NCBI GenBank assembly: GCA_046314355.1
Contig: JBKBWQ010000001.1
Location: forward strand, 160,001-224,000
Length of the DNA: 64,000 nt
Direction: 5' to 3'
Source: Candidatus Altimarinota bacterium
GTDB taxonomy: Bacteria > Patescibacteriota > Gracilibacteria > 1-14-2-50-48-13
The translations under genes and the position numbers were made by a program. This document shows positions 1-64,000 of this stretch, one piece after another (positions within the stretch are counted from its first letter, which is position 1; each line of letters begins with the position of its first letter). A model generated the notes under the pieces. That model saw only the letters and a list, made by a program, of their open reading frames with translations. It was not told the DNA's origin and made no database searches.

Positions 1-261
1 TATCTCAGGCGATGAATTACCTGACTTACGCAACACCTCGAGCTTTCCTTCTATATCTTTTTCGATAAATGCAGAAAGTTGTTTAATGCATTCTCCACCT
101 TGTTTAGTAACCGCTATTAGTTCTCTTTGAGATTCTTCCAGTTTTACTTCAAGGGACTTTTTTTCTATCAGTAGGGCTTCAAGTTCATTTTGCTGACTAC
201 ATCCTAGAAGACTAAATAGACTAACAACAATTAATACAGTACTGAATTTTTGATTTTTCAT
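1..261 (-). CDS. Putative lipoprotein (partial, runs off window start)
   Basis: Not in ORF track. ATG at 261 gives MKNQKFSTVLIVVSLFSLLGCSQQNELEALL..., a signal peptide with LLGC lipobox, open to the window edge. Confidence 0.7.
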   Translation of the reverse strand, partial: MKNQKFSTVLIVVSLFSLLGCSQQNELEALLIEKKSLEVKLEESQRELIAVTKQGGECIKQLSAFIEKDIEGKLEVLRKSGNSSPEI

Positions 262-405
262 TTGTTTTTCCTTCTTTGTATATATTTCACACAAAGTACT
301 CTTTTTATATATTACGTCAATGTCTATGGTTTATACGTAGACATCATTGTATCTTATATATTTAGTACCTTATGAAGCAGCTGCAGAAATAAATGTAATT
401 ATTAT

Positions 406-434
406 AAAAAAGCTGCATATTGATATGCAGCTTT
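406..434 (-). terminator. Rho-independent terminator
   Basis: aaagctgcatat/atatgcagcttt inverted repeat with A-run (U-tract on minus), just after the stop at 450. Confidence 0.7.
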
Positions 435-449
435 AGTGAATGTATATAA

Positions 450-1853
450 TTATATTAATGTTTTTATTTCTGCCATCAAGTCGCTAGTAAGAGGGGTTAG
501 CTTCCATTCTGGGAAATGCCGTATTAAGAACTCATGTTCAGATATACTAAAGTCTCTTTCTAACGTTTTCTTCATACGTATTCCTGCATCTTCCTTTAGT
601 AGCGGTACATTTTGAATAATAATTTTGAGTATTTCCGTTGGAACATAATCATCTGCAAGAATTCTTTTTGCAGCAAATTCACTTCCTGGAAATCCCTTTT
701 TAACATATTTTACCATTTGATCACGTAGACGATATTTATCAGAATCACTATATTCAGTGATAAATTTTTCTATGTCATTCAGCGGCAAAATACCTAGAAT
801 TTTCTCATCAAAAAATTTATTTTTGATACGCTCCTCATATTCTGTTCCAATGGCTTCAATCCATTCAATCCATTGAAATCGAATATCCATTGCACTATAA
901 TACTCTTTCCCGTTTTCATAACTCTCATACCTTAACTTCAGATCTTCAAGCTGTTTTTTTGTCGCAGGATCTAAATTTAAGAAAAACTGAGTTTGTATTG
1001 GTGTGTAGAGAGCAATGAGAGCATAGTAGAGCGGATGTAATTCTAACTTATCTTTTAGAATGTACTCTGCCGAGACTGAGGCACAACCTTGAGCAATCAG
1101 CATAACAGTAGCGTATTCTTGTAAAGTAAGCGTGTAACCGCTTAAAAGCTTTGCTCCAACCTCTTCTCGAGTATTCTGATAGTCTTTAGTTCTAAAGTAA
1201 TTATTTTTTAGAAAAACTAAAAACTCATCTTTAGTTCTCGGCATTTCTTTTAATGTACTAGGTAGTACATAATCTTGCACATTCCTTTCAATGTAAAAGA
1301 TAGTCTCAAGGGATGGAAAGCCAGCAAGCAGCAGATTACATATTTTTGACCTTCTAAATGAATTTGTAGAACGGTAGATAAAGTCTGTAAATTCTGATGC
1401 AGATTTACTTGCAAGTTCCTTTTCAATTTTCTTACCTAAAGAAGGATAATTCTCTTGGCAGTCGAATAAAACATCAATAGAGATTTTGAATTCTGAGATT
1501 TTATATTCTATTGCTTCTTTCATCCGCTTCTTTGAAGAGGGATATTTCTTTTTATAAGCGAGTAATTCACTTATGCTATTGTGACTACCGGAGAGGCTGT
1601 ACTCTATTCTCTCATTAACTTGCTCTGTCAAATTGGGTATATATTCTTTCACTTTTGTGATTAGAAAAATATCCTTTCTCAATCGTAGAATATACTCAGC
1701 AACTTTTTCACTTATTACAGAAATCTCCAGTAACTCAGCAAGCTCCGAATCTGTGGGACCGGGGACACTCTTCAGTATTTTCTTCCAAAGAGTATTTATT
1801 TTCTTTGCTTTTGTTTTACTGATTTTCTGCAAAACATTTTCTTTTGTACTCAT
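450..1853 (-). CDS. Hypothetical protein, probably alpha-helical repeat
   Basis: 467-aa ORF with recurring segments such as VAEYILR, SAEYILK, AAKRILA, VGAKLLS; no recognised family. Confidence 0.6.
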   Translation of the reverse strand: MSTKENVLQKISKTKAKKINTLWKKILKSVPGPTDSELAELLEISVISEKVAEYILRLRKDIFLITKVKEYIPNLTEQVNERIEYSLSGSHNSISELLAYKKKYPSSKKRMKEAIEYKISEFKISIDVLFDCQENYPSLGKKIEKELASKSASEFTDFIYRSTNSFRRSKICNLLLAGFPSLETIFYIERNVQDYVLPSTLKEMPRTKDEFLVFLKNNYFRTKDYQNTREEVGAKLLSGYTLTLQEYATVMLIAQGCASVSAEYILKDKLELHPLYYALIALYTPIQTQFFLNLDPATKKQLEDLKLRYESYENGKEYYSAMDIRFQWIEWIEAIGTEYEERIKNKFFDEKILGILPLNDIEKFITEYSDSDKYRLRDQMVKYVKKGFPGSEFAAKRILADDYVPTEILKIIIQNVPLLKEDAGIRMKKTLERDFSISEHEFLIRHFPEWKLTPLTSDLMAEIKTLI

Positions 1854-2005
1854 AATTTTTTCCTTCCTTTTGATTTCAATGTTTATTTATATTTGATGTA
1901 AAATAGTCTATTTAATATATTTGTCAATTATCTACTGTACTTTCTTCCTCTTGCTATAAGACACATCCTCATTAAAGTATGAGATGAATAAACCCTACTG
2001 TCACT

Positions 2006-4039
2006 ATGCTCGGTACAAATCTCAAAGAAGTACTCAATACGACACCGTTTCACCTAAAGATGCTTTCCCAGGCAGGCATCGATACTGTTCGTGATCTTCT
2101 TTTATACTTTCCGAGAACATATGAGGATAGATCAGTCTTCCGCACACTTTCACAGATCAATATCAAGGAAGTAAATACTTTAAAAGGAAAGATAGGAAAA
2201 GTAACGAAGAGCGTGACAAAAAATAGATTTAAACTCACGAAGGCAGAATTCGTTGATAGCGATGGATTGGTAGCAGAGCTAGTGTGGTTCAATCAGCCCT
2301 TTATTGCTAAGACTCTCCCGGAAGGAGCGGATGTGATTATTTCAGGAAAAGCGAAATATGACTTTCATAAATTCAGCTTTCCTGCTCCCCATATAGAAGT
2401 ACTAAAGAATGGGATTAGTCCTGTGCATTCCGGACGTATTATCCCAGTATATTCAGAGATAGATAAACTCTCCACCGACTGGTTTAGGACCAAGATGCAG
2501 CAGGTCATCAAGTATGTTGAAGAGTTTGAAGAGTATTTGCCGGAGGAAATTATCAAAGAAAAAAATCTCATTAGCAGAAGTGTAGCTTTGAAAGAAATTC
2601 ATTTTCCTTCTACTTCTCAGCTCCTTCAGCGTGCCCGAGAACGGCTTGCCTTTGAAGAGCTCTTTTTACTTCAGCTTCGCGGACTACAGAAAAAATTTGT
2701 ATTTCAGAAAGAAGCAGGAGAAAAAGGGTATACTATTCCTATAGATCCGGAGTTTATCAAAGAATTTCTGGAAACTCTTTCTTTTCAACTCACAGATCAT
2801 CAAAAGATTGCTGCGTTTCAGATACTGCAGGATATGGAAAAACCATACCCTATGCATCGCTTGCTTGAAGGAGATGTTGGTTCTGGAAAAACTATCGTCT
2901 CAGCGCTAGTTGCTTTACATGCGATCAAGAAAGGAGGTCTGCAGGCAGCACTCATGGCGCCGACAGAAGTACTTGCTTATCAGCATTATCAGAAGCTCGC
3001 AGTACACCTTGCGAGATGGAACGTAAATACCAAATACCTAGCTGGATCAGTACCGCAAAGTCAGAAGGAAGAAATCTATCAAGGTATCGCCTCTGGAACA
3101 GTTGATTTTGTAATAGGTACTCATGCACTTATACAAAAGGAAGTACAGTTTGCAAAGCTTGGTCTCGCAATTATTGATGAGCAGCACAGGTTTGGTGTAG
3201 GACAGAGGGAGATACTCACGAGTCACGGCTTTCCACATGTACTCCATATGACGGCTACCCCGATCCCACGTACACTTGCCCTTACTATTTATGGAGATCA
3301 GGATCTATCTATTATCAATCAGATGCCTGCAGGCAGAAAACCTATACAGACCAGGATTGTACAGCCCCATCAGAAGCAGCAGATGTACACCTGGATTCAC
3401 AGTGAGATAGATAAAGGATTTCAGGCTTTTGTGATTTGTCCGCTTGTGGAGGAGTCTGACAAACTAGAAGATGTACGTGCAGCCACAGCAGAATATGCGC
3501 TCCTGCAGGAACATATTTTTCCAGATCTGAAGCTAGCATTGCTTCACGGACGGATGAAAGCGGATGAAAAGGAGAAAATAATGCAGGATTTCAAGGATAA
3601 AAAATATCATATTCTTGTTTCCACTTCTGTTATTGAAGTAGGTATCGATATTCCAAATGCTACGGTGATCGTCATTGAAGGATCAGAGAGATTCGGTCTT
3701 TCACAGCTGCATCAGTTTCGGGGACGAGTTGGACGTTCAGATATGCAGTCATACTGTTTTCTATCCACAGATAAAACCTTTGCTACTCAAATAGACCGGC
3801 TAAAGGCAATGGTCAAACATAATGATGGTTTTAAGCTTGCGGAAATTGATCTCGAACTTCGGGGACCAGGAGAAGTATATGGTATCCGTCAGAGCGGTAT
3901 TCCGGATCTTAAGATGGCAAATCTTGCTGATATTGATACGATCATGGAAGCTCGCGAGGCAGCGGAAGCGCTTCTGAAAAAAGATCTTCTGCTTGAGAAT
4001 TATCCGAGATTAAAGACTTTATTAGAAAAAAATATGTAA
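2006..4039 (+). CDS. recG: ATP-dependent DNA helicase RecG
   Basis: GDVGSGKT, DEQHRFG, MTATPIPRTL, QLHQFRGRVGR, DLELRGPG motifs. Confidence 0.97.
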   Translation: MLGTNLKEVLNTTPFHLKMLSQAGIDTVRDLLLYFPRTYEDRSVFRTLSQINIKEVNTLKGKIGKVTKSVTKNRFKLTKAEFVDSDGLVAELVWFNQPFIAKTLPEGADVIISGKAKYDFHKFSFPAPHIEVLKNGISPVHSGRIIPVYSEIDKLSTDWFRTKMQQVIKYVEEFEEYLPEEIIKEKNLISRSVALKEIHFPSTSQLLQRARERLAFEELFLLQLRGLQKKFVFQKEAGEKGYTIPIDPEFIKEFLETLSFQLTDHQKIAAFQILQDMEKPYPMHRLLEGDVGSGKTIVSALVALHAIKKGGLQAALMAPTEVLAYQHYQKLAVHLARWNVNTKYLAGSVPQSQKEEIYQGIASGTVDFVIGTHALIQKEVQFAKLGLAIIDEQHRFGVGQREILTSHGFPHVLHMTATPIPRTLALTIYGDQDLSIINQMPAGRKPIQTRIVQPHQKQQMYTWIHSEIDKGFQAFVICPLVEESDKLEDVRAATAEYALLQEHIFPDLKLALLHGRMKADEKEKIMQDFKDKKYHILVSTSVIEVGIDIPNATVIVIEGSERFGLSQLHQFRGRVGRSDMQSYCFLSTDKTFATQIDRLKAMVKHNDGFKLAEIDLELRGPGEVYGIRQSGIPDLKMANLADIDTIMEAREAAEALLKKDLLLENYPRLKTLLEKNM

Positions 4040-4109
4040 GACTCTTCTAAACTACTCTTGCAGTACTGCATAAATCCGGCAAAATGAAGTGGATTAATTA
4101 ATTTTTACT

Positions 4110-4559
4110 ATGAAAAAATACGTTCTGCTAGATAAGATCCGGAGCATGTATAATGTTGGATCTTTTTTCCGTACTTGTGATGGGGCAGGGATTTCAAAGC
4201 TTATACTTACCGGATATACTGCCACTCCTCCTAGAAAAGAGATTTCCAAAACTGCTCTTCATGCAGATGAGCATATTCCATGGCAGCATTATGAAAATGC
4301 AATGGATGCAGTGCTTGAACTCAAGAAAGAGGGCTTTATTATCGTATCAGTAGAAAAAAACAATATAAGCAAAGACTTTAGAGAAACTGATCTGCATACA
4401 TATGAAAAAATCTGCTTTATCTTTGGTAATGAAGTAGAAGGTGTAGCCTCTGGAATCTTGGAGATAAGTGACCATATTATCCACCTTCCAATGTTGGGAA
4501 TAAAAGAATCTTTGAACGTTGCAGTGAGTGGTGGAGCCATTCTATATCATTACTTGTAG
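4110..4559 (+). CDS. TrmH/SpoU family RNA methyltransferase
   Basis: NVGSFFRT, FGNEVEG, ESLNVAVS SPOUT motifs. Confidence 0.9.
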   Translation: MKKYVLLDKIRSMYNVGSFFRTCDGAGISKLILTGYTATPPRKEISKTALHADEHIPWQHYENAMDAVLELKKEGFIIVSVEKNNISKDFRETDLHTYEKICFIFGNEVEGVASGILEISDHIIHLPMLGIKESLNVAVSGGAILYHYL

Positions 4560-4625
4560 AAAAGTACAAAAGTCACTATACTGCATGCACTTAAATCCAT
4601 AACGATTATCTCTCTTTTTCACAAT

Positions 4626-6446
4626 ATGAATAAAAAGATTATTATTCCTCTCCTTCTTATACTTGTCGTTGCACTTTTAGGAGTGTCAGTTAGCGGATTC
4701 TTCCTCAAAAGTGGTGATGCCCTTTCCGTGAGTGAAAATGCTGCATTGCTGCTGAGAAAGACGAAGGTAGAAAAGGTGGAAGGAACCGTAGAAGTATTGC
4801 ATAATGGATCATCAAAGGAAGTATCTGAGAATCTTGAAATTAGTGAAGGAGATAGTGTAAAAGTAGCTGAAGGCGGAAAAGCAGTAATCTATTGGCAGGA
4901 TGGCTCACTCAGCCGAATCAAAGGACCTGCTGAGATTGCTGTGACACAGATGAATATAAACCAGAACCTTGATACACACGTAGATATGACAGTGCAGTCT
5001 GGTGAAGTTTGGACAAAGGTACTTGATATGGTAACCGAGGATTCAAGCTTTACAAGCCGTACAAAGACAACAGTTGCAAGCATTCGAGGTACGGAGCTAT
5101 TTCAGAAGAGTTCTGATGGCGAGGAGATTATTGCGACTTATGAGCATGGGGTAGATCTAGAGATAAATGGAGAAAAGAAAATGGTGATGGACGGAGAGGA
5201 GTTCCGGCTTGAGCATGGAAAAGAATCTCTACAGACTCGTGCCTCTGATCCTGCGTCATGGATAAGTGATGCAAAAAAAGCGGATAAAGAGTATATGGAG
5301 TCTCTCTCTGTAGAACGGATAGCTGCTATGAAAAAGCTTATGGATAAACGCACAGCTTCTTTCCCCTCTGATGAGGAATTAAATGCTCTTTTAGATTTTT
5401 CTACAGGAGAATTAAAAGAGAAGAATGAAAAAGTTCAAAATATTATTGATACACTTAGTCTTCAAATCAGGATCGCCTATGCTTCCGGAGATAAGGACGG
5501 AGCAAAGAAAAAAGCAGATCAGCTTGGTATGCTTTTAGATAGCTATATACCATCTCTTGAGATGAGTGAGCAGCGGGATGCGTTAGTCTCGGATGCACTC
5601 AACCGTATGAATGTTCAGCAAAAGATTCTATTCGCAGATCAGACACCAGATGAGCTTATAGCACTCCGAGCAAAGCTTGGTCTTGCAAAACTCACTCTCC
5701 TAGGAGATAACCCTGAAAAATCTGCGATACTCATGCAGAGGCAGCTGTTCTTTGTGCAGGATATGGTAAAAAATGGAAAAGCTGATGAGGCGAGACAATT
5801 TTTTATAAAACTTTCAGAATTTGATCGAATCAATGAGCCAGTATGGAATACGATGTCTGATTCTAGAAAAGCTATGATGCAGAAGACATCAGAACATCTT
5901 GTTAATCAAATGCCTGAGTTAAAGGATGCAGCTGCTGAATTTCAAAAGCGTGTACTGTCAGGAGAGTCAAGAAATACTAATGCAAATACAGCATTAAGCA
6001 CTACTGAACAAATTCGAGTACTGATGTCAGAGGGAAAGATTACTGAAGCAGAAAAGCTATTTGCGACGCTCACCCTCATAGAGAAAACTAATGTAAGTAA
6101 AGAATTCCCAGTACTTGGAGGCGTAACTCCAGCTGAAAAAACTAATGCCAATATCAATGCTGTTGTTAGAGATGAGAAAAAGACAACTACTACCAGTACC
6201 ACTCAAAAAACACAGGCAGCATCTTCAACAACAACAAGTACTACCACTTCTACAAATACTTCAGCACCAACTACAACGACACAGCCTAGTAGTACTACTC
6301 AGACAAATAGTACCGCTAATACGACAACGACTATAGAAAAGCCAGCACCCATTCCTGCTCCAGTAAGAACAGTAAATAAGAATGCAAATACTGCAACAAC
6401 TATAGCTCCGACACCAGTCAAAGGTGTCTATACCCCTGCAAACTAA
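4626..6446 (+). CDS. Membrane-anchored FecR-domain protein with Thr/Ser-rich C-terminal tail
   Basis: N-terminal TM helix; FecR-like EGDSVKV...DGS...GEVWTKV...VASIRGT; low-complexity Thr-rich tail. Confidence 0.7.
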
Positions 6447-6718
6447 TGCTAAAGTTTATTATTGAAACTATCTGGAAGCTGCCGAGAAACGCTATGATTT
6501 TGCTTGTGAGAGTGTACCAAAAAACACTCTCACCTGATCATGGTGTTATCTTTAAGCAGATGTATCCTTACGGCTACTGTAAATATCATCCCACATGCAG
6601 TGAGTACGGATGTCAGGCTTTTGAGAAAAAGGGATTTGTGAAAGGAATGCTGTTGACTATATGGAGGATACTGAGATGTAATCCGTTTTCAAAGGGTGGG
6701 GAGGATCCCGTGAAGTAA
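6446..6718 (+). CDS. yidD: Membrane protein insertion efficiency factor YidD
   Basis: [33 protein letters not shown]. Confidence 0.93.
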
Positions 6719-6731
6719 TAGAGAATTCTAA

Positions 6732-6765
6732 AAAATAGTGATCTTCTACTGAAGATCACTATTTT
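6732..6765. terminator. Bidirectional intrinsic terminator
   Basis: Perfect 15-bp inverted repeat aaaatagtgatcttc-tact-gaagatcactatttt between convergent genes. Confidence 0.85.
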
Positions 6766-6766
6766 C

Positions 6767-8686
6767 CTATGCAGCTATATTCTTTCCTCTTTTCTCTTCT
6801 TCTTGGCGCGCAAGTTTAATGGCTTTGATTAATTCGTGTACTTCTTGGTATCGGATGAAAGGAAGTATTTGTAGTATATAATCAAGCTGACGGTCTATCT
6901 CATAAGTCATGTGCGATACTGGAGAATGAGGATCTAGATCAAGACAGTATGTATCCTCAGAGAGTAGCTGTATCTCTCTTCCTATCCCATCATAGCCCAT
7001 GCCATAAATCTTGATGTCCTTCCAGTCTGAAGATGAATTTTTGTTTTTACCATCTCCCTTTTTCTTTTTGTGAAGTTTATTTACTATCATAAATTCACCA
7101 GGAAGCAGCTCTGTGTAGTGCTCTTTTTTGACTAAGCTTTTTAAACCGAGACAGTTTTTTCCAATATCCTCAGCAAAAGAAAGAACTTGTTTTTCGAGTG
7201 CGGGATTTGAAGAGATCTGTTCTGCACTGTAATCAAGCACGATTGCAGCTCTAGCGAGGTCAAATATTTCCTCAAAATTTCCTTTTCTTGTAACTAATTT
7301 CCGTTGGATTGAATCTGGGGTTTTAGAGCCAATAGCACGAAAATGAAATTTAAAATCGTTTCCAAAAACATCTTTTTCAGGTGTACCATGAGGTGTCCAA
7401 TGTCTATAGTTAAGTACCTTTGGGGTCTGATCAGGGTGAACAATTGTAGAGGTAAGTTCATCCAAGCTTTCATTTAAGCCTTGATCAGGGTGCTCTATTG
7501 ATTCAATGATATTTTCATTATGTACTGTATGCTGTAAATGTGTAGGGAGTTGGGATACAAGCTGCCATTTATCATTTTTATCTTTAATAGCATATTTTAC
7601 GATGTTTGTACGCTCAGATAAAGCATCAAAGTCCATCTTACGTTTTATCTCTGGAAGTTTTTTCATCTTAGGATGATTTTCGATGGCGATGAGTTCAGTA
7701 GTTAATAATGCAATTAACTGTGCGCTGTATTTATCCTGAGTATTAAATATTGGACTCTCTAAAGATGCTACGAGTTCCAGCAGGTTCATATGTCTCAACT
7801 CATTGAGGATAGTAATATTGATTGGTTTCAATATCTTACCCTCGCTATCATGAGTGATGTTATATTTCTGTTTCAATGCATTTAGGAAAGGTACAATACT
7901 ATCAAGCTGATGAATGGTTTTATCTCTCGCCTTATCCCATTTTTCCATAGCCTCTTCCATATCAACTTTGTTTTGAAGTTTCTTATGAAACAATCCTAAT
8001 CTGTTGAGCAAAGACATATTCCATTTACTCACATGTTCATTAAATACTGAGTTATATACTCTGCGGTACTCTCTTGGAAGATGGTTTTTTCTGTGTATTT
8101 CAGATCGAAATTCAGGAAAGGTAGTAATTTTACCTTCTTGTATTTCTTTCATAAGCTCTGTATTGAGAGGTGGAATTTTTTCTGAAATACCGTATTTCTT
8201 TCGTAAAACATTTGCTTGTTTTTGAGCATTTTTTATAAAGATTTCTTTTCCCTTCTCTACTATTTCCTTTGATGCAGAGAGAAGTTTCTCAGGAGTGATA
8301 GGAGTTTTCTTAGGATTTACTGCCTTCCAGAGATTCATATTATGTCTCAAAAAACCTCTATTTTTTTGAATATTACTATAGATTTTTGATCTAAAATAAT
8401 CCTGTAATTCTTCAATATTTGTGTCTGGCTCAAGAGTGTCTTTTACTTTCTCCGATATCCTTTCACTAATCTGATGTGCAAGATTTTCTACTTCATGATT
8501 TGCTACGTCGAAAGGCACCATACTAAAAGAATGCTGTATGTCTTTTTTCTCGATTCTTTTTTCTGCAAGGCTAATAATTCTCTCCTTTCCTTCTTTTATA
8601 TATTCTTTCACCACCTCCGGCATGACAGAGTGAAATATGTCTTTTGCAGAACTAATTGATGTATTGGATTGTTTTAGTGGAACCAA
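6767..8686 (-). CDS. Protein with C-terminal divergent RelA/SpoT-like nucleotidyltransferase (alarmone synthetase-like) domain
   Basis: GSKTPDSIQRKLVTR...EEIFDLARAAIV...REIQLLS...SHMTYE follow the order of SYNTH-domain motifs; N-terminal ~430 aa unrecognised; start codon uncertain. Confidence 0.6.
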   Translation of the reverse strand: MVPLKQSNTSISSAKDIFHSVMPEVVKEYIKEGKERIISLAEKRIEKKDIQHSFSMVPFDVANHEVENLAHQISERISEKVKDTLEPDTNIEELQDYFRSKIYSNIQKNRGFLRHNMNLWKAVNPKKTPITPEKLLSASKEIVEKGKEIFIKNAQKQANVLRKKYGISEKIPPLNTELMKEIQEGKITTFPEFRSEIHRKNHLPREYRRVYNSVFNEHVSKWNMSLLNRLGLFHKKLQNKVDMEEAMEKWDKARDKTIHQLDSIVPFLNALKQKYNITHDSEGKILKPINITILNELRHMNLLELVASLESPIFNTQDKYSAQLIALLTTELIAIENHPKMKKLPEIKRKMDFDALSERTNIVKYAIKDKNDKWQLVSQLPTHLQHTVHNENIIESIEHPDQGLNESLDELTSTIVHPDQTPKVLNYRHWTPHGTPEKDVFGNDFKFHFRAIGSKTPDSIQRKLVTRKGNFEEIFDLARAAIVLDYSAEQISSNPALEKQVLSFAEDIGKNCLGLKSLVKKEHYTELLPGEFMIVNKLHKKKKGDGKNKNSSSDWKDIKIYGMGYDGIGREIQLLSEDTYCLDLDPHSPVSHMTYEIDRQLDYILQILPFIRYQEVHELIKAIKLARQEEEKRGKNIAA

Positions 8687-8743
8687 GTATTGTCGTGTAA
8701 AAGATTACATCATATTATTGTATCAGAATTCTTCCCGCTGTAC

Positions 8744-8776
8744 TAAAAAAGCCCCGGTTTCTCAGGGCTTTTTTTA
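8744..8776 (-). terminator. Intrinsic terminator / attenuator hairpin
   Basis: Minus strand AAAAAAAGCCC-TGAGAAACCG-GGGCTTTTTT. Confidence 0.8.
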
Positions 8777-8789
8777 CAGGTGGTATCTT

Positions 8790-8870
8790 TTATTTCTTAC
8801 CCTGTGCAAAAGCCCCATGCGTGAGCATGTTCACAATAATGACGAGGGCTAGAGAAACCGGTAAGTTCAT
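8790..8870 (-). CDS. 26-aa Ile/Leu/Val-rich leader peptide (ilvL-like)
   Basis: MNLPVSLALVIIVNMLTHGAFAQGKK*; lies between a sigma70 promoter and a terminator; 9 of the first 16 codons are I/L/V. Confidence 0.6.
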   Translation of the reverse strand: MNLPVSLALVIIVNMLTHGAFAQGKK

Positions 8871-8894
8871 AATTTCTGATAATAAAACGCCCAA

Positions 8895-8923
8895 ATATTA
8901 ATTAAGAGTATAAAAATAGTCAA
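8895..8923 (-). promoter_or_regulatory. Sigma70 promoter of the leader transcript
   Basis: TTGACT-17 bp-TAATAT on the minus strand. Confidence 0.65.
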
Positions 8924-8992
8924 CGAGAGTTATTTTTTCTTGAACTTCTTTGAAAAAGGCATACTATTTAGGTGATAATATTTCAACCTCTC

Positions 8993-10420
8993 ATGATTCA
9001 GGATAAAATTTTTTCGATAGTAGATATAGAGACCACAGGGGGAAGCATCAACTTTGACCGTATCACTGAGATAGGGATTATTCAAGTGCAGAATGGAGAA
9101 GTAATCAATGAATTCAGATCTTTCTTTTTGCCTGGAAAGACACTCTCACCATGGATTACGGAACTTACAGGTATCACAAATTCTATGCTTCGCGGTGCTC
9201 CGCGCTTTCGGGAGAAGGCTCAGGAGATCTATGATATGCTCCAGGGCACAGTGTTTGTTGCTCATAATGCACGTTTTGATTATTCATTTATCAAGGCTGA
9301 GATGAAGCGCGCTGAGATAACCTTTAATAGTCCCATATTATGTACTGTGAGACTCTCCCGTGCTCTTTTTCCTGAACATAAACGTCACGGTCTAGATGCA
9401 CTTATTGAAAGATTTAATCTTAGCTGCGAGAATAGACATAGAGCTTATGATGACGCTTTGATGGTAAAGAAGTTTATAGATCTTCTTCCAAATTTTCATT
9501 CTCAAGAACAGATAGAAGCGCAGATAAAGAAACAGTTAAAACAATATGTAGTACCCTCAAAGGTTCCTGATCACCTTATAAAAAACCTGCCGCAAGGACC
9601 TGGTATATATAAATTTTATGGTAAGGATAATGCTCTTCTCTATGTGGGGAAAAGTATCAATATTCGCGAACGTGTACTATCTCATTTTACGGAATCCAGA
9701 GTTTCAAGTAAGGAACTCACTATGTTCAGTGACCTTGAATTTATAGACTGGCAGGAAACCTACGGCGAGCTCGGAGCCTTGTTACTTGAATCATCCCTGG
9801 TAAAGGATGAAAGTCCAATACATAATCGTAAACTAAGACGGCTGAGGAAGATGACTCTCATGAAGAAAAAACTTGATAAAAATGGCTATGCAACCGTAGA
9901 GATTTATGACTCTGAACATTTGGAACCTAGTGAAGCTGAAAGTATCTTAGGCATTTTTAGATCAAGAAAACAGGCGGAAGGATTCCTAGACCTCGTGAGC
10001 AAAAAGCATCAGCTGTGTCCGAAAATGATGGGCATTGAGAAATGTAATGGATCCTGTTTTTCTTATCGGTTAGGAAAGTGCACGGGAGCCTGTATGGCAG
10101 AAGAGGTGCAGGCATTATTTAACGCACGATTTGATCAAGCCTTCGAGGAAGTCCGTATCAAATCCTGGCCCTTTCCAGGTCCTATCCTTGTCAAAGAAGC
10201 AGGTGAAGAAGCTAATGAAGGTGCACTTTTTCTTCTGGATAAATGGTGTCTGCTTGGTGAAGGGAGTTTTTCTCAAGATGGATATGATCTCAAGACAAAT
10301 GCTTATACCTTTGATTTTGATCAGTACAAGATTCTTTCCAGTTACCTGCTGAAGAAAGCGAAGAAGGGGAGTATTGAGCGGATTACCTATAGGCAGATGG
10401 AGGAGTTGATGAGGGCATAG
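8993..10420 (+). CDS. DEDDh exonuclease (Pol III epsilon-like) fused to a GIY-YIG UvrC/Cho-like domain
   Basis: VDIETTG, AHNARFD, HRAYDDA, then GPGIYKFYG...LLYVGKSINIRERVLSHF; ATG at 8993 preferred over GTG 8972. Confidence 0.88.
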   Translation: MIQDKIFSIVDIETTGGSINFDRITEIGIIQVQNGEVINEFRSFFLPGKTLSPWITELTGITNSMLRGAPRFREKAQEIYDMLQGTVFVAHNARFDYSFIKAEMKRAEITFNSPILCTVRLSRALFPEHKRHGLDALIERFNLSCENRHRAYDDALMVKKFIDLLPNFHSQEQIEAQIKKQLKQYVVPSKVPDHLIKNLPQGPGIYKFYGKDNALLYVGKSINIRERVLSHFTESRVSSKELTMFSDLEFIDWQETYGELGALLLESSLVKDESPIHNRKLRRLRKMTLMKKKLDKNGYATVEIYDSEHLEPSEAESILGIFRSRKQAEGFLDLVSKKHQLCPKMMGIEKCNGSCFSYRLGKCTGACMAEEVQALFNARFDQAFEEVRIKSWPFPGPILVKEAGEEANEGALFLLDKWCLLGEGSFSQDGYDLKTNAYTFDFDQYKILSSYLLKKAKKGSIERITYRQMEELMRA

Positions 10421-10437
10421 GGCTGATTTCCACTGTG

Positions 10438-10651
10438 TGTCATTCACGTACTGATCTGAATCAGCATAAATTCCGACGGGAATCCATTGTAATGTAGTGG
10501 TTTATAAAGGTAGTGTTTCTTAAGTGGCTTGTTCTTCACCTTGCCGGTGGGGCGTCACTTTTGTGACCAAAAGTAACCAAAAGTCTTTAAGGGGAGAAAA
10601 ACCATCTAGCAGGATTTGTGATTTCTATAAGTCATCAGATGGTTTCTCCCC
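10438..10651. repeat. Structured palindromic intergenic element(s), REP-like
   Basis: gtcattc...gacgggaatcc; acttttg-tgac-caaaagt-aaccaaaa; long stem ggggagaaaaaccatct/agatggtttctcccc (10591-10651). Confidence 0.4.
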
Positions 10652-10802
10652 ATAAAAATCCCAGAACGGTGCGGTCTATACGCGGCTCAAGCTCATAGCT
10701 CAAACCTAAGGTTTTATACACAATAGTGCATTTCCTCTGTACATTTTTTTTGAAATCAGTATAAATGCTTCAAACAAAATTTTTGAAAAAAGGAGAAGTT
10801 GA

Positions 10803-11174
10803 TTGATGACTAAATTTCCATTACTAGTTAGCGCTGTCACAATGGACAAAACTACACTACACATGATCGATGAAAGATTAGGCGAGAGATATATAAATCA
10901 GACACCTATGGGTTTAAAAAATCTTGAGCAGGTAAATAATCTCATCGATTTTTCAAAGGCAGTATTTATTGAGCACTCGGCTCTTTATCCCTTTGAAAAT
11001 TATGATAATTTGACTGTGCTTCTAAATTACGGAACTGGTTTTAAAGAAATTGAGGTAATTTGCTGCCGAGACTCAAGTCTTAAAAAGATTAAAGAGTTTC
11101 GGAGACATAAACAACTGAAATTCTTTTCTCCGGAATGTTATAAAAAATCAGTTCATTCCTGGACAGAAAAATAA
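10803..11174 (+). CDS. Hypothetical protein
   Basis: 123-aa ORF with upstream AGGAG and a downstream terminator. Confidence 0.55.
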   Translation: MMTKFPLLVSAVTMDKTTLHMIDERLGERYINQTPMGLKNLEQVNNLIDFSKAVFIEHSALYPFENYDNLTVLLNYGTGFKEIEVICCRDSSLKKIKEFRRHKQLKFFSPECYKKSVHSWTEK

Positions 11175-11190
11175 AAAAATCATTGTAATG

Positions 11191-11211
11191 AAAAGCCTTC
11201 GGGCTTTTTTC
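11191..11211 (+). terminator. Intrinsic terminator
   Basis: aaaagcc-ttcg-ggctttttt. Confidence 0.75.
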
Positions 11212-11267
11212 TTTTGCAATTTTTCTATTTACTGTAGAATACAGCTACTTATATAAATTTTGAATGA

Positions 11268-12710
11268 ATGTCTGATCAAGAGAAGGTTTTAAAAAATCTG
11301 ACTGAAGGTGATTATAAATACGGCTTTACTACTGACATTGCGCAGGACATAGCGGATGTTGGTTTGACTGAAGATACAATCCGCTTTATTTCAAAAAGTA
11401 AGCAGGAACCTGAATTCATGCTTGAGTGGAGACTAAATGCTTTTCGAAGATGGCAGAAAATGACACCTCCCACATGGCAGAATGTAAGTTTTCCTCCCAT
11501 TGATTATCAGGCTATTAGCTACTATGCTGCACCAACTAAGAAAAAGAAACTTGGAAGTCTCGATGAGTTGGATCCTGAACTTAAAAAGACCTTTGATAAG
11601 CTTGGTATTTCACTCGATGAACAGAAGCGTATCAGCAATGTAGCTGTAGATGCTGTTGTGGATAGCGTTTCTGTGGCTACGACGTTTCAAAAGAAGCTTA
11701 AGAAGGCAGGAGTAATCTTTTGTCCTATTTCTGAGGCGATAAGAAAATACCCGAAGGTTGTAGAGCGGTATATTGGTTCAGTGGTTTCTGTCACAGATAA
11801 TTATTTTGCGGCTCTCAACTCTGCAGTATTTAGTGATGGAACATTTTGCTATATACCTAGGGGAATACGCTGTCCTATGGAGCTTTCAACGTATTTCCGT
11901 ATAAATGCAGCAAATACAGGGCAGTTTGAAAGGACTCTGATTATTGCTGATGAAGGATCTCATGTGAGTTATCTTGAAGGCTGTACTGCCCCTCAGAGAG
12001 ATGAGAATCAGCTTCATGCGGCAGTAGTAGAGCTTATAGCACATAAAGGAGCAGAGATTAAGTATTCGACAGTACAAAACTGGTATCCTGGTGATAAAGA
12101 AGGCAAAGGTGGAATTTACAATTTTGTGACAAAGCGGGGTATTTGTGAAGAGCGGGCAAAGATTTCATGGACACAAGTAGAGACAGGCTCTGCGATCACG
12201 TGGAAATATCCCAGTGTTATTCTAAAAGGAGATTATTCAATAGGAGAGTTTTACTCTATTGCTGTGACAAATAATTATCAGCAGGCAGACACAGGAACAA
12301 AGATGATTCATATGGGTAAGAATACAAAAAGCCGGATTATTTCAAAGGGAATCTCTGCAGGCAAAAGCCAAAATTCATACCGTGGACTTGTGCGCATACT
12401 TAAGAATGCAGATAACGCTAGAAACTTTACCCAGTGTGACTCTCTTCTTATGGGTAGTGAATGCGGCGCGCATACATTTCCATATATTGAAGATTCAAAT
12501 AAAACCGCTGTTATAGAACATGAGGCTACTACTTCAAAAATTGCGGAGGATGTCCTCTTATACTGTAATCAGCGAGGGCTTTCTACGGAAGATGCAGTTG
12601 CAATGATTATTGGAGGATATTGCCAGGAGGTACTTGCAGAGCTTCCGATGGAGTTTGCGGTGGAAGCAAAGAATCTTTTATCACTGACACTTGAAGGCAG
12701 CGTCGGATAA
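11268..12710 (+). CDS. sufB: Fe-S cluster assembly protein SufB
   Basis: [47 protein letters not shown]. Confidence 0.97.
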
Positions 12711-12845
12711 GTATAGTAGATATAAGAATACTTTTTCTTATCTATAGTTTTTATAGATGAACAATATTATTTAAAATATTGTTTTTAACTAAAATATAAC
12801 TAATATTGTTTCGAAATAAAAATTTGCAAAGTAAAGGGAGATATT

Positions 12846-13100
12846 ATGAAGGTAGAATTAAAAAGAGAACAAATAAAAATTGAGAGTATATTTCTTGTAT
12901 TGCCTATGATCATTATGTTTTGGCTAGGTAGTAAAGGATTGCTCTATAGTCCCTATCATAAAAAGTTCTTCTTACAGATGTATTTTGTATATGTAGCACT
13001 ATATATCCTCGTAAAAGAATATGAGATCACAAATCATGAGATTAAAATAGGGAGTATAAGTTTTCTTATAATGAGTTTATATATTAAATTCTATCTATAA
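12846..13100 (+). CDS. Small hydrophobic hypothetical membrane protein
   Basis: 84 aa, three hydrophobic stretches, GGGAG upstream, own terminator. Confidence 0.45.
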   Translation: MKVELKREQIKIESIFLVLPMIIMFWLGSKGLLYSPYHKKFFLQMYFVYVALYILVKEYEITNHEIKIGSISFLIMSLYIKFYL

Positions 13101-13104
13101 GAAA

Positions 13105-13134
13105 AAAGGACTGATGAAATACATCGGTCCTTTT
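13105..13134 (+). terminator. Intrinsic terminator
   Basis: aaaaggactgatg-aaata-catcggtcctttt. Confidence 0.7.
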
Positions 13135-13283
13135 AATAAAGAACTGCTATAGCCAAATATTCTAATTTGCGCTATAGTTCATTATGACTTGTACATATAT
13201 GTGTGGATGTCGCACAGTGGGTTTTAAAATACTAAGAAACGCCCCTGAATAACAAGAAATTGCTAATATAATTATGTCTTTCA

Positions 13284-14021
13284 ATGTTAAAAATAACTAA
13301 TCTTTCAGTTTCGGTAGAAAACAAAGATATTCTCAAAGATTTCTCACTTGAAATAAAAGCTGGAGAGATACATGCGATAATGGGTCCCAATGGTACTGGA
13401 AAAAGTACACTTGCATCTGTATTGGCAGGTAAGGCAGGCTATAGTATTACCTCAGGCGAGGTCATATTTAATGGTAAGAATCTTTTAGAGTTTTCTCCTG
13501 AGATTCGTGCCAGAGAAGGACTTTTTCTAGCATTCCAGCATCCAGTCGAGATCCCAGGAGTAAGTAATGCACAGTTTCTGAAAAATGCTGTAAATGAGAT
13601 ACGGAAATATAGAGGGAAAGAAACTCTAGATGCCTTTGATTTTGAAGAGTTGCTGAAAGAAAAAATGTCTTTGATGAAAATGAAGGATGAATTCGTGAAT
13701 AGATCTTTCAATGAAGGATTCTCAGGAGGAGAAAAAAAACGTAATGAAATCCTTCAGATGGCATTACTGGAACCTAAGCTTACAATTCTTGATGAGATTG
13801 ATTCCGGATTGGACATTGATGCCCTTCGAATAGTAGCTGAGGGAATTAATACCATTCATGGAAAAGAGGATGGTATTCTTATGATTACACATTATCAGAG
13901 ACTTTTGGATTATATTACCCCCGATTTTGTACATATGATGGTGGATGGAAAAATAGTTAAGACAGGGGGAATAGAGCTTGCAAAAGAGCTGGAAGTAAAA
14001 GGATACATTGATCATATTTAA
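13284..14021 (+). CDS. sufC: Fe-S cluster assembly ATPase SufC
   Basis: [41 protein letters not shown]. Confidence 0.97.
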
Positions 14022-14038
14022 TAATACACTTACACCAC

Positions 14039-14587
14039 ATGGCAGTTTCTTATACATTTGTTCCAAAGCCCTTTAAACTTTACTATGCTTCTACGGAACG
14101 CGGACTTGTAAGTATTATCCCATCTTCATTGAGAAATAGAGATGAGAAAGAAGGAGATATTGTCTCTGCGACGCCTTCAAAGGCATTTGCGGCAGCGTTC
14201 TTATTTCAGCAAGGGAAAGATAGCTGTTTATCAGGCTGCTTTGGAGACATGGTCTATTTTGTGTATAAGGGTACCAAAAAAGAATTCATGAGTCTTGATA
14301 AGGGAGGTGTACTATATGAAGTCTCTTCTGATAACTTTAAATGTGATCCTAAATTTGGATTGGGCTTAATGGAGTGGGTAAGTGATAAGCCTGTTACTCC
14401 GCTTAAATCGGTAGCAGTAGATTCTATCCTGGAGGAAATGATCCAGCAGTATGTACAGGTATATTTTGTAGATGAGGAGACATTCTCTTTATGCAGCACA
14501 TCTCAGGATCATGGACGAAAAATGCTTGATGAGATGACTTCTGAGAATAAAAAACGGAATAAAAATGTTCGGTCACTTTATGCATAA
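14039..14587 (+). CDS. Hypothetical protein, possible Arr-like ADP-ribosyltransferase fold
   Basis: LYYAS...IVSATPSKAFAA...LYEV...F..DP...EWVSDKPV loosely resembles the Arr layout. Confidence 0.4.
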   Translation: MAVSYTFVPKPFKLYYASTERGLVSIIPSSLRNRDEKEGDIVSATPSKAFAAAFLFQQGKDSCLSGCFGDMVYFVYKGTKKEFMSLDKGGVLYEVSSDNFKCDPKFGLGLMEWVSDKPVTPLKSVAVDSILEEMIQQYVQVYFVDEETFSLCSTSQDHGRKMLDEMTSENKKRNKNVRSLYA

Positions 14588-15866
14588 AGTCATGGATAAA
14601 AAAATACTTACAGAAAGACTGCGGGGACAATTTGAACAATTTATTACATTGAGAGAAAAGCTTGAAAGTAATGATGCTATTGTTTTAAGAAGAAAACTCT
14701 TTGATGCATTTGAAAAAAATGGCTTTCCGGACAATAAACTTGAGGAGTGGAAATATACAAATATAAATCAGTTTATAGATGACTCAATGTATCTTTTCAC
14801 TGATAAAGATGGGATTGTACTGCCGAAAGATGAAATATCAGCACTCGTTGAGACGACGGGTGATAATACTGTCGTTTTTGTAAACGGATTCTATAGTGAA
14901 GAGTTATCAAAAGTATGCGGCGGTTGTGTGCAGATCGATGATGCAGGATTTATGTTAAGTGATGTACTTCCTGATGAAGATGGGTACTCATTGCTCCACA
15001 GAGCATTCGCCACTGAAGAGATAACTATTACTTTAGGTGGCACTATAGAGGATTTTCCTGTGAAGCTGCTTTTTTGTACCTACGGAACTGCCTTGCCGTT
15101 TATAGTTCAGCCCCGTCTGAATATTGTGATGCCGGAAGGTGGAGAAGGAATTATTATTGAAAGGTATGCCCACTTTGGAGATCAAAAATGTTTGACTAAT
15201 CTAGAGATAAGGTGCGATTTAGGTACTGATTCAATATTAAAACATTATCGTATTCAGAATTTTTCAGAAAATATGGTGCATGTGCATAACCTGGAAATCT
15301 CTCAAAAAGAGAAAAGTAATTATGAAGTTATAACTGTTACTACAGGAAGTGCTGTTGTAAGAAATACTCAGAGTATCATGCTCACTGAATCCAGCGCAGA
15401 AACGGCATTATATGGAGCATATTCTCTAGATGAGGATGGGTTTGCGGATAATCATACTGAGGTTCTTCATCAAGCATCTGATACAAAGAGCAGACAGATA
15501 TATAAAGGAACATTAGATGCGAGGTCCCATGGTGTATTTAATGGAAAGGTTATTGTAGAGAAAAATCTCATACATATCAATTCTGATCAAAATAATAAAA
15601 CCATGCTGCTTTCTGAAAATGCACGCATGGATACAAAGCCTGAATTACAAATTTTTTCAGACGATGTAAAATGTAGTCACGGCGCTGCACTAGGACACTT
15701 GGACGAAGATACATTATTTTTTATGAGGGCACGTGGTATTGGAGAGCAGAAAGCGAAATACATAATGAATCTCGCATTTATTCAGGACATTATACAGAAG
15801 ATTACAGACGAAGCTCTACGGGAAGAGCTGCTAAGCAATATGAAGAAGAAATTTCTCTTGGAATAA
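14565..15866 (+). CDS. sufD: Fe-S cluster assembly protein SufD
   Basis: EEWKYT, GVFNGKV, DTKPELQIFSDDVKCSHGA, FFMRARGI; true start may be slightly downstream. Confidence 0.93.
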   Translation: MFGHFMHKVMDKKILTERLRGQFEQFITLREKLESNDAIVLRRKLFDAFEKNGFPDNKLEEWKYTNINQFIDDSMYLFTDKDGIVLPKDEISALVETTGDNTVVFVNGFYSEELSKVCGGCVQIDDAGFMLSDVLPDEDGYSLLHRAFATEEITITLGGTIEDFPVKLLFCTYGTALPFIVQPRLNIVMPEGGEGIIIERYAHFGDQKCLTNLEIRCDLGTDSILKHYRIQNFSENMVHVHNLEISQKEKSNYEVITVTTGSAVVRNTQSIMLTESSAETALYGAYSLDEDGFADNHTEVLHQASDTKSRQIYKGTLDARSHGVFNGKVIVEKNLIHINSDQNNKTMLLSENARMDTKPELQIFSDDVKCSHGAALGHLDEDTLFFMRARGIGEQKAKYIMNLAFIQDIIQKITDEALREELLSNMKKKFLLE

Positions 15867-15946
15867 TGCTACGCGTACGGACATAAAACTCTTTTCTTTT
15901 CTTGTTTTCTTAATTACACTCTTTTCAATGTTTACTATTATAAGAT

Positions 15947-17164
15947 ATGTTTGATATACAAAAAATACGTCAGGATTTTCCAATTCTAACAAGACAAGTT
16001 CACGATAAACCTTTAGTGTATTTAGATAATGCTGCTACTAGTCAGAAGCCTAGTGCTGTGATTGATTCACTTGTGGATTACTATACACGTTATAACAGTA
16101 ATGTGCATCGAGGCGTTCATACTCTCTCTGAAGAGGCGACACATGCATATGAACATGCAAGAGAGACTGTGAGAAGGTATATCAATGCTGCAAGCACAAA
16201 GGAGATAATCTTTGTAAGAGGTGCAACTGAAGCAATTAATCTCGTAGCGGCCACTTGGGGTAAGGTACATATTCAAAAGGATGATGAAATACTCATTACC
16301 ACTCTTGAGCATCATGCAAATCTTGTTCCTTGGCAGCTGTTATGTGAAGAAAAAGGTGCAAAATTAAAGGTAGTACCTATTACTAGTACAGGTGAAGTAA
16401 GAATAGAAAATGTAGAGGCAATGTTATCAAACAAGACAAAGCTTGTAGCATGTGCACACATCTCAAATGCATTGGGGACTATTTTACCTGTGGAAGAGAT
16501 TATAAGAAGTGCACATGAAAAAGGTATTCCAGTTCTTATTGATGGATGCCAGGCGGTACCTCATATGAGAGTTGATATGCAAAAGCTTGATGCTGATTTT
16601 TATGTATTCTCTGGTCATAAAATCTTTGCTCCTACGGGAATAGGTATTCTTTACGGCAAAGAAACATTACTTAATGCTATGCCTCCATATCAGTCCGGAG
16701 GTGACATGATATCTTCTGTAAGTTTCGAGAAAACTACTTTTAATGAACTGCCATATAAGTTTGAAGCAGGTACACCGGATATCGCAGGTGCCATTGGATT
16801 AGGAGCTGCACTAGAATACCTTGAACAGCTTGATTGGGATGAAATAGCCAAACATGAAAAAGAATTACTAGAATATGCGACAACCATGCTTCAAGAGATA
16901 CCAGGACTGCAGATTATTGGTACAGCACCTCAAAAGGCTTCAGTCATCTCATTTACACTTGGAAATATTCATCCTCACGACGTAGGGACGATCTGCGATA
17001 TGGAAGGTGTTGCTCTTCGTACCGGACACCACTGCGCTCAGCCTGTGATGGAAAGTTTTAATGTACCTGCAACCACACGTGCATCCTTTGCCTTTTATAA
17101 TACTAAGGAAGAAATTGAAATGCTTGTAAAAGCACTTTATAAAGTTTTATCTATCTTTGCCTAA
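15947..17164 (+). CDS. sufS: Cysteine desulfurase SufS
   Basis: YLDNAATSQKP, FSGHK, FEAGTP, RTGHHCAQP. Confidence 0.97.
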   Translation: MFDIQKIRQDFPILTRQVHDKPLVYLDNAATSQKPSAVIDSLVDYYTRYNSNVHRGVHTLSEEATHAYEHARETVRRYINAASTKEIIFVRGATEAINLVAATWGKVHIQKDDEILITTLEHHANLVPWQLLCEEKGAKLKVVPITSTGEVRIENVEAMLSNKTKLVACAHISNALGTILPVEEIIRSAHEKGIPVLIDGCQAVPHMRVDMQKLDADFYVFSGHKIFAPTGIGILYGKETLLNAMPPYQSGGDMISSVSFEKTTFNELPYKFEAGTPDIAGAIGLGAALEYLEQLDWDEIAKHEKELLEYATTMLQEIPGLQIIGTAPQKASVISFTLGNIHPHDVGTICDMEGVALRTGHHCAQPVMESFNVPATTRASFAFYNTKEEIEMLVKALYKVLSIFA

Positions 17165-17613
17165 TGGAAAATCTTAGAGAGCTCTATCAGCAGGTGATAC
17201 TTGATCATAATAAAGACCCGAAGAACTTTGGTGATCTTGAGCATTGCACGCATCATGCAGAAGGAAGGAATCCTGTATGTGGAGATCATTATATCGTTAA
17301 AATGCTTATTGAGGATACTTTAATTAAAGATATACATTACCAAGGGTCGGGATGTGCTATTTCGAAATCATCCGGATCACTGATGACTTCTATGCTCAAA
17401 GGCAAAACAGAAAAAGAAGCTTTAGAGCTTTTTGATGTATTTCAGAAACTAGTCACATCTTCAATAGAGAGCGAAGTTGATAAGGAAAAACTTGGAAAAT
17501 TAAGTGTATTTGCAGGTGTAAGAGAATTTCCAGCACGAGTAAAATGCGCAAGCCTAGTTTGGCACGCCATGAAGGCTGCAATAGAAAGGGGAAGAGATGT
17601 AACAACGGAATAA
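17164..17613 (+). CDS. sufU: SUF system NifU-family protein SufU
   Basis: NPVCGD, GCAISKSSGS, PARVKCA. Confidence 0.94.
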   Translation: MENLRELYQQVILDHNKDPKNFGDLEHCTHHAEGRNPVCGDHYIVKMLIEDTLIKDIHYQGSGCAISKSSGSLMTSMLKGKTEKEALELFDVFQKLVTSSIESEVDKEKLGKLSVFAGVREFPARVKCASLVWHAMKAAIERGRDVTTE

Positions 17614-17771
17614 CAAGCTCTCTATTCCGTTCGAAAACATTTCTTAATTATAAAGATTCTCAAACGGGATCCAACTGACCTTATGATAAGTATATCTATA
17701 ATTAAATATATAAAAACTTTTTTATATATTTTCTCTGCATATGATATACACAATACTTCGTTATCTTACAT

Positions 17772-18464
17772 ATGAGCATAGAAATATTATTTGGAAAAGA
17801 AGGAGCGTTAGCTGCAAAAGGAATTGTAGTAGTAGTTGATGTCTTTCGTGCTGCAAGCTGTGCATCGGTGGCATTAGCCCGAGGTGCAGAAAAAATACTG
17901 CCGGTGAAGACTACAGAAGAAGCTTTTGATTTAAAGAAGATGTATCCGGACACCATTATTATGGGTGAAGAAGGTGGTGTGATGGTTGAAGGATTTGATC
18001 TTGGAAATTCTCCATCTGACCTAGAACAGTATGATGTAAAAAATAAAGTAGTAATTCAAAGGACTTCAGCAGGAACAAAGGGGCTAGTGCTTGCTTCACA
18101 GAGATTGGGACAGGAGGTCTCAAAAGTATATTTCGGAGCCTTTACTACTATCTCTGCTCTTGCTAAGTTGCTGCTAAATAATAGGTATGAAAAAATATCT
18201 ATTGTCGCCATGGATGGACCAGATACGGAGGATAGCTACTATGCAGACTGTTTAAAAAGTCTTCTAGAAGGTAAAGTAATTGATAGGAATACTATTATTA
18301 AATATCTTCAAATACATAAAAAATCTGCACATTTTTTTGATAAGACACGTCTTTCACATCCTGAAGAAGACTTCTATATTTGTACAGATGTAGATAGATA
18401 CAATTTTGTTGTAGAGTTGAACTATGAGAGGGGGAAGATGATCTTGCAAAGGGTCAATAATTGA
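17772..18464 (+). CDS. 2-phosphosulfolactate phosphatase (ComB) family protein
   Basis: VVVDVFRA, GFDLGNSP, QRTSAGT. Confidence 0.85.
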   Translation: MSIEILFGKEGALAAKGIVVVVDVFRAASCASVALARGAEKILPVKTTEEAFDLKKMYPDTIIMGEEGGVMVEGFDLGNSPSDLEQYDVKNKVVIQRTSAGTKGLVLASQRLGQEVSKVYFGAFTTISALAKLLLNNRYEKISIVAMDGPDTEDSYYADCLKSLLEGKVIDRNTIIKYLQIHKKSAHFFDKTRLSHPEEDFYICTDVDRYNFVVELNYERGKMILQRVNN

Positions 18465-18523
18465 TATCTAGACTTACTATTACTTGATTTAGGCTCTAGT
18501 AAAAATATAAATAGAAACTCACG

Positions 18524-18776
18524 ATGTTAGCTGAAAGGAGAATTATCTACGCATGATTATGCTAAAGTACTTCATTCGATAGTCTGGGAAGGAAAAGAAC
18601 TTATTGAAAACGGAGAATTCCAATACATAGGTATTCCTTGTCAACAAGGAGTAATTGAAGTTTTATCTATTCCTGCAGGTACTTGGCATGGATTTACAGC
18701 AGAAACATTTACGGTTTTGCTCGCTGTACAGACTTCTGATACCCACGGAGATACAGAATACTACAAACTTAAATAA
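18524..18776 (+). pseudogene. Cupin-domain gene, frameshifted or lacking an in-frame start
   Basis: Open frame 18531-18776 encodes ...VLSIPAGTWHGFTAETFTVLLAV... (cupin motif 2); the only nearby ATG upstream (18524) is one base out of frame. Confidence 0.55.
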
Positions 18777-18781
18777 TTATG

Positions 18782-18811
18782 AAAAACGCTGATATTATTT
18801 ATCAGCGTTTT
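18782..18811. terminator. Bidirectional intrinsic terminator
   Basis: aaaaacgctgata-ttatt-tatcagcgttttt. Confidence 0.8.
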
Positions 18812-18821
18812 TACCATTAAA

Positions 18822-19562
18822 TTATTTCTTCACCGCCGTCGCTCCATTAATCGCCGTCTCCAACTCTTCTTTATCTCCTAAATAATAATGTTTAACTGGC
18901 TGTAGCATATCGTCAAGCTCATAAATCAATGGAAATCCGCAGGGAATATTTAGTTCCATGATCTCTTCATTGGACATTTTATCAAGGTGCTGTACCAGTG
19001 CCCTTAGACTATTACCATGCGCTACGATAAGTACTGTCTTGTGTTCTTTAATCTCAGCGACGATGGAATTTTCCCAAAATGGGAGCATTCTTTTTAAGGT
19101 ATCAGCAAGACATTCTGTGGAAGGTAGATCTGCTTTATCTATTGATCCATATCTTATATCGTGTATTGGGTGCCTTTCATCCTCCAGAGTGAGTGCTGGC
19201 GGCTGCGTATCATAACTCCTGCGCCATATTTTCACTTGTTCCTCTCCGTACTGCTCTGCGGTTTCCGCCTTATTGAGTCCCTGGAGAGCTCCATAATGAC
19301 GTTCATTGAGTCTCCATGATCTCTCTACCGGCAGCCAAAGCTGCTCAACCTCCTCAAGAATATACCACCAAGTTTTTATAGCTCTTTTAAGTACAGATGT
19401 AAAAGATATATCAAAGACTATATTGGCTTCTTTCAGCAGTTTTCCAGCCCGTTTCGCGTCACTGACACCTTGTTCTGTAAGATCTACGTCAGTCCATCCG
19501 GTAAAACGGTTTTCTTTATTCCATGTACTTTCTCCGTGGCGTACTAATACTAATTTATGCAT
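18822..19562 (-). CDS. gpmA: 2,3-bisphosphoglycerate-dependent phosphoglycerate mutase
   Basis: [39 protein letters not shown]. Confidence 0.97.
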
Positions 19563-19623
19563 AAGATATACTTACAAAATACCAGGTATATTCTACCTGA
19601 TTCAGAAAAATTTGTACATTATG

Positions 19624-20142
19624 CTATGGAATTTTTCTTGGTTTTCTCACTATTGATTTGAGCTCCCGCATTATAGCAAGTGCGTCTTGCCTTTCCTTAA
19701 GCTGAACCAAATAATCTTTCTCCAGAACTGTATCCTGTTCACTGAGTACTTCCACCCATACCCGCATTTCAATAGGAGTACGTGACGGGAGTTTACTTCG
19801 TTTCTTTTCTACTTTTTTAGGAGATTTTTTAGAAATCTTTTTATTCACAACAGTAGCTTTTTTTCTCACTTTTGTTGCAGGCTGTTTTTTTTCTACAGCT
19901 TTTTTTACCTTTGATGCTTTTTTCGTCACTTTCTTTGCTGCGGATTTAATAATTTTACTTCTGCCTGCAGTAGATTTTTTTAGTGGAACTTTCTTTGATT
20001 TTACTGTCTTTATAGAGGATTTCTCTAAAGATTTTTTAGTTTTTAGCTTACGGGAATTTGCCTTCTTTTTTAAAGAAGCATCTTTTACAGAAACTGCCGG
20101 GAATAATGTAAGCTGAGGTATAGTGGCTTTCTTCTTAGTCAT
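19624..20142 (-). CDS. Very Lys-rich basic protein (histone H1-like low complexity)
   Basis: KK-rich repeats (KKVTKKASKVKKAVEKK) with a short helical C-terminus. Confidence 0.55.
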   Translation of the reverse strand: MTKKKATIPQLTLFPAVSVKDASLKKKANSRKLKTKKSLEKSSIKTVKSKKVPLKKSTAGRSKIIKSAAKKVTKKASKVKKAVEKKQPATKVRKKATVVNKKISKKSPKKVEKKRSKLPSRTPIEMRVWVEVLSEQDTVLEKDYLVQLKERQDALAIMRELKSIVRKPRKIP

Positions 20143-20206
20143 AGTATCAATACCATAAAATCACCGATACGCTAACATGCAGCTAGTAATAAGTCAACGA
20201 TCTGCA

Positions 20207-20238
20207 TAAAAAGAGCTCTAGAAAGTTCTAGAGCTCTT
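20207..20238 (-). terminator. Intrinsic terminator
   Basis: aagagctctagaa-ag-ttctagagctctt with U-tract on the minus strand. Confidence 0.8.
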
Positions 20239-20239
20239 C

Positions 20240-20463
20240 GTAGAAATATCTTTGTTCACTAGTGGCTAAGAATAGTGCCGTTAAAGAGGGAAAACACGTA
20301 TATGCAATACAAAACCCTCCTAAGGAATATCTATTTCCGAAAACAAAAAAACGAAAATAGTTACAACATGAGATGTATAATCCTTATATCTCTACTCTAG
20401 TACTCTCTGATTAAATAGTAAGTACTAAAGGAACAATGTGAGTGATAAAGGATTAATTTCTAC
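20240..20463 (-). ncRNA. Candidate 6S-like RNA (224 nt)
   Basis: ORF-free; 5' GTAGAAATTAATCCTTTATCACT pairs with 3' AGTGAACAAAGATATTTCTAC; nested internal stems; bounded by promoter and terminator. Confidence 0.55.
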
Positions 20464-20469
20464 ATTGTT

Positions 20470-20498
20470 ATTTTACAATATAATTGTAGTTACGTCAA
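20470..20498 (-). promoter_or_regulatory. Sigma70 promoter of the candidate ncRNA
   Basis: TTGACG-17 bp-TAAAAT; predicted +1 near 20463. Confidence 0.75.
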
Positions 20499-20502
20499 AT
20501 AT

Positions 20503-20615
20503 GTAATTAAGTTATTGGTAATTAAGTAATTGAGGCTCATAATTCGGCTGCAATCATTGAGCTCAATTACTTAATTATTGAGCCCAATTATGTGAGCCCC
20601 AATGACTCGAGCCCC
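20503..20615. repeat. Palindromic TAATTGGGCTCAA-unit element, copy A (empty)
   Basis: Degenerate ~13-bp units in inverted arms; 20538-20577 is the reverse complement of 52265-52304 at 38/40 nt. Confidence 0.85.
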
Positions 20616-22742
20616 TTACTTCGTCTTCATCTCGTGCACCCCATCCCAATCTTTCTCGGGTGGATTCTTTATATATTCTTCGATGCGGGATTTATATAGT
20701 TTTAAGACAGAATCATTAGGATGTATTTTTATCAGCCGAGCCAAATGCTTCTTTGCTTCAACAAATTCTTTTGCTAGATAAAGTTCATATACTTTCTCAA
20801 AATCTTGTATGTACTTAAGTAGGGGTGTGTCAGCAAGAGATCTCTCTTCAATGAGTTCATATATTTGAATTGGCTGATTTTTTCCTTTTACTTTAATACG
20901 GTCAAGTATTCTAAATACAAATTCTTTTTCTGAGAGAATCTTTGTATTTTCACTGACGCATATTTCTGTACCATATACTTTATTTACTCCTTCCAGCCTT
21001 GAGGCTAGATTTACCGTATCTCCGATCACTGTATAATCAAAACGTTTCTTAGAGCCTATATTACCTACTACCATGTCTCCAGAAGCGATACCAGTACGAA
21101 TACCAACTCCTGCAAAGGTGTTCATAGTCTCTTCATCGGTTACAAGCTTGTTCATTTCCTTATGCATAGACAGAGCGCTTCGGCAGGAGAGTACTGCATG
21201 TTCTTTGAGATCAATTGGTGCCCCCCAAAATGCCATAATGGCATCTCCAATATACTTATCAAGTGTGCCTTCATATTTTAGAATGATGGAGGTCATCCGC
21301 TCAAGGTAGACATGTAAAAAGTCTACTACTTCTTCAGGAGTACGTGTTTCCGAGATCGTAGTGAAGCCTGCAATATCAGTAAATGAGACTGACATATGTT
21401 TCTTCTCTCCACCCAGTGATATCATGGAGGGATGGTCAATAATCTTCCGTACTACTTTATCTGAGACATAGTGAGAGAAGGCAGCGGTTATCTTGTTCTT
21501 AGTACGTTCTTCACGAATATATTTATAAATAATTACGGTTATAAATGTAAGAAGCAGAGCAAGAGGAGGGAACAGGGTATTAAGAACAATCTGTAGTTCA
21601 TTAAAAAACCATAAAGCAGCTACAATATATCCAGCCATAAGCAGCACCATACATATTCCGCTTACCCACGGACGCATACGGTAGAAGAGGAGAGATGCAA
21701 AAATACTGAGTAACAGCAGAATAAAAAATTCTATATATATCGGCACAGACTGAAGTCCTTTATTTGTAAGCATAGTCTCAATTGCATTTGCATGGAGCTC
21801 TACACCGGGCATTAATGTTCCAAAGGATACAGGAGCTGAGACTTCATCGTGAAGTCCAGCATTCATTTCTCCAATAAGAACAATTTTATTTTTAAAGAGT
21901 TCTGGGGAGAAGTCATTATTGTAAACTTTTACGAAAGATACAGAAGGTATACTATTTGCAGGTCCAAAGAAGTTTGTATAAAGATATTCAGTTTCCATGG
22001 GAATAATAATTGGACCATAATTCTTTCCAGTATCGGGGTTTTTTATTTTATCCTTGAGTATAACTAGTGATTTTTCAACTGCAGTTATCTCTGAAGAAGA
22101 GAGATCAAAAAATCTTCTAATGATTTCAAGAGAAAAACTGTTCTTGATGAGATCTGAATTTACTTTAAGTGGTATGTTTCTAACTGTTGCATCTGTATCA
22201 AGCGGCACATAGACGCTTCCTAGACTCATTGAAGTGCTTTTAGAATCATAGATGGTATTTACAGGTATAAGAGCAGGAGTGCCTTCCTTGGCGGCAAGTA
22301 CGATGTCTGGGTGCAGTGCGATTTTTTTTCCAAGCTCCTTATCGTCATTTGCTAATATTTCTTTTAATTTTTCTTCGTTCTCATCGCCCTCAAATACTCC
22401 TGTAAAAGCCTCATTTGCAGGTTCAGTAAAAAGCACATCTATTCCTATCACTTTTGCACCAGCGTTCTGAAGGTTTTGTACCACTTGAGCAAAATAAGTC
22501 CTTCTCCAGTTTTGCCACCGGCCTAGACCTCCTTCTGACTGCGCTTTTAGACTTTCCTCATCTATTTTTACCACCACTACATCTCCTGTATGATAACTGG
22601 TCTGATAGGAGTAGAGAAAATTACTGATCTTTAAATGCCATGAAGTAAAACCTCCAGCAAGTTCTACAGCAAAAAGAAAAATGCTGATTAAAAGAGCAAT
22701 GAAAGATATTTGGAAGATACGTGATTTTGAAGAGGCTTTCAT
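20616..22742 (-). CDS. CHASE2-domain class III adenylate/guanylate cyclase
   Basis: VVVKIDEES, AKVIGIDVLF, MPGVELHA, 3 TM helices, FTDIAGFT, DKYIGDAIMAFWGAP, GDTVNLASRLEG. Confidence 0.95.
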   Translation of the reverse strand: MKASSKSRIFQISFIALLISIFLFAVELAGGFTSWHLKISNFLYSYQTSYHTGDVVVVKIDEESLKAQSEGGLGRWQNWRRTYFAQVVQNLQNAGAKVIGIDVLFTEPANEAFTGVFEGDENEEKLKEILANDDKELGKKIALHPDIVLAAKEGTPALIPVNTIYDSKSTSMSLGSVYVPLDTDATVRNIPLKVNSDLIKNSFSLEIIRRFFDLSSSEITAVEKSLVILKDKIKNPDTGKNYGPIIIPMETEYLYTNFFGPANSIPSVSFVKVYNNDFSPELFKNKIVLIGEMNAGLHDEVSAPVSFGTLMPGVELHANAIETMLTNKGLQSVPIYIEFFILLLLSIFASLLFYRMRPWVSGICMVLLMAGYIVAALWFFNELQIVLNTLFPPLALLLTFITVIIYKYIREERTKNKITAAFSHYVSDKVVRKIIDHPSMISLGGEKKHMSVSFTDIAGFTTISETRTPEEVVDFLHVYLERMTSIILKYEGTLDKYIGDAIMAFWGAPIDLKEHAVLSCRSALSMHKEMNKLVTDEETMNTFAGVGIRTGIASGDMVVGNIGSKKRFDYTVIGDTVNLASRLEGVNKVYGTEICVSENTKILSEKEFVFRILDRIKVKGKNQPIQIYELIEERSLADTPLLKYIQDFEKVYELYLAKEFVEAKKHLARLIKIHPNDSVLKLYKSRIEEYIKNPPEKDWDGVHEMKTK

Positions 22743-22836
22743 GGAGAGATATTATATATGGAAAAATACTATTCCATATGTTGAATAATCATTTCCACCA
22801 CTATACGTATTTTACAAGAATTTGAAACATCTTGTC

Positions 22837-23787
22837 TCAAGAATTGATAACCAATGCTTTTTCAAATCCAAGATCTTGAAGTATTTCCTGAAAAACTGCA
22901 GGCAGGGGAGCGATGATTTGCTCTGTGCTACCAGTACTTTGAGTCTTAAACTGGAGTTTCCATGCATGTAGGAACTGCCCTTGAAGCAGCTTAGAATAGG
23001 GACTCTTTCTTTGAGCATACGTATCGTCACCCACAAGCGGAAATCCAATATTTGCAAAATGAACACGAATCTGATGAGTTCTTCCGGTATGAAGAATAAT
23101 TCTCAGTAACGTAAAATCCTTAGTTGAAGCAAGTACGTGGAATTCTGTGCTTGCAGGCTTACCATTTGCAACGACTGCCATTTTCTTCCGATCACGTGGA
23201 GAACGCCCTATTGGTGCATCAATAAAACCATGAGATTGCGTCATTGCACCATACACTAGTGCTATATACTCTTTCTGAACAGTTCTCTCTTTGAATTGAG
23301 CACTATAGTAGTTGACAGCCTGATCATTTTTAGCAGTAAGGAGCACCCCGCTGGTCCATTTATCAAGTCTATGGACGATTCCTGGTCGTGCCGTATCTTT
23401 AATAGAAAATTCTGTGTCAGGTAGCCCTAGAAGTGCATGGGCAACACTCAGAGTGCGTGAATGCATGTCATCTCCAGGATGTACAGTAAGTCCTAGAGGC
23501 TTATTGATGACTAAGGTGTCTTTATCCTGATAAAGAATATCCAGAGCAATATCTGTCCTTCCTTCAATATGCCATGGTGTATCTTCTATATTATGTGAGA
23601 TAGAAATTTCGTCTCCTTTTCGAAGTTCAGTGCTCACTTTTTTGATAACTATATTATTTATCAAAAGAGAACTACTTTCAATAATATGCTGAAAAAAAGA
23701 ACGCGACCTCTCAGGATACAATTTTGAGAGGTACGCGTCTATTCTTCTTTGAGGCTTAATGATACATATCTGCAGATGAAACCGCAT
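22837..23787 (-). CDS. RluA/RluD family pseudouridine synthase
   Basis: S4-like N-terminus, RPGIVHRLDK, TGRTHQIRVH. Confidence 0.93.
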   Translation of the reverse strand: MRFHLQICIIKPQRRIDAYLSKLYPERSRSFFQHIIESSSLLINNIVIKKVSTELRKGDEISISHNIEDTPWHIEGRTDIALDILYQDKDTLVINKPLGLTVHPGDDMHSRTLSVAHALLGLPDTEFSIKDTARPGIVHRLDKWTSGVLLTAKNDQAVNYYSAQFKERTVQKEYIALVYGAMTQSHGFIDAPIGRSPRDRKKMAVVANGKPASTEFHVLASTKDFTLLRIILHTGRTHQIRVHFANIGFPLVGDDTYAQRKSPYSKLLQGQFLHAWKLQFKTQSTGSTEQIIAPLPAVFQEILQDLGFEKALVINS

Positions 23788-24296
23788 TATAATCCGAGTT
23801 TACGTTTGATATCATCCACTTCACTTTGAGTCTGGTTCTGAGCCTGAGCCTGTCTGCCCTCAAGTTCGAGCATTTGCCATTCTCTCGCGTTATCATTGAT
23901 AAGCTTTTGAACTTGTTCAGGATGTTTTTTCTGAAGTTCTTCAAATTTCTGTTTTTCTTCTTCTAAAATTTTTACAAGCTCATCAATCTGAAACTGTGAG
24001 AGTCCAGGGAGTTTTGTAAATAAGATATCTTTCTTTTCTGTAATACTAAGCGAGAGTGATCCTGCGAAGAGATAGAGAAAATATTTTTCGTCAAATATTG
24101 TAGTTGGATGTTCAGGAAGTTTTACAATAGTAGTAAACATCTGAAATGCACTAGTCTGTTTATATGCTGCCCCTCTTGGCTCTGGCGGAGGAGTTGCGTT
24201 CAAAAAATCTTCTAATTGAGCGTCATCTTGTTCAACTGCTACAGGATCTTGGGTAGACCCTCCTTGTGTTTGAGTCTGCTGACCATCGTCATTCAT
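23787..24296 (-). CDS. Hypothetical protein
   Basis: 169-aa ORF translationally coupled to the rluA-like gene. Confidence 0.7.
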   Translation of the reverse strand: MNDDGQQTQTQGGSTQDPVAVEQDDAQLEDFLNATPPPEPRGAAYKQTSAFQMFTTIVKLPEHPTTIFDEKYFLYLFAGSLSLSITEKKDILFTKLPGLSQFQIDELVKILEEEKQKFEELQKKHPEQVQKLINDNAREWQMLELEGRQAQAQNQTQSEVDDIKRKLGL

Positions 24297-24391
24297 ATCG
24301 GATAGTATAAAAATTTAACTTTGTCACAGAACAATTCTACGGGTATAATTAAAAAAAAGCAAGTAATCGGCTTAAAACTTATGTTTTTCAC

Positions 24392-25564
24392 ATGGAAGCT
24401 CTAGACAGAAACGAACAGCAAAAAAAAGCAGCGACATCTTTAGATATACATTCAACAGGAGATTTTTCTACTGCGGCCACTGTAGTTTTTTTGGTAGGTA
24501 ATTCTCTGAGAAGACTGCATGCTTTCTGGTCAATTATGAATATCTTGGATAGTTTGGATCATCCGTTTACAGGACTTACAGCGACCCTTAAGAAGGATGA
24601 ATTGGAATTTATGAAATCCCGGACACCACTAAAGAACGGCACCTGTGAGCATTATTCTCTTCATACCTTTCAAGAAGCTTATAAAAAGCATCAAATAGCA
24701 TCTACGAAGAAAGCTTTCATCATTATAGAGATGGATTTTAATCTTCTATCTAATATCTCTTTCCCTCAGCATGAGGTCCAGACTCTACTTCTTACGGACT
24801 TTACATTTAGTGATCCTGATACTCCTGCATTTTTGGAGGAGAGAATCATTTCACAGATGAGAAGATCGTCATTACTTCAGACAATAGTATACAATTATGA
24901 TATTGGACAGTTTGAAAGCCAGACTCAGAGTTCATTTCATTTGCGTCTTGATGATATTCCTATTAGAACTCATTATAGTTTCGGTAAAACCACAGACAGC
25001 CTGATGCAGTTTTCAGAAAAAGGAAATACCCTGCTGACTGCCATGCCGAATCTTCAGCTTACTCTTCCTTTTGATCCCCATTCTACTGTGATGAGAAAAG
25101 AAGGGTACTTTGCAGCGGTTGGTCTTCTGCTTGCCGAGAGAGTTCTCAATCATGATGTATCGTTTCATTCTCAGCCTGCATCGCCATGGCTTGAAGAACA
25201 GATTTCTCCTAAGCTTACTGCGCTTTGGGCAAAGTATTCATCGAGACCTGAGGAAATCCAGTCTATTATTGAAAGATGTCCTCGTCTTTGTATGAGTTTG
25301 AGTGTGTATCTCAGGTTTGAACAGACTATAGAAAATTCCATCGCGGATATTGAAAGAGTAGTTGTGGTTGCCGAAGAAAAAAGTCAGGAGGCAGTATTTT
25401 CTGAATACTTTGTACAAAAGGAAAAAGATTCGTATCATACAATTGTATTTATCCCTGATGCGGCACAACTTCCTGATTTGTTATCAGCGGTTGCTGGTGA
25501 AGAAGAGTTCTATCTTTTGTTTGATGATCTCCGTACATACCAATATTTTTTCAAATCTGCATAA
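24392..25564 (+). CDS. Hypothetical protein, possibly a highly degenerate Mur-ligase-like fold
   Basis: FIIIEMD...LLLTDF...IVYNYD...YSFG echo the Mur ligase central domain; no GKT P-loop. Confidence 0.4.
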   Translation: MEALDRNEQQKKAATSLDIHSTGDFSTAATVVFLVGNSLRRLHAFWSIMNILDSLDHPFTGLTATLKKDELEFMKSRTPLKNGTCEHYSLHTFQEAYKKHQIASTKKAFIIIEMDFNLLSNISFPQHEVQTLLLTDFTFSDPDTPAFLEERIISQMRRSSLLQTIVYNYDIGQFESQTQSSFHLRLDDIPIRTHYSFGKTTDSLMQFSEKGNTLLTAMPNLQLTLPFDPHSTVMRKEGYFAAVGLLLAERVLNHDVSFHSQPASPWLEEQISPKLTALWAKYSSRPEEIQSIIERCPRLCMSLSVYLRFEQTIENSIADIERVVVVAEEKSQEAVFSEYFVQKEKDSYHTIVFIPDAAQLPDLLSAVAGEEEFYLLFDDLRTYQYFFKSA

Positions 25565-25613
25565 GTGTGATATAATAAGTACAAATCTTTCTTACCTTTC
25601 TCATTTCACTTGT

Positions 25614-26402
25614 ATGAAACAGTCTCTCTCTCTTTCCGGAGTTATTCTGTCAGTGGTGCTCTTAGCTAGCTGTGGCAACTCTCAGCTTGATGCGTCTCTT
25701 ACTGCACAATCAGCTTCTGGTACGGCTTTAGCTGCGGCTAAAACAGAACCTACCGAAGCTCGTCTTACTGTGCCTGAATCAAAAATAAAGTTTAATAATC
25801 TATTCTACGGAGAGCCTCTCCGAATGGAAACTGAAAAAACTAAATGTAGAAATAATACTACAGACGCAGTCTGTAAGCAGGGATTTAAGCTATATCATAT
25901 TGGTAATGTAGGAGATGCTCATTTGCCTCTTCTTCAGATTTTGATTGTAGATCCATCAACGATTAAAGATACTGCGCTTAAAGCTTACGCAGATACTCTT
26001 GTTGCAAATATCGACGGAGGACAGAAGTCGCTTAGTGCTTCGGATGATCTTTTTGGAAAATTCAACAATGAAAAGACACTTGCTGTACTTAAAGGTACAC
26101 AGGGTGAGAAGAATGGTAATAAATACTATAGCTTTTATACTGTAAATGAGAAAAATAAGACACAGTCTCTTTACTATACTACTGCAAAGAAACTTGGAAA
26201 TGAACTCGTGATGCTTAAGCTCAATGCAGGTGTAAACCAGGAAACAAAGAAGGAATCATTTAATGCATATAAAGATTGTGGTGCAACATGTACTGCAGAA
26301 CAGAAAGCAGCATCTTACATCGAAAAGAAAGAAGGTTTCGCTACATACAAGACGCTACTTGATAAAGTAAACACGATGCTTGTATCTTTTGAAACAAAGT
26401 AA
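25614..26402 (+). CDS. Putative lipoprotein
   Basis: ATG 25614 gives MKQSLSLSGVILSVVLLASC (lipobox); the ORF-track start at 25362 overlaps the upstream gene. Confidence 0.75.
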   Translation: MKQSLSLSGVILSVVLLASCGNSQLDASLTAQSASGTALAAAKTEPTEARLTVPESKIKFNNLFYGEPLRMETEKTKCRNNTTDAVCKQGFKLYHIGNVGDAHLPLLQILIVDPSTIKDTALKAYADTLVANIDGGQKSLSASDDLFGKFNNEKTLAVLKGTQGEKNGNKYYSFYTVNEKNKTQSLYYTTAKKLGNELVMLKLNAGVNQETKKESFNAYKDCGATCTAEQKAASYIEKKEGFATYKTLLDKVNTMLVSFETK

Positions 26403-26416
26403 CCCTGAGAATATCC

Positions 26417-26986
26417 ATGAGTCAGATGAAAACAGCGGCGCTATTTATAGACGCAGAAAACCTTTACTTTATACAGAAAGGATTGGGATGGGAGGTTGAT
26501 CTTCCAAAGGTATACGAATTTTTCGAAGAAAGATACAATATATACAATGCATTTTACTACACAGTAGTTGATCCTTCCAGTGAAGGATATATTGAAAAGA
26601 ATCAGTTTCTTGATACGTTGAGCCCAGTGGGCTACACGATCAGGAAGAAGATCATAAAGATCATCAAAGCAGGAGACAAGATCATCAAAAAAGGTAATTT
26701 GGATATAGAGATGGTCCTCGATATGTTTAATACCAAGGATCTCTATCAGGTCATTATACTATTTTCAGGTGATAGCGACTTCGAGCGAGCTTTAGAGCTT
26801 CTACGCACACATGGGAAGGAAATCATAGTAATCTCTTCGAGAGGATATGTATCAAAGGAACTCATGAATGCTCCTGATAAATACTACGATCTCCAGGATT
26901 TAAAAGAATACTTCAAGAAAGAGGGAACTGACAAAGCAAAAAAAGTGAATCTTGGAAAAAGAATTGGAGTGAAGAGGAGTAATTAG
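26417..26986 (+). CDS. NYN domain (LabA/DUF88) protein
   Basis: FIDAENL, KGNLDIEMVLD, LFSGDSDF. Confidence 0.9.
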   Translation: MSQMKTAALFIDAENLYFIQKGLGWEVDLPKVYEFFEERYNIYNAFYYTVVDPSSEGYIEKNQFLDTLSPVGYTIRKKIIKIIKAGDKIIKKGNLDIEMVLDMFNTKDLYQVIILFSGDSDFERALELLRTHGKEIIVISSRGYVSKELMNAPDKYYDLQDLKEYFKKEGTDKAKKVNLGKRIGVKRSN

Positions 26987-27125
26987 GCTCAAGTAATTGG
27001 ACGCACATCATTGGGGCTCAATAATTAAATAATTGGGCTCTATTTTTGTATGTATAATTATTTGCGTCTTATGATTGAATGATTGCAGCCCAATAATACG
27101 CGCCCTAATTATCGAGCCCAATTAC
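26979..27125. repeat. Palindromic TAATTGGGCTCAA-unit element, copy B (empty, ~40-bp AT-rich centre)
   Basis: Left arm 26979-27040, right arm ~27081-27125; 26993-27019 matches 62088-62114 at 26/27 nt. Confidence 0.85.
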
Positions 27126-27327
27126 TTTGCTTCTTTCTTCCTTCACTTGACAAAACATTTTTTTACATTATTATTTCCTCGATTTCAAAATCAGAAAGGA
27201 GAAGCTTGGTGGGACAATATCAAGCTTCTTTTTTTATATTTTACCTGTTCGTCAAGGGTACAGAATATCAAAAAAGATGGAGGTGAGGTATAATAGTATG
27301 AATACATTTATTCATAGCTGATAGAAC

Positions 27328-27879
27328 ATGATCCGAGATCCGGAATTACCTCCCGAAGAGGCATTAAAGCTGAGCAAACCAAATATTATACTGCCTTCCC
27401 GGGAGGGGCAGGTGATACGTTATGCTTGGGATTCTCCTGTTTCTATTGATCATCAAAGAGATAAAAACTGGTATATAATAATGAGCATACTCACTGCTTT
27501 GTTAGTTGTATATGGTATCTTTACAGGTTCAGTCTTGATGGCTATTACGGTCGTGACCTTTGCAGCTGTCTATAGATATGTACATACCAATGAAAAATAT
27601 ACAGGCAGTATTAGAGTAGTCCTTACTGAAAGAGGTATTATTTATGGCAGCCATTTCTATGATTATGCTGAAATATCAAAATTCTCTTTTATATATGGAG
27701 ATGCATTTTTGATGCTGGAGCTTGCTCTGACAAAAAAATATTCTTCAAATCCAACCATATATTTGACTGGTGCAGAGGATATGGAAGAGATCAGACGTAT
27801 CTTAAGCGAGAAATCAGAAGAGGTAACAGGAATTCATGAGAGTATAACCCACCGCATTTTTAGGATCTTGAAGCTATAA
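27328..27879 (+). CDS. Two-TM membrane protein with PH-like C-terminal domain (CPR-type)
   Basis: W...HQRDKNWY, two TM helices, VVLTERGIIYG..FYDYAEI..F. Confidence 0.6.
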   Translation: MIRDPELPPEEALKLSKPNIILPSREGQVIRYAWDSPVSIDHQRDKNWYIIMSILTALLVVYGIFTGSVLMAITVVTFAAVYRYVHTNEKYTGSIRVVLTERGIIYGSHFYDYAEISKFSFIYGDAFLMLELALTKKYSSNPTIYLTGAEDMEEIRRILSEKSEEVTGIHESITHRIFRILKL

Positions 27880-27888
27880 ACAAAAACT

Positions 27889-30525
27889 ATGAAATATATA
27901 CAAAAAATAAAAAAGAGTCTCGTTGTAGTAGCATTAAGCGGAATGCTTTTCTTTGGTGGTACAAATAATGTACAGCAGGTATATGCAGCTGCTACTCCAG
28001 TAACAACAACTGCATCTGGGGATACTCTAGATAACCCTGTAGATCCAAAATTTAAGGCACAGCTTGAGCAGAGTTTTGGTACTGAGCTTGCAAATACATT
28101 TACCATGTTTGCGCTTACTATCTCTCTTGTACTGAAGTACTTGTATGTCCTTCTAATGCCGCTTCTCGCGATCATTGGAAAATTTATGAGTAATGACTGG
28201 GTAACTGGAAATGTACTCAATGTGGATATTATTATAGAAGTAGCATGGAGCTATATACGAAATCTAGTGAATGTGGCGATGATGTTTTATCTCCTCTTTA
28301 TTGCTGGATCTAATATTCTTTTTGGATATGGAGGAAAAATGCCACAGGATGCACAGAATATGCCTGAAAAGCTTCGAAAGGTGGCATTGGTATTGATCCT
28401 GGTAAATTTCTCAATGCTTTTCTGCCGTACTATTATCAATGTCTCCGGAGTTGTGACTACAGGAGCCTTTGGTATTGCTAAGCAATCAGGAGCTTTCTTT
28501 GATTCTCAGACCAAGGGGTATTTCCCATTTATATGGAAAGAGGCATTAGGGTCTAAGACTACGGTGGTTTATAAGAATGAAGCTGCAGTAACGAATGCTG
28601 GAAGTAATGACAACAAAGCAAAATTTCCTGATACTTATGCACTGGAATGTATACATAAAAACTATGCAGTAAGTTTGAAAAGTCTAAGTCTGCAGGGAGA
28701 TGGAGGAAGCATTGTTATAGCAAATCCAATCGTTAATGATAGAGGAGAGTACGACCGTGCTTGGTATCATAATTATAAAATCCTTGTGAACTCAGAAGCT
28801 GAGTATGAAACCAAGTCACAATGGGTAAAAGACAATGCTTCACCAGGTGCTGCAGGATTTGTATCATCAGAGCAGGAATTCAAGCAGGTAACGGATTCAG
28901 GCACCACAGGAGGGAAAAGGTCATATCCATATTATTCAGACTGTGTGACTGACTGGAATGATCTCTACTTCTCATCGAGAAACGCGATGTTCCTCTTTGC
29001 CTTTAATCTCATGAAGATCGGAGACTACGAAAGCGGACTTGGAAACATCAGCTCCTTTTCGGACCTCCTTTCCCGAGTAGTAATATCAGTGACATATCTA
29101 GTCGTATTCTTCGCAGTAATTCTAGCATTGGCGGTTGCGGTAATACTTAGAGGAATTATGCTCTGGTTCTTTATGGTAATGTCACCTATATGGCTGACAC
29201 TTGAAATCTTAGGGAAAAGAGATATGGCTGCCTTTAAAGGAAAAGTGGGAACAATGGAGAGTTTTATTAAACTCGCATTTATGCCGGCAGTATTAGGATT
29301 CATCCTCTCCATAGTATTTCTGATGATCAATTATCTCAAATATATTGGAAAACTAGAAGGTGCAGATGCTGGAGTGATCAGTCTTATGGGACTGAACCTG
29401 TACTTCGACGCAAACAATCCAATCATTGGTGGACTCAATAGTATGTTTGATATGATGATTGCGATCGTCACTATCGTTGCAGTCTGGTTTGCGGTGAAAA
29501 CTGCCTTTGAATTCGGATTTAAGGATACTGGTATGTTCTACGACAAGGTATACAAGCCTACAGTTGGACGTATCCTTGGTACAGCTGAACAGATTGGTAA
29601 ATACGCAGCTCAGACGCCGCTGTATGCAAGGTGGATACCGGCAGGGAAGAACAAGCTCTCTTTTGCAAACTTACGAGATATGTCTTCGACTGCTCTTCCT
29701 GCAGCTCTACAAGGCAGAGATACGGCTTCTAGAAACTTTGTAAATGATATCCTTCATCCTGAGAATGCTGATGATTACAAATTAAATGATGACAAGAGAG
29801 ATGCTCTTCATGAGAAATTAAGCACAGCAAAGGTTAGTTCTGCTGCACTTAGAAAAGTATTTAAAGATGACTTTAAGCTTTCAAATAAACCTGAGAAGAA
29901 GGTCATGCTTGATCTATTAAGTAAGATTGATCAATCAGATGGCAATAGTGATATTACGCTTGATGTAGGTGGAAAATCGGTCACTATTCCTAAAGGAACT
30001 ATAAGTGCTTTGAAAACAGATCTTAACAATAATAGAGCTGGATTAGTAACACTCCTCAATAGTGTAAAAGAAGGTAAATATGAAAAGACACCTATTACAG
30101 AAACTATGAGCAGTACTATAACTCAGATCTTGACAGGTGAAGTACCAAGCAATAGCGCAGTAAAAGCAATCAAACTTGAAGGAGATAATGTATCAGTGGG
30201 AGGAACTACAATTGGTGCTACGGATCCACTTTATACAGCTGCAACTGTCACTAATCATAAACAACTCTTAACGAAGGTAAGAGCCGCAGCAATGCCAGCC
30301 AATACTCTTCCTGCTACTACAACATTAGATACTTGGTTGCATCTTCCAGCTGGCACAAACAATAACCTTGCAAAAGCACTTGAGAAGCTTATGGATGATA
30401 TGAAGAGCAGCAATGATGGTCATGCATTTACTGCAAAGAGTTTGAAGGATTCTGGAGTGTTCGGTAATGATTGGAGTGAGGATCAAATCAAGAAGTTCTT
30501 TGGAAGTAAATATGTTGTACAATAA
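27889..30525 (+). CDS. Large polytopic membrane protein, TrbL/VirB6-like
   Basis: Signal peptide, AWSYIRNLVN, ILVNFSMLFCR, LRGIMLWFFMVMSP and multiple TM helices. Confidence 0.55.
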   Translation: MKYIQKIKKSLVVVALSGMLFFGGTNNVQQVYAAATPVTTTASGDTLDNPVDPKFKAQLEQSFGTELANTFTMFALTISLVLKYLYVLLMPLLAIIGKFMSNDWVTGNVLNVDIIIEVAWSYIRNLVNVAMMFYLLFIAGSNILFGYGGKMPQDAQNMPEKLRKVALVLILVNFSMLFCRTIINVSGVVTTGAFGIAKQSGAFFDSQTKGYFPFIWKEALGSKTTVVYKNEAAVTNAGSNDNKAKFPDTYALECIHKNYAVSLKSLSLQGDGGSIVIANPIVNDRGEYDRAWYHNYKILVNSEAEYETKSQWVKDNASPGAAGFVSSEQEFKQVTDSGTTGGKRSYPYYSDCVTDWNDLYFSSRNAMFLFAFNLMKIGDYESGLGNISSFSDLLSRVVISVTYLVVFFAVILALAVAVILRGIMLWFFMVMSPIWLTLEILGKRDMAAFKGKVGTMESFIKLAFMPAVLGFILSIVFLMINYLKYIGKLEGADAGVISLMGLNLYFDANNPIIGGLNSMFDMMIAIVTIVAVWFAVKTAFEFGFKDTGMFYDKVYKPTVGRILGTAEQIGKYAAQTPLYARWIPAGKNKLSFANLRDMSSTALPAALQGRDTASRNFVNDILHPENADDYKLNDDKRDALHEKLSTAKVSSAALRKVFKDDFKLSNKPEKKVMLDLLSKIDQSDGNSDITLDVGGKSVTIPKGTISALKTDLNNNRAGLVTLLNSVKEGKYEKTPITETMSSTITQILTGEVPSNSAVKAIKLEGDNVSVGGTTIGATDPLYTAATVTNHKQLLTKVRAAAMPANTLPATTTLDTWLHLPAGTNNNLAKALEKLMDDMKSSNDGHAFTAKSLKDSGVFGNDWSEDQIKKFFGSKYVVQ

Positions 30526-30603
30526 TTTCTCCTTGCATATGAAAATAATGAGACTAGAATCGGCGCGTGAGGAGAAAAATATTTTATTCTTTACACTATA
30601 ACT

Positions 30604-33600
30604 ATGTTCGGAAGAAATAATAGTTTCAATAGTGGCCGGGAATACGTGTCCCCGGAAGAATTGGAGAGTGAAAAGAACACACTGAAAAAGCTTGAGAGGG
30701 AGCTTGCTTTTAAAGATGTAATTGATATTCGTGCTCTAACAGGTGCAAGGTTAGAAAATGTATTTGAACTCACGTCTGCTCCAGATGTGGAAGAGAGAGA
30801 AGCGAAGATACTATTCCCTGATGCTACACAACAGGCTGAAGCATTAGTAAAAGCAAAGGATGCTTTTAAGACTGATCTTGATACAAAAAATCAGACACTC
30901 CCGGCAAATGCAAGTTTGATGGAGGTGATAGAACGCTATGTATTTAATGATAGATATTTAAGTATAAATTATACTGCATTAGGTTCAGAACAATATATAA
31001 TAGATAGAATAGTGAAACTCTCTTCTATACTTGGATTAGAATATCCTAAGTTAGGAAAGAGTCTGTATAAAACCCGCACTTATAAGATTGCAGTTGATAG
31101 TGAAGCTGTAGAAGAGAATATTGGTATTAATGCTGTAGGACTTTCCAAATTTGATTTTAAAAATCAGGAAGATTATGAAAAAGCTTATGCAATGCTCCGA
31201 ATAGAGACTATACGCAATAACAAACTTGCGATCGAGAATGTTGACTCAAAATTGCAGAAAGATTTATGGAAAATCATAGAAAATGATAGAGTACCGCATC
31301 CTAGAGATCCAGCTAAATCCTTAAGACCAGCAGGATACTATTCTGAAGATAATATTACTGAGTTCTCAGATCACCTTGTAGAAGTAATGACGAAATACTA
31401 CAAGCAGTTAAATGATGATATTTCAGAACTGGCAAAGAGAATACAGGATGAAATGATAAAAAATGGTTATGATTTGACCAAGATGGATAAGCCACTTACA
31501 CCAACCTTAGTATTAGACTTAGATAAGCTCAAAAAGGCTAATGATACGATGAAAAATTATAATAAGATCATGGAGAAAGTCATGACTCCTTTAATCACAA
31601 AGAAGAATTTTGCAGGCTCCATGACAAGTTTTACTACCGCAGGACCTACTGGAGCCGGAGGCGTCCCTACTACATATACATTTCCATCTAAGGCTTTTCT
31701 TCCAAATACCGAGGAACAGGATAAGGTAAAAGCACAGCTCAATGCAGAGATTCTAACTTTTACTGATGAAGCGGTAGAAAAGTTTTTCTCCAAAGCCTTT
31801 GGTAAAGATCCTGATGCTCACTCAAAAAAGGCAAATGATGTCCTTGCAAATAAACTTCGAAGTGATGCAAATAATGGTGGTATGAGAAGTACCTATATCA
31901 GATCTCCTGAAGAAGCTGAGAACCTTGTGAAGATTCTTACAAAGAAAGATATTCATATACGTCCTGGAGCATGGTTTAAATTTACTGGATTAAGAGATCC
32001 AAAAGGCGCTGCTCCTCAGTTTGAAAAGATTGTTGCTGCCACTGAAGATTATGTAGAACTCTCCCCATCAGGTAAGAGAATACCATTGCATGTATTTGCT
32101 CAATACTTGATAGATCCTGAGTATGGGACTATATCAGGGAAAGACGTAAAAATAGAGTATATATATGACGGACAGTCAGATCCTATTGATTCTTTTGATA
32201 AACTTGCAAGTAAACTTGGAGTCACTAACGGAGCAAAGTCTCCTATCCGTCCTGGTGCAAAAGTAATCGTGAAAAATGAAGAGAATCAGACCAATGAAGT
32301 CGCAGATGAGATTCTGTCTATTGATAAAAGTGGGAATACAATAACTTTAAAGTATGGCGGGCGTATGAGTTATGAGGAGTTTTACCTTCACTACTCTATG
32401 CACAACTGGAAAATTTTCGAAGATATTGAAGAATTTAACCGGATTGAGGGCGTCTCACCAAAGACAAAAGAAAAAGGCGGTTGGGCATCCATTAGTACAG
32501 TCTATAATGCTATCGTAGATAAGATCAAAGAATTTACAGATGATTTTAAGAAAAAAGATAAAATTAAAAAACTTGAGGCAAAGGTTCATTTCTTGAAGGA
32601 AGATACAGGACTGTGGAAAGCTGCGAATAAGGAGCTTGGCGGTGAAGAGACAAAGGCTGTGGATGAAAGAATAGATGAACTAAAAGCAGATTTTCCAAAA
32701 GGAGGAGAAAAAAGAAAAGGTTTGTTGGCTTTCATGAAAAATCCTCCTGACATGAATACCTTTAAAGGTCGTGTAGAGATCAAAGCATGGCTTGAGCTTA
32801 CATTAAAAACCTTTGGTACTCTTTATCCTATTGATGAGAAGGATACAAAAGCTGGGTTTACTCACTTTGAAAAAAATCGTTTTTGGATTGGTATATTTTC
32901 TACGTTTGGTTTCCACCAGGAATTTAATGGAGAAACCTATTATGCACAGCCTACAAGAGCCTTAGATGATGCCGCAAAGAAGGACGGTCCTGTGGATGCA
33001 CGTGTAGAGTACAATACTCTATTCCAAATGCTGACGCGGAATGAAAATGCCAATAGAGTACTCAAAGGTGCATTTGGAGGTGGCTACGCAGGTAAAATAG
33101 GTGGTCTTAAGAAAGAAGGTGACGGAAATATTGAGACAGGTAAGGCTGACGCGCTCAAGGCGACAAGAAATACTACTGAAGTATATAAGGTTGTATCAGA
33201 GACTATTCAGAATCAGGAATGGGCAGGACTTATCACTGTGTTTGATAAGCTTGCTCAGAAAGGATACTCTCCAGAGCAAATGTTTAACCTCTTTCTTTAT
33301 CTATTTGATAAGGTTCACTATGTTGAAAATAATGAACATATGTCAAAGATACCATTTGACGTGCTTCAGAATGTAGGAAAAAAGATTGGTGGTGCCTATC
33401 CAGTTCCATTCTTTGGAATGTTTACCAACACCACCAACTTTAGATTCTTTTCCAACATGATCTACAATAATCCTATCATTAAGGATAGATTTAAGTGGAC
33501 AAAGGACTCTTGGAAAATGGCTGAAGCCGGCGGGTTTAAAGTACCGGCAAATAATGCATCCCGCGACCTGTATAAGTTCTTTATGATGAGAGATAATGAA

Positions 33601-34284
33601 TACGATCTCTTACGAGGATTCTCTGAAGATGGTAAAAAAGATGAAGAGAAAAACTTCAAACCTGGAGAGGCGCAGTTTGCGGAGTATAGAAAGATTATCA
33701 ATGGTGTAGTCGCCAATGCAAGATATGATACAGGCAACTTAGATATTGATAAAAATAACTGGGCACAGTCTCCGCTGCTTATGCTTTCTGAAGGATTTGG
33801 TAAGATTGTTACCTCTCATCCTATGGAAGAGGGAGAATGGCAGAAAGATCCTGCGAAGCTTTTCTTTGATGCAATGCTCAAAGAGTACGGAAAGATTAGA
33901 GGTCTCTCTTCTGATAGGCTTCCTGAGAAGGATAAGGAGGCGATTAGAAAAAAGATAGCGGAGCATCTTTGGTCTACATTCTGGTATAAATTTAAATGGA
34001 ATGAAGATTCTCGAACGGCAGCATCAAGACAAGGTATCCGCGTGCGGGATCTGAACCGTGATAAATTTATTAAAGAGTATGGTAAAAAGCTGAAAGATCT
34101 CGGACTTGATTACGATGACTGTATGAAACTTACAGGTAATGAGGATGAGAAAAAAGGATTAATTAATCATCCTGATGATGGATATCCATTTGCTCCAGCA
34201 AATGAAAATCAGTCATACTACAACAATAATGCAAGTGATGTAGATAATCTCCTCAAATATCGTTATACAGGTCCTACACCTTAG
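30604..34284 (+). CDS. Large hypothetical protein (1226 aa)
   Basis: Long uninterrupted ORF; two internal IRPGA-initiated modules. Confidence 0.75.
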   Translation: MFGRNNSFNSGREYVSPEELESEKNTLKKLERELAFKDVIDIRALTGARLENVFELTSAPDVEEREAKILFPDATQQAEALVKAKDAFKTDLDTKNQTLPANASLMEVIERYVFNDRYLSINYTALGSEQYIIDRIVKLSSILGLEYPKLGKSLYKTRTYKIAVDSEAVEENIGINAVGLSKFDFKNQEDYEKAYAMLRIETIRNNKLAIENVDSKLQKDLWKIIENDRVPHPRDPAKSLRPAGYYSEDNITEFSDHLVEVMTKYYKQLNDDISELAKRIQDEMIKNGYDLTKMDKPLTPTLVLDLDKLKKANDTMKNYNKIMEKVMTPLITKKNFAGSMTSFTTAGPTGAGGVPTTYTFPSKAFLPNTEEQDKVKAQLNAEILTFTDEAVEKFFSKAFGKDPDAHSKKANDVLANKLRSDANNGGMRSTYIRSPEEAENLVKILTKKDIHIRPGAWFKFTGLRDPKGAAPQFEKIVAATEDYVELSPSGKRIPLHVFAQYLIDPEYGTISGKDVKIEYIYDGQSDPIDSFDKLASKLGVTNGAKSPIRPGAKVIVKNEENQTNEVADEILSIDKSGNTITLKYGGRMSYEEFYLHYSMHNWKIFEDIEEFNRIEGVSPKTKEKGGWASISTVYNAIVDKIKEFTDDFKKKDKIKKLEAKVHFLKEDTGLWKAANKELGGEETKAVDERIDELKADFPKGGEKRKGLLAFMKNPPDMNTFKGRVEIKAWLELTLKTFGTLYPIDEKDTKAGFTHFEKNRFWIGIFSTFGFHQEFNGETYYAQPTRALDDAAKKDGPVDARVEYNTLFQMLTRNENANRVLKGAFGGGYAGKIGGLKKEGDGNIETGKADALKATRNTTEVYKVVSETIQNQEWAGLITVFDKLAQKGYSPEQMFNLFLYLFDKVHYVENNEHMSKIPFDVLQNVGKKIGGAYPVPFFGMFTNTTNFRFFSNMIYNNPIIKDRFKWTKDSWKMAEAGGFKVPANNASRDLYKFFMMRDNEYDLLRGFSEDGKKDEEKNFKPGEAQFAEYRKIINGVVANARYDTGNLDIDKNNWAQSPLLMLSEGFGKIVTSHPMEEGEWQKDPAKLFFDAMLKEYGKIRGLSSDRLPEKDKEAIRKKIAEHLWSTFWYKFKWNEDSRTAASRQGIRVRDLNRDKFIKEYGKKLKDLGLDYDDCMKLTGNEDEKKGLINHPDDGYPFAPANENQSYYNNNASDVDNLLKYRYTGPTP

Positions 34285-35338
34285 TTGTAAGAAGGTTGGT
34301 AATATCTTGTACTGCGGAGGATGATACATTTAAAGGAGCTTTTGCAGACAAAAGCTCCTTTAAAGTTTTAAGCAGGGCTTTCATTTCTAGGTCCTTTTCC
34401 TCCACCATCCTCCCCATCTCCGGATACATCTTCATGAACTCCTCCGCATTGTCATACTGATCTCCTCGTGACTGCGCACGCGTCAAAGGGATCATGAGTA
34501 CTGGTTTCTGCAGATATATGAACTCAGCCAATGCTGTAGATCCTGCACGGCTTATGACTATATTTGTTAGAGCAAAAATGTCCTTCATCTCATCACCCGC
34601 AAATTCAATCTGTACATAACGTTTTTCTACCTCGGATTCCAATGAAACAGGGAAGCTTTTTCCTTTTCCTACAAGATGAAGAATATTGTACTGAGAGAGG
34701 ATTTCTGCCGCATTTTTTTTGATAAAATCATTAATGCTCCCAGCTCCTAGGCTGCCGCCAACCACCAAAATAACTGGCAGTTTATTTTTCTCCAAGCCAG
34801 TAAAATTATATCCATTCTCCTTACTTCCATCCTTTAATTCCTCTCTTACAGGTATGCCGGTAAGTACCGCATTCTTCCCTGGAAAGAGAGAAAGAGTCTT
34901 TTTCCACGACACGCAGATTGTAGATGCAAACTTGCTTGATATCCGTGTGGTGAGTCCTGGATAGACATCTGATTCATGAATGATCACTTGTTTCTGCAGT
35001 ATTTTTGCTGCAATTACCACGGGGAGACTCACATAACCTCCCTTTGAAAATACTACATCGGGAGAGAGTTTTATGATCAGAAAAATGCTTTGAAATATTC
35101 CAAAAAGTACTTTAAAGACATCGGCAATATTCTGCAGGCTAAAATATCGTCTCAGCTTTCCGGCTTGTATTGCATAGAAGGGAACTCCTTCCTTAGATAT
35201 AAGTTCCTTTTCCATGCTGTGATTTTCACCTATATAGCTTAAGCGGATCTTCTGATGATCCTTCTTAAGCTTCCTGAGGAGGGCTATATTGGGAAATATG
35301 TGGCCGCCCGACCCGCCTCCTGTTAATAAAATATGCAT
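34274..35338 (-). CDS. murG: MurG GlcNAc transferase
   Basis: TGGGSGGHIFP, GKLRRY, SKGGYVS, GGSLGA, SRAGS. Confidence 0.96.
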   Translation of the reverse strand: MHILLTGGGSGGHIFPNIALLRKLKKDHQKIRLSYIGENHSMEKELISKEGVPFYAIQAGKLRRYFSLQNIADVFKVLFGIFQSIFLIIKLSPDVVFSKGGYVSLPVVIAAKILQKQVIIHESDVYPGLTTRISSKFASTICVSWKKTLSLFPGKNAVLTGIPVREELKDGSKENGYNFTGLEKNKLPVILVVGGSLGAGSINDFIKKNAAEILSQYNILHLVGKGKSFPVSLESEVEKRYVQIEFAGDEMKDIFALTNIVISRAGSTALAEFIYLQKPVLMIPLTRAQSRGDQYDNAEEFMKMYPEMGRMVEEKDLEMKALLKTLKELLSAKAPLNVSSSAVQDITNLLTTKV

Positions 35339-36464
35339 GTTCTACCGTGGTGTAACGAGATATATTGAGAAGTATGCCTGTAGCTGTGATATTCATGATA
35401 AGAGACGATCCTCCCATGGATATAAACGGCAGGGTAATTCCTGTAAGAGGAAAGATCTTGGTGGCTACTGCTATATTTACAAATGCCTGCCAGATAATCC
35501 AGAAGGTTATACCGATGGCCGTATACCGTGCAAATTTATCAGGAGCATTCTGAGCGATAAGCATTCCTCTCCAGCCGATGGCTAGAAAGAGAAGAATAAG
35601 AGCAAGGGATCCTCTGAATCCTGTCTCTTCAGCTATGGCAGAGAAAATGGTGTCACTCTCCACTTCCGGAAGATATCCCCATTTCTGAATTGAGTTATTG
35701 ATACCTCTGCCCATAAAGCCGCCGCTGCCTATTGCAATGAGACTTTGCTGGATTTGCCAACCTACATTTTTATTTGAAGGGTCAATAGAAGGATCCATAA
35801 AGTCTTTGATACGGTCCTGCACATGTTTAAATGAAAAGGCAGCAAACATGAATACAAGTACTCCGATGAGAGCCATCATCAGAAGATGCTTGAGTCTTCC
35901 TCCTGCAGCAAAAAACATGACTACGAGGGTTGGGATAAGAACCAGGAATCCTCCAAAGTCCGGCTGTGCAGCGATAAGTATACCCACTACACCGGTAATA
36001 ATACAGAAGGGAATGAAGCCTGTATCAAGATTTTTCAGTTCATCCACCTTAGGCTCCAGCCAGCGTGCCAGATATATAATAGTCGATAGTTTTACAAACT
36101 CGATCGGCTGTATTGAAGGAATATTTGCACCAAAGTTCAGCCATCCTGTCGCTCCATTCAGACTTACACCAAATGAAGTAAAGAGGAGAAGCATTAGAAC
36201 AATTCCCAGAATATATAATATTGGGGAAAATCTTTTCCAGAATGTATACTTGATGTTACTCACAACAGCCCAAATAAACAGACCGCCGACTACAAGGTAT
36301 ACTTGTTTAAGTGCATAGGTATTGATCATCTCGTCCTCTATCTTCTTGATACTAGAAACAAAGCTGAACACACTTACGCTATAGACCATGATAAGGCCAA
36401 AAACTATAAGAAGGAAAACAAGGATGAGAAGGAGGTAATCAATAGAGTGTTTCTTCTGTTGCAC
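35265..36464 (-). CDS. ftsW: SEDS peptidoglycan polymerase FtsW
   Basis: IQPIEFVK, QPDFG, AIGSGG, LPEVESDTIF, GITLPFISMGGSS; adjacent to murG. Confidence 0.92.
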   Translation of the reverse strand: MQQKKHSIDYLLLILVFLLIVFGLIMVYSVSVFSFVSSIKKIEDEMINTYALKQVYLVVGGLFIWAVVSNIKYTFWKRFSPILYILGIVLMLLLFTSFGVSLNGATGWLNFGANIPSIQPIEFVKLSTIIYLARWLEPKVDELKNLDTGFIPFCIITGVVGILIAAQPDFGGFLVLIPTLVVMFFAAGGRLKHLLMMALIGVLVFMFAAFSFKHVQDRIKDFMDPSIDPSNKNVGWQIQQSLIAIGSGGFMGRGINNSIQKWGYLPEVESDTIFSAIAEETGFRGSLALILLFLAIGWRGMLIAQNAPDKFARYTAIGITFWIIWQAFVNIAVATKIFPLTGITLPFISMGGSSLIMNITATGILLNISRYTTVEHAYFINRRRVGRPHISQYSPPQEA

Positions 36465-36522
36465 AGGAAAAAGTGAAAAAAGTTATCATCATGATATTAA
36501 GGAAAAATAGAAAGTTTGAAAG

Positions 36523-37072
36523 GTAATTAAATAAGAAAATCATTAGGCTCAATCATTAGGCTCAATAACTGTTAGTATTATTGAACAACAGATCTTTATT
36601 GATAAAGAATAATTATTATGGATAGTAAGATATTATAATAAGAGATTATGACTGTAATTCTACTTAAGGATTTTAAACCATACCAAAATGCGCTTATTTT
36701 AAGTAGTAATGCTTGGAAGGTTTATAATAAGTTATCTACTCAATGTAAATTTCATCCAGGAGGACAATTTATTAGAAGTGTTGACTCTATTGGAGCAAAT
36801 ATTGCAGAAGGCTATGGACGATATCACTATTCGGATAAAAATAAATTTTACTACAATGCTATAGGATCTTTAACTGAAGTGTACTTTTGGCTTGATATAC
36901 TTAGAGATAGGGAATTTGTACTTATACCACAGTTATCTATTATTCAAGATCAGCTAAATGAACTTTTACACATATTAAATAAAATGATTTTAGATAATAA
37001 ATCATTAAAGAATTTTAACAGTAGATAATTATAAATAATTGAGCCCAATAATGTGCGCCCAATATTGAGCCC
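36523..37072. mobile_element. Putative 'loaded' element (copy C): inverted repeat arms enclosing a four-helix-bundle gene
   Basis: Left arm has AATCATTAGGCTC x2 (36538-36563); right arm taattgagcccaataatgtgcgcccaatattgagccc (37036-37072) is in inverted orientation; mobility is inferred. Confidence 0.6.
36648..37028 (+). CDS. Four-helix bundle protein (23S rRNA IVP-like family)
   Basis: QFIRSVDSIGANIAEGYGRY...KFYYNAIGSLTE signature. Confidence 0.92.
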   Translation: MTVILLKDFKPYQNALILSSNAWKVYNKLSTQCKFHPGGQFIRSVDSIGANIAEGYGRYHYSDKNKFYYNAIGSLTEVYFWLDILRDREFVLIPQLSIIQDQLNELLHILNKMILDNKSLKNFNSR

Positions 37073-38554
37073 TTATTTCTTCAACACCCCATTATCCAGA
37101 TACCCCAACGGATCCACATGTTTTCCGTCCTGGAAGACTTCAAAATGCAAGTGTGCTCCTGTGGTCATCCATCCTGCTCCGGCTGTCCCAGGGGTACCTC
37201 CGGAGAGTCCTATGATGTCTCCACGTTTGACTAGATCACCTGCGGTTACTAGGATCTTGCTTACGTGACCGTAGAGAGTCATGACACCTCCATTGTGAGC
37301 AACCATGATATAGCTGTATCCAAGACCGCTGTCTTTTACCTTGGTTACATATCCGTCAGCTGGAGAATGGATCTCGCTTGCCTGAGGTGCAGGTATGTCT
37401 ATGGCGCTATGAGCGACTCCAAAGGTATTCACATAGCTTGAATCGTGGAAATATGCGGTTATACCTCTTAGCGGTGGAACCGGCCAATCAAGACCGAGTT
37501 TACCATTTGTACCTTCACCAAGCTGTGCAAGGATCTTTGCACGTTCTGCAATTTCTTCAGGTGAAAGAGAGCTGCTGGCAATATTTTTCTGAAAAGCCTC
37601 AAGTTTAGTTTCAATTTCCTTGATGCTTTCCTGCTGAAGGAGAACTTCTTTCTGGATCTCTTCCTGTAGTTTTCTGTTTTCTTCAACGAGAATCTCAAAA
37701 TTTTTCTGTTCACCCTGGGTTCTCTCTAAAAGCAGACGTTTACTTTCCTTCTGCTGACTTAGAGTCTGCTGAGCAATAGAGAAGGACTTTTGTAGTTCCG
37801 CTAGACGCACCTGATCGTTTGTAAGCTGTTTTTTTCTGATATTTAAAAGGAGATCTACGTCCTGCAGATCTGCTAGGATATCGCTTCCGCTTTTACGAAG
37901 GATGGTTGCATATTTATTTGCAGTTAAAATGTCATTTATACCATTTTGAGTCACAAAGTAGGACACATCATTTGAAATATTCTTTTCAGGTGCAAAATAA
38001 ACCTGATTCTGTTTATAGAGAAGTTCTACATAGGTAGTAACAATTCTATCCTGTTCCTTGCCTGCAATTTCCGTAAGATTAATTTTTTCATAATTTTCAG
38101 TAACATCCTGTTCTTTTTCTTGTATCTGTATCTGTGTATTCCGTATTTGAAGCTTTGTAAGTTCTATCTCGCTATCAAGAAGTGCAAGCTCATTTGTGAG
38201 GGAGACAATATTTTTCTTGAGACCTTCAATTTTCTGCTGATAATTATTGATATCAGCAGTTATTTGAGTAAGTTCTGATACCCGGGAATCAAGCTTATTC
38301 TTTTCGTTATCAAGCTCTGTCTGAGAATAGAAAAGTTTTGAATTCCAGTTCTTCAGTACTTGACTCTGACGTGCGTTCAAGCGGTTTACTAGATCTTTTA
38401 TCTCCTTCTCTGGATCTGTCTGTGCTGAAGTCACTGAGCCTTGAGCGTGAACTGGGAAAGATAGAGAAAAAATATCTGTCCAAAACAGGGAAAAAAGGAT
38501 CAGGCTCAGAGTCAAATATGTGAATTTCTTTTTCATGTCGGGTATTATAAACAT
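37073..38554 (-). CDS. Coiled-coil M23 peptidase (EnvC-like / murein hydrolase activator)
   Basis: Signal peptide, long coiled coil, HSAID, YGH, TTGAHLHFEV. Confidence 0.88.
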   Translation of the reverse strand: MFIIPDMKKKFTYLTLSLILFSLFWTDIFSLSFPVHAQGSVTSAQTDPEKEIKDLVNRLNARQSQVLKNWNSKLFYSQTELDNEKNKLDSRVSELTQITADINNYQQKIEGLKKNIVSLTNELALLDSEIELTKLQIRNTQIQIQEKEQDVTENYEKINLTEIAGKEQDRIVTTYVELLYKQNQVYFAPEKNISNDVSYFVTQNGINDILTANKYATILRKSGSDILADLQDVDLLLNIRKKQLTNDQVRLAELQKSFSIAQQTLSQQKESKRLLLERTQGEQKNFEILVEENRKLQEEIQKEVLLQQESIKEIETKLEAFQKNIASSSLSPEEIAERAKILAQLGEGTNGKLGLDWPVPPLRGITAYFHDSSYVNTFGVAHSAIDIPAPQASEIHSPADGYVTKVKDSGLGYSYIMVAHNGGVMTLYGHVSKILVTAGDLVKRGDIIGLSGGTPGTAGAGWMTTGAHLHFEVFQDGKHVDPLGYLDNGVLKK

Positions 38555-38626
38555 TCTTAATAGTATACTATAGTTGCATTTTTCTGTCAGGGCAGGGAAC
38601 TTGTCATTTGTCTAGATTGTGGTTTC

Positions 38627-40351
38627 CTATTTATCTTCCCCAAGCCTTTGAATCACAGTGATCTTCATAGGGTTAGGTGTCAGAATATTATTTGAAAGAT
38701 CCCGTATATTTGTAAGTTCCACTGTAAATTTTTCGTTTGGCTGTTTTGTTATGTTTTGCGTATAGATGGTGAGTTGTCTGTTCTCACATTTTATAAATCT
38801 TACCTTTGGACGGCTAGATGCTTCTACTACTACTGAATCTGTATCAAGTACTGTATAATTTTCGATATTAAGACAGTCTGATTCTAGAATAGGTTCATTA
38901 AATTGGAGTATTATTCTGTTTACATCAATAAACTCCTGATTTGTAATCCTTGGGGGGGTTGAATCATTTGTAAACTTAAGATGGAGATCCTGATCTGTCT
39001 TTAAGCTACCAGTAAAGTAGGCTGAATTTTCAGCGGTTCTAAAGTCCTGAGAAGTTATAATATGATCAACAGGTGTACTAACGCTAGCAGTATATGTTGT
39101 ATTCTCCACACCGCTCTGTTTAAATATATGGAGATTATAAGTATTGTCTGAGATTACATCTTGAGGGAGAGAGTATGCAAATTCAATGACAGAAGTTGTT
39201 TTGGGCTCTATCTCTAGTTTTTTGCCGAATACGGTGTATCCAAGTTCTTGGTATGGCTCAATATCGCTGCTATAACCAGGAAGTAGCGTAGAGCCCTTTG
39301 GAGCATATATACGCACATATCCTTTATAGACATGACTCAGTGGGGGATTATAGTCACCACTATGTCTAAAGACAAGTCTAACCTTTGCTTCAGGCTGCAG
39401 TTTAGAAGTAATATCTGTAGATTTCTTCAAATTAACGAAATATTCAAAAGATCTGCTGATATAACGGTCTGATTTCATGCCCCCAAGATTTGCTTCTACG
39501 ACACCAAAAATATCCCGCTTATTCTCAGATACAGGAAAATCTGCTGTCCATTTATATTTCTGGAATGATTTCTCAAGATTTTCATCGGTGAAATACAGAG
39601 AAATATCCTTTGAATCAAGATCATTTCCAAGCAGTGTAAAGATCTGAGGATATTTAGGAAGTGACGTAATGAGTTTCTTTGTAAAGGCAGGAGCTATAAT
39701 ACTTAAGATACTTTTTCTGTTCTGCAGCTGAGCAATATCATGCAGATCAATATTATTCTGTTCATACTGGATTGTATGAAATAAATTATCTTTACTTATA
39801 GATTTTCCATTTACATTTATGGGACCTATGATACCTAGAAGATCTTCAACAACAGAAAAATTAACAGCAATAATACCATCTATATTTTTATTTGGAAATT
39901 CTTCTTTATAGAATTCGAGAGTAGTTTTTGCAGATGTTTTGAGGTCTGGAATCCAGTTTGAGTCATGAAAACTATAACCTTTATAATATTTATTCTGGAG
40001 TAAGTCACCCATAGGATAAGGTGGTTCCTGAATTTTATCATCATTATACCCTTTCAAAGTAAATACATCTTTTATGAAAAAAGATGGAAAGAGACCGTTC
40101 TGTATGTGCAGTTCTCCATAAGCAGCAACAAAGCCTCCTCCAGGACGTAGCTCTGCATTATTCTGTAGGAGTACAAGATATGTTTTACTAAAAGGAAATC
40201 CGGAGAGTTGGAATGTATGAGGAAAAAACCGCACAAGCGTATGCATACTTACAATTACCCATGCTATAAAGGCAATAAGAATATAGAGTAATATTCGAAG
40301 TACTTTCAATACAATAGGTTTTATTTTAGTAGCAGTAAATTGCTGATTCAT
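38627..40351 (-). CDS. DUF4012-domain protein
   Basis: YLVLLQNNAELRPGGGF, DSNWIPD, NLGGMKSD; Ig-like C-terminus. Confidence 0.8.
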   Translation of the reverse strand: MNQQFTATKIKPIVLKVLRILLYILIAFIAWVIVSMHTLVRFFPHTFQLSGFPFSKTYLVLLQNNAELRPGGGFVAAYGELHIQNGLFPSFFIKDVFTLKGYNDDKIQEPPYPMGDLLQNKYYKGYSFHDSNWIPDLKTSAKTTLEFYKEEFPNKNIDGIIAVNFSVVEDLLGIIGPINVNGKSISKDNLFHTIQYEQNNIDLHDIAQLQNRKSILSIIAPAFTKKLITSLPKYPQIFTLLGNDLDSKDISLYFTDENLEKSFQKYKWTADFPVSENKRDIFGVVEANLGGMKSDRYISRSFEYFVNLKKSTDITSKLQPEAKVRLVFRHSGDYNPPLSHVYKGYVRIYAPKGSTLLPGYSSDIEPYQELGYTVFGKKLEIEPKTTSVIEFAYSLPQDVISDNTYNLHIFKQSGVENTTYTASVSTPVDHIITSQDFRTAENSAYFTGSLKTDQDLHLKFTNDSTPPRITNQEFIDVNRIILQFNEPILESDCLNIENYTVLDTDSVVVEASSRPKVRFIKCENRQLTIYTQNITKQPNEKFTVELTNIRDLSNNILTPNPMKITVIQRLGEDK

Positions 40352-40373
40352 GAATGAACGAGGAGAAATAGAA

Positions 40374-41390
40374 TTACTCTAAATAGAGAGCTTTTGCTTT
40401 GTTATGCTCAGCTTCTGTACGGCTAAAGTGAATGATACCGTCATTGTCATGAAGATAATACCAATAGGCACTGTCTTTAGGATTAAGTGCTGCCTGGATA
40501 CTCAGCATTCCCGGGTTAGAGATAGGAGTGGGTGGTAGTCCTTTAACTCGTCTGGAATTATATGGATTATCTGACTGCAATTCTTTATATGTCAGGGGAG
40601 CCAGAGGATCATTTTTGATATATCTAGTAGTTGCATCTGCTGCAAGCTGTACACCGTTTTCAAGTCTCTTCCATAAAATACCTGATACGATTTCCTGATC
40701 ATCCCGTGGTGTTGATTCTTTCTCCAAGATAGACGCCATTTTTATAATCTCGTCTAAAGAATATTTGCTAGCTTCTATATCTTTTTTTATTCCACTGACG
40801 ACTCTGTCTTCAAAATTCTGAAGCATTAGACCTAGAAAGCTCTTAAGCGTAAATTTCGTTTGATCGAAAAAATAGGTATCAGGAAATAAATACCCTTCAA
40901 GAGAATCATTATCTGGTAGAAAAGAAAAATCACTTTTAAAATCACATCCTCCCTTGATACACTCATCGAACTCTGCCTTTGTGACAAGACCTTTTTTGAT
41001 GAGTACTGCACCTATATCATTTACACTATATCCTTCTGGTATAGTTATACGCACTCTTGTAGGTACCACTTCTCCTGTCAGTATTTTAAGAACCTCTGGA
41101 ATAGTAAGTGATGGAGTAATATAGAATGTTCCTGCAGCAATGTCTTTATCCTTATTCTGTTCTGCAGCATATCTTGAAAAGCTATCCTCATTTACCACGA
41201 GCTCTTGTACAAAGAGATCATGAGCTATCTTTTTGACTGATGATCCGCTGGAAACAGTGAATTCTTTTACAAGAGTGCTTCCTGCGATTGGTTTTTCAGT
41301 AATATGTTTTTTATATTCCTGTTCTTTATATGTATACCAGCCTACTCCGAGCAGAGTAAAAACGAGTATGATAATAATGAACTTTTTCAT
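40374..41390 (-). CDS. mltG: Endolytic transglycosylase MltG
   Basis: TIPEG, LEGYLFPDTY, ASILEKE, GLPPTPISNPG. Confidence 0.94.
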   Translation of the reverse strand: MKKFIIIILVFTLLGVGWYTYKEQEYKKHITEKPIAGSTLVKEFTVSSGSSVKKIAHDLFVQELVVNEDSFSRYAAEQNKDKDIAAGTFYITPSLTIPEVLKILTGEVVPTRVRITIPEGYSVNDIGAVLIKKGLVTKAEFDECIKGGCDFKSDFSFLPDNDSLEGYLFPDTYFFDQTKFTLKSFLGLMLQNFEDRVVSGIKKDIEASKYSLDEIIKMASILEKESTPRDDQEIVSGILWKRLENGVQLAADATTRYIKNDPLAPLTYKELQSDNPYNSRRVKGLPPTPISNPGMLSIQAALNPKDSAYWYYLHDNDGIIHFSRTEAEHNKAKALYLE

Positions 41391-41411
41391 AAGCTATTAA
41401 GAGGGATAAAA

Positions 41412-41705
41412 TTATCCTATATTTGGAAGACCTAGTCCTCCCATAACATCTTTCATATTCTCTGCAGCAACTTGCTGAGCTTTTTTCATCGCTTTCTGCG
41501 TCGCTTCTTTGATAGAAGTTTCAGCTACTTTCTTACCCTGTGTCCATGCCTCATCTGATATCTGCATATCTATAATATTCATAGCTGCATCAATAGTAAC
41601 GGTACATCCGTTAACCTCTGATTCGATGTGTAGGTTTTCTAATTTACTTTGAATCTGTTTTGCCTGCTGCTGAAGTTTCATCAGCTGCTTTATATCTCCC
41701 ATCAT
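41412..41705 (-). CDS. ybaB: YbaB/EbfC nucleoid-associated protein
   Basis: MKLQQQAKQIQSKL...GGLGLP pattern and size. Confidence 0.8.
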   Translation of the reverse strand: MMGDIKQLMKLQQQAKQIQSKLENLHIESEVNGCTVTIDAAMNIIDMQISDEAWTQGKKVAETSIKEATQKAMKKAQQVAAENMKDVMGGLGLPNIG

Positions 41706-41796
41706 AATTTCTAAACATAAATGTTAAAGCTCCCACATATTACGGGAGAAAAAGAAAGAGTAAAGAGGAAGGAGGGGGATAGTTGGAGAGTAAATG

Positions 41797-41899
41797 GTAA
41801 TTAAGCAGTTAAGGGCTCGTTATTGGGCTCAATAATTAGGCGCTAATAATTGAACTCAATAATTGCAGCCCAATTACCGAGCCCCAATTACTTAATGAC
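41797..41899. repeat. Palindromic TAATTGGGCTCAA-unit element, copy D (empty)
   Basis: gtaattaag...ttattgggctcaataatt...attgcagcccaattaccgagccccaattacttaatgac; purine-rich left and pyrimidine-rich right flanks. Confidence 0.85.
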
Positions 41900-42066
41900 T
41901 CTCTTACTCAATTACTTTTTTACTTTCTATCCATTTTCTCCCTCACTTCTTTTAAAAAACTATTGCAAAAACGAATTTCTAGAGTATCTTTGTAGAGCAT
42001 ATTTAAAGAAGGGCGCTCAATATATAAAAATTAACGGTATTACTTTTCTAACATTTACACACACGG

Positions 42067-42708
42067 ATGGAAAACATTGTACTTCCTGTACAGATGAGAA
42101 ACGCTGGATCACAGGCAGCCAAGGATTTACGAACTGAAAAACAGGTTCCAGCAGTAATCTACGGCCATAAAAAAGAGAATATTCATATTTCAGTAGATGC
42201 CGAGAAACTTCGAAAAGTATATCGACATGCAGGAAGAAACACTATTGTTACTCTTGAACTTGATGGAGGAAAGACTGAAAAAGTACTTATCCATATGGTA
42301 GATAGACATCCAGTGAAAGATACTTTCATGCACGTAGACTTCTACGCTGTGAAGCTTAAAGAGAAGATTACTACAACTATTCCTCTTGAGTTTACTGGTA
42401 TTTCAAATGCAGTGAAAAATTTTGGTGGTATTTTTGTAGAGACAATGAGTGAAGTGGAAGTACGATGTCTTCCAACTGATCTTATTCATACGATCGTAGT
42501 AGATATTGCAGTACTTGAAAACTTTGGTGATTCTATCCATGTAAGTGATCTTATTGTACCTAAGACTATAGAAATTCTTACGGGAGAAGAAGAGACAATT
42601 GCTCTTGTACAGGCACCTAAGGAAGAAGTTGTTGCAAACGAAGCTCCTTCTGCAGACCAGCTTGTCCCAGAGTCAGCGAAAGACTCTACAGAATCTTCAG
42701 CAGCATAA
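42067..42708 (+). CDS. rplY: 50S ribosomal protein L25/CTC
   Basis: VPAVIYG, HVDFY, GDSIHVSDL. Confidence 0.93.
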   Translation: MENIVLPVQMRNAGSQAAKDLRTEKQVPAVIYGHKKENIHISVDAEKLRKVYRHAGRNTIVTLELDGGKTEKVLIHMVDRHPVKDTFMHVDFYAVKLKEKITTTIPLEFTGISNAVKNFGGIFVETMSEVEVRCLPTDLIHTIVVDIAVLENFGDSIHVSDLIVPKTIEILTGEEETIALVQAPKEEVVANEAPSADQLVPESAKDSTESSAA

Positions 42709-42739
42709 TTTTCCTTTTATATAATTACTTAAACTTCAC

Positions 42740-43036
42740 GTGATCAGAATCAGACTTAGCCGTATGGGCCGAAAAGGACAGCCTCACTATCGAATACTTG
42801 TTGCCGAGCATGCTCGAGCTGTACAGGGAAAATTTATTGAAGCTGTTGGAACTTATAAGCCAACTTCAAAGGAATTTGAAGGAATTAAGGAGCGTATTGA
42901 ATATTGGATTTCAGTAGGAGCGCAGCCTTCTCAGACAGTTGCTAGACTCTTGAAGAAGAATGGTTATGAGAATATGGATAAATTTATTAAATTTGTACAT
43001 TTCAAGAAGAAAGAAGAAGCAGAAAAGTCCGAGTAA
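42740..43036 (+). CDS. rpsP: 30S ribosomal protein S16
   Basis: IRLSRMGRK, GKFIEAVGTY, GAQPSQTV. Confidence 0.95.
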   Translation: MIRIRLSRMGRKGQPHYRILVAEHARAVQGKFIEAVGTYKPTSKEFEGIKERIEYWISVGAQPSQTVARLLKKNGYENMDKFIKFVHFKKKEEAEKSE

Positions 43037-43080
43037 AATTAGAGTAGACAATATTTTCTATTTTTTCGGAATTTTATCCT

Positions 43081-43344
43081 ATGCATGACGATCAAAAGTT
43101 TCTAGAATTTGCTATTCATGCTCTTGTAGATGATCATGATCAGGTGAAAATAGAGAGAGTGATAGACGATTATGGAGTTTTCTTTAAGGTTTGCGTATCT
43201 AAAGAAGACATGGGAAAAATTATTGGTAAAAAAGGTCGTACAGCGCAGGCACTTAAAACACTCCTCCGCGTTGTAGGTTCCAGGACACAGAGTAGAGTGA
43301 ATATGAAAATTATAGATCCAGAAAGAGACGAGGTAGTTGCTTAA
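43081..43344 (+). CDS. khpA: KH-domain RNA-binding protein KhpA
   Basis: DMGKIIGKKGRTA; follows rpsP. Confidence 0.88.
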   Translation: MHDDQKFLEFAIHALVDDHDQVKIERVIDDYGVFFKVCVSKEDMGKIIGKKGRTAQALKTLLRVVGSRTQSRVNMKIIDPERDEVVA

Positions 43345-43401
43345 GTAAAGCAGCTGCCTTTTCTTATATCGTACTTTCTTATATTATATCCAAAAACATA
43401 T

Positions 43402-43821
43402 ATGTATTTCTTTCCGGTAGTCGCGGCACAACTATCTTTCGTTCAGCCGGTTATGTCACCAATCGAGGCACTAAATAAATTTATTGCATATAGTATCCTG
43501 ATCGCTTTTGTCTTGTCAGTTGCTTATATTCTATGGGGGGGATTTAAGTTTATATTCTCTGGAGGTGATGACAACAAAGTAAAACAAGCAATGGGAACAA
43601 TTCGACATGCAATTATAGGACTTGTTATTGTCATAGGTGCGGTGTTTATTGTATATATCGTAGGTCAGTTCTTAGGAATGGATATTGGAAGACACCTCTT
43701 CAATTATGACGAGATTGTAAACGATATCAGAGGGATCATTGATAATCTAAGCGGAAACTCCAATCTGTTTCCAGGAGGAGATAGTAATAGTATCGATTAT
43801 AGCTTTGAAAGAGATTTCTAG
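43402..43821 (+). CDS. Pilin-like (TrbC/VirB2-like) membrane protein
   Basis: ILWGGFKFIFSGGD..KVKQA...I..AIIGLVIV. Confidence 0.75.
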   Translation: MYFFPVVAAQLSFVQPVMSPIEALNKFIAYSILIAFVLSVAYILWGGFKFIFSGGDDNKVKQAMGTIRHAIIGLVIVIGAVFIVYIVGQFLGMDIGRHLFNYDEIVNDIRGIIDNLSGNSNLFPGGDSNSIDYSFERDF

Positions 43822-44933
43822 ACCTCTTTCAACTGCCTGCTTTCCTTTTTGATAAGCAGCATACTAATAACGAACATAAGAAGAATGATTGCTGCAATGG
43901 CAATCATTTTTCCAAATGTTTTAAGATAGAATAGAAAGCCGATGGAAGCTATACCTAGAGCAAATGTCATCATATATGCTATGAGGAGTGTATGCTGTTC
44001 TGAGAAGCCTACACGAAGCAGTTTATGATGATAATGGTTCAGATCACCTTGGAAGGGAGACTGTCCCTTACTGACGCGTCTAATGATAACCCATAGCAGA
44101 TCTGCAAGAGGTAGACCAAGCACAATGAATGTTGTTGCTATCTTTCCACCTGTATAGAGAGAGAGTACAGCTAAGATAAATCCTATAAACATTGCACCGC
44201 TATCCCCAATGACAACTTTTGGAGGATAAAAGTCAAATCTGTTAAATACAAATAATATTGATCCTAATATAAGCGCCATTTTAGCCACATACTGAGCATT
44301 AAGCTTTTCATCAAGAGTAGTAGTGGTGGAGATGATCAGCAATATGCTAAGTCCAAGTAAAGTAAAACTAGCAATGGATCCGATACCTGAGACCAATCCA
44401 GGAATTCCATCCTGAAAGTTGATAGCATTCATTACAAAGATTATCCATACTATAGTAAATAAGTCTGCAAGAGGAGTGAACTCAAAGAGTTGACTAAAAA
44501 TTTCAAAGGATATAGTCCACATCCGAAGATCTATAGCACTTCCAAAAGGATTACTTATTACTTCTATACCAATTCCCGAGAGTACGAGGATAAGACCCGC
44601 TAGAAACTGCATCAAAAGTCTAAAGGATGGTTTTAAACGCTTGAAATCATCGATAAAGCTTACTGTCACTATAATAAGCCCTGAGCATATAAGTCCTAGG
44701 AGTTCTTTTGTAATCGGGAAAAATAATAAAAGATGACTAATAAATACTATGGATATAATAACTCCAGCGGAATACGGAAGAGCGGCTCTTTTAAGACCAT
44801 AATCATGTGGTCTATCGAGCAGACCCCACTTTGGAAAGTACTTGAATATAAAGAAAAAACCGAGTAAAGTACTTACGCTACTACTCAAGAATAAAAGAAG
44901 ATAATCCATTGGGAAGATAAATGACAAATTCAT
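43818..44933 (-). CDS. MraY/WecA/TagO family polyprenyl-phosphate sugar-1-phosphate transferase
   Basis: FIDDF, NAINFQDG..GL, IGDSGA, DLNHYHHKL. Confidence 0.9.
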   Translation of the reverse strand: MNLSFIFPMDYLLLFLSSSVSTLLGFFFIFKYFPKWGLLDRPHDYGLKRAALPYSAGVIISIVFISHLLLFFPITKELLGLICSGLIIVTVSFIDDFKRLKPSFRLLMQFLAGLILVLSGIGIEVISNPFGSAIDLRMWTISFEIFSQLFEFTPLADLFTIVWIIFVMNAINFQDGIPGLVSGIGSIASFTLLGLSILLIISTTTTLDEKLNAQYVAKMALILGSILFVFNRFDFYPPKVVIGDSGAMFIGFILAVLSLYTGGKIATTFIVLGLPLADLLWVIIRRVSKGQSPFQGDLNHYHHKLLRVGFSEQHTLLIAYMMTFALGIASIGFLFYLKTFGKMIAIAAIILLMFVISMLLIKKESRQLKEV

Positions 44934-44942
44934 AAGTATTAT

Positions 44943-45644
44943 ATGAAAAAATTGCCCGTATACAATAGCACCAAGAGAATATTGGAAGAATCAACAAAGA
45001 ATGCTTACAACATGTATGCATCAAAATTTGCTGAAACAAGAAACGGCAAGGTGCATTGGGAGGAGTTTGAAGTGCTTATACCTCTCCTCGCTAAAAAACC
45101 ATTAAATGTTTTAGATATCGGTTGCGGCAGCGGACGTTTTTTTTCATATCTAGAGAAGCATGCAGATATTTCTCACTATACTGGTATAGATTATTCTACG
45201 GAGCTTTTAAAGGAAGCAAAAGTGAAGGCAGGATTTCGTGATAAACTAGAGTGGATAGAAGGAGATATGCTGAACTTTAAAGTAGAAGAAGGAAAATATG
45301 ATCTTATTGTATTAATTGCCTCATTTCACCATCTGTTAAACCCTGAAGAGCATAAGTTATTTTTAAAAAAACTTTATGACTCTTTAAAACCTGAAGGAAT
45401 TTTATTTATGACAAATTGGAATCTTTTGGAACTACCGTTCTATGCTGATCGTCAAATTGAGAAAACCTCAATTTTTGAAATCCCTTTAAGCGATGGAAAA
45501 GATAAGGCAGAAAATAGATATTACTATGGATTTGAGTTAAAAGAGATTGAGCATTTATTTGAAAATGCAGGGTTTATAAAGAGCTCTCATACTTTATCTG
45601 AGAAGAATAAGAGAAATATAATCTCTGTAGCCTATAAGAGTTAA
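44943..45644 (+). CDS. Class I SAM-dependent methyltransferase
   Basis: VLDIGCGSGR, GIDYS, IASFHHL. Confidence 0.9.
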   Translation: MKKLPVYNSTKRILEESTKNAYNMYASKFAETRNGKVHWEEFEVLIPLLAKKPLNVLDIGCGSGRFFSYLEKHADISHYTGIDYSTELLKEAKVKAGFRDKLEWIEGDMLNFKVEEGKYDLIVLIASFHHLLNPEEHKLFLKKLYDSLKPEGILFMTNWNLLELPFYADRQIEKTSIFEIPLSDGKDKAENRYYYGFELKEIEHLFENAGFIKSSHTLSEKNKRNIISVAYKS

Positions 45645-46039
45645 ATAGCAAAGAAAAGGGAATAAAGTCCAGCTATGATCAAATATGATAAAAGAATTAT
45701 AGCTACACCGGTACTAACATTTTTGACCTTCGTAAAATAGTCTTCTTTTGCAGAATCCTTCGCCTGTACAGCAGCAAAACCTGCAAGTACGAGCATAAGC
45801 ACTGCGAGTGTTAAGGCGATGGAGACAGAGGAACGTATAATCTTATTTAAGAAGTTAAAGATATTACCCTCATACCCAGGAAGCATTCCTACTGATATTT
45901 GCTGATTTGTAGTCTGATTGATCCATTCATTTGCTTCCGGCGTTAACTCTGCATGGGTAAACTGCATCGGAAGCATAGCTGCAATGAGCAGCAGATAGGA
46001 GAAACGTGAGATATAATACTGCAGATTTTTGAATTTCAT
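45641..46039 (-). CDS. Pilin-like small membrane protein
   Basis: Signal peptide then two TM helices, LAVLMLVLAGF...GVAIILLSYLII. Confidence 0.55.
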   Translation of the reverse strand: MKFKNLQYYISRFSYLLLIAAMLPMQFTHAELTPEANEWINQTTNQQISVGMLPGYEGNIFNFLNKIIRSSVSIALTLAVLMLVLAGFAAVQAKDSAKEDYFTKVKNVSTGVAIILLSYLIIAGLYSLFFAI

Positions 46040-46163
46040 TTGAGGTAATTACAGATCTTCTCTTTATTTTACCTTATGTGCAGCGATTTGACAAAGATTA
46101 CCCTAAATATTTTACTTTGACTTATGGAGCTTCTTCTCATACAATCTGGAAGCATTCATTTAT

Positions 46164-46253
46164 GGAGAGATCGCATAGTGGTCGAGTGCGCCCGCTTGGA
46201 AGGCGGGTAGGGTCGAAAGGCTCTCCAGGGTTCGAATCCCTGTCTCTCCGCCA
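46164..46253 (+). tRNA. tRNA-Ser(GGA)
   Basis: Acceptor GGAGAGA/TCTCTCC, anticodon arm cccgc-ttGGAag-gcggg, long variable arm, GGTTCGAATCC, encoded CCA. Confidence 0.96.
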
Positions 46254-46405
46254 TTCTTCGCTTCTCAGCGAAGCTACGAATGGCACAGCCAGAATGGAAT
46301 GAATCTTCGCAGGCGAAGATTTTTTTTAATATAGCGAAGAATGTCCCTCGTAGCCTACACCTGAATTACAAATATTTGATATTCTTTGTGGCGTAGAGGG
46401 ATTCC
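46250..46405. repeat. tRNA-3'-linked palindromic element
   Basis: gccattc-ttcgct-tctc-agcgaa-gctac-gaatggc; aatcttcgc-ag-gcgaagatt; distal agcgaagaatg and tcgtagc are complementary to the proximal part. Confidence 0.45.
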
Positions 46406-46612
46406 CAAACATAAAGCATTGGTGTATTTTGGTACGCCTCTAAGTTCATCGTAATTCTTTTTTATAATAGAATATAAAAATTTATCCCTAAGTACTAACT
46501 ACTCCCACTATCACTCATACTCCGAGCCAAAAAGTACTCTCATAAAATGACAATGTACATTGATACAGAGTTACATTACAGTATGCATATATCCCGTTAT
46601 CATATTATAACT

Positions 46613-46939
46613 ATGAAAAAATTTCTCGTTCTCTACTGTGCAACTAAGGCTACTCTTGAGCAGTGGAATTCTATGACACAGGAAGAAGGTCAAGCTGGTA
46701 TGGATGCATGGGCACAGTGGCAGGAAGCGCATAAAAGTGAATTAGTTCAGCCTGGAAATCCTGTAGGAAAAAATACCCGTCTCACTAAAGAAGGTACAGA
46801 AGCTACTTCTAATGAAGTGTGCGGTTACTCAGTGGTGGCTGCTGAATCAAAGGAAGCCGTATCCGCACTTCTTGCTGATAATCCTCATCTCATGCAGACA
46901 GGGACGTATCTTGAAATCATGGAATTGATGGAAATATAA
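46613..46939 (+). CDS. YCII-related hypothetical protein
   Basis: MKKFLVLY...W..W...GNPVG...GYSVVAAES...NPHL; ATG 46613 preferred. Confidence 0.7.
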   Translation: MKKFLVLYCATKATLEQWNSMTQEEGQAGMDAWAQWQEAHKSELVQPGNPVGKNTRLTKEGTEATSNEVCGYSVVAAESKEAVSALLADNPHLMQTGTYLEIMELMEI

Positions 46940-46948
46940 TATCAACTT

Positions 46949-46980
46949 AAAAGGGATAGTAAATATGCTATCCCTTTTTT
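46949..46980 (+). terminator. Intrinsic terminator
   Basis: aaaagggatagta-aata-tgctatccctttttt. Confidence 0.75.
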
Positions 46981-47059
46981 GTATTATAATTTTATAATTC
47001 TCTTTCTACTTACTAAAAGTTAGTATATACTCGAAAGGCTTAATTTTTAAAGTAAATAT

Positions 47060-47575
47060 ATGTCAAATTTATATGTTGGTACTAAATACATAACTCTTGG
47101 TGCATTAGAGAATATGATTGCTCTTATTCGCAAGATAGAGACACAGCTTGAATCTAAAGGAATTTCTGAGGCTGAACTTTTGGATGCAAGACTTGCTCCA
47201 GATATGTTTCCTCTCGTCAAACAGATCCAGATTATGTCCGATAACGCAAAGGGATTGAATTCAAGGTTATCAGGAGTAGAAAACCCTTCTATGGCTGATG
47301 AAGAAAAAACTTTTGAAGAACTTATTGTGAGACTTGAGAATACACATCAATTTATTGCAGGAATAGATGATGAAAAGTATGCAGATGCTGATACACGCCA
47401 GATTGTAATGCCTTATTTTCCAGGAAAATACCAGACTGCCGAAGACTATGTAACGGATTTTGGAATTGCTAACTTCTACTTCCACTTTGTGACAGCCTAC
47501 GCAATTTTGAGAATGAAGGGATTTGATATTGGAAAGACTGATTTTGGAGGAACGCTTCATTTGAGAGATCTTTAA
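47060..47575 (+). CDS. DUF1993 (DinB-like) family protein
   Basis: LLDARLAPDMFPL..Q, NFYFHFVTAYAILR..G..IGK.DF. Confidence 0.9.
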   Translation: MSNLYVGTKYITLGALENMIALIRKIETQLESKGISEAELLDARLAPDMFPLVKQIQIMSDNAKGLNSRLSGVENPSMADEEKTFEELIVRLENTHQFIAGIDDEKYADADTRQIVMPYFPGKYQTAEDYVTDFGIANFYFHFVTAYAILRMKGFDIGKTDFGGTLHLRDL

Positions 47576-47597
47576 TATTCTCTTAAGAATCATTCCT

Positions 47598-48053
47598 ATG
47601 AAAAGATCATACTATAATTCTCCTGTGGGCATCCTTGAGCTGCAGGAGGATCAAGGACATCTGATAGGACTGTATTTTAGAGATGCTCAGGGTATTGAAA
47701 ATAATAACTCCGATCTTTTTATAGAAGTGAAAAAACAATTAGATGAATACTTTGTGGGAAAGAGAAGTACATTTACCCTTCCATTAAAGATTACAGGTAC
47801 ACCATTTCAGGAAGGTGTCTGGAATGCTCTTCTAGATATTCCTTATGGAGAAACAAGATCATACTTGCAACAGGCACAGTATATACAGAATCCCAAGGCT
47901 GTAAGAGCAGTTGGAACTACAAATGGGAAGAATAAAATTAGTATTATTATTCCATGTCATAGAGTAATTGGAAAAGATGGCAGTCTTACCGGCTATGGAG
48001 GTGAGTTATGGAGAAAAAAGTGGCTGCTTGAACATGAAAAAAAGTACAGATAA
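47598..48053 (+). CDS. ogt: Methylated-DNA-protein-cysteine methyltransferase
   Basis: IPYGETRSY, RAVG, IPCHRV, LTGYGG. Confidence 0.93.
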   Translation: MKRSYYNSPVGILELQEDQGHLIGLYFRDAQGIENNNSDLFIEVKKQLDEYFVGKRSTFTLPLKITGTPFQEGVWNALLDIPYGETRSYLQQAQYIQNPKAVRAVGTTNGKNKISIIIPCHRVIGKDGSLTGYGGELWRKKWLLEHEKKYR

Positions 48054-48054
48054 G

Positions 48055-48089
48055 AAAAAAGGACTCAATCTTAAAGATTAGTCCTTTTT
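48055..48089. terminator. Bidirectional intrinsic terminator
   Basis: aaaaaggact(c)aatct-taa-agattagtccttttt. Confidence 0.75.
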
Positions 48090-48260
48090 ATATAACTTCT
48101 AGTGCATAGAAGCAGGCATATGATATGAATCTATTTCATCCCAAATGTCTGGCTTCTATACTGAAATGCTTGTCTCCACTCATCACGTCTTAGGTGATAG
48201 TCTCGATGAAAGCGGACGTATAATAATGTAGAACAATAAAATGTCAATGAAATAATATAC

Positions 48261-48947
48261 TTAATTATTCTGCATGTCTGATTGCATGGAAATAAGCAAA
48301 GTATTCATTTGCTGAGTCGTTAAAGAAATATCTTTATATGAGAATAATGCTCTCATGCTTGCTACAGGAATATCTGAAGTCTCAACGTATTGATAAAATG
48401 GCATAAAGTCATTCCAAAAACATACAAATTCCTTTTCATCTGTTTTGCTTAAAGTTGCGCATTGATCTGCTGCCACTTCAACTCTGGCCGGGAAATACTG
48501 TTTTAAACTAGAGATCATTTTATCGGGATCTGCAGATGTAAATTTAGGATTCGTTGAGCTTAGCTCTATAGTTGGTTCTGAAAGACTTCTTTCACGTAAG
48601 GCTATTCTTCTTACAGATTGTGCTGCAACACGTATAAGTGTAGCTGTCTCATCTTGCGAGAAGATCTTCTTATTTCTAGAGATACATGAGCCACTTCCAG
48701 AGAGATTTGAGCAAAGAATGCTATCACTAGTATCTTCTCTAAGAAATATAAATTCTTTATCCTGCTGTACTACATATAATTTTGATGCCTGGCTTGCATC
48801 ATTCTGATCAATACCCATGATAAATCTGCCAGGTGTTCCAAAGGCATAACTAGTATCAGGAGAGAGAGAAGCAGGCAGCGAATTATTTGTGCAGGCTGTA
48901 ACAATGACTAAAGCTGCTAAAAAGAAAATATTTCTTAGAATATGCAT
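48261..48947 (-). CDS. Putative lipoprotein
   Basis: MHILRNIFFLAALVIVTAC lipobox. Confidence 0.7.
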   Translation of the reverse strand: MHILRNIFFLAALVIVTACTNNSLPASLSPDTSYAFGTPGRFIMGIDQNDASQASKLYVVQQDKEFIFLREDTSDSILCSNLSGSGSCISRNKKIFSQDETATLIRVAAQSVRRIALRERSLSEPTIELSSTNPKFTSADPDKMISSLKQYFPARVEVAADQCATLSKTDEKEFVCFWNDFMPFYQYVETSDIPVASMRALFSYKDISLTTQQMNTLLISMQSDMQNN

Positions 48948-49121
48948 AAAATGAGACTAATAAATTTACTTTATGATAAGAGGATTGAGGTAGAAAGCAA
49001 GAGAAAGAGGAGAAGCCAAATTAATTAGCTTACCCCTTAAGCTCTTGCTTACTTATTCCTTCTTTACTCTGCTTCCCAAATACGATATAAATAGACCAAT
49101 TTCTAGTTACTATTCATACAT

Positions 49122-49496
49122 ATGACGTATAAGCAGAAGGTATATATACTTCAAGTGGCGATAGCATTTATTTTTGCCTGGTTTGGAGTAGAAAAGCTTT
49201 TGTTTCCAGAGAGCTGGGCACTTTTTGTTCCTAGCTGGTTTACAACATATGTAAAAATAAATGTTACTCAGCTTGTGCTTCTCTGTGGTGCTGCTGAAAC
49301 AGTGCTTGCATTATGGATACTTATACCATGGAAAACTCATTGGGCAGCGTATACAGCATTTGTATACTTTATCCTTATTATTTCTGTTACAGGCATTTCA
49401 CATGCCGGGATAAGAGATATTTCTCTAGCTTTAAGCACACTTTCCTTAGCGCTCTTCACTACGCCTCCTAAAATAGATCTTCATTTTTCAAGATAA
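49122..49496 (+). CDS. DoxX family membrane protein
   Basis: F.WFGVEKL, G..E, IRDI.L; four TM helices. Confidence 0.75.
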   Translation: MTYKQKVYILQVAIAFIFAWFGVEKLLFPESWALFVPSWFTTYVKINVTQLVLLCGAAETVLALWILIPWKTHWAAYTAFVYFILIISVTGISHAGIRDISLALSTLSLALFTTPPKIDLHFSR

Positions 49497-50356
49497 TGCT
49501 ACCTGTTCGCTATAGATTTTGGGATGTACCATTTCATACACCTCTAAGAGATGAAGTGACAGAAGTATTTGCGCGTATGCTAAAGGAAGAAAAAATGCAT
49601 ATGGTCTTTACGCCGAATCCTGAGATCATGCTGGTTTCTGAAGATTTGCCAGAATATAAAGAAGTACTGCAGTCTGCATATTGGAATCTCCCCGATGGGC
49701 ATGGGATTTTATGGGCATCAACTTTTCTTGAAAAAACTAAAAACATAAGAAATAAACTCTTCATTATTTTGATTTTTCTTAAAACCTACGCTGATCTTGT
49801 AATAAATAAAAAAGCTCTACAGAGAATAATACCTGAGACTGTTACTGGAGCAGATACATTTTTTAAAGTACATTCTTTATTTGTAGAGAGAAGGATTCCT
49901 GTCTTTTATTTTGGAGGGGAAGATGGAGTAGATAAAGAGATTGGAGCAACGATGGAGAAAAAGTATCCTGGACTTCAAGTCGCAGGAAGCTGTGGAGGAT
50001 TTCCCTTTAGATCTAAAGAAGAAAATGAAGCAATACTTTCTAAAATTGAAGATGCTGCTCCTGAGGTAGTCTTTGTCGCTCTTACATTTCCGCGTCAGGA
50101 AATGTGGATACAGCAGAATAGTCCAAGATTGGAGAAGGCTGGAGTAAAGGTAGCAATGGGAATTGGAGGGACCTTTAATTTTGCTGTGGGAAGAATAAAA
50201 AGAGCCCCTCAATGGATGCAGAATCTGCATATTGAATGGCTCTGGAGACTTATAATGGAACCTAGGCGTATGAGGAGAATACTAAAGGCAGTATTATATT
50301 TTCCTTGGAAAGTTTTACAAAAGAAGCTGAATGCTTACTCTTCTTTTTCTGAGTGA
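49496..50356 (+). CDS. WecB/TagA/CpsF family glycosyltransferase
   Basis: TPNPE, PDG.GI.WA, PRQEMWI, GIGGTF, RAP.WMQ...EWLWRL..EP.R. Confidence 0.93.
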   Translation: MLPVRYRFWDVPFHTPLRDEVTEVFARMLKEEKMHMVFTPNPEIMLVSEDLPEYKEVLQSAYWNLPDGHGILWASTFLEKTKNIRNKLFIILIFLKTYADLVINKKALQRIIPETVTGADTFFKVHSLFVERRIPVFYFGGEDGVDKEIGATMEKKYPGLQVAGSCGGFPFRSKEENEAILSKIEDAAPEVVFVALTFPRQEMWIQQNSPRLEKAGVKVAMGIGGTFNFAVGRIKRAPQWMQNLHIEWLWRLIMEPRRMRRILKAVLYFPWKVLQKKLNAYSSFSE

Positions 50357-50583
50357 TCCTTCTTACTGCCTTTGAAAAAATTCATCACCGTATAGGCTAG
50401 AGTTGCAGGCATGGTAACATATGTATTTACATTATCCATAAGCTCTTCTCCCTTCGTAGAGAGATTCTTCAGTGAGAAAACAAATGCAGCAAGTGCCCCA
50501 ACAAACACAGAGCACATTATAAAGAAAAGTCCAAGTCCAATGGATAATACGAGAATCAATACGTCCTGCATAGTTGTGATCAT
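50335..50583 (-). CDS. Small membrane protein
   Basis: ATG 50583 gives MITTMQDVLILVLSIG..., one long TM segment. Confidence 0.6.
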   Translation of the reverse strand: MITTMQDVLILVLSIGLGLFFIMCSVFVGALAAFVFSLKNLSTKGEELMDNVNTYVTMPATLAYTVMNFFKGSKKDHSEKEE

Positions 50584-50662
50584 AAGTATAATAGGTTCAG
50601 GATAACAATAACTAAGTATAAGAGAAAGTAAGAGGGATGGCAAACTCTTATTGTTGGCATTT

Positions 50663-52090
50663 TTAAGAGAGCTTTTTCTGTACTATTTCACCGACGATTT
50701 TAGGATTTGCACTTCCACCTGATTTTTTCATAGTTTGTCCTACAAAAAAACCTAGAAGAGTAGTCTTTCCACCTCTAAACTCATCTGCCTGTGCAGGAAA
50801 ATCTTTTATAACTTCATCTACAAAAGCTTCGATGGCTTTCGTATCTGAGACTTGAAGTAGTCCCATTTCTGACACTAACACTTTAGGATCTTTACCATTT
50901 TCAATCATTTTTTCTAGTACTTCTTTACCGCTTAAGCTTGATATTTCTTGTTCTTTTACCATAGAAACGACCATCGCCATTTCTTTTGGTCCAAAAGGAA
51001 GTTCTTTGAGATGAATTTTCTTTTCGTTTATAAACCCAAGCAGAATAGATACTATCCACGATGATGAGAGTTTTGGTTCCTTTGTATACTCTACAACTGC
51101 TTCAAAGAAGTCAGCAAGTTCGAGATCTGCAATAAGTACTGCTGTTATATCATGTTCTAGATCATAACTAGAGAGATAGCGTTCTTTCTTTGCGTGAGGC
51201 AGTTCAGGAAGCTCGCTTCTAATCTCCTCGATTTGTTCTTTAGTGAATGTAAGAGGTGGGATATCAGGTTCTGGAAAATATCTATAATCTGCAGCTTCTT
51301 CCTTTGATCTCTGAGATATAGTGATTTCTTTTTCATCATCCCAACCTCTAGTTTCTTGAGTTATTTTTTCACCTTTTTCGATCATCTTTGTCTGCCTGTC
51401 TATCTCAAAGATAATTGCTCTTTCCATGGATCTAAAAGAATTTAGATTTTTAATCTCTACTTTTGTACCAAAAGGAGCATCTTCATTCTCGCGTAGAGAG
51501 ATATTGACATCAAAACGCATCATTCCTTTCTCCATATCCACCTCTGACGCACCAGATGCCCGTAGAGTCTGCTGCATAATACGTGCATAGAGACTTGCCT
51601 CCTCCATACTTCTCATATCTGCTCTTGATACGATTTCCATAAGAGGAGCTCCTGCTCTGTTATAATCTACAAGACTTCCCCCTGATGTATGTGAGAGTTT
51701 TCCAGCATCATTTTCTAAATGCAGACGCTCAATTCCAATTCTCTTTTTTGTACCGTCTTTCTTCTCTATCTCTATGTAGCCATTCTCAGCAACTGGCTGA
51801 TCATACTGTGATATCTGATATCCCATTGGCAGATCGGGATAAAAGTAGTTTTTCCGGTCAAATTTTGAAAACTCATTTATAGTACAGTTGATGGCAAGTG
51901 CTGCTCTTACTCCTAACCGTATTGCATCCTGATTCGGTTTCGGAAGCATTCCAGGATGTCCAGTACAAATAGGGCAGATATTTTTGTTTGGCAGTTCAGG
52001 GACTGCTTCGTTGAGACAACGGCAAAAGAGCTTAGTCTTTGAATTGATACGAGCATGTATTTCAAGACCGATTACAGGAGAAAGAGGCAT
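50663..52090 (-). CDS. gatB: Asp/Glu-tRNA amidotransferase subunit B
   Basis: IGLEIH, FDRKNYFYPDLP, DYNRAG.PL.EIV, DYRYFPEPD. Confidence 0.97.
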   Translation of the reverse strand: MPLSPVIGLEIHARINSKTKLFCRCLNEAVPELPNKNICPICTGHPGMLPKPNQDAIRLGVRAALAINCTINEFSKFDRKNYFYPDLPMGYQISQYDQPVAENGYIEIEKKDGTKKRIGIERLHLENDAGKLSHTSGGSLVDYNRAGAPLMEIVSRADMRSMEEASLYARIMQQTLRASGASEVDMEKGMMRFDVNISLRENEDAPFGTKVEIKNLNSFRSMERAIIFEIDRQTKMIEKGEKITQETRGWDDEKEITISQRSKEEAADYRYFPEPDIPPLTFTKEQIEEIRSELPELPHAKKERYLSSYDLEHDITAVLIADLELADFFEAVVEYTKEPKLSSSWIVSILLGFINEKKIHLKELPFGPKEMAMVVSMVKEQEISSLSGKEVLEKMIENGKDPKVLVSEMGLLQVSDTKAIEAFVDEVIKDFPAQADEFRGGKTTLLGFFVGQTMKKSGGSANPKIVGEIVQKKLS

Positions 52091-52209
52091 AGTCAGATTT
52101 GGAAAAATTATCGTGCATTATTATAAAGGAAGAAGAGAAAACAAAAAAGTAAAAAAAACGATTTTCTTGCCGGTTTTTAAGTGCATGATAGAGTGTAGGG
52201 GAGAAGTGA

Positions 52210-52318
52210 GTAATTGGACTCAATAATTAGGCTCAATAATTGGGCTCAGTAATTATGGCTCACATAATTAAGTAATTGCGCTCAATGATTGCAGCCCAAT
52301 TATGTGCACCCAATCACT
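52210..52318. repeat. Palindromic TAATTGGGCTCAA-unit element, copy E (empty)
   Basis: Clearest tandem units: taattggactcaa taattaggctcaa taattgggctcag, then inverted units attgcagcccaatta tgtgcacccaatca. Confidence 0.9.
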
Positions 52319-52355
52319 GATCCTCCCATCCTAACCTTAAATTTTACACTATTGT

Positions 52356-52655
52356 ATGAATTATCCGTCCTTTGAAAGTGAAATGACAGAATTTCTTGGA
52401 GATATGGGCTTTAATGATCTTCCTAAGGAGAAACAGCAGGAAGTACTCGCTCAGCTTAAAGCACTAGTGGAAGAAGAAGTGGAGTTTGAACTTGATCAAA
52501 TTGTTCCAGACACTGAAAAAGATCACTTCGCAGGTCTATCCAAAGAAGAACAGGATGAATATCTAGATGAACTTGGAATTGATAGGGAAGAGATAGCATA
52601 CCAAAAAACTCAGGCTCTGAAGACTGAATTACAGAAAGGTGAAGAGAGTGAGTAA
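52356..52655 (+). CDS. Small acidic hypothetical protein
   Basis: 99 aa, Glu/Asp-rich, followed by a terminator. Confidence 0.65.
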   Translation: MNYPSFESEMTEFLGDMGFNDLPKEKQQEVLAQLKALVEEEVEFELDQIVPDTEKDHFAGLSKEEQDEYLDELGIDREEIAYQKTQALKTELQKGEESE

Positions 52656-52685
52656 ATAAAAATCCCCGTGATCGGGGATTTTTAT
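52656..52685. terminator. Bidirectional intrinsic terminator
   Basis: ataaaaatccccg-tgat-cggggatttttat. Confidence 0.85.
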
Positions 52686-55304
52686 TTACTTCTTAGAAAA
52701 ACTAAGCTCTTCATTTTTTAGATCTACTTTGATGGTACTGCCGCTTAGATAACTTCCATCTAATAGTTTGATTGCAAGTGAATTAATAAGTTCCTGCTGA
52801 ATTATTCTTTTTAGCGGACGAGCTCCAAAGAGAGGATCATAGCCCTTTTGACCTAGGTAGAGTTTTGCTTTTTCACTAAGAGAGAGAGTTATATTTCTCT
52901 CCTTTAATCTCTCTGATAATTCTAGAAGCTGAAGATCGACAATTTTTATAATTTCCTCTTTTCGAAGTGCATGGAAAATAATGGTATCATCGATTCGGTT
53001 GAGGAATTCAGGACGGAACTGTTTCTGTAGGATTCCCATGATCTCCGCGTATTGGGCGGATTCTAAACTCTGTCTTTCTATATCTGATTCGGTGGCGGCT
53101 ATCTTTGGCGTATAGTGCTGTATAACAGCACTTCCCAGATTTGACGTCATAATTATTACTGTATTCTTGAAGTTTACAGTTCTCCCTTTAGCATCTGTGA
53201 GCCTTCCGTCATCGAGTACTTGTAATAGTATATTAAATACTTCAGGATGAGCTTTTTCGATCTCATCAAAGAGAATCACAGAATAGGGTTTTCTACGGAC
53301 TGCTTCCGTAAGCTGTCCTCCCTCATCATAGCCGACATATCCTGGAGGTGAACCTATCATTTTTGATACCGCATGAGATTCCATATATTCACTCATATCG
53401 AGACGAATCATATGTTCCTCGTCATTAAACAAGAATTCTGCTAAGCTTTTTGCAAGCTCTGTTTTTCCTACTCCTGTGGGACCTAAGAATAAGAAAGAAC
53501 CTTGCGGTCTCCTGGGATCTGATAATCCGCTCCTGGCACGGCGTACTGCGTGAGCTATAGCAGAGATAGCATTCTTTTGTCCTATGACACGTTTTTCAAG
53601 ATATGATTCCATGTTGGAAAGTTTTTCAGTTTCACCCTCTACAAGTTTGGTCACAGGAATACCTGTCCATCTTGATACAACTTTGGCAATATCTTCTTCG
53701 GTGACCTCTTCCCGCAGTAGGGAATGTCCATCTTCTTGTATCTTTTGAAGTTCAACTGTTTTAGCAGTAATTGTTTTTTCCAGTTCTGGTATAGTGCCAT
53801 ACCTGAGCTGCGCTGCTGTATTAAGATCTCCGTCACGCTCAGCTTTTTCTGCCAGTACGCGCTTTGCATCTAGATTTTCTCTTAACTTATTGAGATCCTG
53901 GATGATATGTTTTTCTCCAAGCCATACATGTTCTATCTCTCTTGCTGACTCCTGAATATCAGCAAGTTCCTTTTGGATATCCTTTAATCTCTTTTGTGAC
54001 GCTTCATCTTTTTCTTTTCTTAAAGCTTCCTGTTCAATTTCGAGTTGCATGATTTTTCTTTTTTTCTGTTCAAGTTCGGCAGGCATGGAAGTTACTTCCA
54101 TTTTGAGTGAAGAAGCAGCTTCATCCATGAGATCGATTGCTTTATCCGGAAGCCTTCTATCAGGAAGATAACGGGTAGAAAGTACTGCAGAGGCAACTAT
54201 AGCAGGGTCAGAAATCCGTATACCATGGTGAATCTCATATTTTTCTTTAATACCTCTCAGGATTGAGATAGTATCTTCCATTGTAGGTTCATCCACCATA
54301 ACTGGCTGAAAACGTCTTTCCAAAGCTGCATCTTTTTCTACGTACTGTCTGTATTCTTTTAGAGTCGTAGCACCTATCACATGGATTTTTCCTCGAGCTA
54401 GGGCAGGTTTTAGAAGATTGCCGGCATCAGTGGATCCTTCTGATGCACCAGCTCCCACAATAGTATGGAGCTCATCTATAAAGAGTATAATGTTTCCTTG
54501 GGATTTCTCTACTTCTTGAAGTACCGACTTCAGTCTTTCTTCAAATTCTCCGCGGTACTTTGCTCCAGCTATAAGTGATCCCATATCAAGGACAAGAAGC
54601 TTTTTATTTCTAAGAGTATCAGGAACATCGCCGCTTACTATTCTTCTCGCAAGTCCTTCAGCTATAGCAGTCTTACCAACTCCCGGATCACCTACGAGAA
54701 CAGGATTGTTTTTAGTTCTTCTTGAGAGGATCTGGATAGTTCTTCTGATTTCGTCATCCCGTCCGATTATTGGATCAATTTTTCCAGTGCGGGCTTCTTC
54801 AGTAAGATCTGTTGTATATTTTTTCAACGCCTGGAGTTTTGTCTCGGGATCCTTATCTGTGATATGCTCTCCACCTCTAAGTGTCTTGATTGATGCATGT
54901 ACAGCTTTGGAATTGATTCCAAAATGCTCCAACATGTCTTTAACTGTACTCTGAGTATTTGTAATAGCTAAGAGTAAATGCTCAGTACTTATATATTCAT
55001 CACCAAATTGTTTTGCTTCACTTTCAGCAGTCTCAAGTACAGTTTTAAAATTTGCTTCCATAAAAAGCTGACGCTCTCCCTGTATAGTTGGAAGTGCAGA
55101 AATAGTCTGCTGTAGTTTAAGTACAATGTCTGCAATCGGGGATCCTATTTTTTCTAGAATTGGTTTCACTAAACCGCCTTCCTGCTGAAGTAGAGAAAGT
55201 AATAGATGGCTTAATGTAATCTCACTATGAGAGAGTTTATTGGCAGAATCTTGTGCTTCCTGAACTGCCTCTAAAGCTTTGATGGTAAATTTTTCTAGAT
55301 TCAT
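52686..55304 (-). CDS. clpB: Chaperone ClpB
   Basis: Two AAA+ modules ([16 protein letters not shown]), M-domain coiled coil, GARPLKR. Confidence 0.97.
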
Positions 55305-55370
55305 AGACAGAATATTTATGTGTTGTATTAATGCTTATATTATATCCAAAATCCAAGTACTTGTAAAAAA

Positions 55371-56675
55371 TTATTTTAGCTTATCATGAGATTCTTCAGA
55401 ATAGATCGTACCAAGGATCACAATGAGTAGTATAAACCCAGTCCACGAAGTGAGCCAGAAATGATCTATAAGTGCATACAAAAAGAAGGTCATAATGATT
55501 CCTAGTTCTGAGAAAAGGAGTTTTCTATGAATATACATCCTTTGAAAAAAGGAGAAGAAAATGTTTAAAAAGAATATAATAGCTGATATGCCTCCTATAA
55601 TGCCTAGCTCATTTAATAAAAGCATAAAGAAAGAATGAACAGGCTGATATTCCCATGGAAAGAAGAGAGGTAGTGAAGGATGATTGAGATGGAGTATAAA
55701 GTTTCCAAGCCCTATACCTAGAGGGTGAGACAATAAAACCTGAATTGATGCTTTGAGTAAAAGAAACCTGTCTGTAAGAGTAGTAGAATCAAAGAACAGG
55801 AATATACTGCTGAATAGAAGAAAGAATACAGCTGCAAGCATCAGTATAGCCCATAGTATTCTCAGGATATCTTTCTCAATTACTAGAAGGCTACTTGTAC
55901 GTTCTTGTAGTGATGTAAAGATATGAGATGTCTTCGCTGAGCGGATGCATACCCAGACCACCAGGGTACTGAGTAATATAAAATATGCCGTTTTTGAAAC
56001 GCTGGCTAAGATTCCTGCCAGTATCAAAAAGGTAATAGAGTTATATTGCCATGACGTAAGAAAAGAGAGGCTCTTTTTAAAATAGAATATAAGAAACAAT
56101 GAAAGAGAAAGAACACCTGCTGCAATATTTGGGTGAAGGAAAGTTCCATATGCTCTAATATGATTTTCTCCAGAGATATGAAATTTTGCTGTGGTAAGAT
56201 CCTCAGCTGAGAGTACTGGCTCTTTGAAGAACCATAATCCAAGACTTGAGTTTAGTAGGAACTGCAACACCATCAATATGGATTGAAATAGAGCTCCGAA
56301 GACTACTGTGTATAAAACAGTTTTGTGCAGACTTCTATCCGAGTAGAGGATATAAAAGAGTAATATTCCCTCCAATACATGTCTTGATCGTAGAATATGA
56401 AGCCATGGATCACTGGCGAAGAAATAGCTCGTCACTATACCTATAAATATTCCTAAAATACTGTAGATCTGAAGAGATGGTATTTTGATATTCTTTGTAT
56501 TTTGAATAAATACTAATCTAGCAAAATAACTGAAAAAAAAGAGGAGAAGTAAGATTTCACTTATATGGAGATAAGAGCGTGTCCAAATCGCATCTGTACC
56601 GAGAGCAATAGCCTCTGAATTCGAATAAATCAGGGTTTCAAATTGGAACATGGATAGAAAAATGCTACCTGCCAA
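55371..56675 (-). CDS. O-antigen ligase (Wzy_C) family membrane protein
   Basis: RAYGTFLHPN, HPLGIGLGNF, PVHS...ELGIIG; start uncertain. Confidence 0.8.
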   Translation of the reverse strand: MAGSIFLSMFQFETLIYSNSEAIALGTDAIWTRSYLHISEILLLLFFFSYFARLVFIQNTKNIKIPSLQIYSILGIFIGIVTSYFFASDPWLHILRSRHVLEGILLFYILYSDRSLHKTVLYTVVFGALFQSILMVLQFLLNSSLGLWFFKEPVLSAEDLTTAKFHISGENHIRAYGTFLHPNIAAGVLSLSLFLIFYFKKSLSFLTSWQYNSITFLILAGILASVSKTAYFILLSTLVVWVCIRSAKTSHIFTSLQERTSSLLVIEKDILRILWAILMLAAVFFLLFSSIFLFFDSTTLTDRFLLLKASIQVLLSHPLGIGLGNFILHLNHPSLPLFFPWEYQPVHSFFMLLLNELGIIGGISAIIFFLNIFFSFFQRMYIHRKLLFSELGIIMTFFLYALIDHFWLTSWTGFILLIVILGTIYSEESHDKLK

Positions 56676-56733
56676 TGACGCACGTATGAGGTGTGAGATG
56701 TAAGCAGATATATTATCCTTTATCTGAGCTGGT

Positions 56734-58074
56734 CTAAGTGAGGGTATCTTCAGTGGGTAGGAAATAAATCGTATAAAGTATGGAGTCTGGATTTGATGTA
56801 TTAATTAATACAAAAAACTCTTCTTTTTGAGAATAATAAACAGTATCGAACTTTTCTAGATTCAACAGATGTGTGCAGTACTGCAAGTGGAACTGCTCGC
56901 AGTGAAGTATCTCATTATCAAAAACAACAAATCCATAAAGAGCATTTTCTACAGTAAAAATTGCTTTAGGCTGAGATGAGAATCTTGTAAGAAACTCTTT
57001 TGCTGTAGAGGATGAAAGTAGGATGTCTCCTAGAGATTTTATAATAAAGGTTCCTTTCGGTTGAGGATAGATGGCTTGTACCTCTGACTCAATTACACTT
57101 TTAGTTTTCTCTGATATGAGAGCACCAGTTGAGGTAAGTAGGAGACTATCATCACTCTTGAACTGCAGCGCCTTTATTGGAAGTGTTCCAGTTGTGAGCT
57201 CACTAAGTCTTAAGTTTCCAAAGAAGTCTTGTTTTAGAATATTTCCTGATCCTGCAGCAGATGTGAAAATATATCCATAATTAGAAAGAGAAGATTTCTG
57301 AAGTAAAGTTGATGCTGTAATTTCTTTAATATTCTTAGAGAGAGGTGATGATAATTCACCGTTCTGTTCTTGGATGCTCCAAAGTTCGCGTTTATCTTTT
57401 TTGAATACTAATAGCGACTTTTGTTCAGTGAAGACATTATCTTGAACATCTGTGTCTATAAGGGTGCACGACATTGTATCAAGAGTACATATTCTCCAAT
57501 GAAGATTGGTTTTTAATAGTACTTTCGTATCCTTAAACGAATTAAATTTTTCAACTATTTCATTCTCTGCGAGGAAGTCTAGCGTGAATACTTTCTCTGG
57601 TTTGTGAAGCTTTAATGAAGGAGCTTTTTCAAAAAAAGAAAGAACTCGTGTATCTGTATAATATTCAAGAAAAATATGATCGTTTACAAAAAAATGCTTT
57701 AAATCCTTTGAGGATGTAAAACTTGTTGAAGTGATTCTTGATTCTACAGGTGTAAACTCAACTTTAAGATGAACAGCCTTTTCTTTAGAAGAGGGAAACT
57801 GTACAGTAATGGGATGAAATCCTGCTTTTAAGAGCTTTACAGTATGTTCTCCAATATCAATATTTGAATCGAGGTAGGGCAGAGTTACAAGAGATGTCTT
57901 GTCATCAAGGATCATTGCCACATCACTCTCTTCACCTTCTATGAAAAGAACACCTCTTTGCTGTATCGTCTTTTCCTGCAGGCTGAAACGATATCCAAAA
58001 AGTGCTCCTAGTGAAAGAGAAGCAAGTATAAGAAATACAGAAACAAACCACAATTTTCTTAAAAGTACTAACAC
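56734..58074 (-). CDS. PEGA-domain protein
   Basis: N-terminal TM, GYRF, then IDIGEHTVKLLKAGF. Confidence 0.65.
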   Translation of the reverse strand: MLVLLRKLWFVSVFLILASLSLGALFGYRFSLQEKTIQQRGVLFIEGEESDVAMILDDKTSLVTLPYLDSNIDIGEHTVKLLKAGFHPITVQFPSSKEKAVHLKVEFTPVESRITSTSFTSSKDLKHFFVNDHIFLEYYTDTRVLSFFEKAPSLKLHKPEKVFTLDFLAENEIVEKFNSFKDTKVLLKTNLHWRICTLDTMSCTLIDTDVQDNVFTEQKSLLVFKKDKRELWSIQEQNGELSSPLSKNIKEITASTLLQKSSLSNYGYIFTSAAGSGNILKQDFFGNLRLSELTTGTLPIKALQFKSDDSLLLTSTGALISEKTKSVIESEVQAIYPQPKGTFIIKSLGDILLSSSTAKEFLTRFSSQPKAIFTVENALYGFVVFDNEILHCEQFHLQYCTHLLNLEKFDTVYYSQKEEFFVLINTSNPDSILYTIYFLPTEDTLT

Positions 58075-58082
58075 AGATATGT

Positions 58083-58535
58083 TTAGTAAAGAGAAAGAAG
58101 TGTGCCTACAAACACTCCCAAAATCATTCCGACAGCTACTTCTAAAGGTGTGTGTCCAACCTCTTCATGGAGAGGAAACTGTTTGAGAAAATCCTTAGAT
58201 AAGTCAAAGGAATGGGTTTCTACAAGCTGATTGATAACTGTAGCATGAACGCCTGACTGATAGCGTACGTGCATTGCGTCATACACTACGATACCTGAGA
58301 AAGAAAGTACGACAGCAAATTCAGTAGAATTGATACCATGCTTAAAGGCTACGGCTGTAGATAAAGCTAGTACAAAACAAGAATGTACACTGGGCATCCC
58401 TCCGGATCCCCAGATATACTTTCTATTAAAACGTGAATTACCAACCCGTATAATATATTTTACAACCTGACCTATACACCATGCGATAATAGGAATGGTG
58501 AGAATATGCTCAAGAAAAAAGCCATGAGCTATCAT
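58083..58535 (-). CDS. Divergent PAP2 family protein
   Basis: SGGMPSVHS, VVYDA..VR...G.HA..IN, GHTPLEV. Confidence 0.92.
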   Translation of the reverse strand: MIAHGFFLEHILTIPIIAWCIGQVVKYIIRVGNSRFNRKYIWGSGGMPSVHSCFVLALSTAVAFKHGINSTEFAVVLSFSGIVVYDAMHVRYQSGVHATVINQLVETHSFDLSKDFLKQFPLHEEVGHTPLEVAVGMILGVFVGTLLSLY

Positions 58536-58537
58536 TA

Positions 58538-59014
58538 TTATGCGATTTTAAGGATTTCATATTTCATAAGACCCTTTGGAGCTTTGAAGTTTACTACTGT
58601 TCCTATTTCTTTTCCAAGAACTGCTTCTCCAATGGGAGACTCATTTGAAAATTTTGAATTAAGGGGATCAACCTCAGTACTACCTACTAATGAGAAAATA
58701 AGCTGCTCATTATCTTCAATATTTCGGACAGTAACTGTAGAACCTAACTCTACTATTCCTCCTTTTTTAGCTTTTTTTGAAATAACCTCAGCTGTTGCAA
58801 TTTCTTCCTCTATTTCACGAATACGTGCCTCAGTAAGTGCCTGATCATTCTTTGCAGAATCGTACTCGGAGTTTTCTTTCAAGTCTCCATAAGATATGGC
58901 TTCCTTTAGACGCTCAGATACTTCTGAACGTCGTACTGTTTTGAGGTAATCTAGCTCTTCGTTGAGCTTTTTAAGACCTTCTGCTGTAATATAGTGGTGA
59001 ACTTGCTTTGCCAT
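58538..59014 (-). CDS. greA: Transcription elongation factor GreA
   Basis: GDLKENSEYDSAK, SNESPIGEAVLGK. Confidence 0.96.
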   Translation of the reverse strand: MAKQVHHYITAEGLKKLNEELDYLKTVRRSEVSERLKEAISYGDLKENSEYDSAKNDQALTEARIREIEEEIATAEVISKKAKKGGIVELGSTVTVRNIEDNEQLIFSLVGSTEVDPLNSKFSNESPIGEAVLGKEIGTVVNFKAPKGLMKYEILKIA

Positions 59015-59076
59015 AGTGATTGATATGGGATATGTATTATAGTTGTACTTATTTTTGAGAAAAGAACAAGAGTTAC

Positions 59077-60240
59077 TTAAGAACGGATCTTTACACTTGT
59101 TGGATGTTCTTTGAGTTTCTGTAGAACTTTTGCCTCGATCTGACGTATTCGCTCACGCGTAACACCAAACTCTCTTCCTACTTCCTCGAGAGTATGACCT
59201 ACTCCATCTCCGAGTCCAAAACGCATTTTTATGATCTTTTTCTCACGAGGAGAAAGATACTGAAGCATTTCGTGAATATTCTCTTTGAGAATCTGACGGT
59301 TTGTCGCTTCGTCTGGAGATACGGTATTTACGTCCTCGATAAAGTCTCCAAGATTTGAATCTTCCTCTGAACCTACTGGTGCATCAAGAGATACAATATC
59401 CTGAGAGATTTTCATGATATGTTTTACCTTCTTGATATCCATACCAAGCTCGGCTGCGATCTCCTCTGGGAGAGGCTCACGTCCAAGTTCCTGTACTAGT
59501 CGTCGCTGAGTATGCGTAAACTTGTTGATGGTTTCCACCATATGTACTGGGATTCGGATAGTTCTCGCCTGATCCGCAATCGCTCGTGTAATTGCTTGTC
59601 GTATCCACCAAGTAGCGTATGTAGAGAATTTGAATCCTTTTTCCGGATCAAATTTGTCTACCGCACGTACTAGTCCAAGATTACCTTCCTGAATAAGATC
59701 AAGAAAAGAAAGCCCTCGTCCAATATATTTTTTTGCAATGGAGACTACGAGACGAAGATTGGCAGTCATAAGTGCCTGCTTTGCCTGGATGTTTCCGACT
59801 TTAATTTTTCGTGCAAGATCAACCTCTTCTTTTGCATTAAGAAGTTTTACTTTACCAATTTCACTTAGGTACATTCGTACACTATCATCTGAGATAGCCT
59901 GAAGATCTACCGCTTCAAGAAGCTTTTCAGGTTCGATCTCTTCTGTAAGATCCTCAGCCTTTGGTCCCTCGACTACAGCTGCAGGCTCACTATCTTTCTT
60001 TTTGAGCGTGTCCTTAAGGTCTACTACTTCAATCTCGAACTCGATAAGAAGTGTATAAATCTCATCAAGAAGCTGAAGACTATCTTCTGCGTCAGGAATT
60101 ACCTTTGAAAGTTCCTGATGAGTTATAAAACCCTGCTGAAGACCTTTTTCTATAAGTTCCTTGATCTCTGGTTCTAGTGTCTGTAATTTTTCATCTTTAA
60201 AATCGCCTATCGCTTTCTTTTTGCGTGGTGGTGTAGTCAT
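59077..60240 (-). CDS. rpoD: Primary sigma factor RpoD
   Basis: [47 protein letters not shown]. Confidence 0.97.
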
Positions 60241-60253
60241 AGTGACTATGGAG

Positions 60254-62008
60254 TTAAGATGTAAAAGGTGAATGTATTGTATTTCGGAGCTGGGAAAGCT
60301 GCTCGCCTGTTTTAATCATACCCTCAGTATTTTTTTCTTTCTGATAGTATGCAAGCTTTAGAAGGAGTTTATCCTTTAATTTATGCTGGAGAAGTATAAG
60401 TTTCTCCTTGAGTGTAGTGCGCGCTATATCGATATTGTGCGTGATATTTGCTTCATCCAGATAAAGAAGAAGTACTTCTACCCTTGTTTTCACGTCGTCG
60501 TGAAGGAGTGTATGTATCTGGGAAATATCGCCCGAAAAAGTATATTCGTTTTTTATAAGCTTGTAAACATGATTTGGGAGCTCTCCGTCTAGTTCATCGA
60601 GGTATAGATGGTCATGAATTTCGCTGTAAAGCTCGGGGTAAGCAATAAGGATACCTGTAAAGATGGCTTCTGGAGTAGAAAAGTGTGTTTGGTTGAAAAG
60701 CTCTGCACTCACATTTTCATGTATTTTTGGAGTTTTTATTTTTTTAAATTCTTTTGTTACTGCCTCTACAGTACTCATCATTTGGTATGCTACCTGTTTT
60801 AAGTAATGCTCTTGAGCGATCTGACTTGTTAATAGTTTTACTAATGGGAGATAGAGAGTCACAATACGCTTTTTACCTTCAATAGTTTCCGGATCAAATT
60901 TACTTAGTAAATGAGCAAGTACAAAATCATGAAATGGCTTTGCATCTTCTGTCAGTTTTAAAAGCTCATCCTTCGAATATTTCTGAAAGAACTCGTCTAC
61001 GTCTTTTACATTATGCGCTTTGAGCGAAATAGGGCGTACTTCTATATCTTGGGGGATAACTACTTCTGCATTTCTAAGTGTTGCCTGCCAGCCGGCATTA
61101 TCATTATCGAAGAGAAAATAGAATGTGGAAGTATGACGTTTCAGGAGCTGTACTTGTTCTTTCGTAAACGCTGTGCCCGAACTTGCTACAATATTATGAA
61201 TACCTGCCTGCCATGCAGATAACACGTCCATGTATCCTTCTACTATGATGACAGATCCTGCTTCACGGATCGCATCTTTTGCAAAGGAGAGACCATAGAG
61301 AACATTTGATTTATGATAAATTGGTGTCTCTGGAGAATTAAGATATTTAGGTTCTCCATCACCAAGGATTCTGCCGCCAAAGGCAACAATATCCCCCAGA
61401 TGATTCGTAATAGGGAACATAATACGTCCCCGGAACTTGTTATAATGTTTCGCATCGTTTAATGCGAGCAGCCCTACTTTTAAAAGCTCCTCTGTCTCAT
61501 ATCTGTGTTTCTCACGAAGTTCTCTCCAAAGATCATCATAGGAATTTGGAGCAAATCCTATTTTAAAATCCGTAATAGTCTGCTCGTTGAGACCACGTTT
61601 TAGTAAATACTCCTTTGCTTCTGGAGAATTCTGCAGCTGCTCTTGGTAGAATTCAGTAGCAGTATGCATTATTTCGAACCACCGTTCCTTATCAGATTTC
61701 TTAATGGATGAAATTTTTTGAGGCTGATACTCAATCCCGGCTTTCCACGCTAGAAACTTCACCGCCTCAGGAAAATCCAGGCGTTCCACTTCCATTACAA
61801 ATTTGAAGATATCCCCGCCTTTCTGACATCCGAAACAATAGGCAATCTGCTTATCAGGACTGATAATAAATGATGGGCTGCTTTCCTTATGAAAAGGACA
61901 GAGAGCTTTAAAGCTTCTGCCGGATTTACGTAGTTCTACATATTCACTGACAACGGTGACTATATCGAGCTTTGCCTTGATGTCTTCTACGATATCCTGA
62001 CCTGACAT
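60254..62008 (-). CDS. dnaG: DNA primase
   Basis: CPFH..CFGC zinc finger, [21 protein letters not shown]. Confidence 0.97.
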
Positions 62009-62087
62009 GAAATATGATTTTAAAACAAGTAATGAGAGTATACTGTTGTTTTGTCAAATTGGAAGAGGAAGGTGGAGAAGTGAGGGG

Positions 62088-62201
62088 GTAATTGGGCGCA
62101 CATCATTGGGGCTCGGTAATTAGGGCGCAATTATTGGACTTAATAATTGCAGCCTAATAATGAGAGCCCAATTATACGCACCCAATGACCGAGCCAATTA
62201 C
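62088..62201. repeat. Palindromic TAATTGGGCTCAA-unit element, copy F (empty)
   Basis: gtaattgggcgcacatcattggggctcggtaatt...gcacccaatgaccgagccaattac; purine/pyrimidine flanks. Confidence 0.88.
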
Positions 62202-62267
62202 ATTTTACCTCTTTACTTTTCTCAATTTCCTCATATACTCCACCTCAGCTTATATAGTTTCATTTTT

Positions 62268-62387
62268 ATGAACGCTTCTACATCTCACAGCCAGGTCTCT
62301 ACGCTAGCTATGTCACAGTATTGTGTCAAGTTTATTCGTATGTGGGATTTTGAGGCTCGGGAGATAGAGAAGATGCGGTTAAGCTAA
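62268..62387 (+). CDS. Possible 39-aa leader peptide
   Basis: MNASTSHSQVSTLAMSQYCVKFIRMWDFEAREIEKMRLS*, immediately before a terminator. Confidence 0.35.
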   Translation: MNASTSHSQVSTLAMSQYCVKFIRMWDFEAREIEKMRLS

Positions 62388-62409
62388 ACACTTTACAAAC
62401 AACTTTCTC

Positions 62410-62449
62410 AAAAACTCCCAAGACGCCTCAAGCACTTGGGAGTTTTTTT
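62410..62449 (+). terminator. Intrinsic terminator in the 5' leader of the downstream gene
   Basis: aaaaactcccaag-12 nt-cttgggagttttttt, ending ~13 nt before ATG 62463. Confidence 0.75.
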
Positions 62450-62462
62450 AAATCAATTACCT

Positions 62463-63701
62463 ATGATGGAAACATTAATATTACAGAAACAAGAGATCTT
62501 GCCTGAAAAGAAAGACCCTCTAAAAACAAGTATAGAAATTCAGTTACCTTTAAAGGAATTTCATACATCTCTTTTGAAGTTTACAAATCTTGATAAAGAT
62601 CAGGAGAAGGATCTCTTGTCAGAAATGGTTGAAAGGAACGATATGAGACTTGATAAGGAAAAGGGAAAAAATGATACTTCTAATAAAGTTGAGAAATTTT
62701 CTACGATAAAAAATTCTTTGATCAAAGAGAAAGAGAGTCCCACAGCGTTGATGGCATGGATAAAAGTATTGTTACATGATCTCATTGATGAGGCGAATGT
62801 ATATGAAGAGTATGATGCAGTAAGTGATGCTGCAAAAAAGATCTCAAAGGAAAAGTATGAATTAATGGATGAATATATCTACGCACAGCTGCATAGAGAA
62901 ATACAGAATAATATTTGTTCAAAGGGAGAGTTTCTTTTTAATTTTATGAAAATACCTGTCAAAGGTGCAGAGGATAGAAAGCTTGCATCTAAAGAGGATA
63001 TTTTATATATACTCGGACTGTCACACTATAAACTTAGTGAGGTACAGAAACTTGTGAATGACTTTTCAAAATCAATCTCTGTAAGAGAGGAAAAGACAAG
63101 TCTGCTTAATGTACTGAATGCTATTGAAATGATGTCATCAAAAAAGGTGACCAAAGATAAAATTAAGGATGAATTTATCCTAGCAGTAAATAGCTATATT
63201 GAAGATAACGCTAACTACAGTGTATATGATACTTTCTCTTGGTATTTGATGAAAGGTCATAAACAAGTATATAATCTTGATGCTTTACATATAGATGTCG
63301 AGAATGAAAAAGAGTTTAAAGCCAAAAATGGTGCTCTACTCTCAAGTATTAATGAAAAGTTTGAACGGACTTCTTATCTTGGTGAAAAGGATAACTTTAT
63401 CACAAAGGTGGATGTCTTAAGAAAACTTTACAATAAAGCTGTACTAGACGGACTACTTAATCCTAATGATGAGTCAGCAGTGGTTGAGCTGAAATATACT
63501 CTTGATCTTGTGAATCTTCCTAAAGATCAGAAGGAAGTGAATAAAGTAAGAATAGATTTTGATGTGAAAGATGCAGATTTACGATCATTGCTTCAGTCAG
63601 ATGAAAATATTACTGCTATAGATCAGAAGGAATTTGCATGCGTAAAGAATGCTATCGAAATGAAAAATGAAGCTCTTCTATTACAAAAAGTAAAAAAATA
63701 G
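62463..63701 (+). CDS. Hypothetical protein
   Basis: Long Lys/Glu-rich ORF; ATG 62463 preferred because TTG 62436 lies inside the terminator. Confidence 0.65.
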   Translation: MMETLILQKQEILPEKKDPLKTSIEIQLPLKEFHTSLLKFTNLDKDQEKDLLSEMVERNDMRLDKEKGKNDTSNKVEKFSTIKNSLIKEKESPTALMAWIKVLLHDLIDEANVYEEYDAVSDAAKKISKEKYELMDEYIYAQLHREIQNNICSKGEFLFNFMKIPVKGAEDRKLASKEDILYILGLSHYKLSEVQKLVNDFSKSISVREEKTSLLNVLNAIEMMSSKKVTKDKIKDEFILAVNSYIEDNANYSVYDTFSWYLMKGHKQVYNLDALHIDVENEKEFKAKNGALLSSINEKFERTSYLGEKDNFITKVDVLRKLYNKAVLDGLLNPNDESAVVELKYTLDLVNLPKDQKEVNKVRIDFDVKDADLRSLLQSDENITAIDQKEFACVKNAIEMKNEALLLQKVKK

Positions 63702-63738
63702 TTACTCATCTTGTATTCCTCTACTTTTCTTGATAAAG

Positions 63739-63799
63739 TACATCCGCTTAAGTCTGGAGATTTCCATACCTCAAATCTATTAAGCGGATGTATTTTTTT
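63739..63799 (+). terminator. Long-loop hairpin with U-tract
   Basis: tacatccgcttaa...ttaagcggatgta-ttttttt. Confidence 0.55.
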
Positions 63800-63812
63800 G
63801 TAATATAAATTC

Positions 63813-64000
63813 ATGGATAAGAAGCCGCTTCCTTTTAAAAAAGGACAAGTTCTTGAGCTAAAAATTGAAAAGTTAGCTTATAAAGGTATAGGTATCGGAT
63901 ATATTGATCAGGAGAAAAACGAAAAAGATGAGGCTGGAAATATAATAAAAGTATCAAGTACAAAGCTTGTAGTATTTGTGCCACAAACTCTCCCAGGTGA
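63813..64000 (+). CDS. rlmD: TRAM-domain 23S rRNA m5U methyltransferase RlmD-like (partial)
   Basis: MDKKPLPFKKGQVLELKIEKLAYKGIGIG...VVFVPQTLPG; open to the window end. Confidence 0.75.
   Translation, partial: MDKKPLPFKKGQVLELKIEKLAYKGIGIGYIDQEKNEKDEAGNIIKVSSTKLVVFVPQTLPG

Follow-up and report, generated by a model that had tools for sequence, protein, structure and literature searches.

What kind of element are the palindromes that recur between the genes of the window, the 64,000-nucleotide stretch of DNA analysed here? A sequence-only reading of this stretch had named six of them, including a copy split into parts at 36523 and 37072, and all six were found where it had placed them. The presence of a dispersed palindrome family in the window is confirmed. 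Twenty matches to the unit TAATTGGGCTCAA were obtained with at most two mismatches, all of them inside the six named places; shuffled versions of the window gave 2.36 matches on average and six at most, and none of 100 shuffles reached 20. The copies had been drawn too short, as the profile search gave longer elements (for example copy B, Table 1). The blocks described as shared between copies were recovered, one between copies A and E (20535-20578 and 52264-52307, 44 nt, 93% complementary) and one between copies B and F (26993-27027 and 62088-62122, 35 nt, 91% identical).

Table 1. Positions of the palindrome copies and of the parts of the split copy D in the window.
Feature	Position	Strand	Profile score	Fold z-score	Remarks
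Copy A	20496..20638	-	98.7 minus vs 55.5 plus strand	-3.0	
Copy B	26956..27148	+	97.0 vs 64.2	-3.0	
Copy D left arm	36523..36571	+			two perfect 13-nt forward units
Copy D loop gene	36648..37028	+			126 aa; PF05635 and TIGR02436
Copy D right arm	37033..37099	+			three inverted units; profile match C1 197033-197099
Copy C	41769..41928	+	95.7 vs 79.6	-5.6	orientation weakly called
Copy E	52202..52334	+		-4.6	four tandem forward units
Copy F	62061..62225	+	102.0 vs 81.9	-4.9	

Searching the genome with the profile yielded 59 loci, but in three cases the locus is the second piece of an element already counted. About 56 elements of a non-coding family, roughly 100-220 nt in length, are thereby counted on the 1.62-Mb contig (C1), and the family is the commonest non-trivial repeat of the genome. 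Its density is about one element per 28 kb, lower than the one per 10 kb estimated before. A scan with the 13-base unit gave 54 clusters of at least two units, and in all 54 the units run forward and then inverted. The earlier suggestion of a MITE/BIME-like element can be kept as far as a dispersed, intergenic, hairpin-forming repeat of the MITE/REP kind is meant; BIME does not apply, as the units never alternate.

Each element as a whole is an inverted pair of arrays. The inner arms consist of 13/14-nt units, in which the nearly palindromic 12-mer ATTGGGCTCAAT recurs at a regular 13/14-bp spacing, and beyond these the stems continue with 8-nt units, GTAAnnnA in the left outer arm and its complement in the right one. 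Tandem Repeats Finder reported periods of 13/14 and 8 inside copies, and 4.4 copies of period 13 at 52211-52269 in copy E. The outer ends are of the GGGCTCGAG type, and a GGCTCRAGTAA-type end motif was counted 21 times across the genome; left ends of arrays carry it in forward and right ends in inverted orientation. The apex carries GAGCTC, a conserved 16-nt apex sequence occurs 19 times exactly, and copy B has about 45 nt of AT-rich non-unit sequence at its apex.

In this 90% coding genome, 51 of the 54 cluster apexes lie between called genes and the other three in short, doubtful ORFs, in agreement with the earlier description of the copies as essentially intergenic. The settings of the apexes (18 divergent, 26 tandem, 7 convergent) compare with a background by length of 33%, 55% and 12%; placement of the family tracks intergenic length. 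The comparison with described families that had been called for gave no Rfam match on an element: at gathering score only a tRNA was found, and none of the six matches with E up to 1 overlapped an element. A TIGR or CRISPR-like array was rejected, because the 13/14-nt period leaves no spacers and the family is spread over about 56 small sites. Among public sequencing runs, the stretch was found only in the probable source sample, as contigs of a hot-springs metagenome, and in no RNA run. Over 36400-56300 these source contigs cover the copies with zero differences, and the joints listed for them arise from cross-matching to other copies of the family.

The copies go back to a master that is oriented and asymmetric. 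Oriented copies are largely colinear with it, copy A being in reverse orientation, and in leave-one-out tests the orientation was kept in 45 of 52 copies, with a margin above 10 bits in 37 of these. Pairwise alignments of at least 100 nt numbered 358, the best being 83-90% identical over 100-134 nt. Unit types have preferred ranks, with the CTCGGT type outermost and the CTGCAAT type innermost, and the innermost type is one-sided. The majority order of units was followed in only 56 of 79 and 97 of 121 comparisons, so that gain, loss and reordering of whole units are real, and copies change mostly through gain and loss of whole units. The proposal of unit shuffling instead of copy-paste is only partly supported, given the large colinearity of copies with one master. 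Copy-to-copy divergence amounts to 10-17%. Even the closest pair of copies is no more than about 92% alike, which gives no hint of recent spread.

RNA folding of the five intact copies gave z-scores of -3.0 to -5.6, a stability equalled by 0 to 2 of 200 shuffles, so that shuffled controls reproduced neither the units nor the folds. Minimum free energies of the stems of family elements range from -20 to -83 kcal/mol. The two arms of a copy were compared by gapped alignment, an ungapped one being useless because of the indels between 13- and 14-nt units. Complementarity to a copy's own other arm scored 16.2 and to the arms of other copies 17.1 (permutation p=0.94); since arms fit each other no better than those of others, there is no evidence of selection keeping the stem in individual copies. 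Unit types at the same rank of both arms matched in 11 of 86 cases (22% expected), and unit numbers and types are independent between the two arms. The covariation that had been suggested as a check is thus lacking.

Such independence, together with the lack of covariation and the invariable forward-then-inverted order (54 of 54 clusters here, and eight of eight gene-less hairpins in another genome, G086), would be expected if arrays were built on the spot, with the two 3' ends of a break being extended by repeated addition of short units, joined and then altered by slippage. Synthesis of this kind is not expected to produce an oriented master, a one-sided innermost unit type, a 16-nt apex repeated exactly 19 times or long colinear alignments between distant copies, and we consider it highly improbable.

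The elements have a close relation to the ends of genes. Where a side faces the 3' end of a gene, stem and stop codon overlap in 32 of 41 cases and the gap has a median of -19 nt; for sides facing gene 5' ends the median is +75 nt (Mann-Whitney p=1e-8). In the window, the right arm of copy A overlaps the stop codon end of a CHASE2 adenylate-cyclase gene (20616-22742, minus), the NYN-domain gene upstream of copy B (ORF 26417-26986) has its stop codon inside the left arm of that copy, and the right arm of copy D abuts the stop codon end of an M23 peptidase gene (37073-38554, minus). Copies C, E and F lie between divergent genes, namely ybaB-like and L25 genes for copy C and gatB and a 99-aa ORF for copy E. 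Read inward, 78 of 104 arms have a stop in each of the three frames, compared with 24% of arms read outward and 45% of shuffled arms. With such inward stops, a copy can lie immediately at a gene end or take its place. Of the confidently oriented copies between same-strand genes, 17 of 20 point along the genes (binomial p=0.0026). RNA folding showed no strand asymmetry (-51.0 and -51.8 kcal/mol); being equal on both strands, it does not account for the co-orientation with genes. Intrinsic terminators were rejected as an identity of the elements, as no T run follows the stem and divergent genes border 18 of the 54 clusters. Sixteen terminator-like sites were found in 36400-56300, none of them in copies C, D or E.

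Might the host keep these elements, as binding arrays for a dimeric protein, as insulators or stabilisers of transcripts, or as translation stops between packed genes? The inward stop codons, the gene ends that terminate inside an arm, the co-orientation with same-strand neighbours and the regular spacing of near-palindromic 12-mers would all suit such a role. We nevertheless regard it as unlikely: no member of the family turned up in 40 relatives, its placement simply tracks intergenic length, the T run of terminators is missing, and the arms do not co-vary. A pattern scan did return 20 loci in genome and 39 in metagenome collections, but these are single isolated apex matches with no neighbouring unit and are attributed to chance. 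For the nucleoid-protein array considered in the sequence-only reading no evidence was found.

The corresponding sites of a relative lack the elements. Five intergenic regions that are cleanly syntenic with a family-level relative (G002) measure 136, 294, 179, 205 and 209 nt here and 43, 78, 78, 48 and 83 nt in the relative, which is shorter by 93-216 nt in all five; a further relative, G001, agrees with the shorter form at one of these sites. The proposed presence/absence comparison thus found the element missing at each of the five sites. In 320 kb of G002, no 11-mer that passes a low-complexity filter recurs more than eight times.

The gene in the split copy D is the key to the nature of the family. 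Both arms of this copy are built of family units (Tandem Repeats Finder: 36538-36566, period 13, 100% matches; 37034-37072, period 14), and the gene between them matches Pfam PF05635, the 23S rRNA intervening-sequence protein, over profile positions 1-106 of 106 (E=3.1e-21), NCBIfam TIGR02436, the four helix bundle protein (E=3.6e-22), and PDB 2rld_A (E=3.6e-4). Only one of the approximately 56 copies bears a gene. Since copy D is devoid of the GAGCTC apex unit, the gene-less copies did not arise from it by simple deletion. The genome encodes three PF05635 genes, all in or beside members of three different dispersed hairpin families, the third adjoining its family without being enclosed by its arms; among control genes, 20 of 150 (13%) had at least three dispersed flank matches. 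An Avd-like function of PF05635 in a diversity-generating retroelement was rejected, as no RVT_1 match was found in the genome. A gene for RNase III is present. The 23S gene (C1:1366156-1369178) contains no family unit and no profile match; it is about 100 nt longer than the model.

PF05635 matches were obtained in 114 of 201 genomes of the class. Flanks were surveyed for the 26 loci with usable flanks among 30 PF05635 loci listed from other genomes, and in 11 of these 26 the gene is enclosed by inverted repeats scoring at least 30, in 10 of them with z above 4. The same score was reached by three of 424 small genes here and by none of 391 ORFs in a relative (3 of 815 controls). The enclosing arms are inverted arrays of 7-8-nt units, and none of 12 class loci tested lies inside an rRNA gene. 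In G086 the cassette's own heptamer also forms the eight gene-less hairpins mentioned above; in G076 only three gene-less arrays were found with at most one mismatch.

Based on these associations, we favour the view that the palindromes are gene-less derivatives of a selfish cassette resembling intervening sequences, with a probability of roughly 55%. In its full form the cassette would be a long stem, composed of two arrays of short tandem units in inverted orientation, whose loop contains a small PF05635 gene for a four-helix bundle; one arm lineage would have multiplied here without the gene to about 56 intergenic copies. Gene-less copies would have spread in the same way as the gene-bearing cassette, and the PF05635 protein, acting in trans, would be the likely source of specificity. 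Where transcribed, copies may fold into long, imperfectly paired hairpins open to cleavage by RNase III, as in rRNA intervening sequences.

Two kinds of conventional mobility compete with the cassette origin. The family could be an ordinary MITE of a lost or unassembled transposon, in which the PF05635 gene landed by chance in one copy. A short, non-coding, dispersed and intergenic family with inverted-repeat ends, an oriented master, 10-17% divergence among copies and missing elements in a relative is what a MITE would look like, and the 27 small contigs of the assembly could hide a transposase. However, no rve, DDE_Tnp_1 or TnpB zinc-ribbon match was found in the 98% complete genome, and target-site duplications did not exceed mismatched controls, with none of at least 7 nt in 52 elements (ends are fuzzy, and duplications of 2-3 nt are possible). 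Chance landing is further opposed by the three of three PF05635 genes at hairpin families, compared with 13% of control genes, and by the 11 of 26 enclosed class genes, compared with 3 of 815 controls; a MITE origin is therefore improbable. Composite transposons were rejected, as the genes between close element pairs look like ordinary housekeeping genes judged by their translations, only frr, rseP and neighbours being backed by orthologues in relatives. Repeats of the REP/REPIN type could instead have been mobilised by the Y1 tyrosine transposase (IS200/IS605-like, RAYT-like) of the genome, of which an intact Y1_Tnp gene (C1:772701-773060) and a frameshifted second copy (827760-828114) are present. 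Yet both are flanked by GC-rich hairpins (CCCCGGAG...CTCCGGGG) and not by family units, the nearest family copies are about 4 kb and 6 kb away, and two near-identical copies resemble an insertion sequence and not a single-copy RAYT, making this origin very unlikely.

A wider extension of the cassette reading is tentative, and we hold it to be possible but not probable. PF05635 genes with inverted arrays of short units might form a widespread, undescribed class of selfish elements that includes the rRNA intervening sequences. Each PF05635 paralogue would recognise its own unit array, as a RAYT does its REPINs, and arms alone would have multiplied in trans to give the approximately 56 gene-less hairpins seen here. 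Unit lengths of 7, 8, 13 and 14, none a multiple of three, combined with a stop triplet could then be an adaptation: arms that end any incoming frame would make insertion at gene ends harmless in very compact genomes.

This genome sets a gene-bearing copy beside about 55 gene-less copies of one family and holds two smaller hairpin families, each beside its own PF05635 paralogue, and a relative with neither the gene nor the repeats is at hand. It thus offers the testable hypothesis that the PF05635 protein recognises its own unit array and that the arms are the mobile or copied part. The same idea may account for many inverted arrays of short, heptamer-type units seen between bacterial genes, and for the avoidance of unit lengths divisible by three in them. 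To our knowledge, the very large PF05635/TIGR02436 family has been assigned no role other than that in diversity-generating retroelements, and we know of no explanation of the origin and mobility of rRNA intervening sequences since their first description. A literature search, supplementary files excepted, returned no paper that links PF05635 genes to dispersed short-unit palindromes.

Among known systems, Correia elements of Neisseria are MITEs of 100-200 bp, non-coding and intergenic, with inverted-repeat ends, hairpins in transcripts and empty sites in relatives. The family resembles them in size, inverted ends, intergenic dispersal, hairpin formation and empty sites in a relative. It differs from MITEs in that no target-site duplication stood out from the controls and no partner transposase was found in the rve, DDE_Tnp_1 and TnpB-type searches, and in a body of inverted tandem-unit arrays instead of unique sequence between short terminal repeats. 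In REPINs, two short imperfect palindromes are paired in inverted orientation and fold into intergenic hairpins. Like REP, BIME and REPIN sequences, the elements are short intergenic imperfect palindromes in larger inverted structures and belong to lineage-specific families. The pairing of REP with RAYT, one protein gene per repeat family, has its counterpart in three PF05635 genes at three families, but the associated gene is not a Y1 transposase and the Y1 genes are flanked by other hairpins; unlike in BIMEs, units do not alternate in orientation.

Passages of PMC4990558 describe the 23S intervening sequence of Coxiella as a stem-loop that contains an S23p ORF and a varying number of tandem heptamers and that RNase III cuts, and treat rRNA intervening sequences as selfish elements of unexplained mobility whose stem is an RNase III substrate. 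As far as those passages describe such sequences (Coxiella burnetii, Leptospira), the family resembles them in its long stem of complementary ends, in the PF05635 gene that copy D has in its loop and in stem-region tandem repeats that are short and vary in number, and departs from them in units of 13/14 and 8 nt rather than 7. It further differs in being multi-copy, intergenic and outside the rRNA gene, with about 55 of 56 copies without a gene. Compared with the heptamer-armed PF05635 cassettes, the gene-less form is dominant here (about 56 copies), unit length has increased to 13/14 nt through an added GGGCTC core, and the family possesses an oriented master and a conserved GAGCTC apex.

At six places in the window, tandem units near TAATTGGGCTCAA were read directly on the left, followed by their reverse complements on the right, as the sequence-only reading had described; in copy D the two arms are parted by a 380-nt ORF. 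The enrichment of the unit was borne out as well. With at most two mismatches, 20 matches were obtained in the 64 kb, all inside the six places, while shuffled sequences gave a mean of 2.36 and a maximum of 6, and the shared blocks reported earlier were reproduced (93% over 44 nt and 91% over 35 nt). Tandem Repeats Finder returned periods of 13/14 and 8 within the copies, and each of the five intact copies gives a long, imperfect hairpin on folding (z -3.0 to -5.6 against dinucleotide shuffles). No Rfam family was found on the copies, neither at the gathering score nor at E up to 1.

The family was subsequently searched for in the whole assembly (G000, Candidatus Altimarinota; 1.69 Mb, 38% GC, rated 98% complete), in which the window occupies C1:160001-224000. 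A hot-springs metagenome is the sole public run containing this DNA and its probable source. A scan with the unit gave 220 matches and 54 clusters with at least two units, and in 54/54 clusters forward units precede inverted ones, the reverse order never being observed. A profile built from 52 copies recovered 59 loci, including three second pieces of one element and three new weak ones, so that the family comprises about 56 elements. A-rich low-complexity words aside, the commonest 10-mers of the genome are family words and (GTAA)n tracts. Among the most frequent 10-mers is AAGTAAGTAA, with 80 occurrences.

Elements are built in layers. In a subset of copies the outermost layer is a GGGCTCGAG-type end, a motif with 21 occurrences in the genome that stands forward when at a left end and inverted when at a right one. 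The next layer inward consists of arms made of 8-nt units such as GTAAGAGA and GTAATTAA, or of GTAA tracts; it is followed by the arms of 13/14-nt units and finally by the apex TAATTGAGCTCAATTA, a perfect 16-nt palindrome with 19 exact occurrences in the genome. The minimum free energy lies between about -20 and -83 kcal/mol, with stems spanning up to ~225 nt. In some copies (C1 ~405290-405335 and ~637490-637530) the 8-nt units of the outer arm are replaced by TTAC runs, which read GTAA on the opposite strand. In copy B (26979-27125), ~45 nt of AT-rich sequence not built from units lies at the apex (27040-27085) and could be a remnant of earlier loop content.

The 16-nt apex was absent from 40/40 relatives, related at ranks from family to class, and a degenerate 20-nt apex pattern gave 20 loci in species-representative genomes and 39 in metagenome contigs, all single, isolated and without an adjoining unit, which corresponds to chance level. 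In G002, a member of the same family as G000 whose Frr protein is ~60% identical, gene order is kept at five element sites, where the intergenic regions measure 43, 78, 78, 48 and 83 nt as against 136, 294, 179, 205 and 209 nt in G000; three further pairs that were not cleanly adjacent were excluded from this count. A second relative, G001, was concordant at a single site, with 6 nt where G000 has 205 nt. Over 320 kb of G002, no 11-mer past the low-complexity filter recurs more than eight times. The family is real, lineage-specific and dominant among the repeats of the genome.

The sequence-only reading had proposed that units were shuffled or converted among copies rather than copied and pasted. 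In gapped comparison, left and right arm of one copy were no more complementary (mean score 16.2) than arms taken from different copies (17.1; p=0.94 by permutation), the shuffled control scoring 3.4, and unit types of the same rank were equal in both arms in 11/86 cases, under the 22% expected. The arms therefore do not co-vary, and the stem is a property of the family that is neither maintained nor copied within each element. When aligned with MAFFT under direction adjustment, the copies fall on an asymmetric master. In one reading direction its approximate order is outer units, one unit each of the CTCGGT, GCGCACAT and CTCAAT types, often TAATTAAG, then GAGCTC, followed by a unit of the CTGCAAT type, one of either the CTCTTAT or the GCGCACAT type, and lastly another of the CTCGGT type. 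The CTGCAAT-type unit takes one side 30 times and the opposite side four times. In a leave-one-out analysis of orientation, 45/52 copies scored higher as assigned; the margin exceeded 10 bits in 37 of these, with three the opposite way. It is because copies are oriented on this master that copy A matches copy E as its reverse complement. There are 358 pairwise alignments of at least 100 nt; the best reach 83-90% identity across 100-134 nt, and near-identical pairs are absent. Comparisons of unit order agreed with the majority in only 56/79 and 97/121 cases. Gain, loss and duplication of whole units are real, as expected in tandem arrays. The sequence-only reading is correct as a description, but its exclusion of copy-paste is only half correct.

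On a crude gene map with 1396 ORF-genes and 90.3% coding sequence, apexes are intergenic in 51/54 clusters; each of the other three falls in a short, doubtful ORF overlapping the element. Neighboring genes are divergent in 18, tandem in 26 and convergent in 7 cases, matching the shares of these classes in intergenic length (33%, 55% and 12%), so that neither terminator nor promoter positions are preferred; terminator-like sites were not found inside copies C, D and E. Among the 41 element sides that face the 3' end of a gene, the median gap is -19 nt, and in 32 of them the stop codon is overlapped by the stem; for the 63 sides facing a 5' end, the median gap is +75 nt (p=1e-8). Within stems, the stop codons are TAA (20), TAG (11) and TGA (1), often immediately ahead of a GGGCTC motif. 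Read inward from both ends, 78/104 arms have every frame closed within 60 nt, compared with 24% for the opposite strand and 45% for shuffled arms. Since units of 8, 13 and 14 nt, each with a TAA, shift the frame from unit to unit, the arms stop translation in any frame. This property is real and would suit a function of the elements for the host, a rival explanation that also draws on orientation, as 17/20 confidently oriented copies between same-strand genes point along the genes (binomial p=0.0026). RNA stability does not explain this co-orientation (-51.0 and -51.8 kcal/mol for the two strands), and replication arm explains it weakly (GC skew places the origin near 1.07 Mb and the terminus near 0.30 Mb).

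With respect to stop codon usage in general, 1305 ORF-genes of G000 end in TAA (907), TAG (307) or TGA (91), and long ORFs are obtained under table 11. PF05635 matches of several class relatives contain 2-6 in-frame TGA, and TGA seems to be read as a residue in part of the class.

The ORF in copy D belongs to PF05635, the family of 23S rRNA intervening-sequence proteins, and to TIGR02436, and the stem of this copy continues for 7 more base pairs inside the unit arms. Three PF05635 genes are present in G000, and the flanks of the other two match dispersed hairpin families of their own, of which the third shares the GGGCTCGAG end, in some copies, with the main family. At least three dispersed flank matches were found for 3/3 PF05635 genes and for 20/150 control genes. 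A role of these genes as accessory genes of diversity-generating retroelements was ruled out, as no reverse transcriptase match was obtained in the genome.

Hairpin elements, PF05635 genes and transposases (bare coordinates, window positions; C1, main contig)
Feature	Coordinates	Strand	Remarks
Copy A	20496-20638	-	intact
Copy B	26956-27148		intact
Copy C	41769-41928		intact
Copy D	36523-36571, 37033-37099		split
Copy E	52202-52334		intact
Copy F	62061-62225		intact
PF05635 / TIGR02436 (four helix bundle protein) gene	36648-37028 (C1:196648-197028)		full-length member; loop of copy D
PF05635 gene	C1:~452389-452694		flanked by second hairpin family
Second hairpin family	C1 ~5880, 416400, 572380, 804720, 860300, 1157710, 1538800		~7-8 loci; 7-8-nt units GGATAAG, GGATGAG, GAATTAAG, complements in other arm
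PF05635 gene	C1:~749644-749952		adjoined by third-family hairpin, 750075-750115
Third hairpin family	C1 ~42630, 849105, 860633, 1107608, 1251622, 1277640, 1528927		~7 loci; ACTAGTNACTAGTGAC units, ACTAGTAACTAGTGAC..GTCACTAGTTACTAGT
Y1 transposase, IS200/IS605-like	C1:772701-773060	minus	intact
Y1 transposase, IS200/IS605-like	C1:827760-828114	plus	frameshifted copy

PF05635 matches were detected in 114/201 genomes of the class; one ~1-Mb genome had as many as 17. Flanks were analyzed for the best 30 loci among the matches listed, 26 of which had usable flanks. The gene was enclosed by inverted repeats scoring at least 30 in 11/26 loci (z >4 in 10 of the 11), a score reached by 3/424 small genes in G000 and 0/391 ORFs in G002; direct-repeat scores at the usable loci were never raised. 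The arms of these cassettes are inverted arrays of 7-8-nt units, e.g. TTAGGGT, TAAGGAN, GTAAGCA and GTAGTGCT, most of which, as judged by eye, carry an inward-facing stop triplet. None of 12 loci tested was located in an rRNA gene. In G086, a genome of the class, the heptamer of the cassette itself occurs in arrays at no fewer than 17 loci and forms eight gene-less hairpins whose arms are 13-30 nt apart, 8/8 being forward then inverted. The reversed-pattern control gave 36+32 matches against 34+26 for the heptamer pattern, which suggests a second, mirror-sequence heptamer family rather than chance. Another class genome, G076, has only three gene-less arrays of this kind.

Taken together, these results make it somewhat likelier than an even chance (roughly 0.55) that the elements are gene-less derivatives of an intervening-sequence-like PF05635 cassette, multiplied and with enlarged units. 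As to the route of movement, we infer it along with an action of the PF05635 protein on the arms. Mobilization by the Y1 transposase of the genome is a rival that gains from the presence of one intact copy; against it, the GC-rich hairpins on either side of the gene (CCCCGGAG...CTCCGGGG) are shared by both Y1 copies and bear no relation to the AT-rich family. Matches to rve, DDE_Tnp_1 and TnpB-type proteins were not found in the genome, and no target-site duplication stands out.

In the literature searched, no paper was found that ties PF05635 genes to dispersed short-unit palindromes. The 23S rRNA gene of G000 (C1:1366156-1369178) measures 3023 nt against 2925 model positions, an excess of ~100 nt, and contains no family unit. 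The nearest known counterpart to a PF05635 cassette is the 23S intervening sequence of Coxiella, which excerpts of PMC4990558 describe as a selfish stem-loop whose ends are complementary and which carries an S23p ORF, contains tandem GACAGAT heptamers with a copy number that differs among strains, and is cut by RNase III at the first repeat; the paper cites the old idea that the ORF encodes a mobility factor. The Coxiella element has the same parts as the elements of G000, which differ in lying outside rRNA.

Follow-up and report, generated by a model that had tools for sequence, protein, structure and literature searches.

A four-helix-bundle gene between the arms of a dispersed palindromic repeat family: a candidate mobile hairpin cassette related to 23S rRNA intervening sequences

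The closest known relative of the locus described here is the ORF-bearing intervening sequence (IVS) of 23S rRNA genes. In Coxiella, the IVS has a 28-bp terminal stem at which RNase III cuts, its loop contains an S23p ORF, and it also carries tandem heptamers; RNase III excision has been demonstrated for such sequences, and a homopentameric ring is cited for a Xanthomonas S23p homologue (available sections of PMC4990558). Insertions within the rRNA genes of CPR bacteria also contain PF05635 ORFs (excerpt of PMC11270868). The Avd protein is described as the pentameric, nucleic-acid-binding partner in diversity-generating retroelements (DGRs; excerpt of PMC10053308). Short tandem repeats form a separate literature: intergenic TAACTGA heptamers occur in Beggiatoaceae, Cyanobacteria, and Bacteroidetes, and GGGAATC heptamers in Xanthomonas, with "no mechanism evident" according to the available text of the two reports (PMC4679880, PMC4692102).

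In this study, a 64,000-nt stretch of a Candidatus Altimarinota genome (the window) was analysed, in which a first-pass annotation had noticed a 126-aa IVP-type four-helix-bundle ORF lying antisense between an M23 peptidase gene and ftsW. This ORF, here referred to as the cargo gene (36648..37028, forward strand), is intact, and its S23p/Avd-like product matches PF05635 over the full model (positions 1-106 of 106; E 3.1e-21; 76 bits vs a cut-off of 33.8) as well as TIGR02436 (78.7 bits vs a cut-off of 24). The host array that it interrupts is M23-ftsW-murG, with the M23 peptidase gene upstream (37073..38554, reverse strand; PF01551, E 4e-23) and ftsW downstream (35265..36464, reverse strand; PF01098, E 6e-92); the cargo gene is antisense to both.

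On either side of the cargo gene stands one arm of a palindromic repeat, family A. The left arm (36539..36571, forward strand) consists of two 13-nt units (ATCATTAGGCTCA) that form the left half of the palindrome, AATCATTAGGCTC being present twice at 36540-36565, and it matches positions 28-55 of a profile HMM of gene-less elements (nhmmer, E 0.0056). A leader of 76 nt (36572..36647, forward strand) connects this arm to the start codon. Promoter-like matches in it are weak: the site TTGATA-16-GATAGT (36599-36626) has 9/12 matches in a promoter scan, and the region holds eight promoter-like sites vs 4.6 ± 1.9 in shuffles. The promoter and terminator scan detected no terminators, T-run included, in the cassette. 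The right arm (37034..37075, forward strand) comprises three inverted units, ATTGAGCCC / GTGCGCCC / ATTGAGCCC, seen at 37038-37072 as ATTGAGCCCAAT / GTGCGCCCAAT / ATTGAGCCC, and matches HMM positions 71-120 (nhmmer, E 5.6e-6) or, on the minus strand, positions 5-55 (E 4e-6). It directly adjoins the M23 gene, whose stop codon lies within it (minus strand ...AAG AAA TAA GGGCTCAAT). Since the two matches cover HMM positions 28-55 and 71-120, the arms are the two halves of one element, the centre of which is replaced by 462 nt. Minimum-energy folding of either strand pairs the arms across the cargo gene (28 and 25 long-range pairs), giving an IVS-type stem whose loop holds the ORF, and the arm duplex has a predicted energy of -24.3 kcal/mol vs -8.3 ± 2.4 kcal/mol in 200 shuffles (best shuffle -16.8). 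The repeat units reported earlier for the left flank and the inverted units reported for the right flank were both read in the sequence, and the observation of an armed four-helix gene was confirmed as a whole.

The AlphaFold model of the cargo protein (pLDDT 93.3) contains four helices. Its best matches in the PDB are 2GSC (TMq 0.82, rmsd 1.0 Å) and 2RLD (TMq 0.77-0.80), followed by two Avd chains of DGRs, 8UBB and 4DWL (TMq 0.72-0.75), so that the Avd-like fold stated earlier for this protein family is confirmed by the model. The motifs NIAEG and GS..E are invariant in an alignment of ten members of the family. It had been suggested that this copy may be impaired, as it reads AIGS in place of ARGS; the isoleucine is real, but this reading was dropped because arginine is present at the position in only 11/31 aligned family members. 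The cargo ORF is the only ORF of the cassette, and profile searches gave no transposase family match for it, in agreement with the earlier remark that no transposase is recognisable; PADLOC and PHROGs did not return a match for the protein either. As proposed in the first-pass annotation, the cargo protein may bind, spread, or maintain the repeats. A DGR was considered and rejected, as the 98% complete genome contains 0 RVT_1 matches, i.e., no reverse transcriptase; unlike for DGR Avd, there is also no template or variable repeat.

The gene-less family-A element is a palindrome of ~110-130 nt made of 13-nt units. A profile HMM was built from 39 gene-less copies and used to scan the genome, a check advised earlier, and this yielded 56 merged loci, namely 54 gene-less copies and the two arms of one loaded copy; 50 of the 56 span 80 nt or more, and none lies inside a called gene. 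The arms therefore belong to a dispersed family, and the cargo locus is the only site in the genome where a left-half and a right-half match flank a gene. Five complete copies are present in the window, at 20500..20624 (nhmmer E 3e-24; its first unit adjoins the stop codon of the neighbouring minus-strand gene), 26973..27141 (a composite; E 9e-15), 41797..41919 (E 3e-20), 52204..52332 (E 5e-20), and 62073..62213 (E 1.5e-20; sequence read), which, together with the HMM matches of both arms, bears out the earlier description of the flanks as halves of a palindrome found empty at five window sites. At no more than one mismatch, ATTRGGCTCAAT occurs 16 times in the window vs 1.1 expected, a number reached by 0/100 shuffles. 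The gene-less copies have a conserved centre, TAATTGAGCTCAATTA, in common, and because this centre is absent from the loaded copy, they must have been amplified as gene-less units. At 28/41 gene 3' ends, the facing gene has its stop codon within a family-A element, so that many gene ends are written by the repeat and gene annotation is affected; for gene 5' ends, the median distance is 71 nt. In 19/23 cases the element is oriented according to the facing gene, and several elements are preceded by a separate hairpin that resembles an intrinsic terminator. The sense RNA is the more stable strand in just 9/23 elements (Wilcoxon p 0.046, in the opposite direction) and thus gives no support for a selected 3'-UTR RNA hairpin. 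At the Rfam gathering threshold, a single tRNA was matched in the whole window, and none of the hairpins.

The M23-ftsW junction was compared in relatives, as had been recommended, and the M23-ftsW-murG synteny was found to be kept in 3/3 same-family genomes. The spacer measures 608 nt here vs 12, 78, and 5 nt in these genomes, in whose spacers no cargo gene, hairpin, or repeat unit was found. Given that all three junctions are short and contain neither gene nor hairpin, the comparison indicates that the gene and its arms entered the M23-ftsW junction as an insertion. A second genus, g13, contains a site that is loaded, arms included, in two genomes (G112 and G029) and empty in a third (G012). 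In the latter, the upstream gene is ~9-10 codons longer and is followed by a 2-nt junction; the empty site is without both arms and the gene, and the insert in the loaded genomes replaces ~35 nt. No clear direct repeat that could represent a target-site duplication was seen by eye at the cargo locus or in the g13 comparison. Among sequencing runs, this DNA was traced to the probable source sample alone and to no RNA run; contigs of two runs, which are blind to rare alleles, showed no variant, joint, or empty-site allele. As no catalytic domain, target-site duplication, or excision product of the cassette was found, its putative mobility is deduced from comparisons only.

The first-pass annotation had asked whether PF05635 genes elsewhere are enclosed by inverted tandem units of their own, and far more of them are than of the control ORFs. 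With bracketing scored as a flanking inverted repeat of at least 28, PF05635 relatives are bracketed in 15/28 cases in genomes of the class (controls 0/51), in 50/69 cases in metagenomes (controls 6/97), and in 53/76 cases in species genomes of many phyla (controls 4/68), where the last two sets overlap, their 145 entries dereplicating to 114, of which 76 have arms. The arm-gene-arm design is thus general among PF05635 genes. Four-helix genes are distributed patchily (27/301 class genomes at E<=1e-8), and the nearest relatives of the cargo protein are found in unrelated phyla. Arm periods are 7, 8, 10, 11, 14, or 16 nt, with multiples of three in just 4/101, which indicates that multiples of three are avoided as unit lengths. 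Three-frame stops are present in 66/130 inward-reading arms vs 44.7 expected, and arms often provide the stop codon of the upstream gene. Among 65 cassettes, 35 are sense within an operon and one is antisense, which makes the antisense cargo locus atypical. Different arms may be present in a single genome: the 11 cassettes of G112 carry arms that differ by eye, and just 28/76 same-genome pairs have any 6-mer in common, at a low level.

A strand-specific core, GWWATW, was recognised in the arms. At least two copies occur in 51/76 left arms of cargo-protein relatives vs 2/76 on the wrong strand, and for 0/26 distant four-helix genes. Among the gene-less family-A elements, 41/50 carry at least two copies when read inward, with 138 copies inward vs 13 outward in total; the loaded family-A arms hold 0 strict copies, ATCATT being present instead. 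The core thus follows the cargo-protein subfamily across phyla, an association that is post hoc, as the motif was defined after the arms were inspected. Within G112 and G029, the correlation between arm similarity and protein similarity is not significant (rho 0.16 and 0.22), the observed rho being reached by 827 and 845, respectively, of 5000 permutations.

Gene-less copies and a matching cassette tend to be found together. There are 156 family-A units in this genome (G000; control 7) vs 10-12 scattered ones in the three same-family genomes (G001-G003), in which no clusters of these units were found and which contain 0, 0, and 1 (partial) PF05635 genes. In genus g13, matches to GTAACTT units number 105 in G029 (control 0), 25 in G112 (control 1), and 4 in G012 (control 2), and cassettes with matching units number 2, 1, and 0, respectively. 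Gene-less hairpins hence co-occur with a matching cassette in two separate lineages, each consisting of related genomes that are not independent samples. This fits a loaded/empty pair and to that extent supports the earlier proposal of an autonomous/non-autonomous pair.

Both the cassette and the 23S IVS of Coxiella burnetii, Leptospira, Xanthomonas, and Brucella, as described in the available literature excerpts, place an S23p/PF05635 ORF within the loop of a terminal-inverted-repeat stem; both measure ~0.43-0.55 kb, carry tandem heptamers around the arms, are patchily distributed, and invite a reading as "selfish element". The cassette design is therefore not wholly new, as ORF-bearing 23S IVS have the same plan, heptamers included; of the earlier claim of a candidate new mobile element, the insertion, the arm family, the generality of the design, and the co-occurrence of gene-less copies with a cassette stand, and its full novelty does not. 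Unlike the IVS, the cassette is located between protein-coding genes and runs antisense to the operon around it, it has arms of 13-nt units from which stop codons are supplied, and ~54 gene-less copies are present alongside. Full-text literature searches, which did not cover subscription journals, returned no description of cassettes of this design outside rRNA genes. As in IS/MITE pairs, a longer copy with a gene and numerous short copies without one have terminal inverted sequences in common, and the short copies are amplified alone, their number tracking the presence of the longer form in the few lineages that were compared. In contrast to IS/MITE pairs, no transposase fold or catalytic motif is recognisable and no target-site duplication came to light; the arms consist of tandem arrays instead of unique terminal inverted repeats, and the insertion overlaps stop codons. 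REP/REPIN-RAYT systems likewise have dispersed extragenic palindromes at gene ends and a single-copy gene flanked by repeats, but the gene flanked by family-A repeats encodes a four-helix bundle and not a Y1 transposase. The published heptamers resemble the cassette arms in consisting of short tandem units with three-frame stops that overlap upstream stop codons, in often forming convergent pairs, and in being patchily distributed; unlike the arms, they are not linked to PF05635 genes in the portions seen of the two reports (PMC4679880, PMC4692102).

The explanation favoured here, to which we assign an even chance, is that an IVS-type hairpin cassette was inserted as one foreign unit and that the gene-less palindromes are its amplified, gene-lost, MITE-like derivatives. 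The four-helix gene would sit in the loop between two complementary arms of short tandem units, and the cassette would have entered the M23-ftsW junction whole, in an antisense orientation that is unusual for such cassettes. The 54 family-A palindromes would be amplified offspring without the gene, placed right on gene stop codons. The tandem units may serve as cis-acting ends that are read by the cassette's own pentameric, nucleic-acid-binding protein, possibly via multivalent binding to GWWATW-type cores, and this recognition, combined with the action of host replication or repair enzymes on hairpin DNA, could lead to the copying of loaded and gene-less elements. Three-frame stops and a long stem open to RNase III cleavage might render an insertion into an operon nearly harmless, as for the IVS of 23S rRNA; an RNase III gene is present in the genome.

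Alternatively, the palindrome may be the primary, REP/MITE-like element, spread by functions of the host or of other origin, with the four-helix gene as a passenger that inserted or recombined into the middle of one pre-existing copy; the arms would then be a target and would not belong to the cassette. Gene-less copies outnumber loaded ones by 54 to 1, their centre is missing from the loaded copy, which would imply amplification without the gene in cis, the unit order of the M23-side arm (GGGCTC, GGGCGC, GGGCTC) is the usual one in gene-less copies, and the arms of the loaded copy have a degraded look; moreover, 30-50 nt of arm could provide the homology needed to convert any copy. However, in the one comparison with a close empty site (G012 vs G112 and G029), the gene and its arms are either both there or both missing, the empty site being without a hairpin, and the M23-ftsW junctions of relatives have none either. 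Bracketing arms are specific to four-helix genes as judged by the three control sets, the cassettes of G112 carry differing arms, and the core motif tracks the protein subfamily across phyla. We consider this alternative rather unlikely, yet still of some weight. A further proposal, that the hairpins belong to the host as 3'-end elements (for mRNA stabilisation, termination, or processing) with the four-helix protein as their trans-acting regulator and nothing mobile at present, agrees with the position of stop codons inside elements, the greater distance of 5' ends, the orientation relative to facing genes, and the presence of RNase III. It is judged improbable, as same-family genomes lack family-A clusters, four-helix genes are patchy with their nearest relatives in unrelated phyla, the sense RNA is not the stabler strand, no T-run terminators occur in the cassette, and several elements follow a separate terminator-like hairpin.

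The genome also contains a Y1_Tnp gene (E 8.9e-30) and a second, frameshifted copy, and the gene-less palindromes could be REP/REPIN-like elements moved by this Y1 (IS200/RAYT-type) transposase, with the four-helix gene unrelated to their spread. Both Y1_Tnp copies are, however, flanked by GC-rich hairpins of their own (CCCCGGAG...CTCCGGGG type) that are unrelated to family-A, B, or C units, and no family-A element adjoins them, which leaves this route very improbable. Of the two analogies offered in the first-pass annotation, RAYT/REP was rejected, since the Y1_Tnp ends are unrelated to family-A units, and the IS/MITE-like loaded/empty pattern is retained. Lastly, the position of a small gene between two pieces of a common intergenic repeat might be due to chance; the repeats are indeed abundant, and ordinary genes between complete elements outscore the locus in a simple bracket test. 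Yet the cargo locus is the sole one with left-half and right-half matches flanking a gene, the design recurs around relatives in three samples, another four-helix gene of the genome is bracketed by another repeat family, and the cross-genome controls already disfavour coincidence, so that it is hardly credible.

Returning to the inserted hairpin cassette, a broader and more tentative proposal, one that we regard as possible and no better, is that PF05635 proteins are sequence-specific recognition factors of widespread, transposase-less mobile hairpin cassettes. Each subfamily would recognise its own core (here GWWATW), and host replication or repair enzymes would copy the cassette and its gene-less offspring, which would land on gene 3' ends and donate frame-independent stops. 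If true, the 7-13-nt tandem and inverted intergenic repeats seen in many bacteria would derive from such cassettes, as would rRNA IVS, and small DNA elements would have a possible new way to spread without a transposase. The S23p/PF05635 family and intergenic repeats are tied together here in one genome, by one cassette and about fifty copies that have its arms but no gene, and a second genus replicates the cassette/gene-less pattern and shows an empty site.

The genome contains two further four-helix genes, around which family-A arms had been expected to be enriched and are not. The second four-helix gene (C1:452371-452727) is enclosed by a different repeat family, the family-B heptamers, and the third is accompanied, on one side only, by a palindrome of yet another kind, its downstream arm being absent. 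In a genome-wide bracket test of 1377 genes, these two ranked 12th and 625th, and the cargo gene merely 33rd, because ordinary genes often sit between two complete elements. In an unbiased k-mer survey, all repeat families of this genome collapsed into one large single-linkage cluster.

The genome that carries the cassette (1.69 Mb, 38% G+C) reads well under translation table 11, and TGA is a sense codon in some relatives within its class. In the window (160001-224000 of contig 1), the four-helix cargo ORF (36648..37028, + strand) encodes a protein of 126 aa with a full-length match to the PF05635 model (E 3.1e-21) and a match to TIGR02436. It lies antisense to the M23 peptidase gene (37073..38554, - strand), ftsW (35265..36464, - strand) and murG (34274..35338, - strand); a 1226-aa ORF at 30604-34284 (+ strand) is convergent with murG. 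The AlphaFold model of the cargo protein has four helices (pLDDT 93.3, pTM 0.86), and its top structural matches are Xcc0516 (2GSC, TMq 0.82) and BT_0352 (2RLD), followed by the diversity-generating retroelement protein Avd (4DWL and 8UBB, TMq 0.72-0.75). The first-pass annotation had read the R to I change in the motif AIGS as a possible sign of an impaired copy, which does not hold, as this position varies among 31 aligned family members: R is seen in 11, L in 7, Y in 3 and I in 2, and the others have different residues. The protein retains NIAEG and GS..E, and as an intact ORF with a full-length model match, this copy shows nothing that would mark it as impaired.

Inspection of the sequence bore out the earlier description of the flanks of the cargo gene as the two halves of a palindromic element (here family A), and of the empty palindromes elsewhere in the window, where nhmmer found five complete gene-less copies. 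The element is built of 13-nt units. With at most 1 mismatch allowed, the unit ATTRGGCTCAAT has 16 matches in the window vs 1.1 expected, a count reached by 0/100 shuffles, and 156 in the whole genome. The latter fall into 66 clusters, which are hairpins, since the units to the left are typically on the plus strand and those to the right on the minus strand. A family-A HMM of 135 positions was built from 43 seeds aligned around the conserved centre (39 once doubles were removed), and searching contig 1 with it (nhmmer, E<=0.01) gave 56 merged loci, 50 of which are at least 80 nt long and 54 of which are gene-less. The remaining two are the cassette arms: model positions 28-55 align with the left arm (E 0.0056) and positions 71-120 with the right (E 5.6e-6), with 462 nt standing in place of the model centre; no other gene flanked by two family-A half-hits was found among the 56 loci. 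In minimum-energy folds the arms pair across the cargo with 28 and 25 pairs on the two strands, and the arm duplex reaches -24.3 kcal/mol vs -8.3 +/- 2.4 for shuffles.

None of the gene-less elements lies within a called gene (1377 ORFs from a crude ORF caller). Elements are faced by 41 gene 3' ends, with the stop codon inside the element in 28 and within 10 nt in 32, while the 62 facing 5' ends lie at a median distance of 71 nt. Several ORFs run through the first unit and end at the TAA of the next, and the M23 gene ends in AAG AAA TAA directly abutting GGGCTCAAT. The elements are asymmetric, e.g., at 20500-20624 and 52204-52332 of the window (23 elements genome-wide), and 19 of 23 have the orientation of the facing gene (binomial p 0.003), orientation being called from the higher-scoring HMM strand with seeds that held 10-20 nt of flank, which possibly inflates this signal. 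The more stable RNA strand is the sense strand in 9/23 and the antisense strand in 14/23. The outer portions of many elements consist of degenerate 7-8-nt 'AGTAAnn' units, and runs of (GTAA)n or (AGTAAGTA)n adjoin elements immediately past stop codons at positions 405317-405345 and about 794310-794345 of contig 1, outside the window.

Relatives of the cargo protein (E<=1e-8) occur in 27 of 301 class genomes (300 plus its own) and in 0/3 of the same-family genomes. Their surroundings were scored by the best local inverted repeat between 250 nt upstream and 150 nt downstream of the ORF, with other ORFs from the same loci as controls. PF05635 genes elsewhere are flanked by inverted repeats well above the rate of the controls: a score of at least 28 was reached by 15/28 relatives vs 0/51 controls in class genomes (29 foreign loci, one dropped as it gave no tblastn hit), by 50/69 vs 6/97 in metagenomes (80 loci, 11 with short flanks), and by 53/76 vs 4/68 in species genomes (80 loci). 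Hosts in the last set include Campylobacterota, Bacteroidota (among them the cultured Belliella, Pararhodonellum and Indibacter), Patescibacteria, Nitrospirota, Gammaproteobacteria and others. The metagenome and species-genome sets overlap, and their 145 entries dereplicate to 114, 76 of them with arms. In the 65 cassettes of the class and metagenome sets, arm periods are 7 (34 arms), 8 (19), 10 (24), 11 (11), 14 (4), 16 (5), 9 (2) and 15 (2), so that only 4/101 are divisible by three. Stops in all three frames are present in 66/130 inward-reading arms vs 44.7 expected from shuffles, and 27/52 co-directional upstream genes stop inside the arm or at most 10 nt away. Within co-directional gene pairs, 35 of these cassettes lie sense and 1 antisense, which makes the antisense cassette between M23 and ftsW unusual.

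The arms of the cargo protein's relatives have a core motif, G[AT][AT]AT[AT], which was defined post hoc after viewing them. At least two copies are present in 69/103 left arms (5.5 per 100 nt vs 0.88 +/- 0.13 in shuffles) and at 0/26 distant four-helix genes; after dereplication, the counts are 51/76 for left arms, 46/76 for right arms as reverse complement and 2/76 for the wrong strand. Taken without a prior pattern, the commonest repeated 5-mer is GAAAT (29/76). As the hosts span unrelated phyla, the motif is not a host-lineage effect. In the gene-less family-A elements it occurs mostly as GTAATT, 138 times inward vs 13 outward, with at least two copies in 41/50; it is absent from the arms of the loaded copy, which carry ATCATT instead.

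Two further four-helix genes lie on the same contig, outside the window. The second (452371-452727) sits inside inverted heptamer arrays, CTAATTC/CTAATCC ... GAGGATG/GGGATAAG (region 452231-452795, or 1350-1900 of locus L001), and its heptamer family is also scattered in the genome as roughly 15-20 gene-less hairpins. Beyond its right arm, a further arm encodes the 3' end (last six codons and TGA) of a convergent 458-aa radical-SAM/ELP3-like ORF. The third (749611-749964) has another kind of palindrome on its upstream side only, adjoining a tRNA gene, and no downstream arm; this family, ACTAGT.ACTAGTGAC.GTCACTAG... or ACTAGT.ACTAGTGAC.GTCACTAGT.ACTAGT, has about ten copies, with the one between the tRNA gene and the four-helix gene at 750060-750115 (1900-1975 of locus L003). 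Family-A arms did not prove to be enriched around the genome's three four-helix genes, which rank 12th, 33rd (the cassette locus) and 625th in the bracket test over the 1377 ORFs, the top ranks being ordinary genes between two complete elements. What recurs in this genome is the arm-gene-arm design, with another repeat family each time.

The best-supported reading is that of a cassette of the type of the rRNA intervening sequences (IVSs), which entered as arms plus gene and whose gene-less derivatives were amplified in the same genome. The main rival takes the palindrome as primary and the four-helix gene as its passenger. The gene-less elements have in common an ordered series of unit variants and a conserved palindromic centre, TAATTGAGCTCAATTA, which is lacking in the loaded copy; their ancestor was therefore a gene-less progenitor, as opposed to 54 separate gene losses. 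At the junction itself, the order M23-ftsW-murG is kept in 3/3 same-family genomes (M23 identity 45-49%), with bare M23-ftsW spacers of 12, 78 and 5 nt, free of four-helix gene and repeat unit, vs 608 nt here. The cassette is thus an insertion. With relatives this distant, a two-step history at the site, hairpin first and then gene, may also have led to this arrangement, as the rival would have it. Against the rival stands genus g13, whose genomes G112 and G029 share one site with the nearest class relatives of the cargo protein (43% identity) between GTAACTT heptamer arms, the upstream gene taking its TAA from the first heptamer. A third g13 genome, G012 (98% complete), has these neighbours 2 nt apart, the upstream one about 9-10 codons longer, with neither four-helix gene nor arm; at this site, arms and gene are one unit.

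The scattered repeats follow the cassette in both lineages. Matches to TAACTTGTAACTTG with at most 1 mismatch number 105 in G029 (0 for the reversed control), 25 in G112 (control 1) and 4 in G012 (control 2), where the best relative of the g13 cassette protein has only 27% identity. Likewise, the 156 family-A unit matches of the cassette's genome (control 7) compare with 11, 10 and 12 scattered matches in the same-family genomes, which have 0, 0 and 1 (partial) PF05635 matches. All 16 sites inspected in G029 are gene-less GTAACTT/GTAATTT heptamer hairpins, nearly all holding a small GC hairpin, and a paralogous cassette in this genome (L036) has the same arm architecture. PF05635 matches number 16 in G112 and 11 in G029 (genomes of 1.0-1.3 Mb, about one per 65-120 kb), and 18 of the 25 loci scored have arms, mostly unlike one another; no significant relation between protein similarity and arm similarity was seen in either genome. 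Like-armed close counterparts between the two species are L174/L186, L180/L189 and L181/L191, a common site having been checked for L174/L186 only. Three observations suggest that the cassette protein may recognise its arms and drive copying: the motif specific to its subfamily, the co-occurrence of cassette and hairpins in two lineages, and the fold resembling that of Avd.

In Coxiella, the IVS is described as a 'selfish element' of 428 nt. RNase III cuts its 28-bp terminal stem, the loop holds an S23p ORF, and tandem GACAGAT heptamers precede the ORF; transposition is proposed as the origin of IVSs (PMC4990558). Insertions in CPR rRNA genes hold PF05635 ORFs (PMC11270868), and Avd and PF05635 are alike (PMC10053308). 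Intergenic TAACTGA heptamers contain stops in all frames and overlap with the stop codons of upstream genes, and no mechanism for their transfer is evident (PMC4679880), and GGGAATC heptamers in Xanthomonas often form convergent pairs (PMC4692102). In searches of the main texts of full-text papers, no description of such cassettes between protein-coding genes, or of a link to gene-less hairpins, was found.

An RNase III gene is present in the cassette's genome, and no reverse transcriptase was found there. Outside the window, at 772665-773087 and 827718-828114 of contig 1, lie a gene for an IS200-type Y1 transposase and a second, frameshifted copy; the GC-rich hairpins that flank each of them (CCCCGGAG...CTCCGGGG) are not related to the palindromes built of tandem units. 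A k-mer survey also revealed a repeat of ~300 nt common to positions 42-338 and 2630-2966 of the same contig, likewise outside the window.
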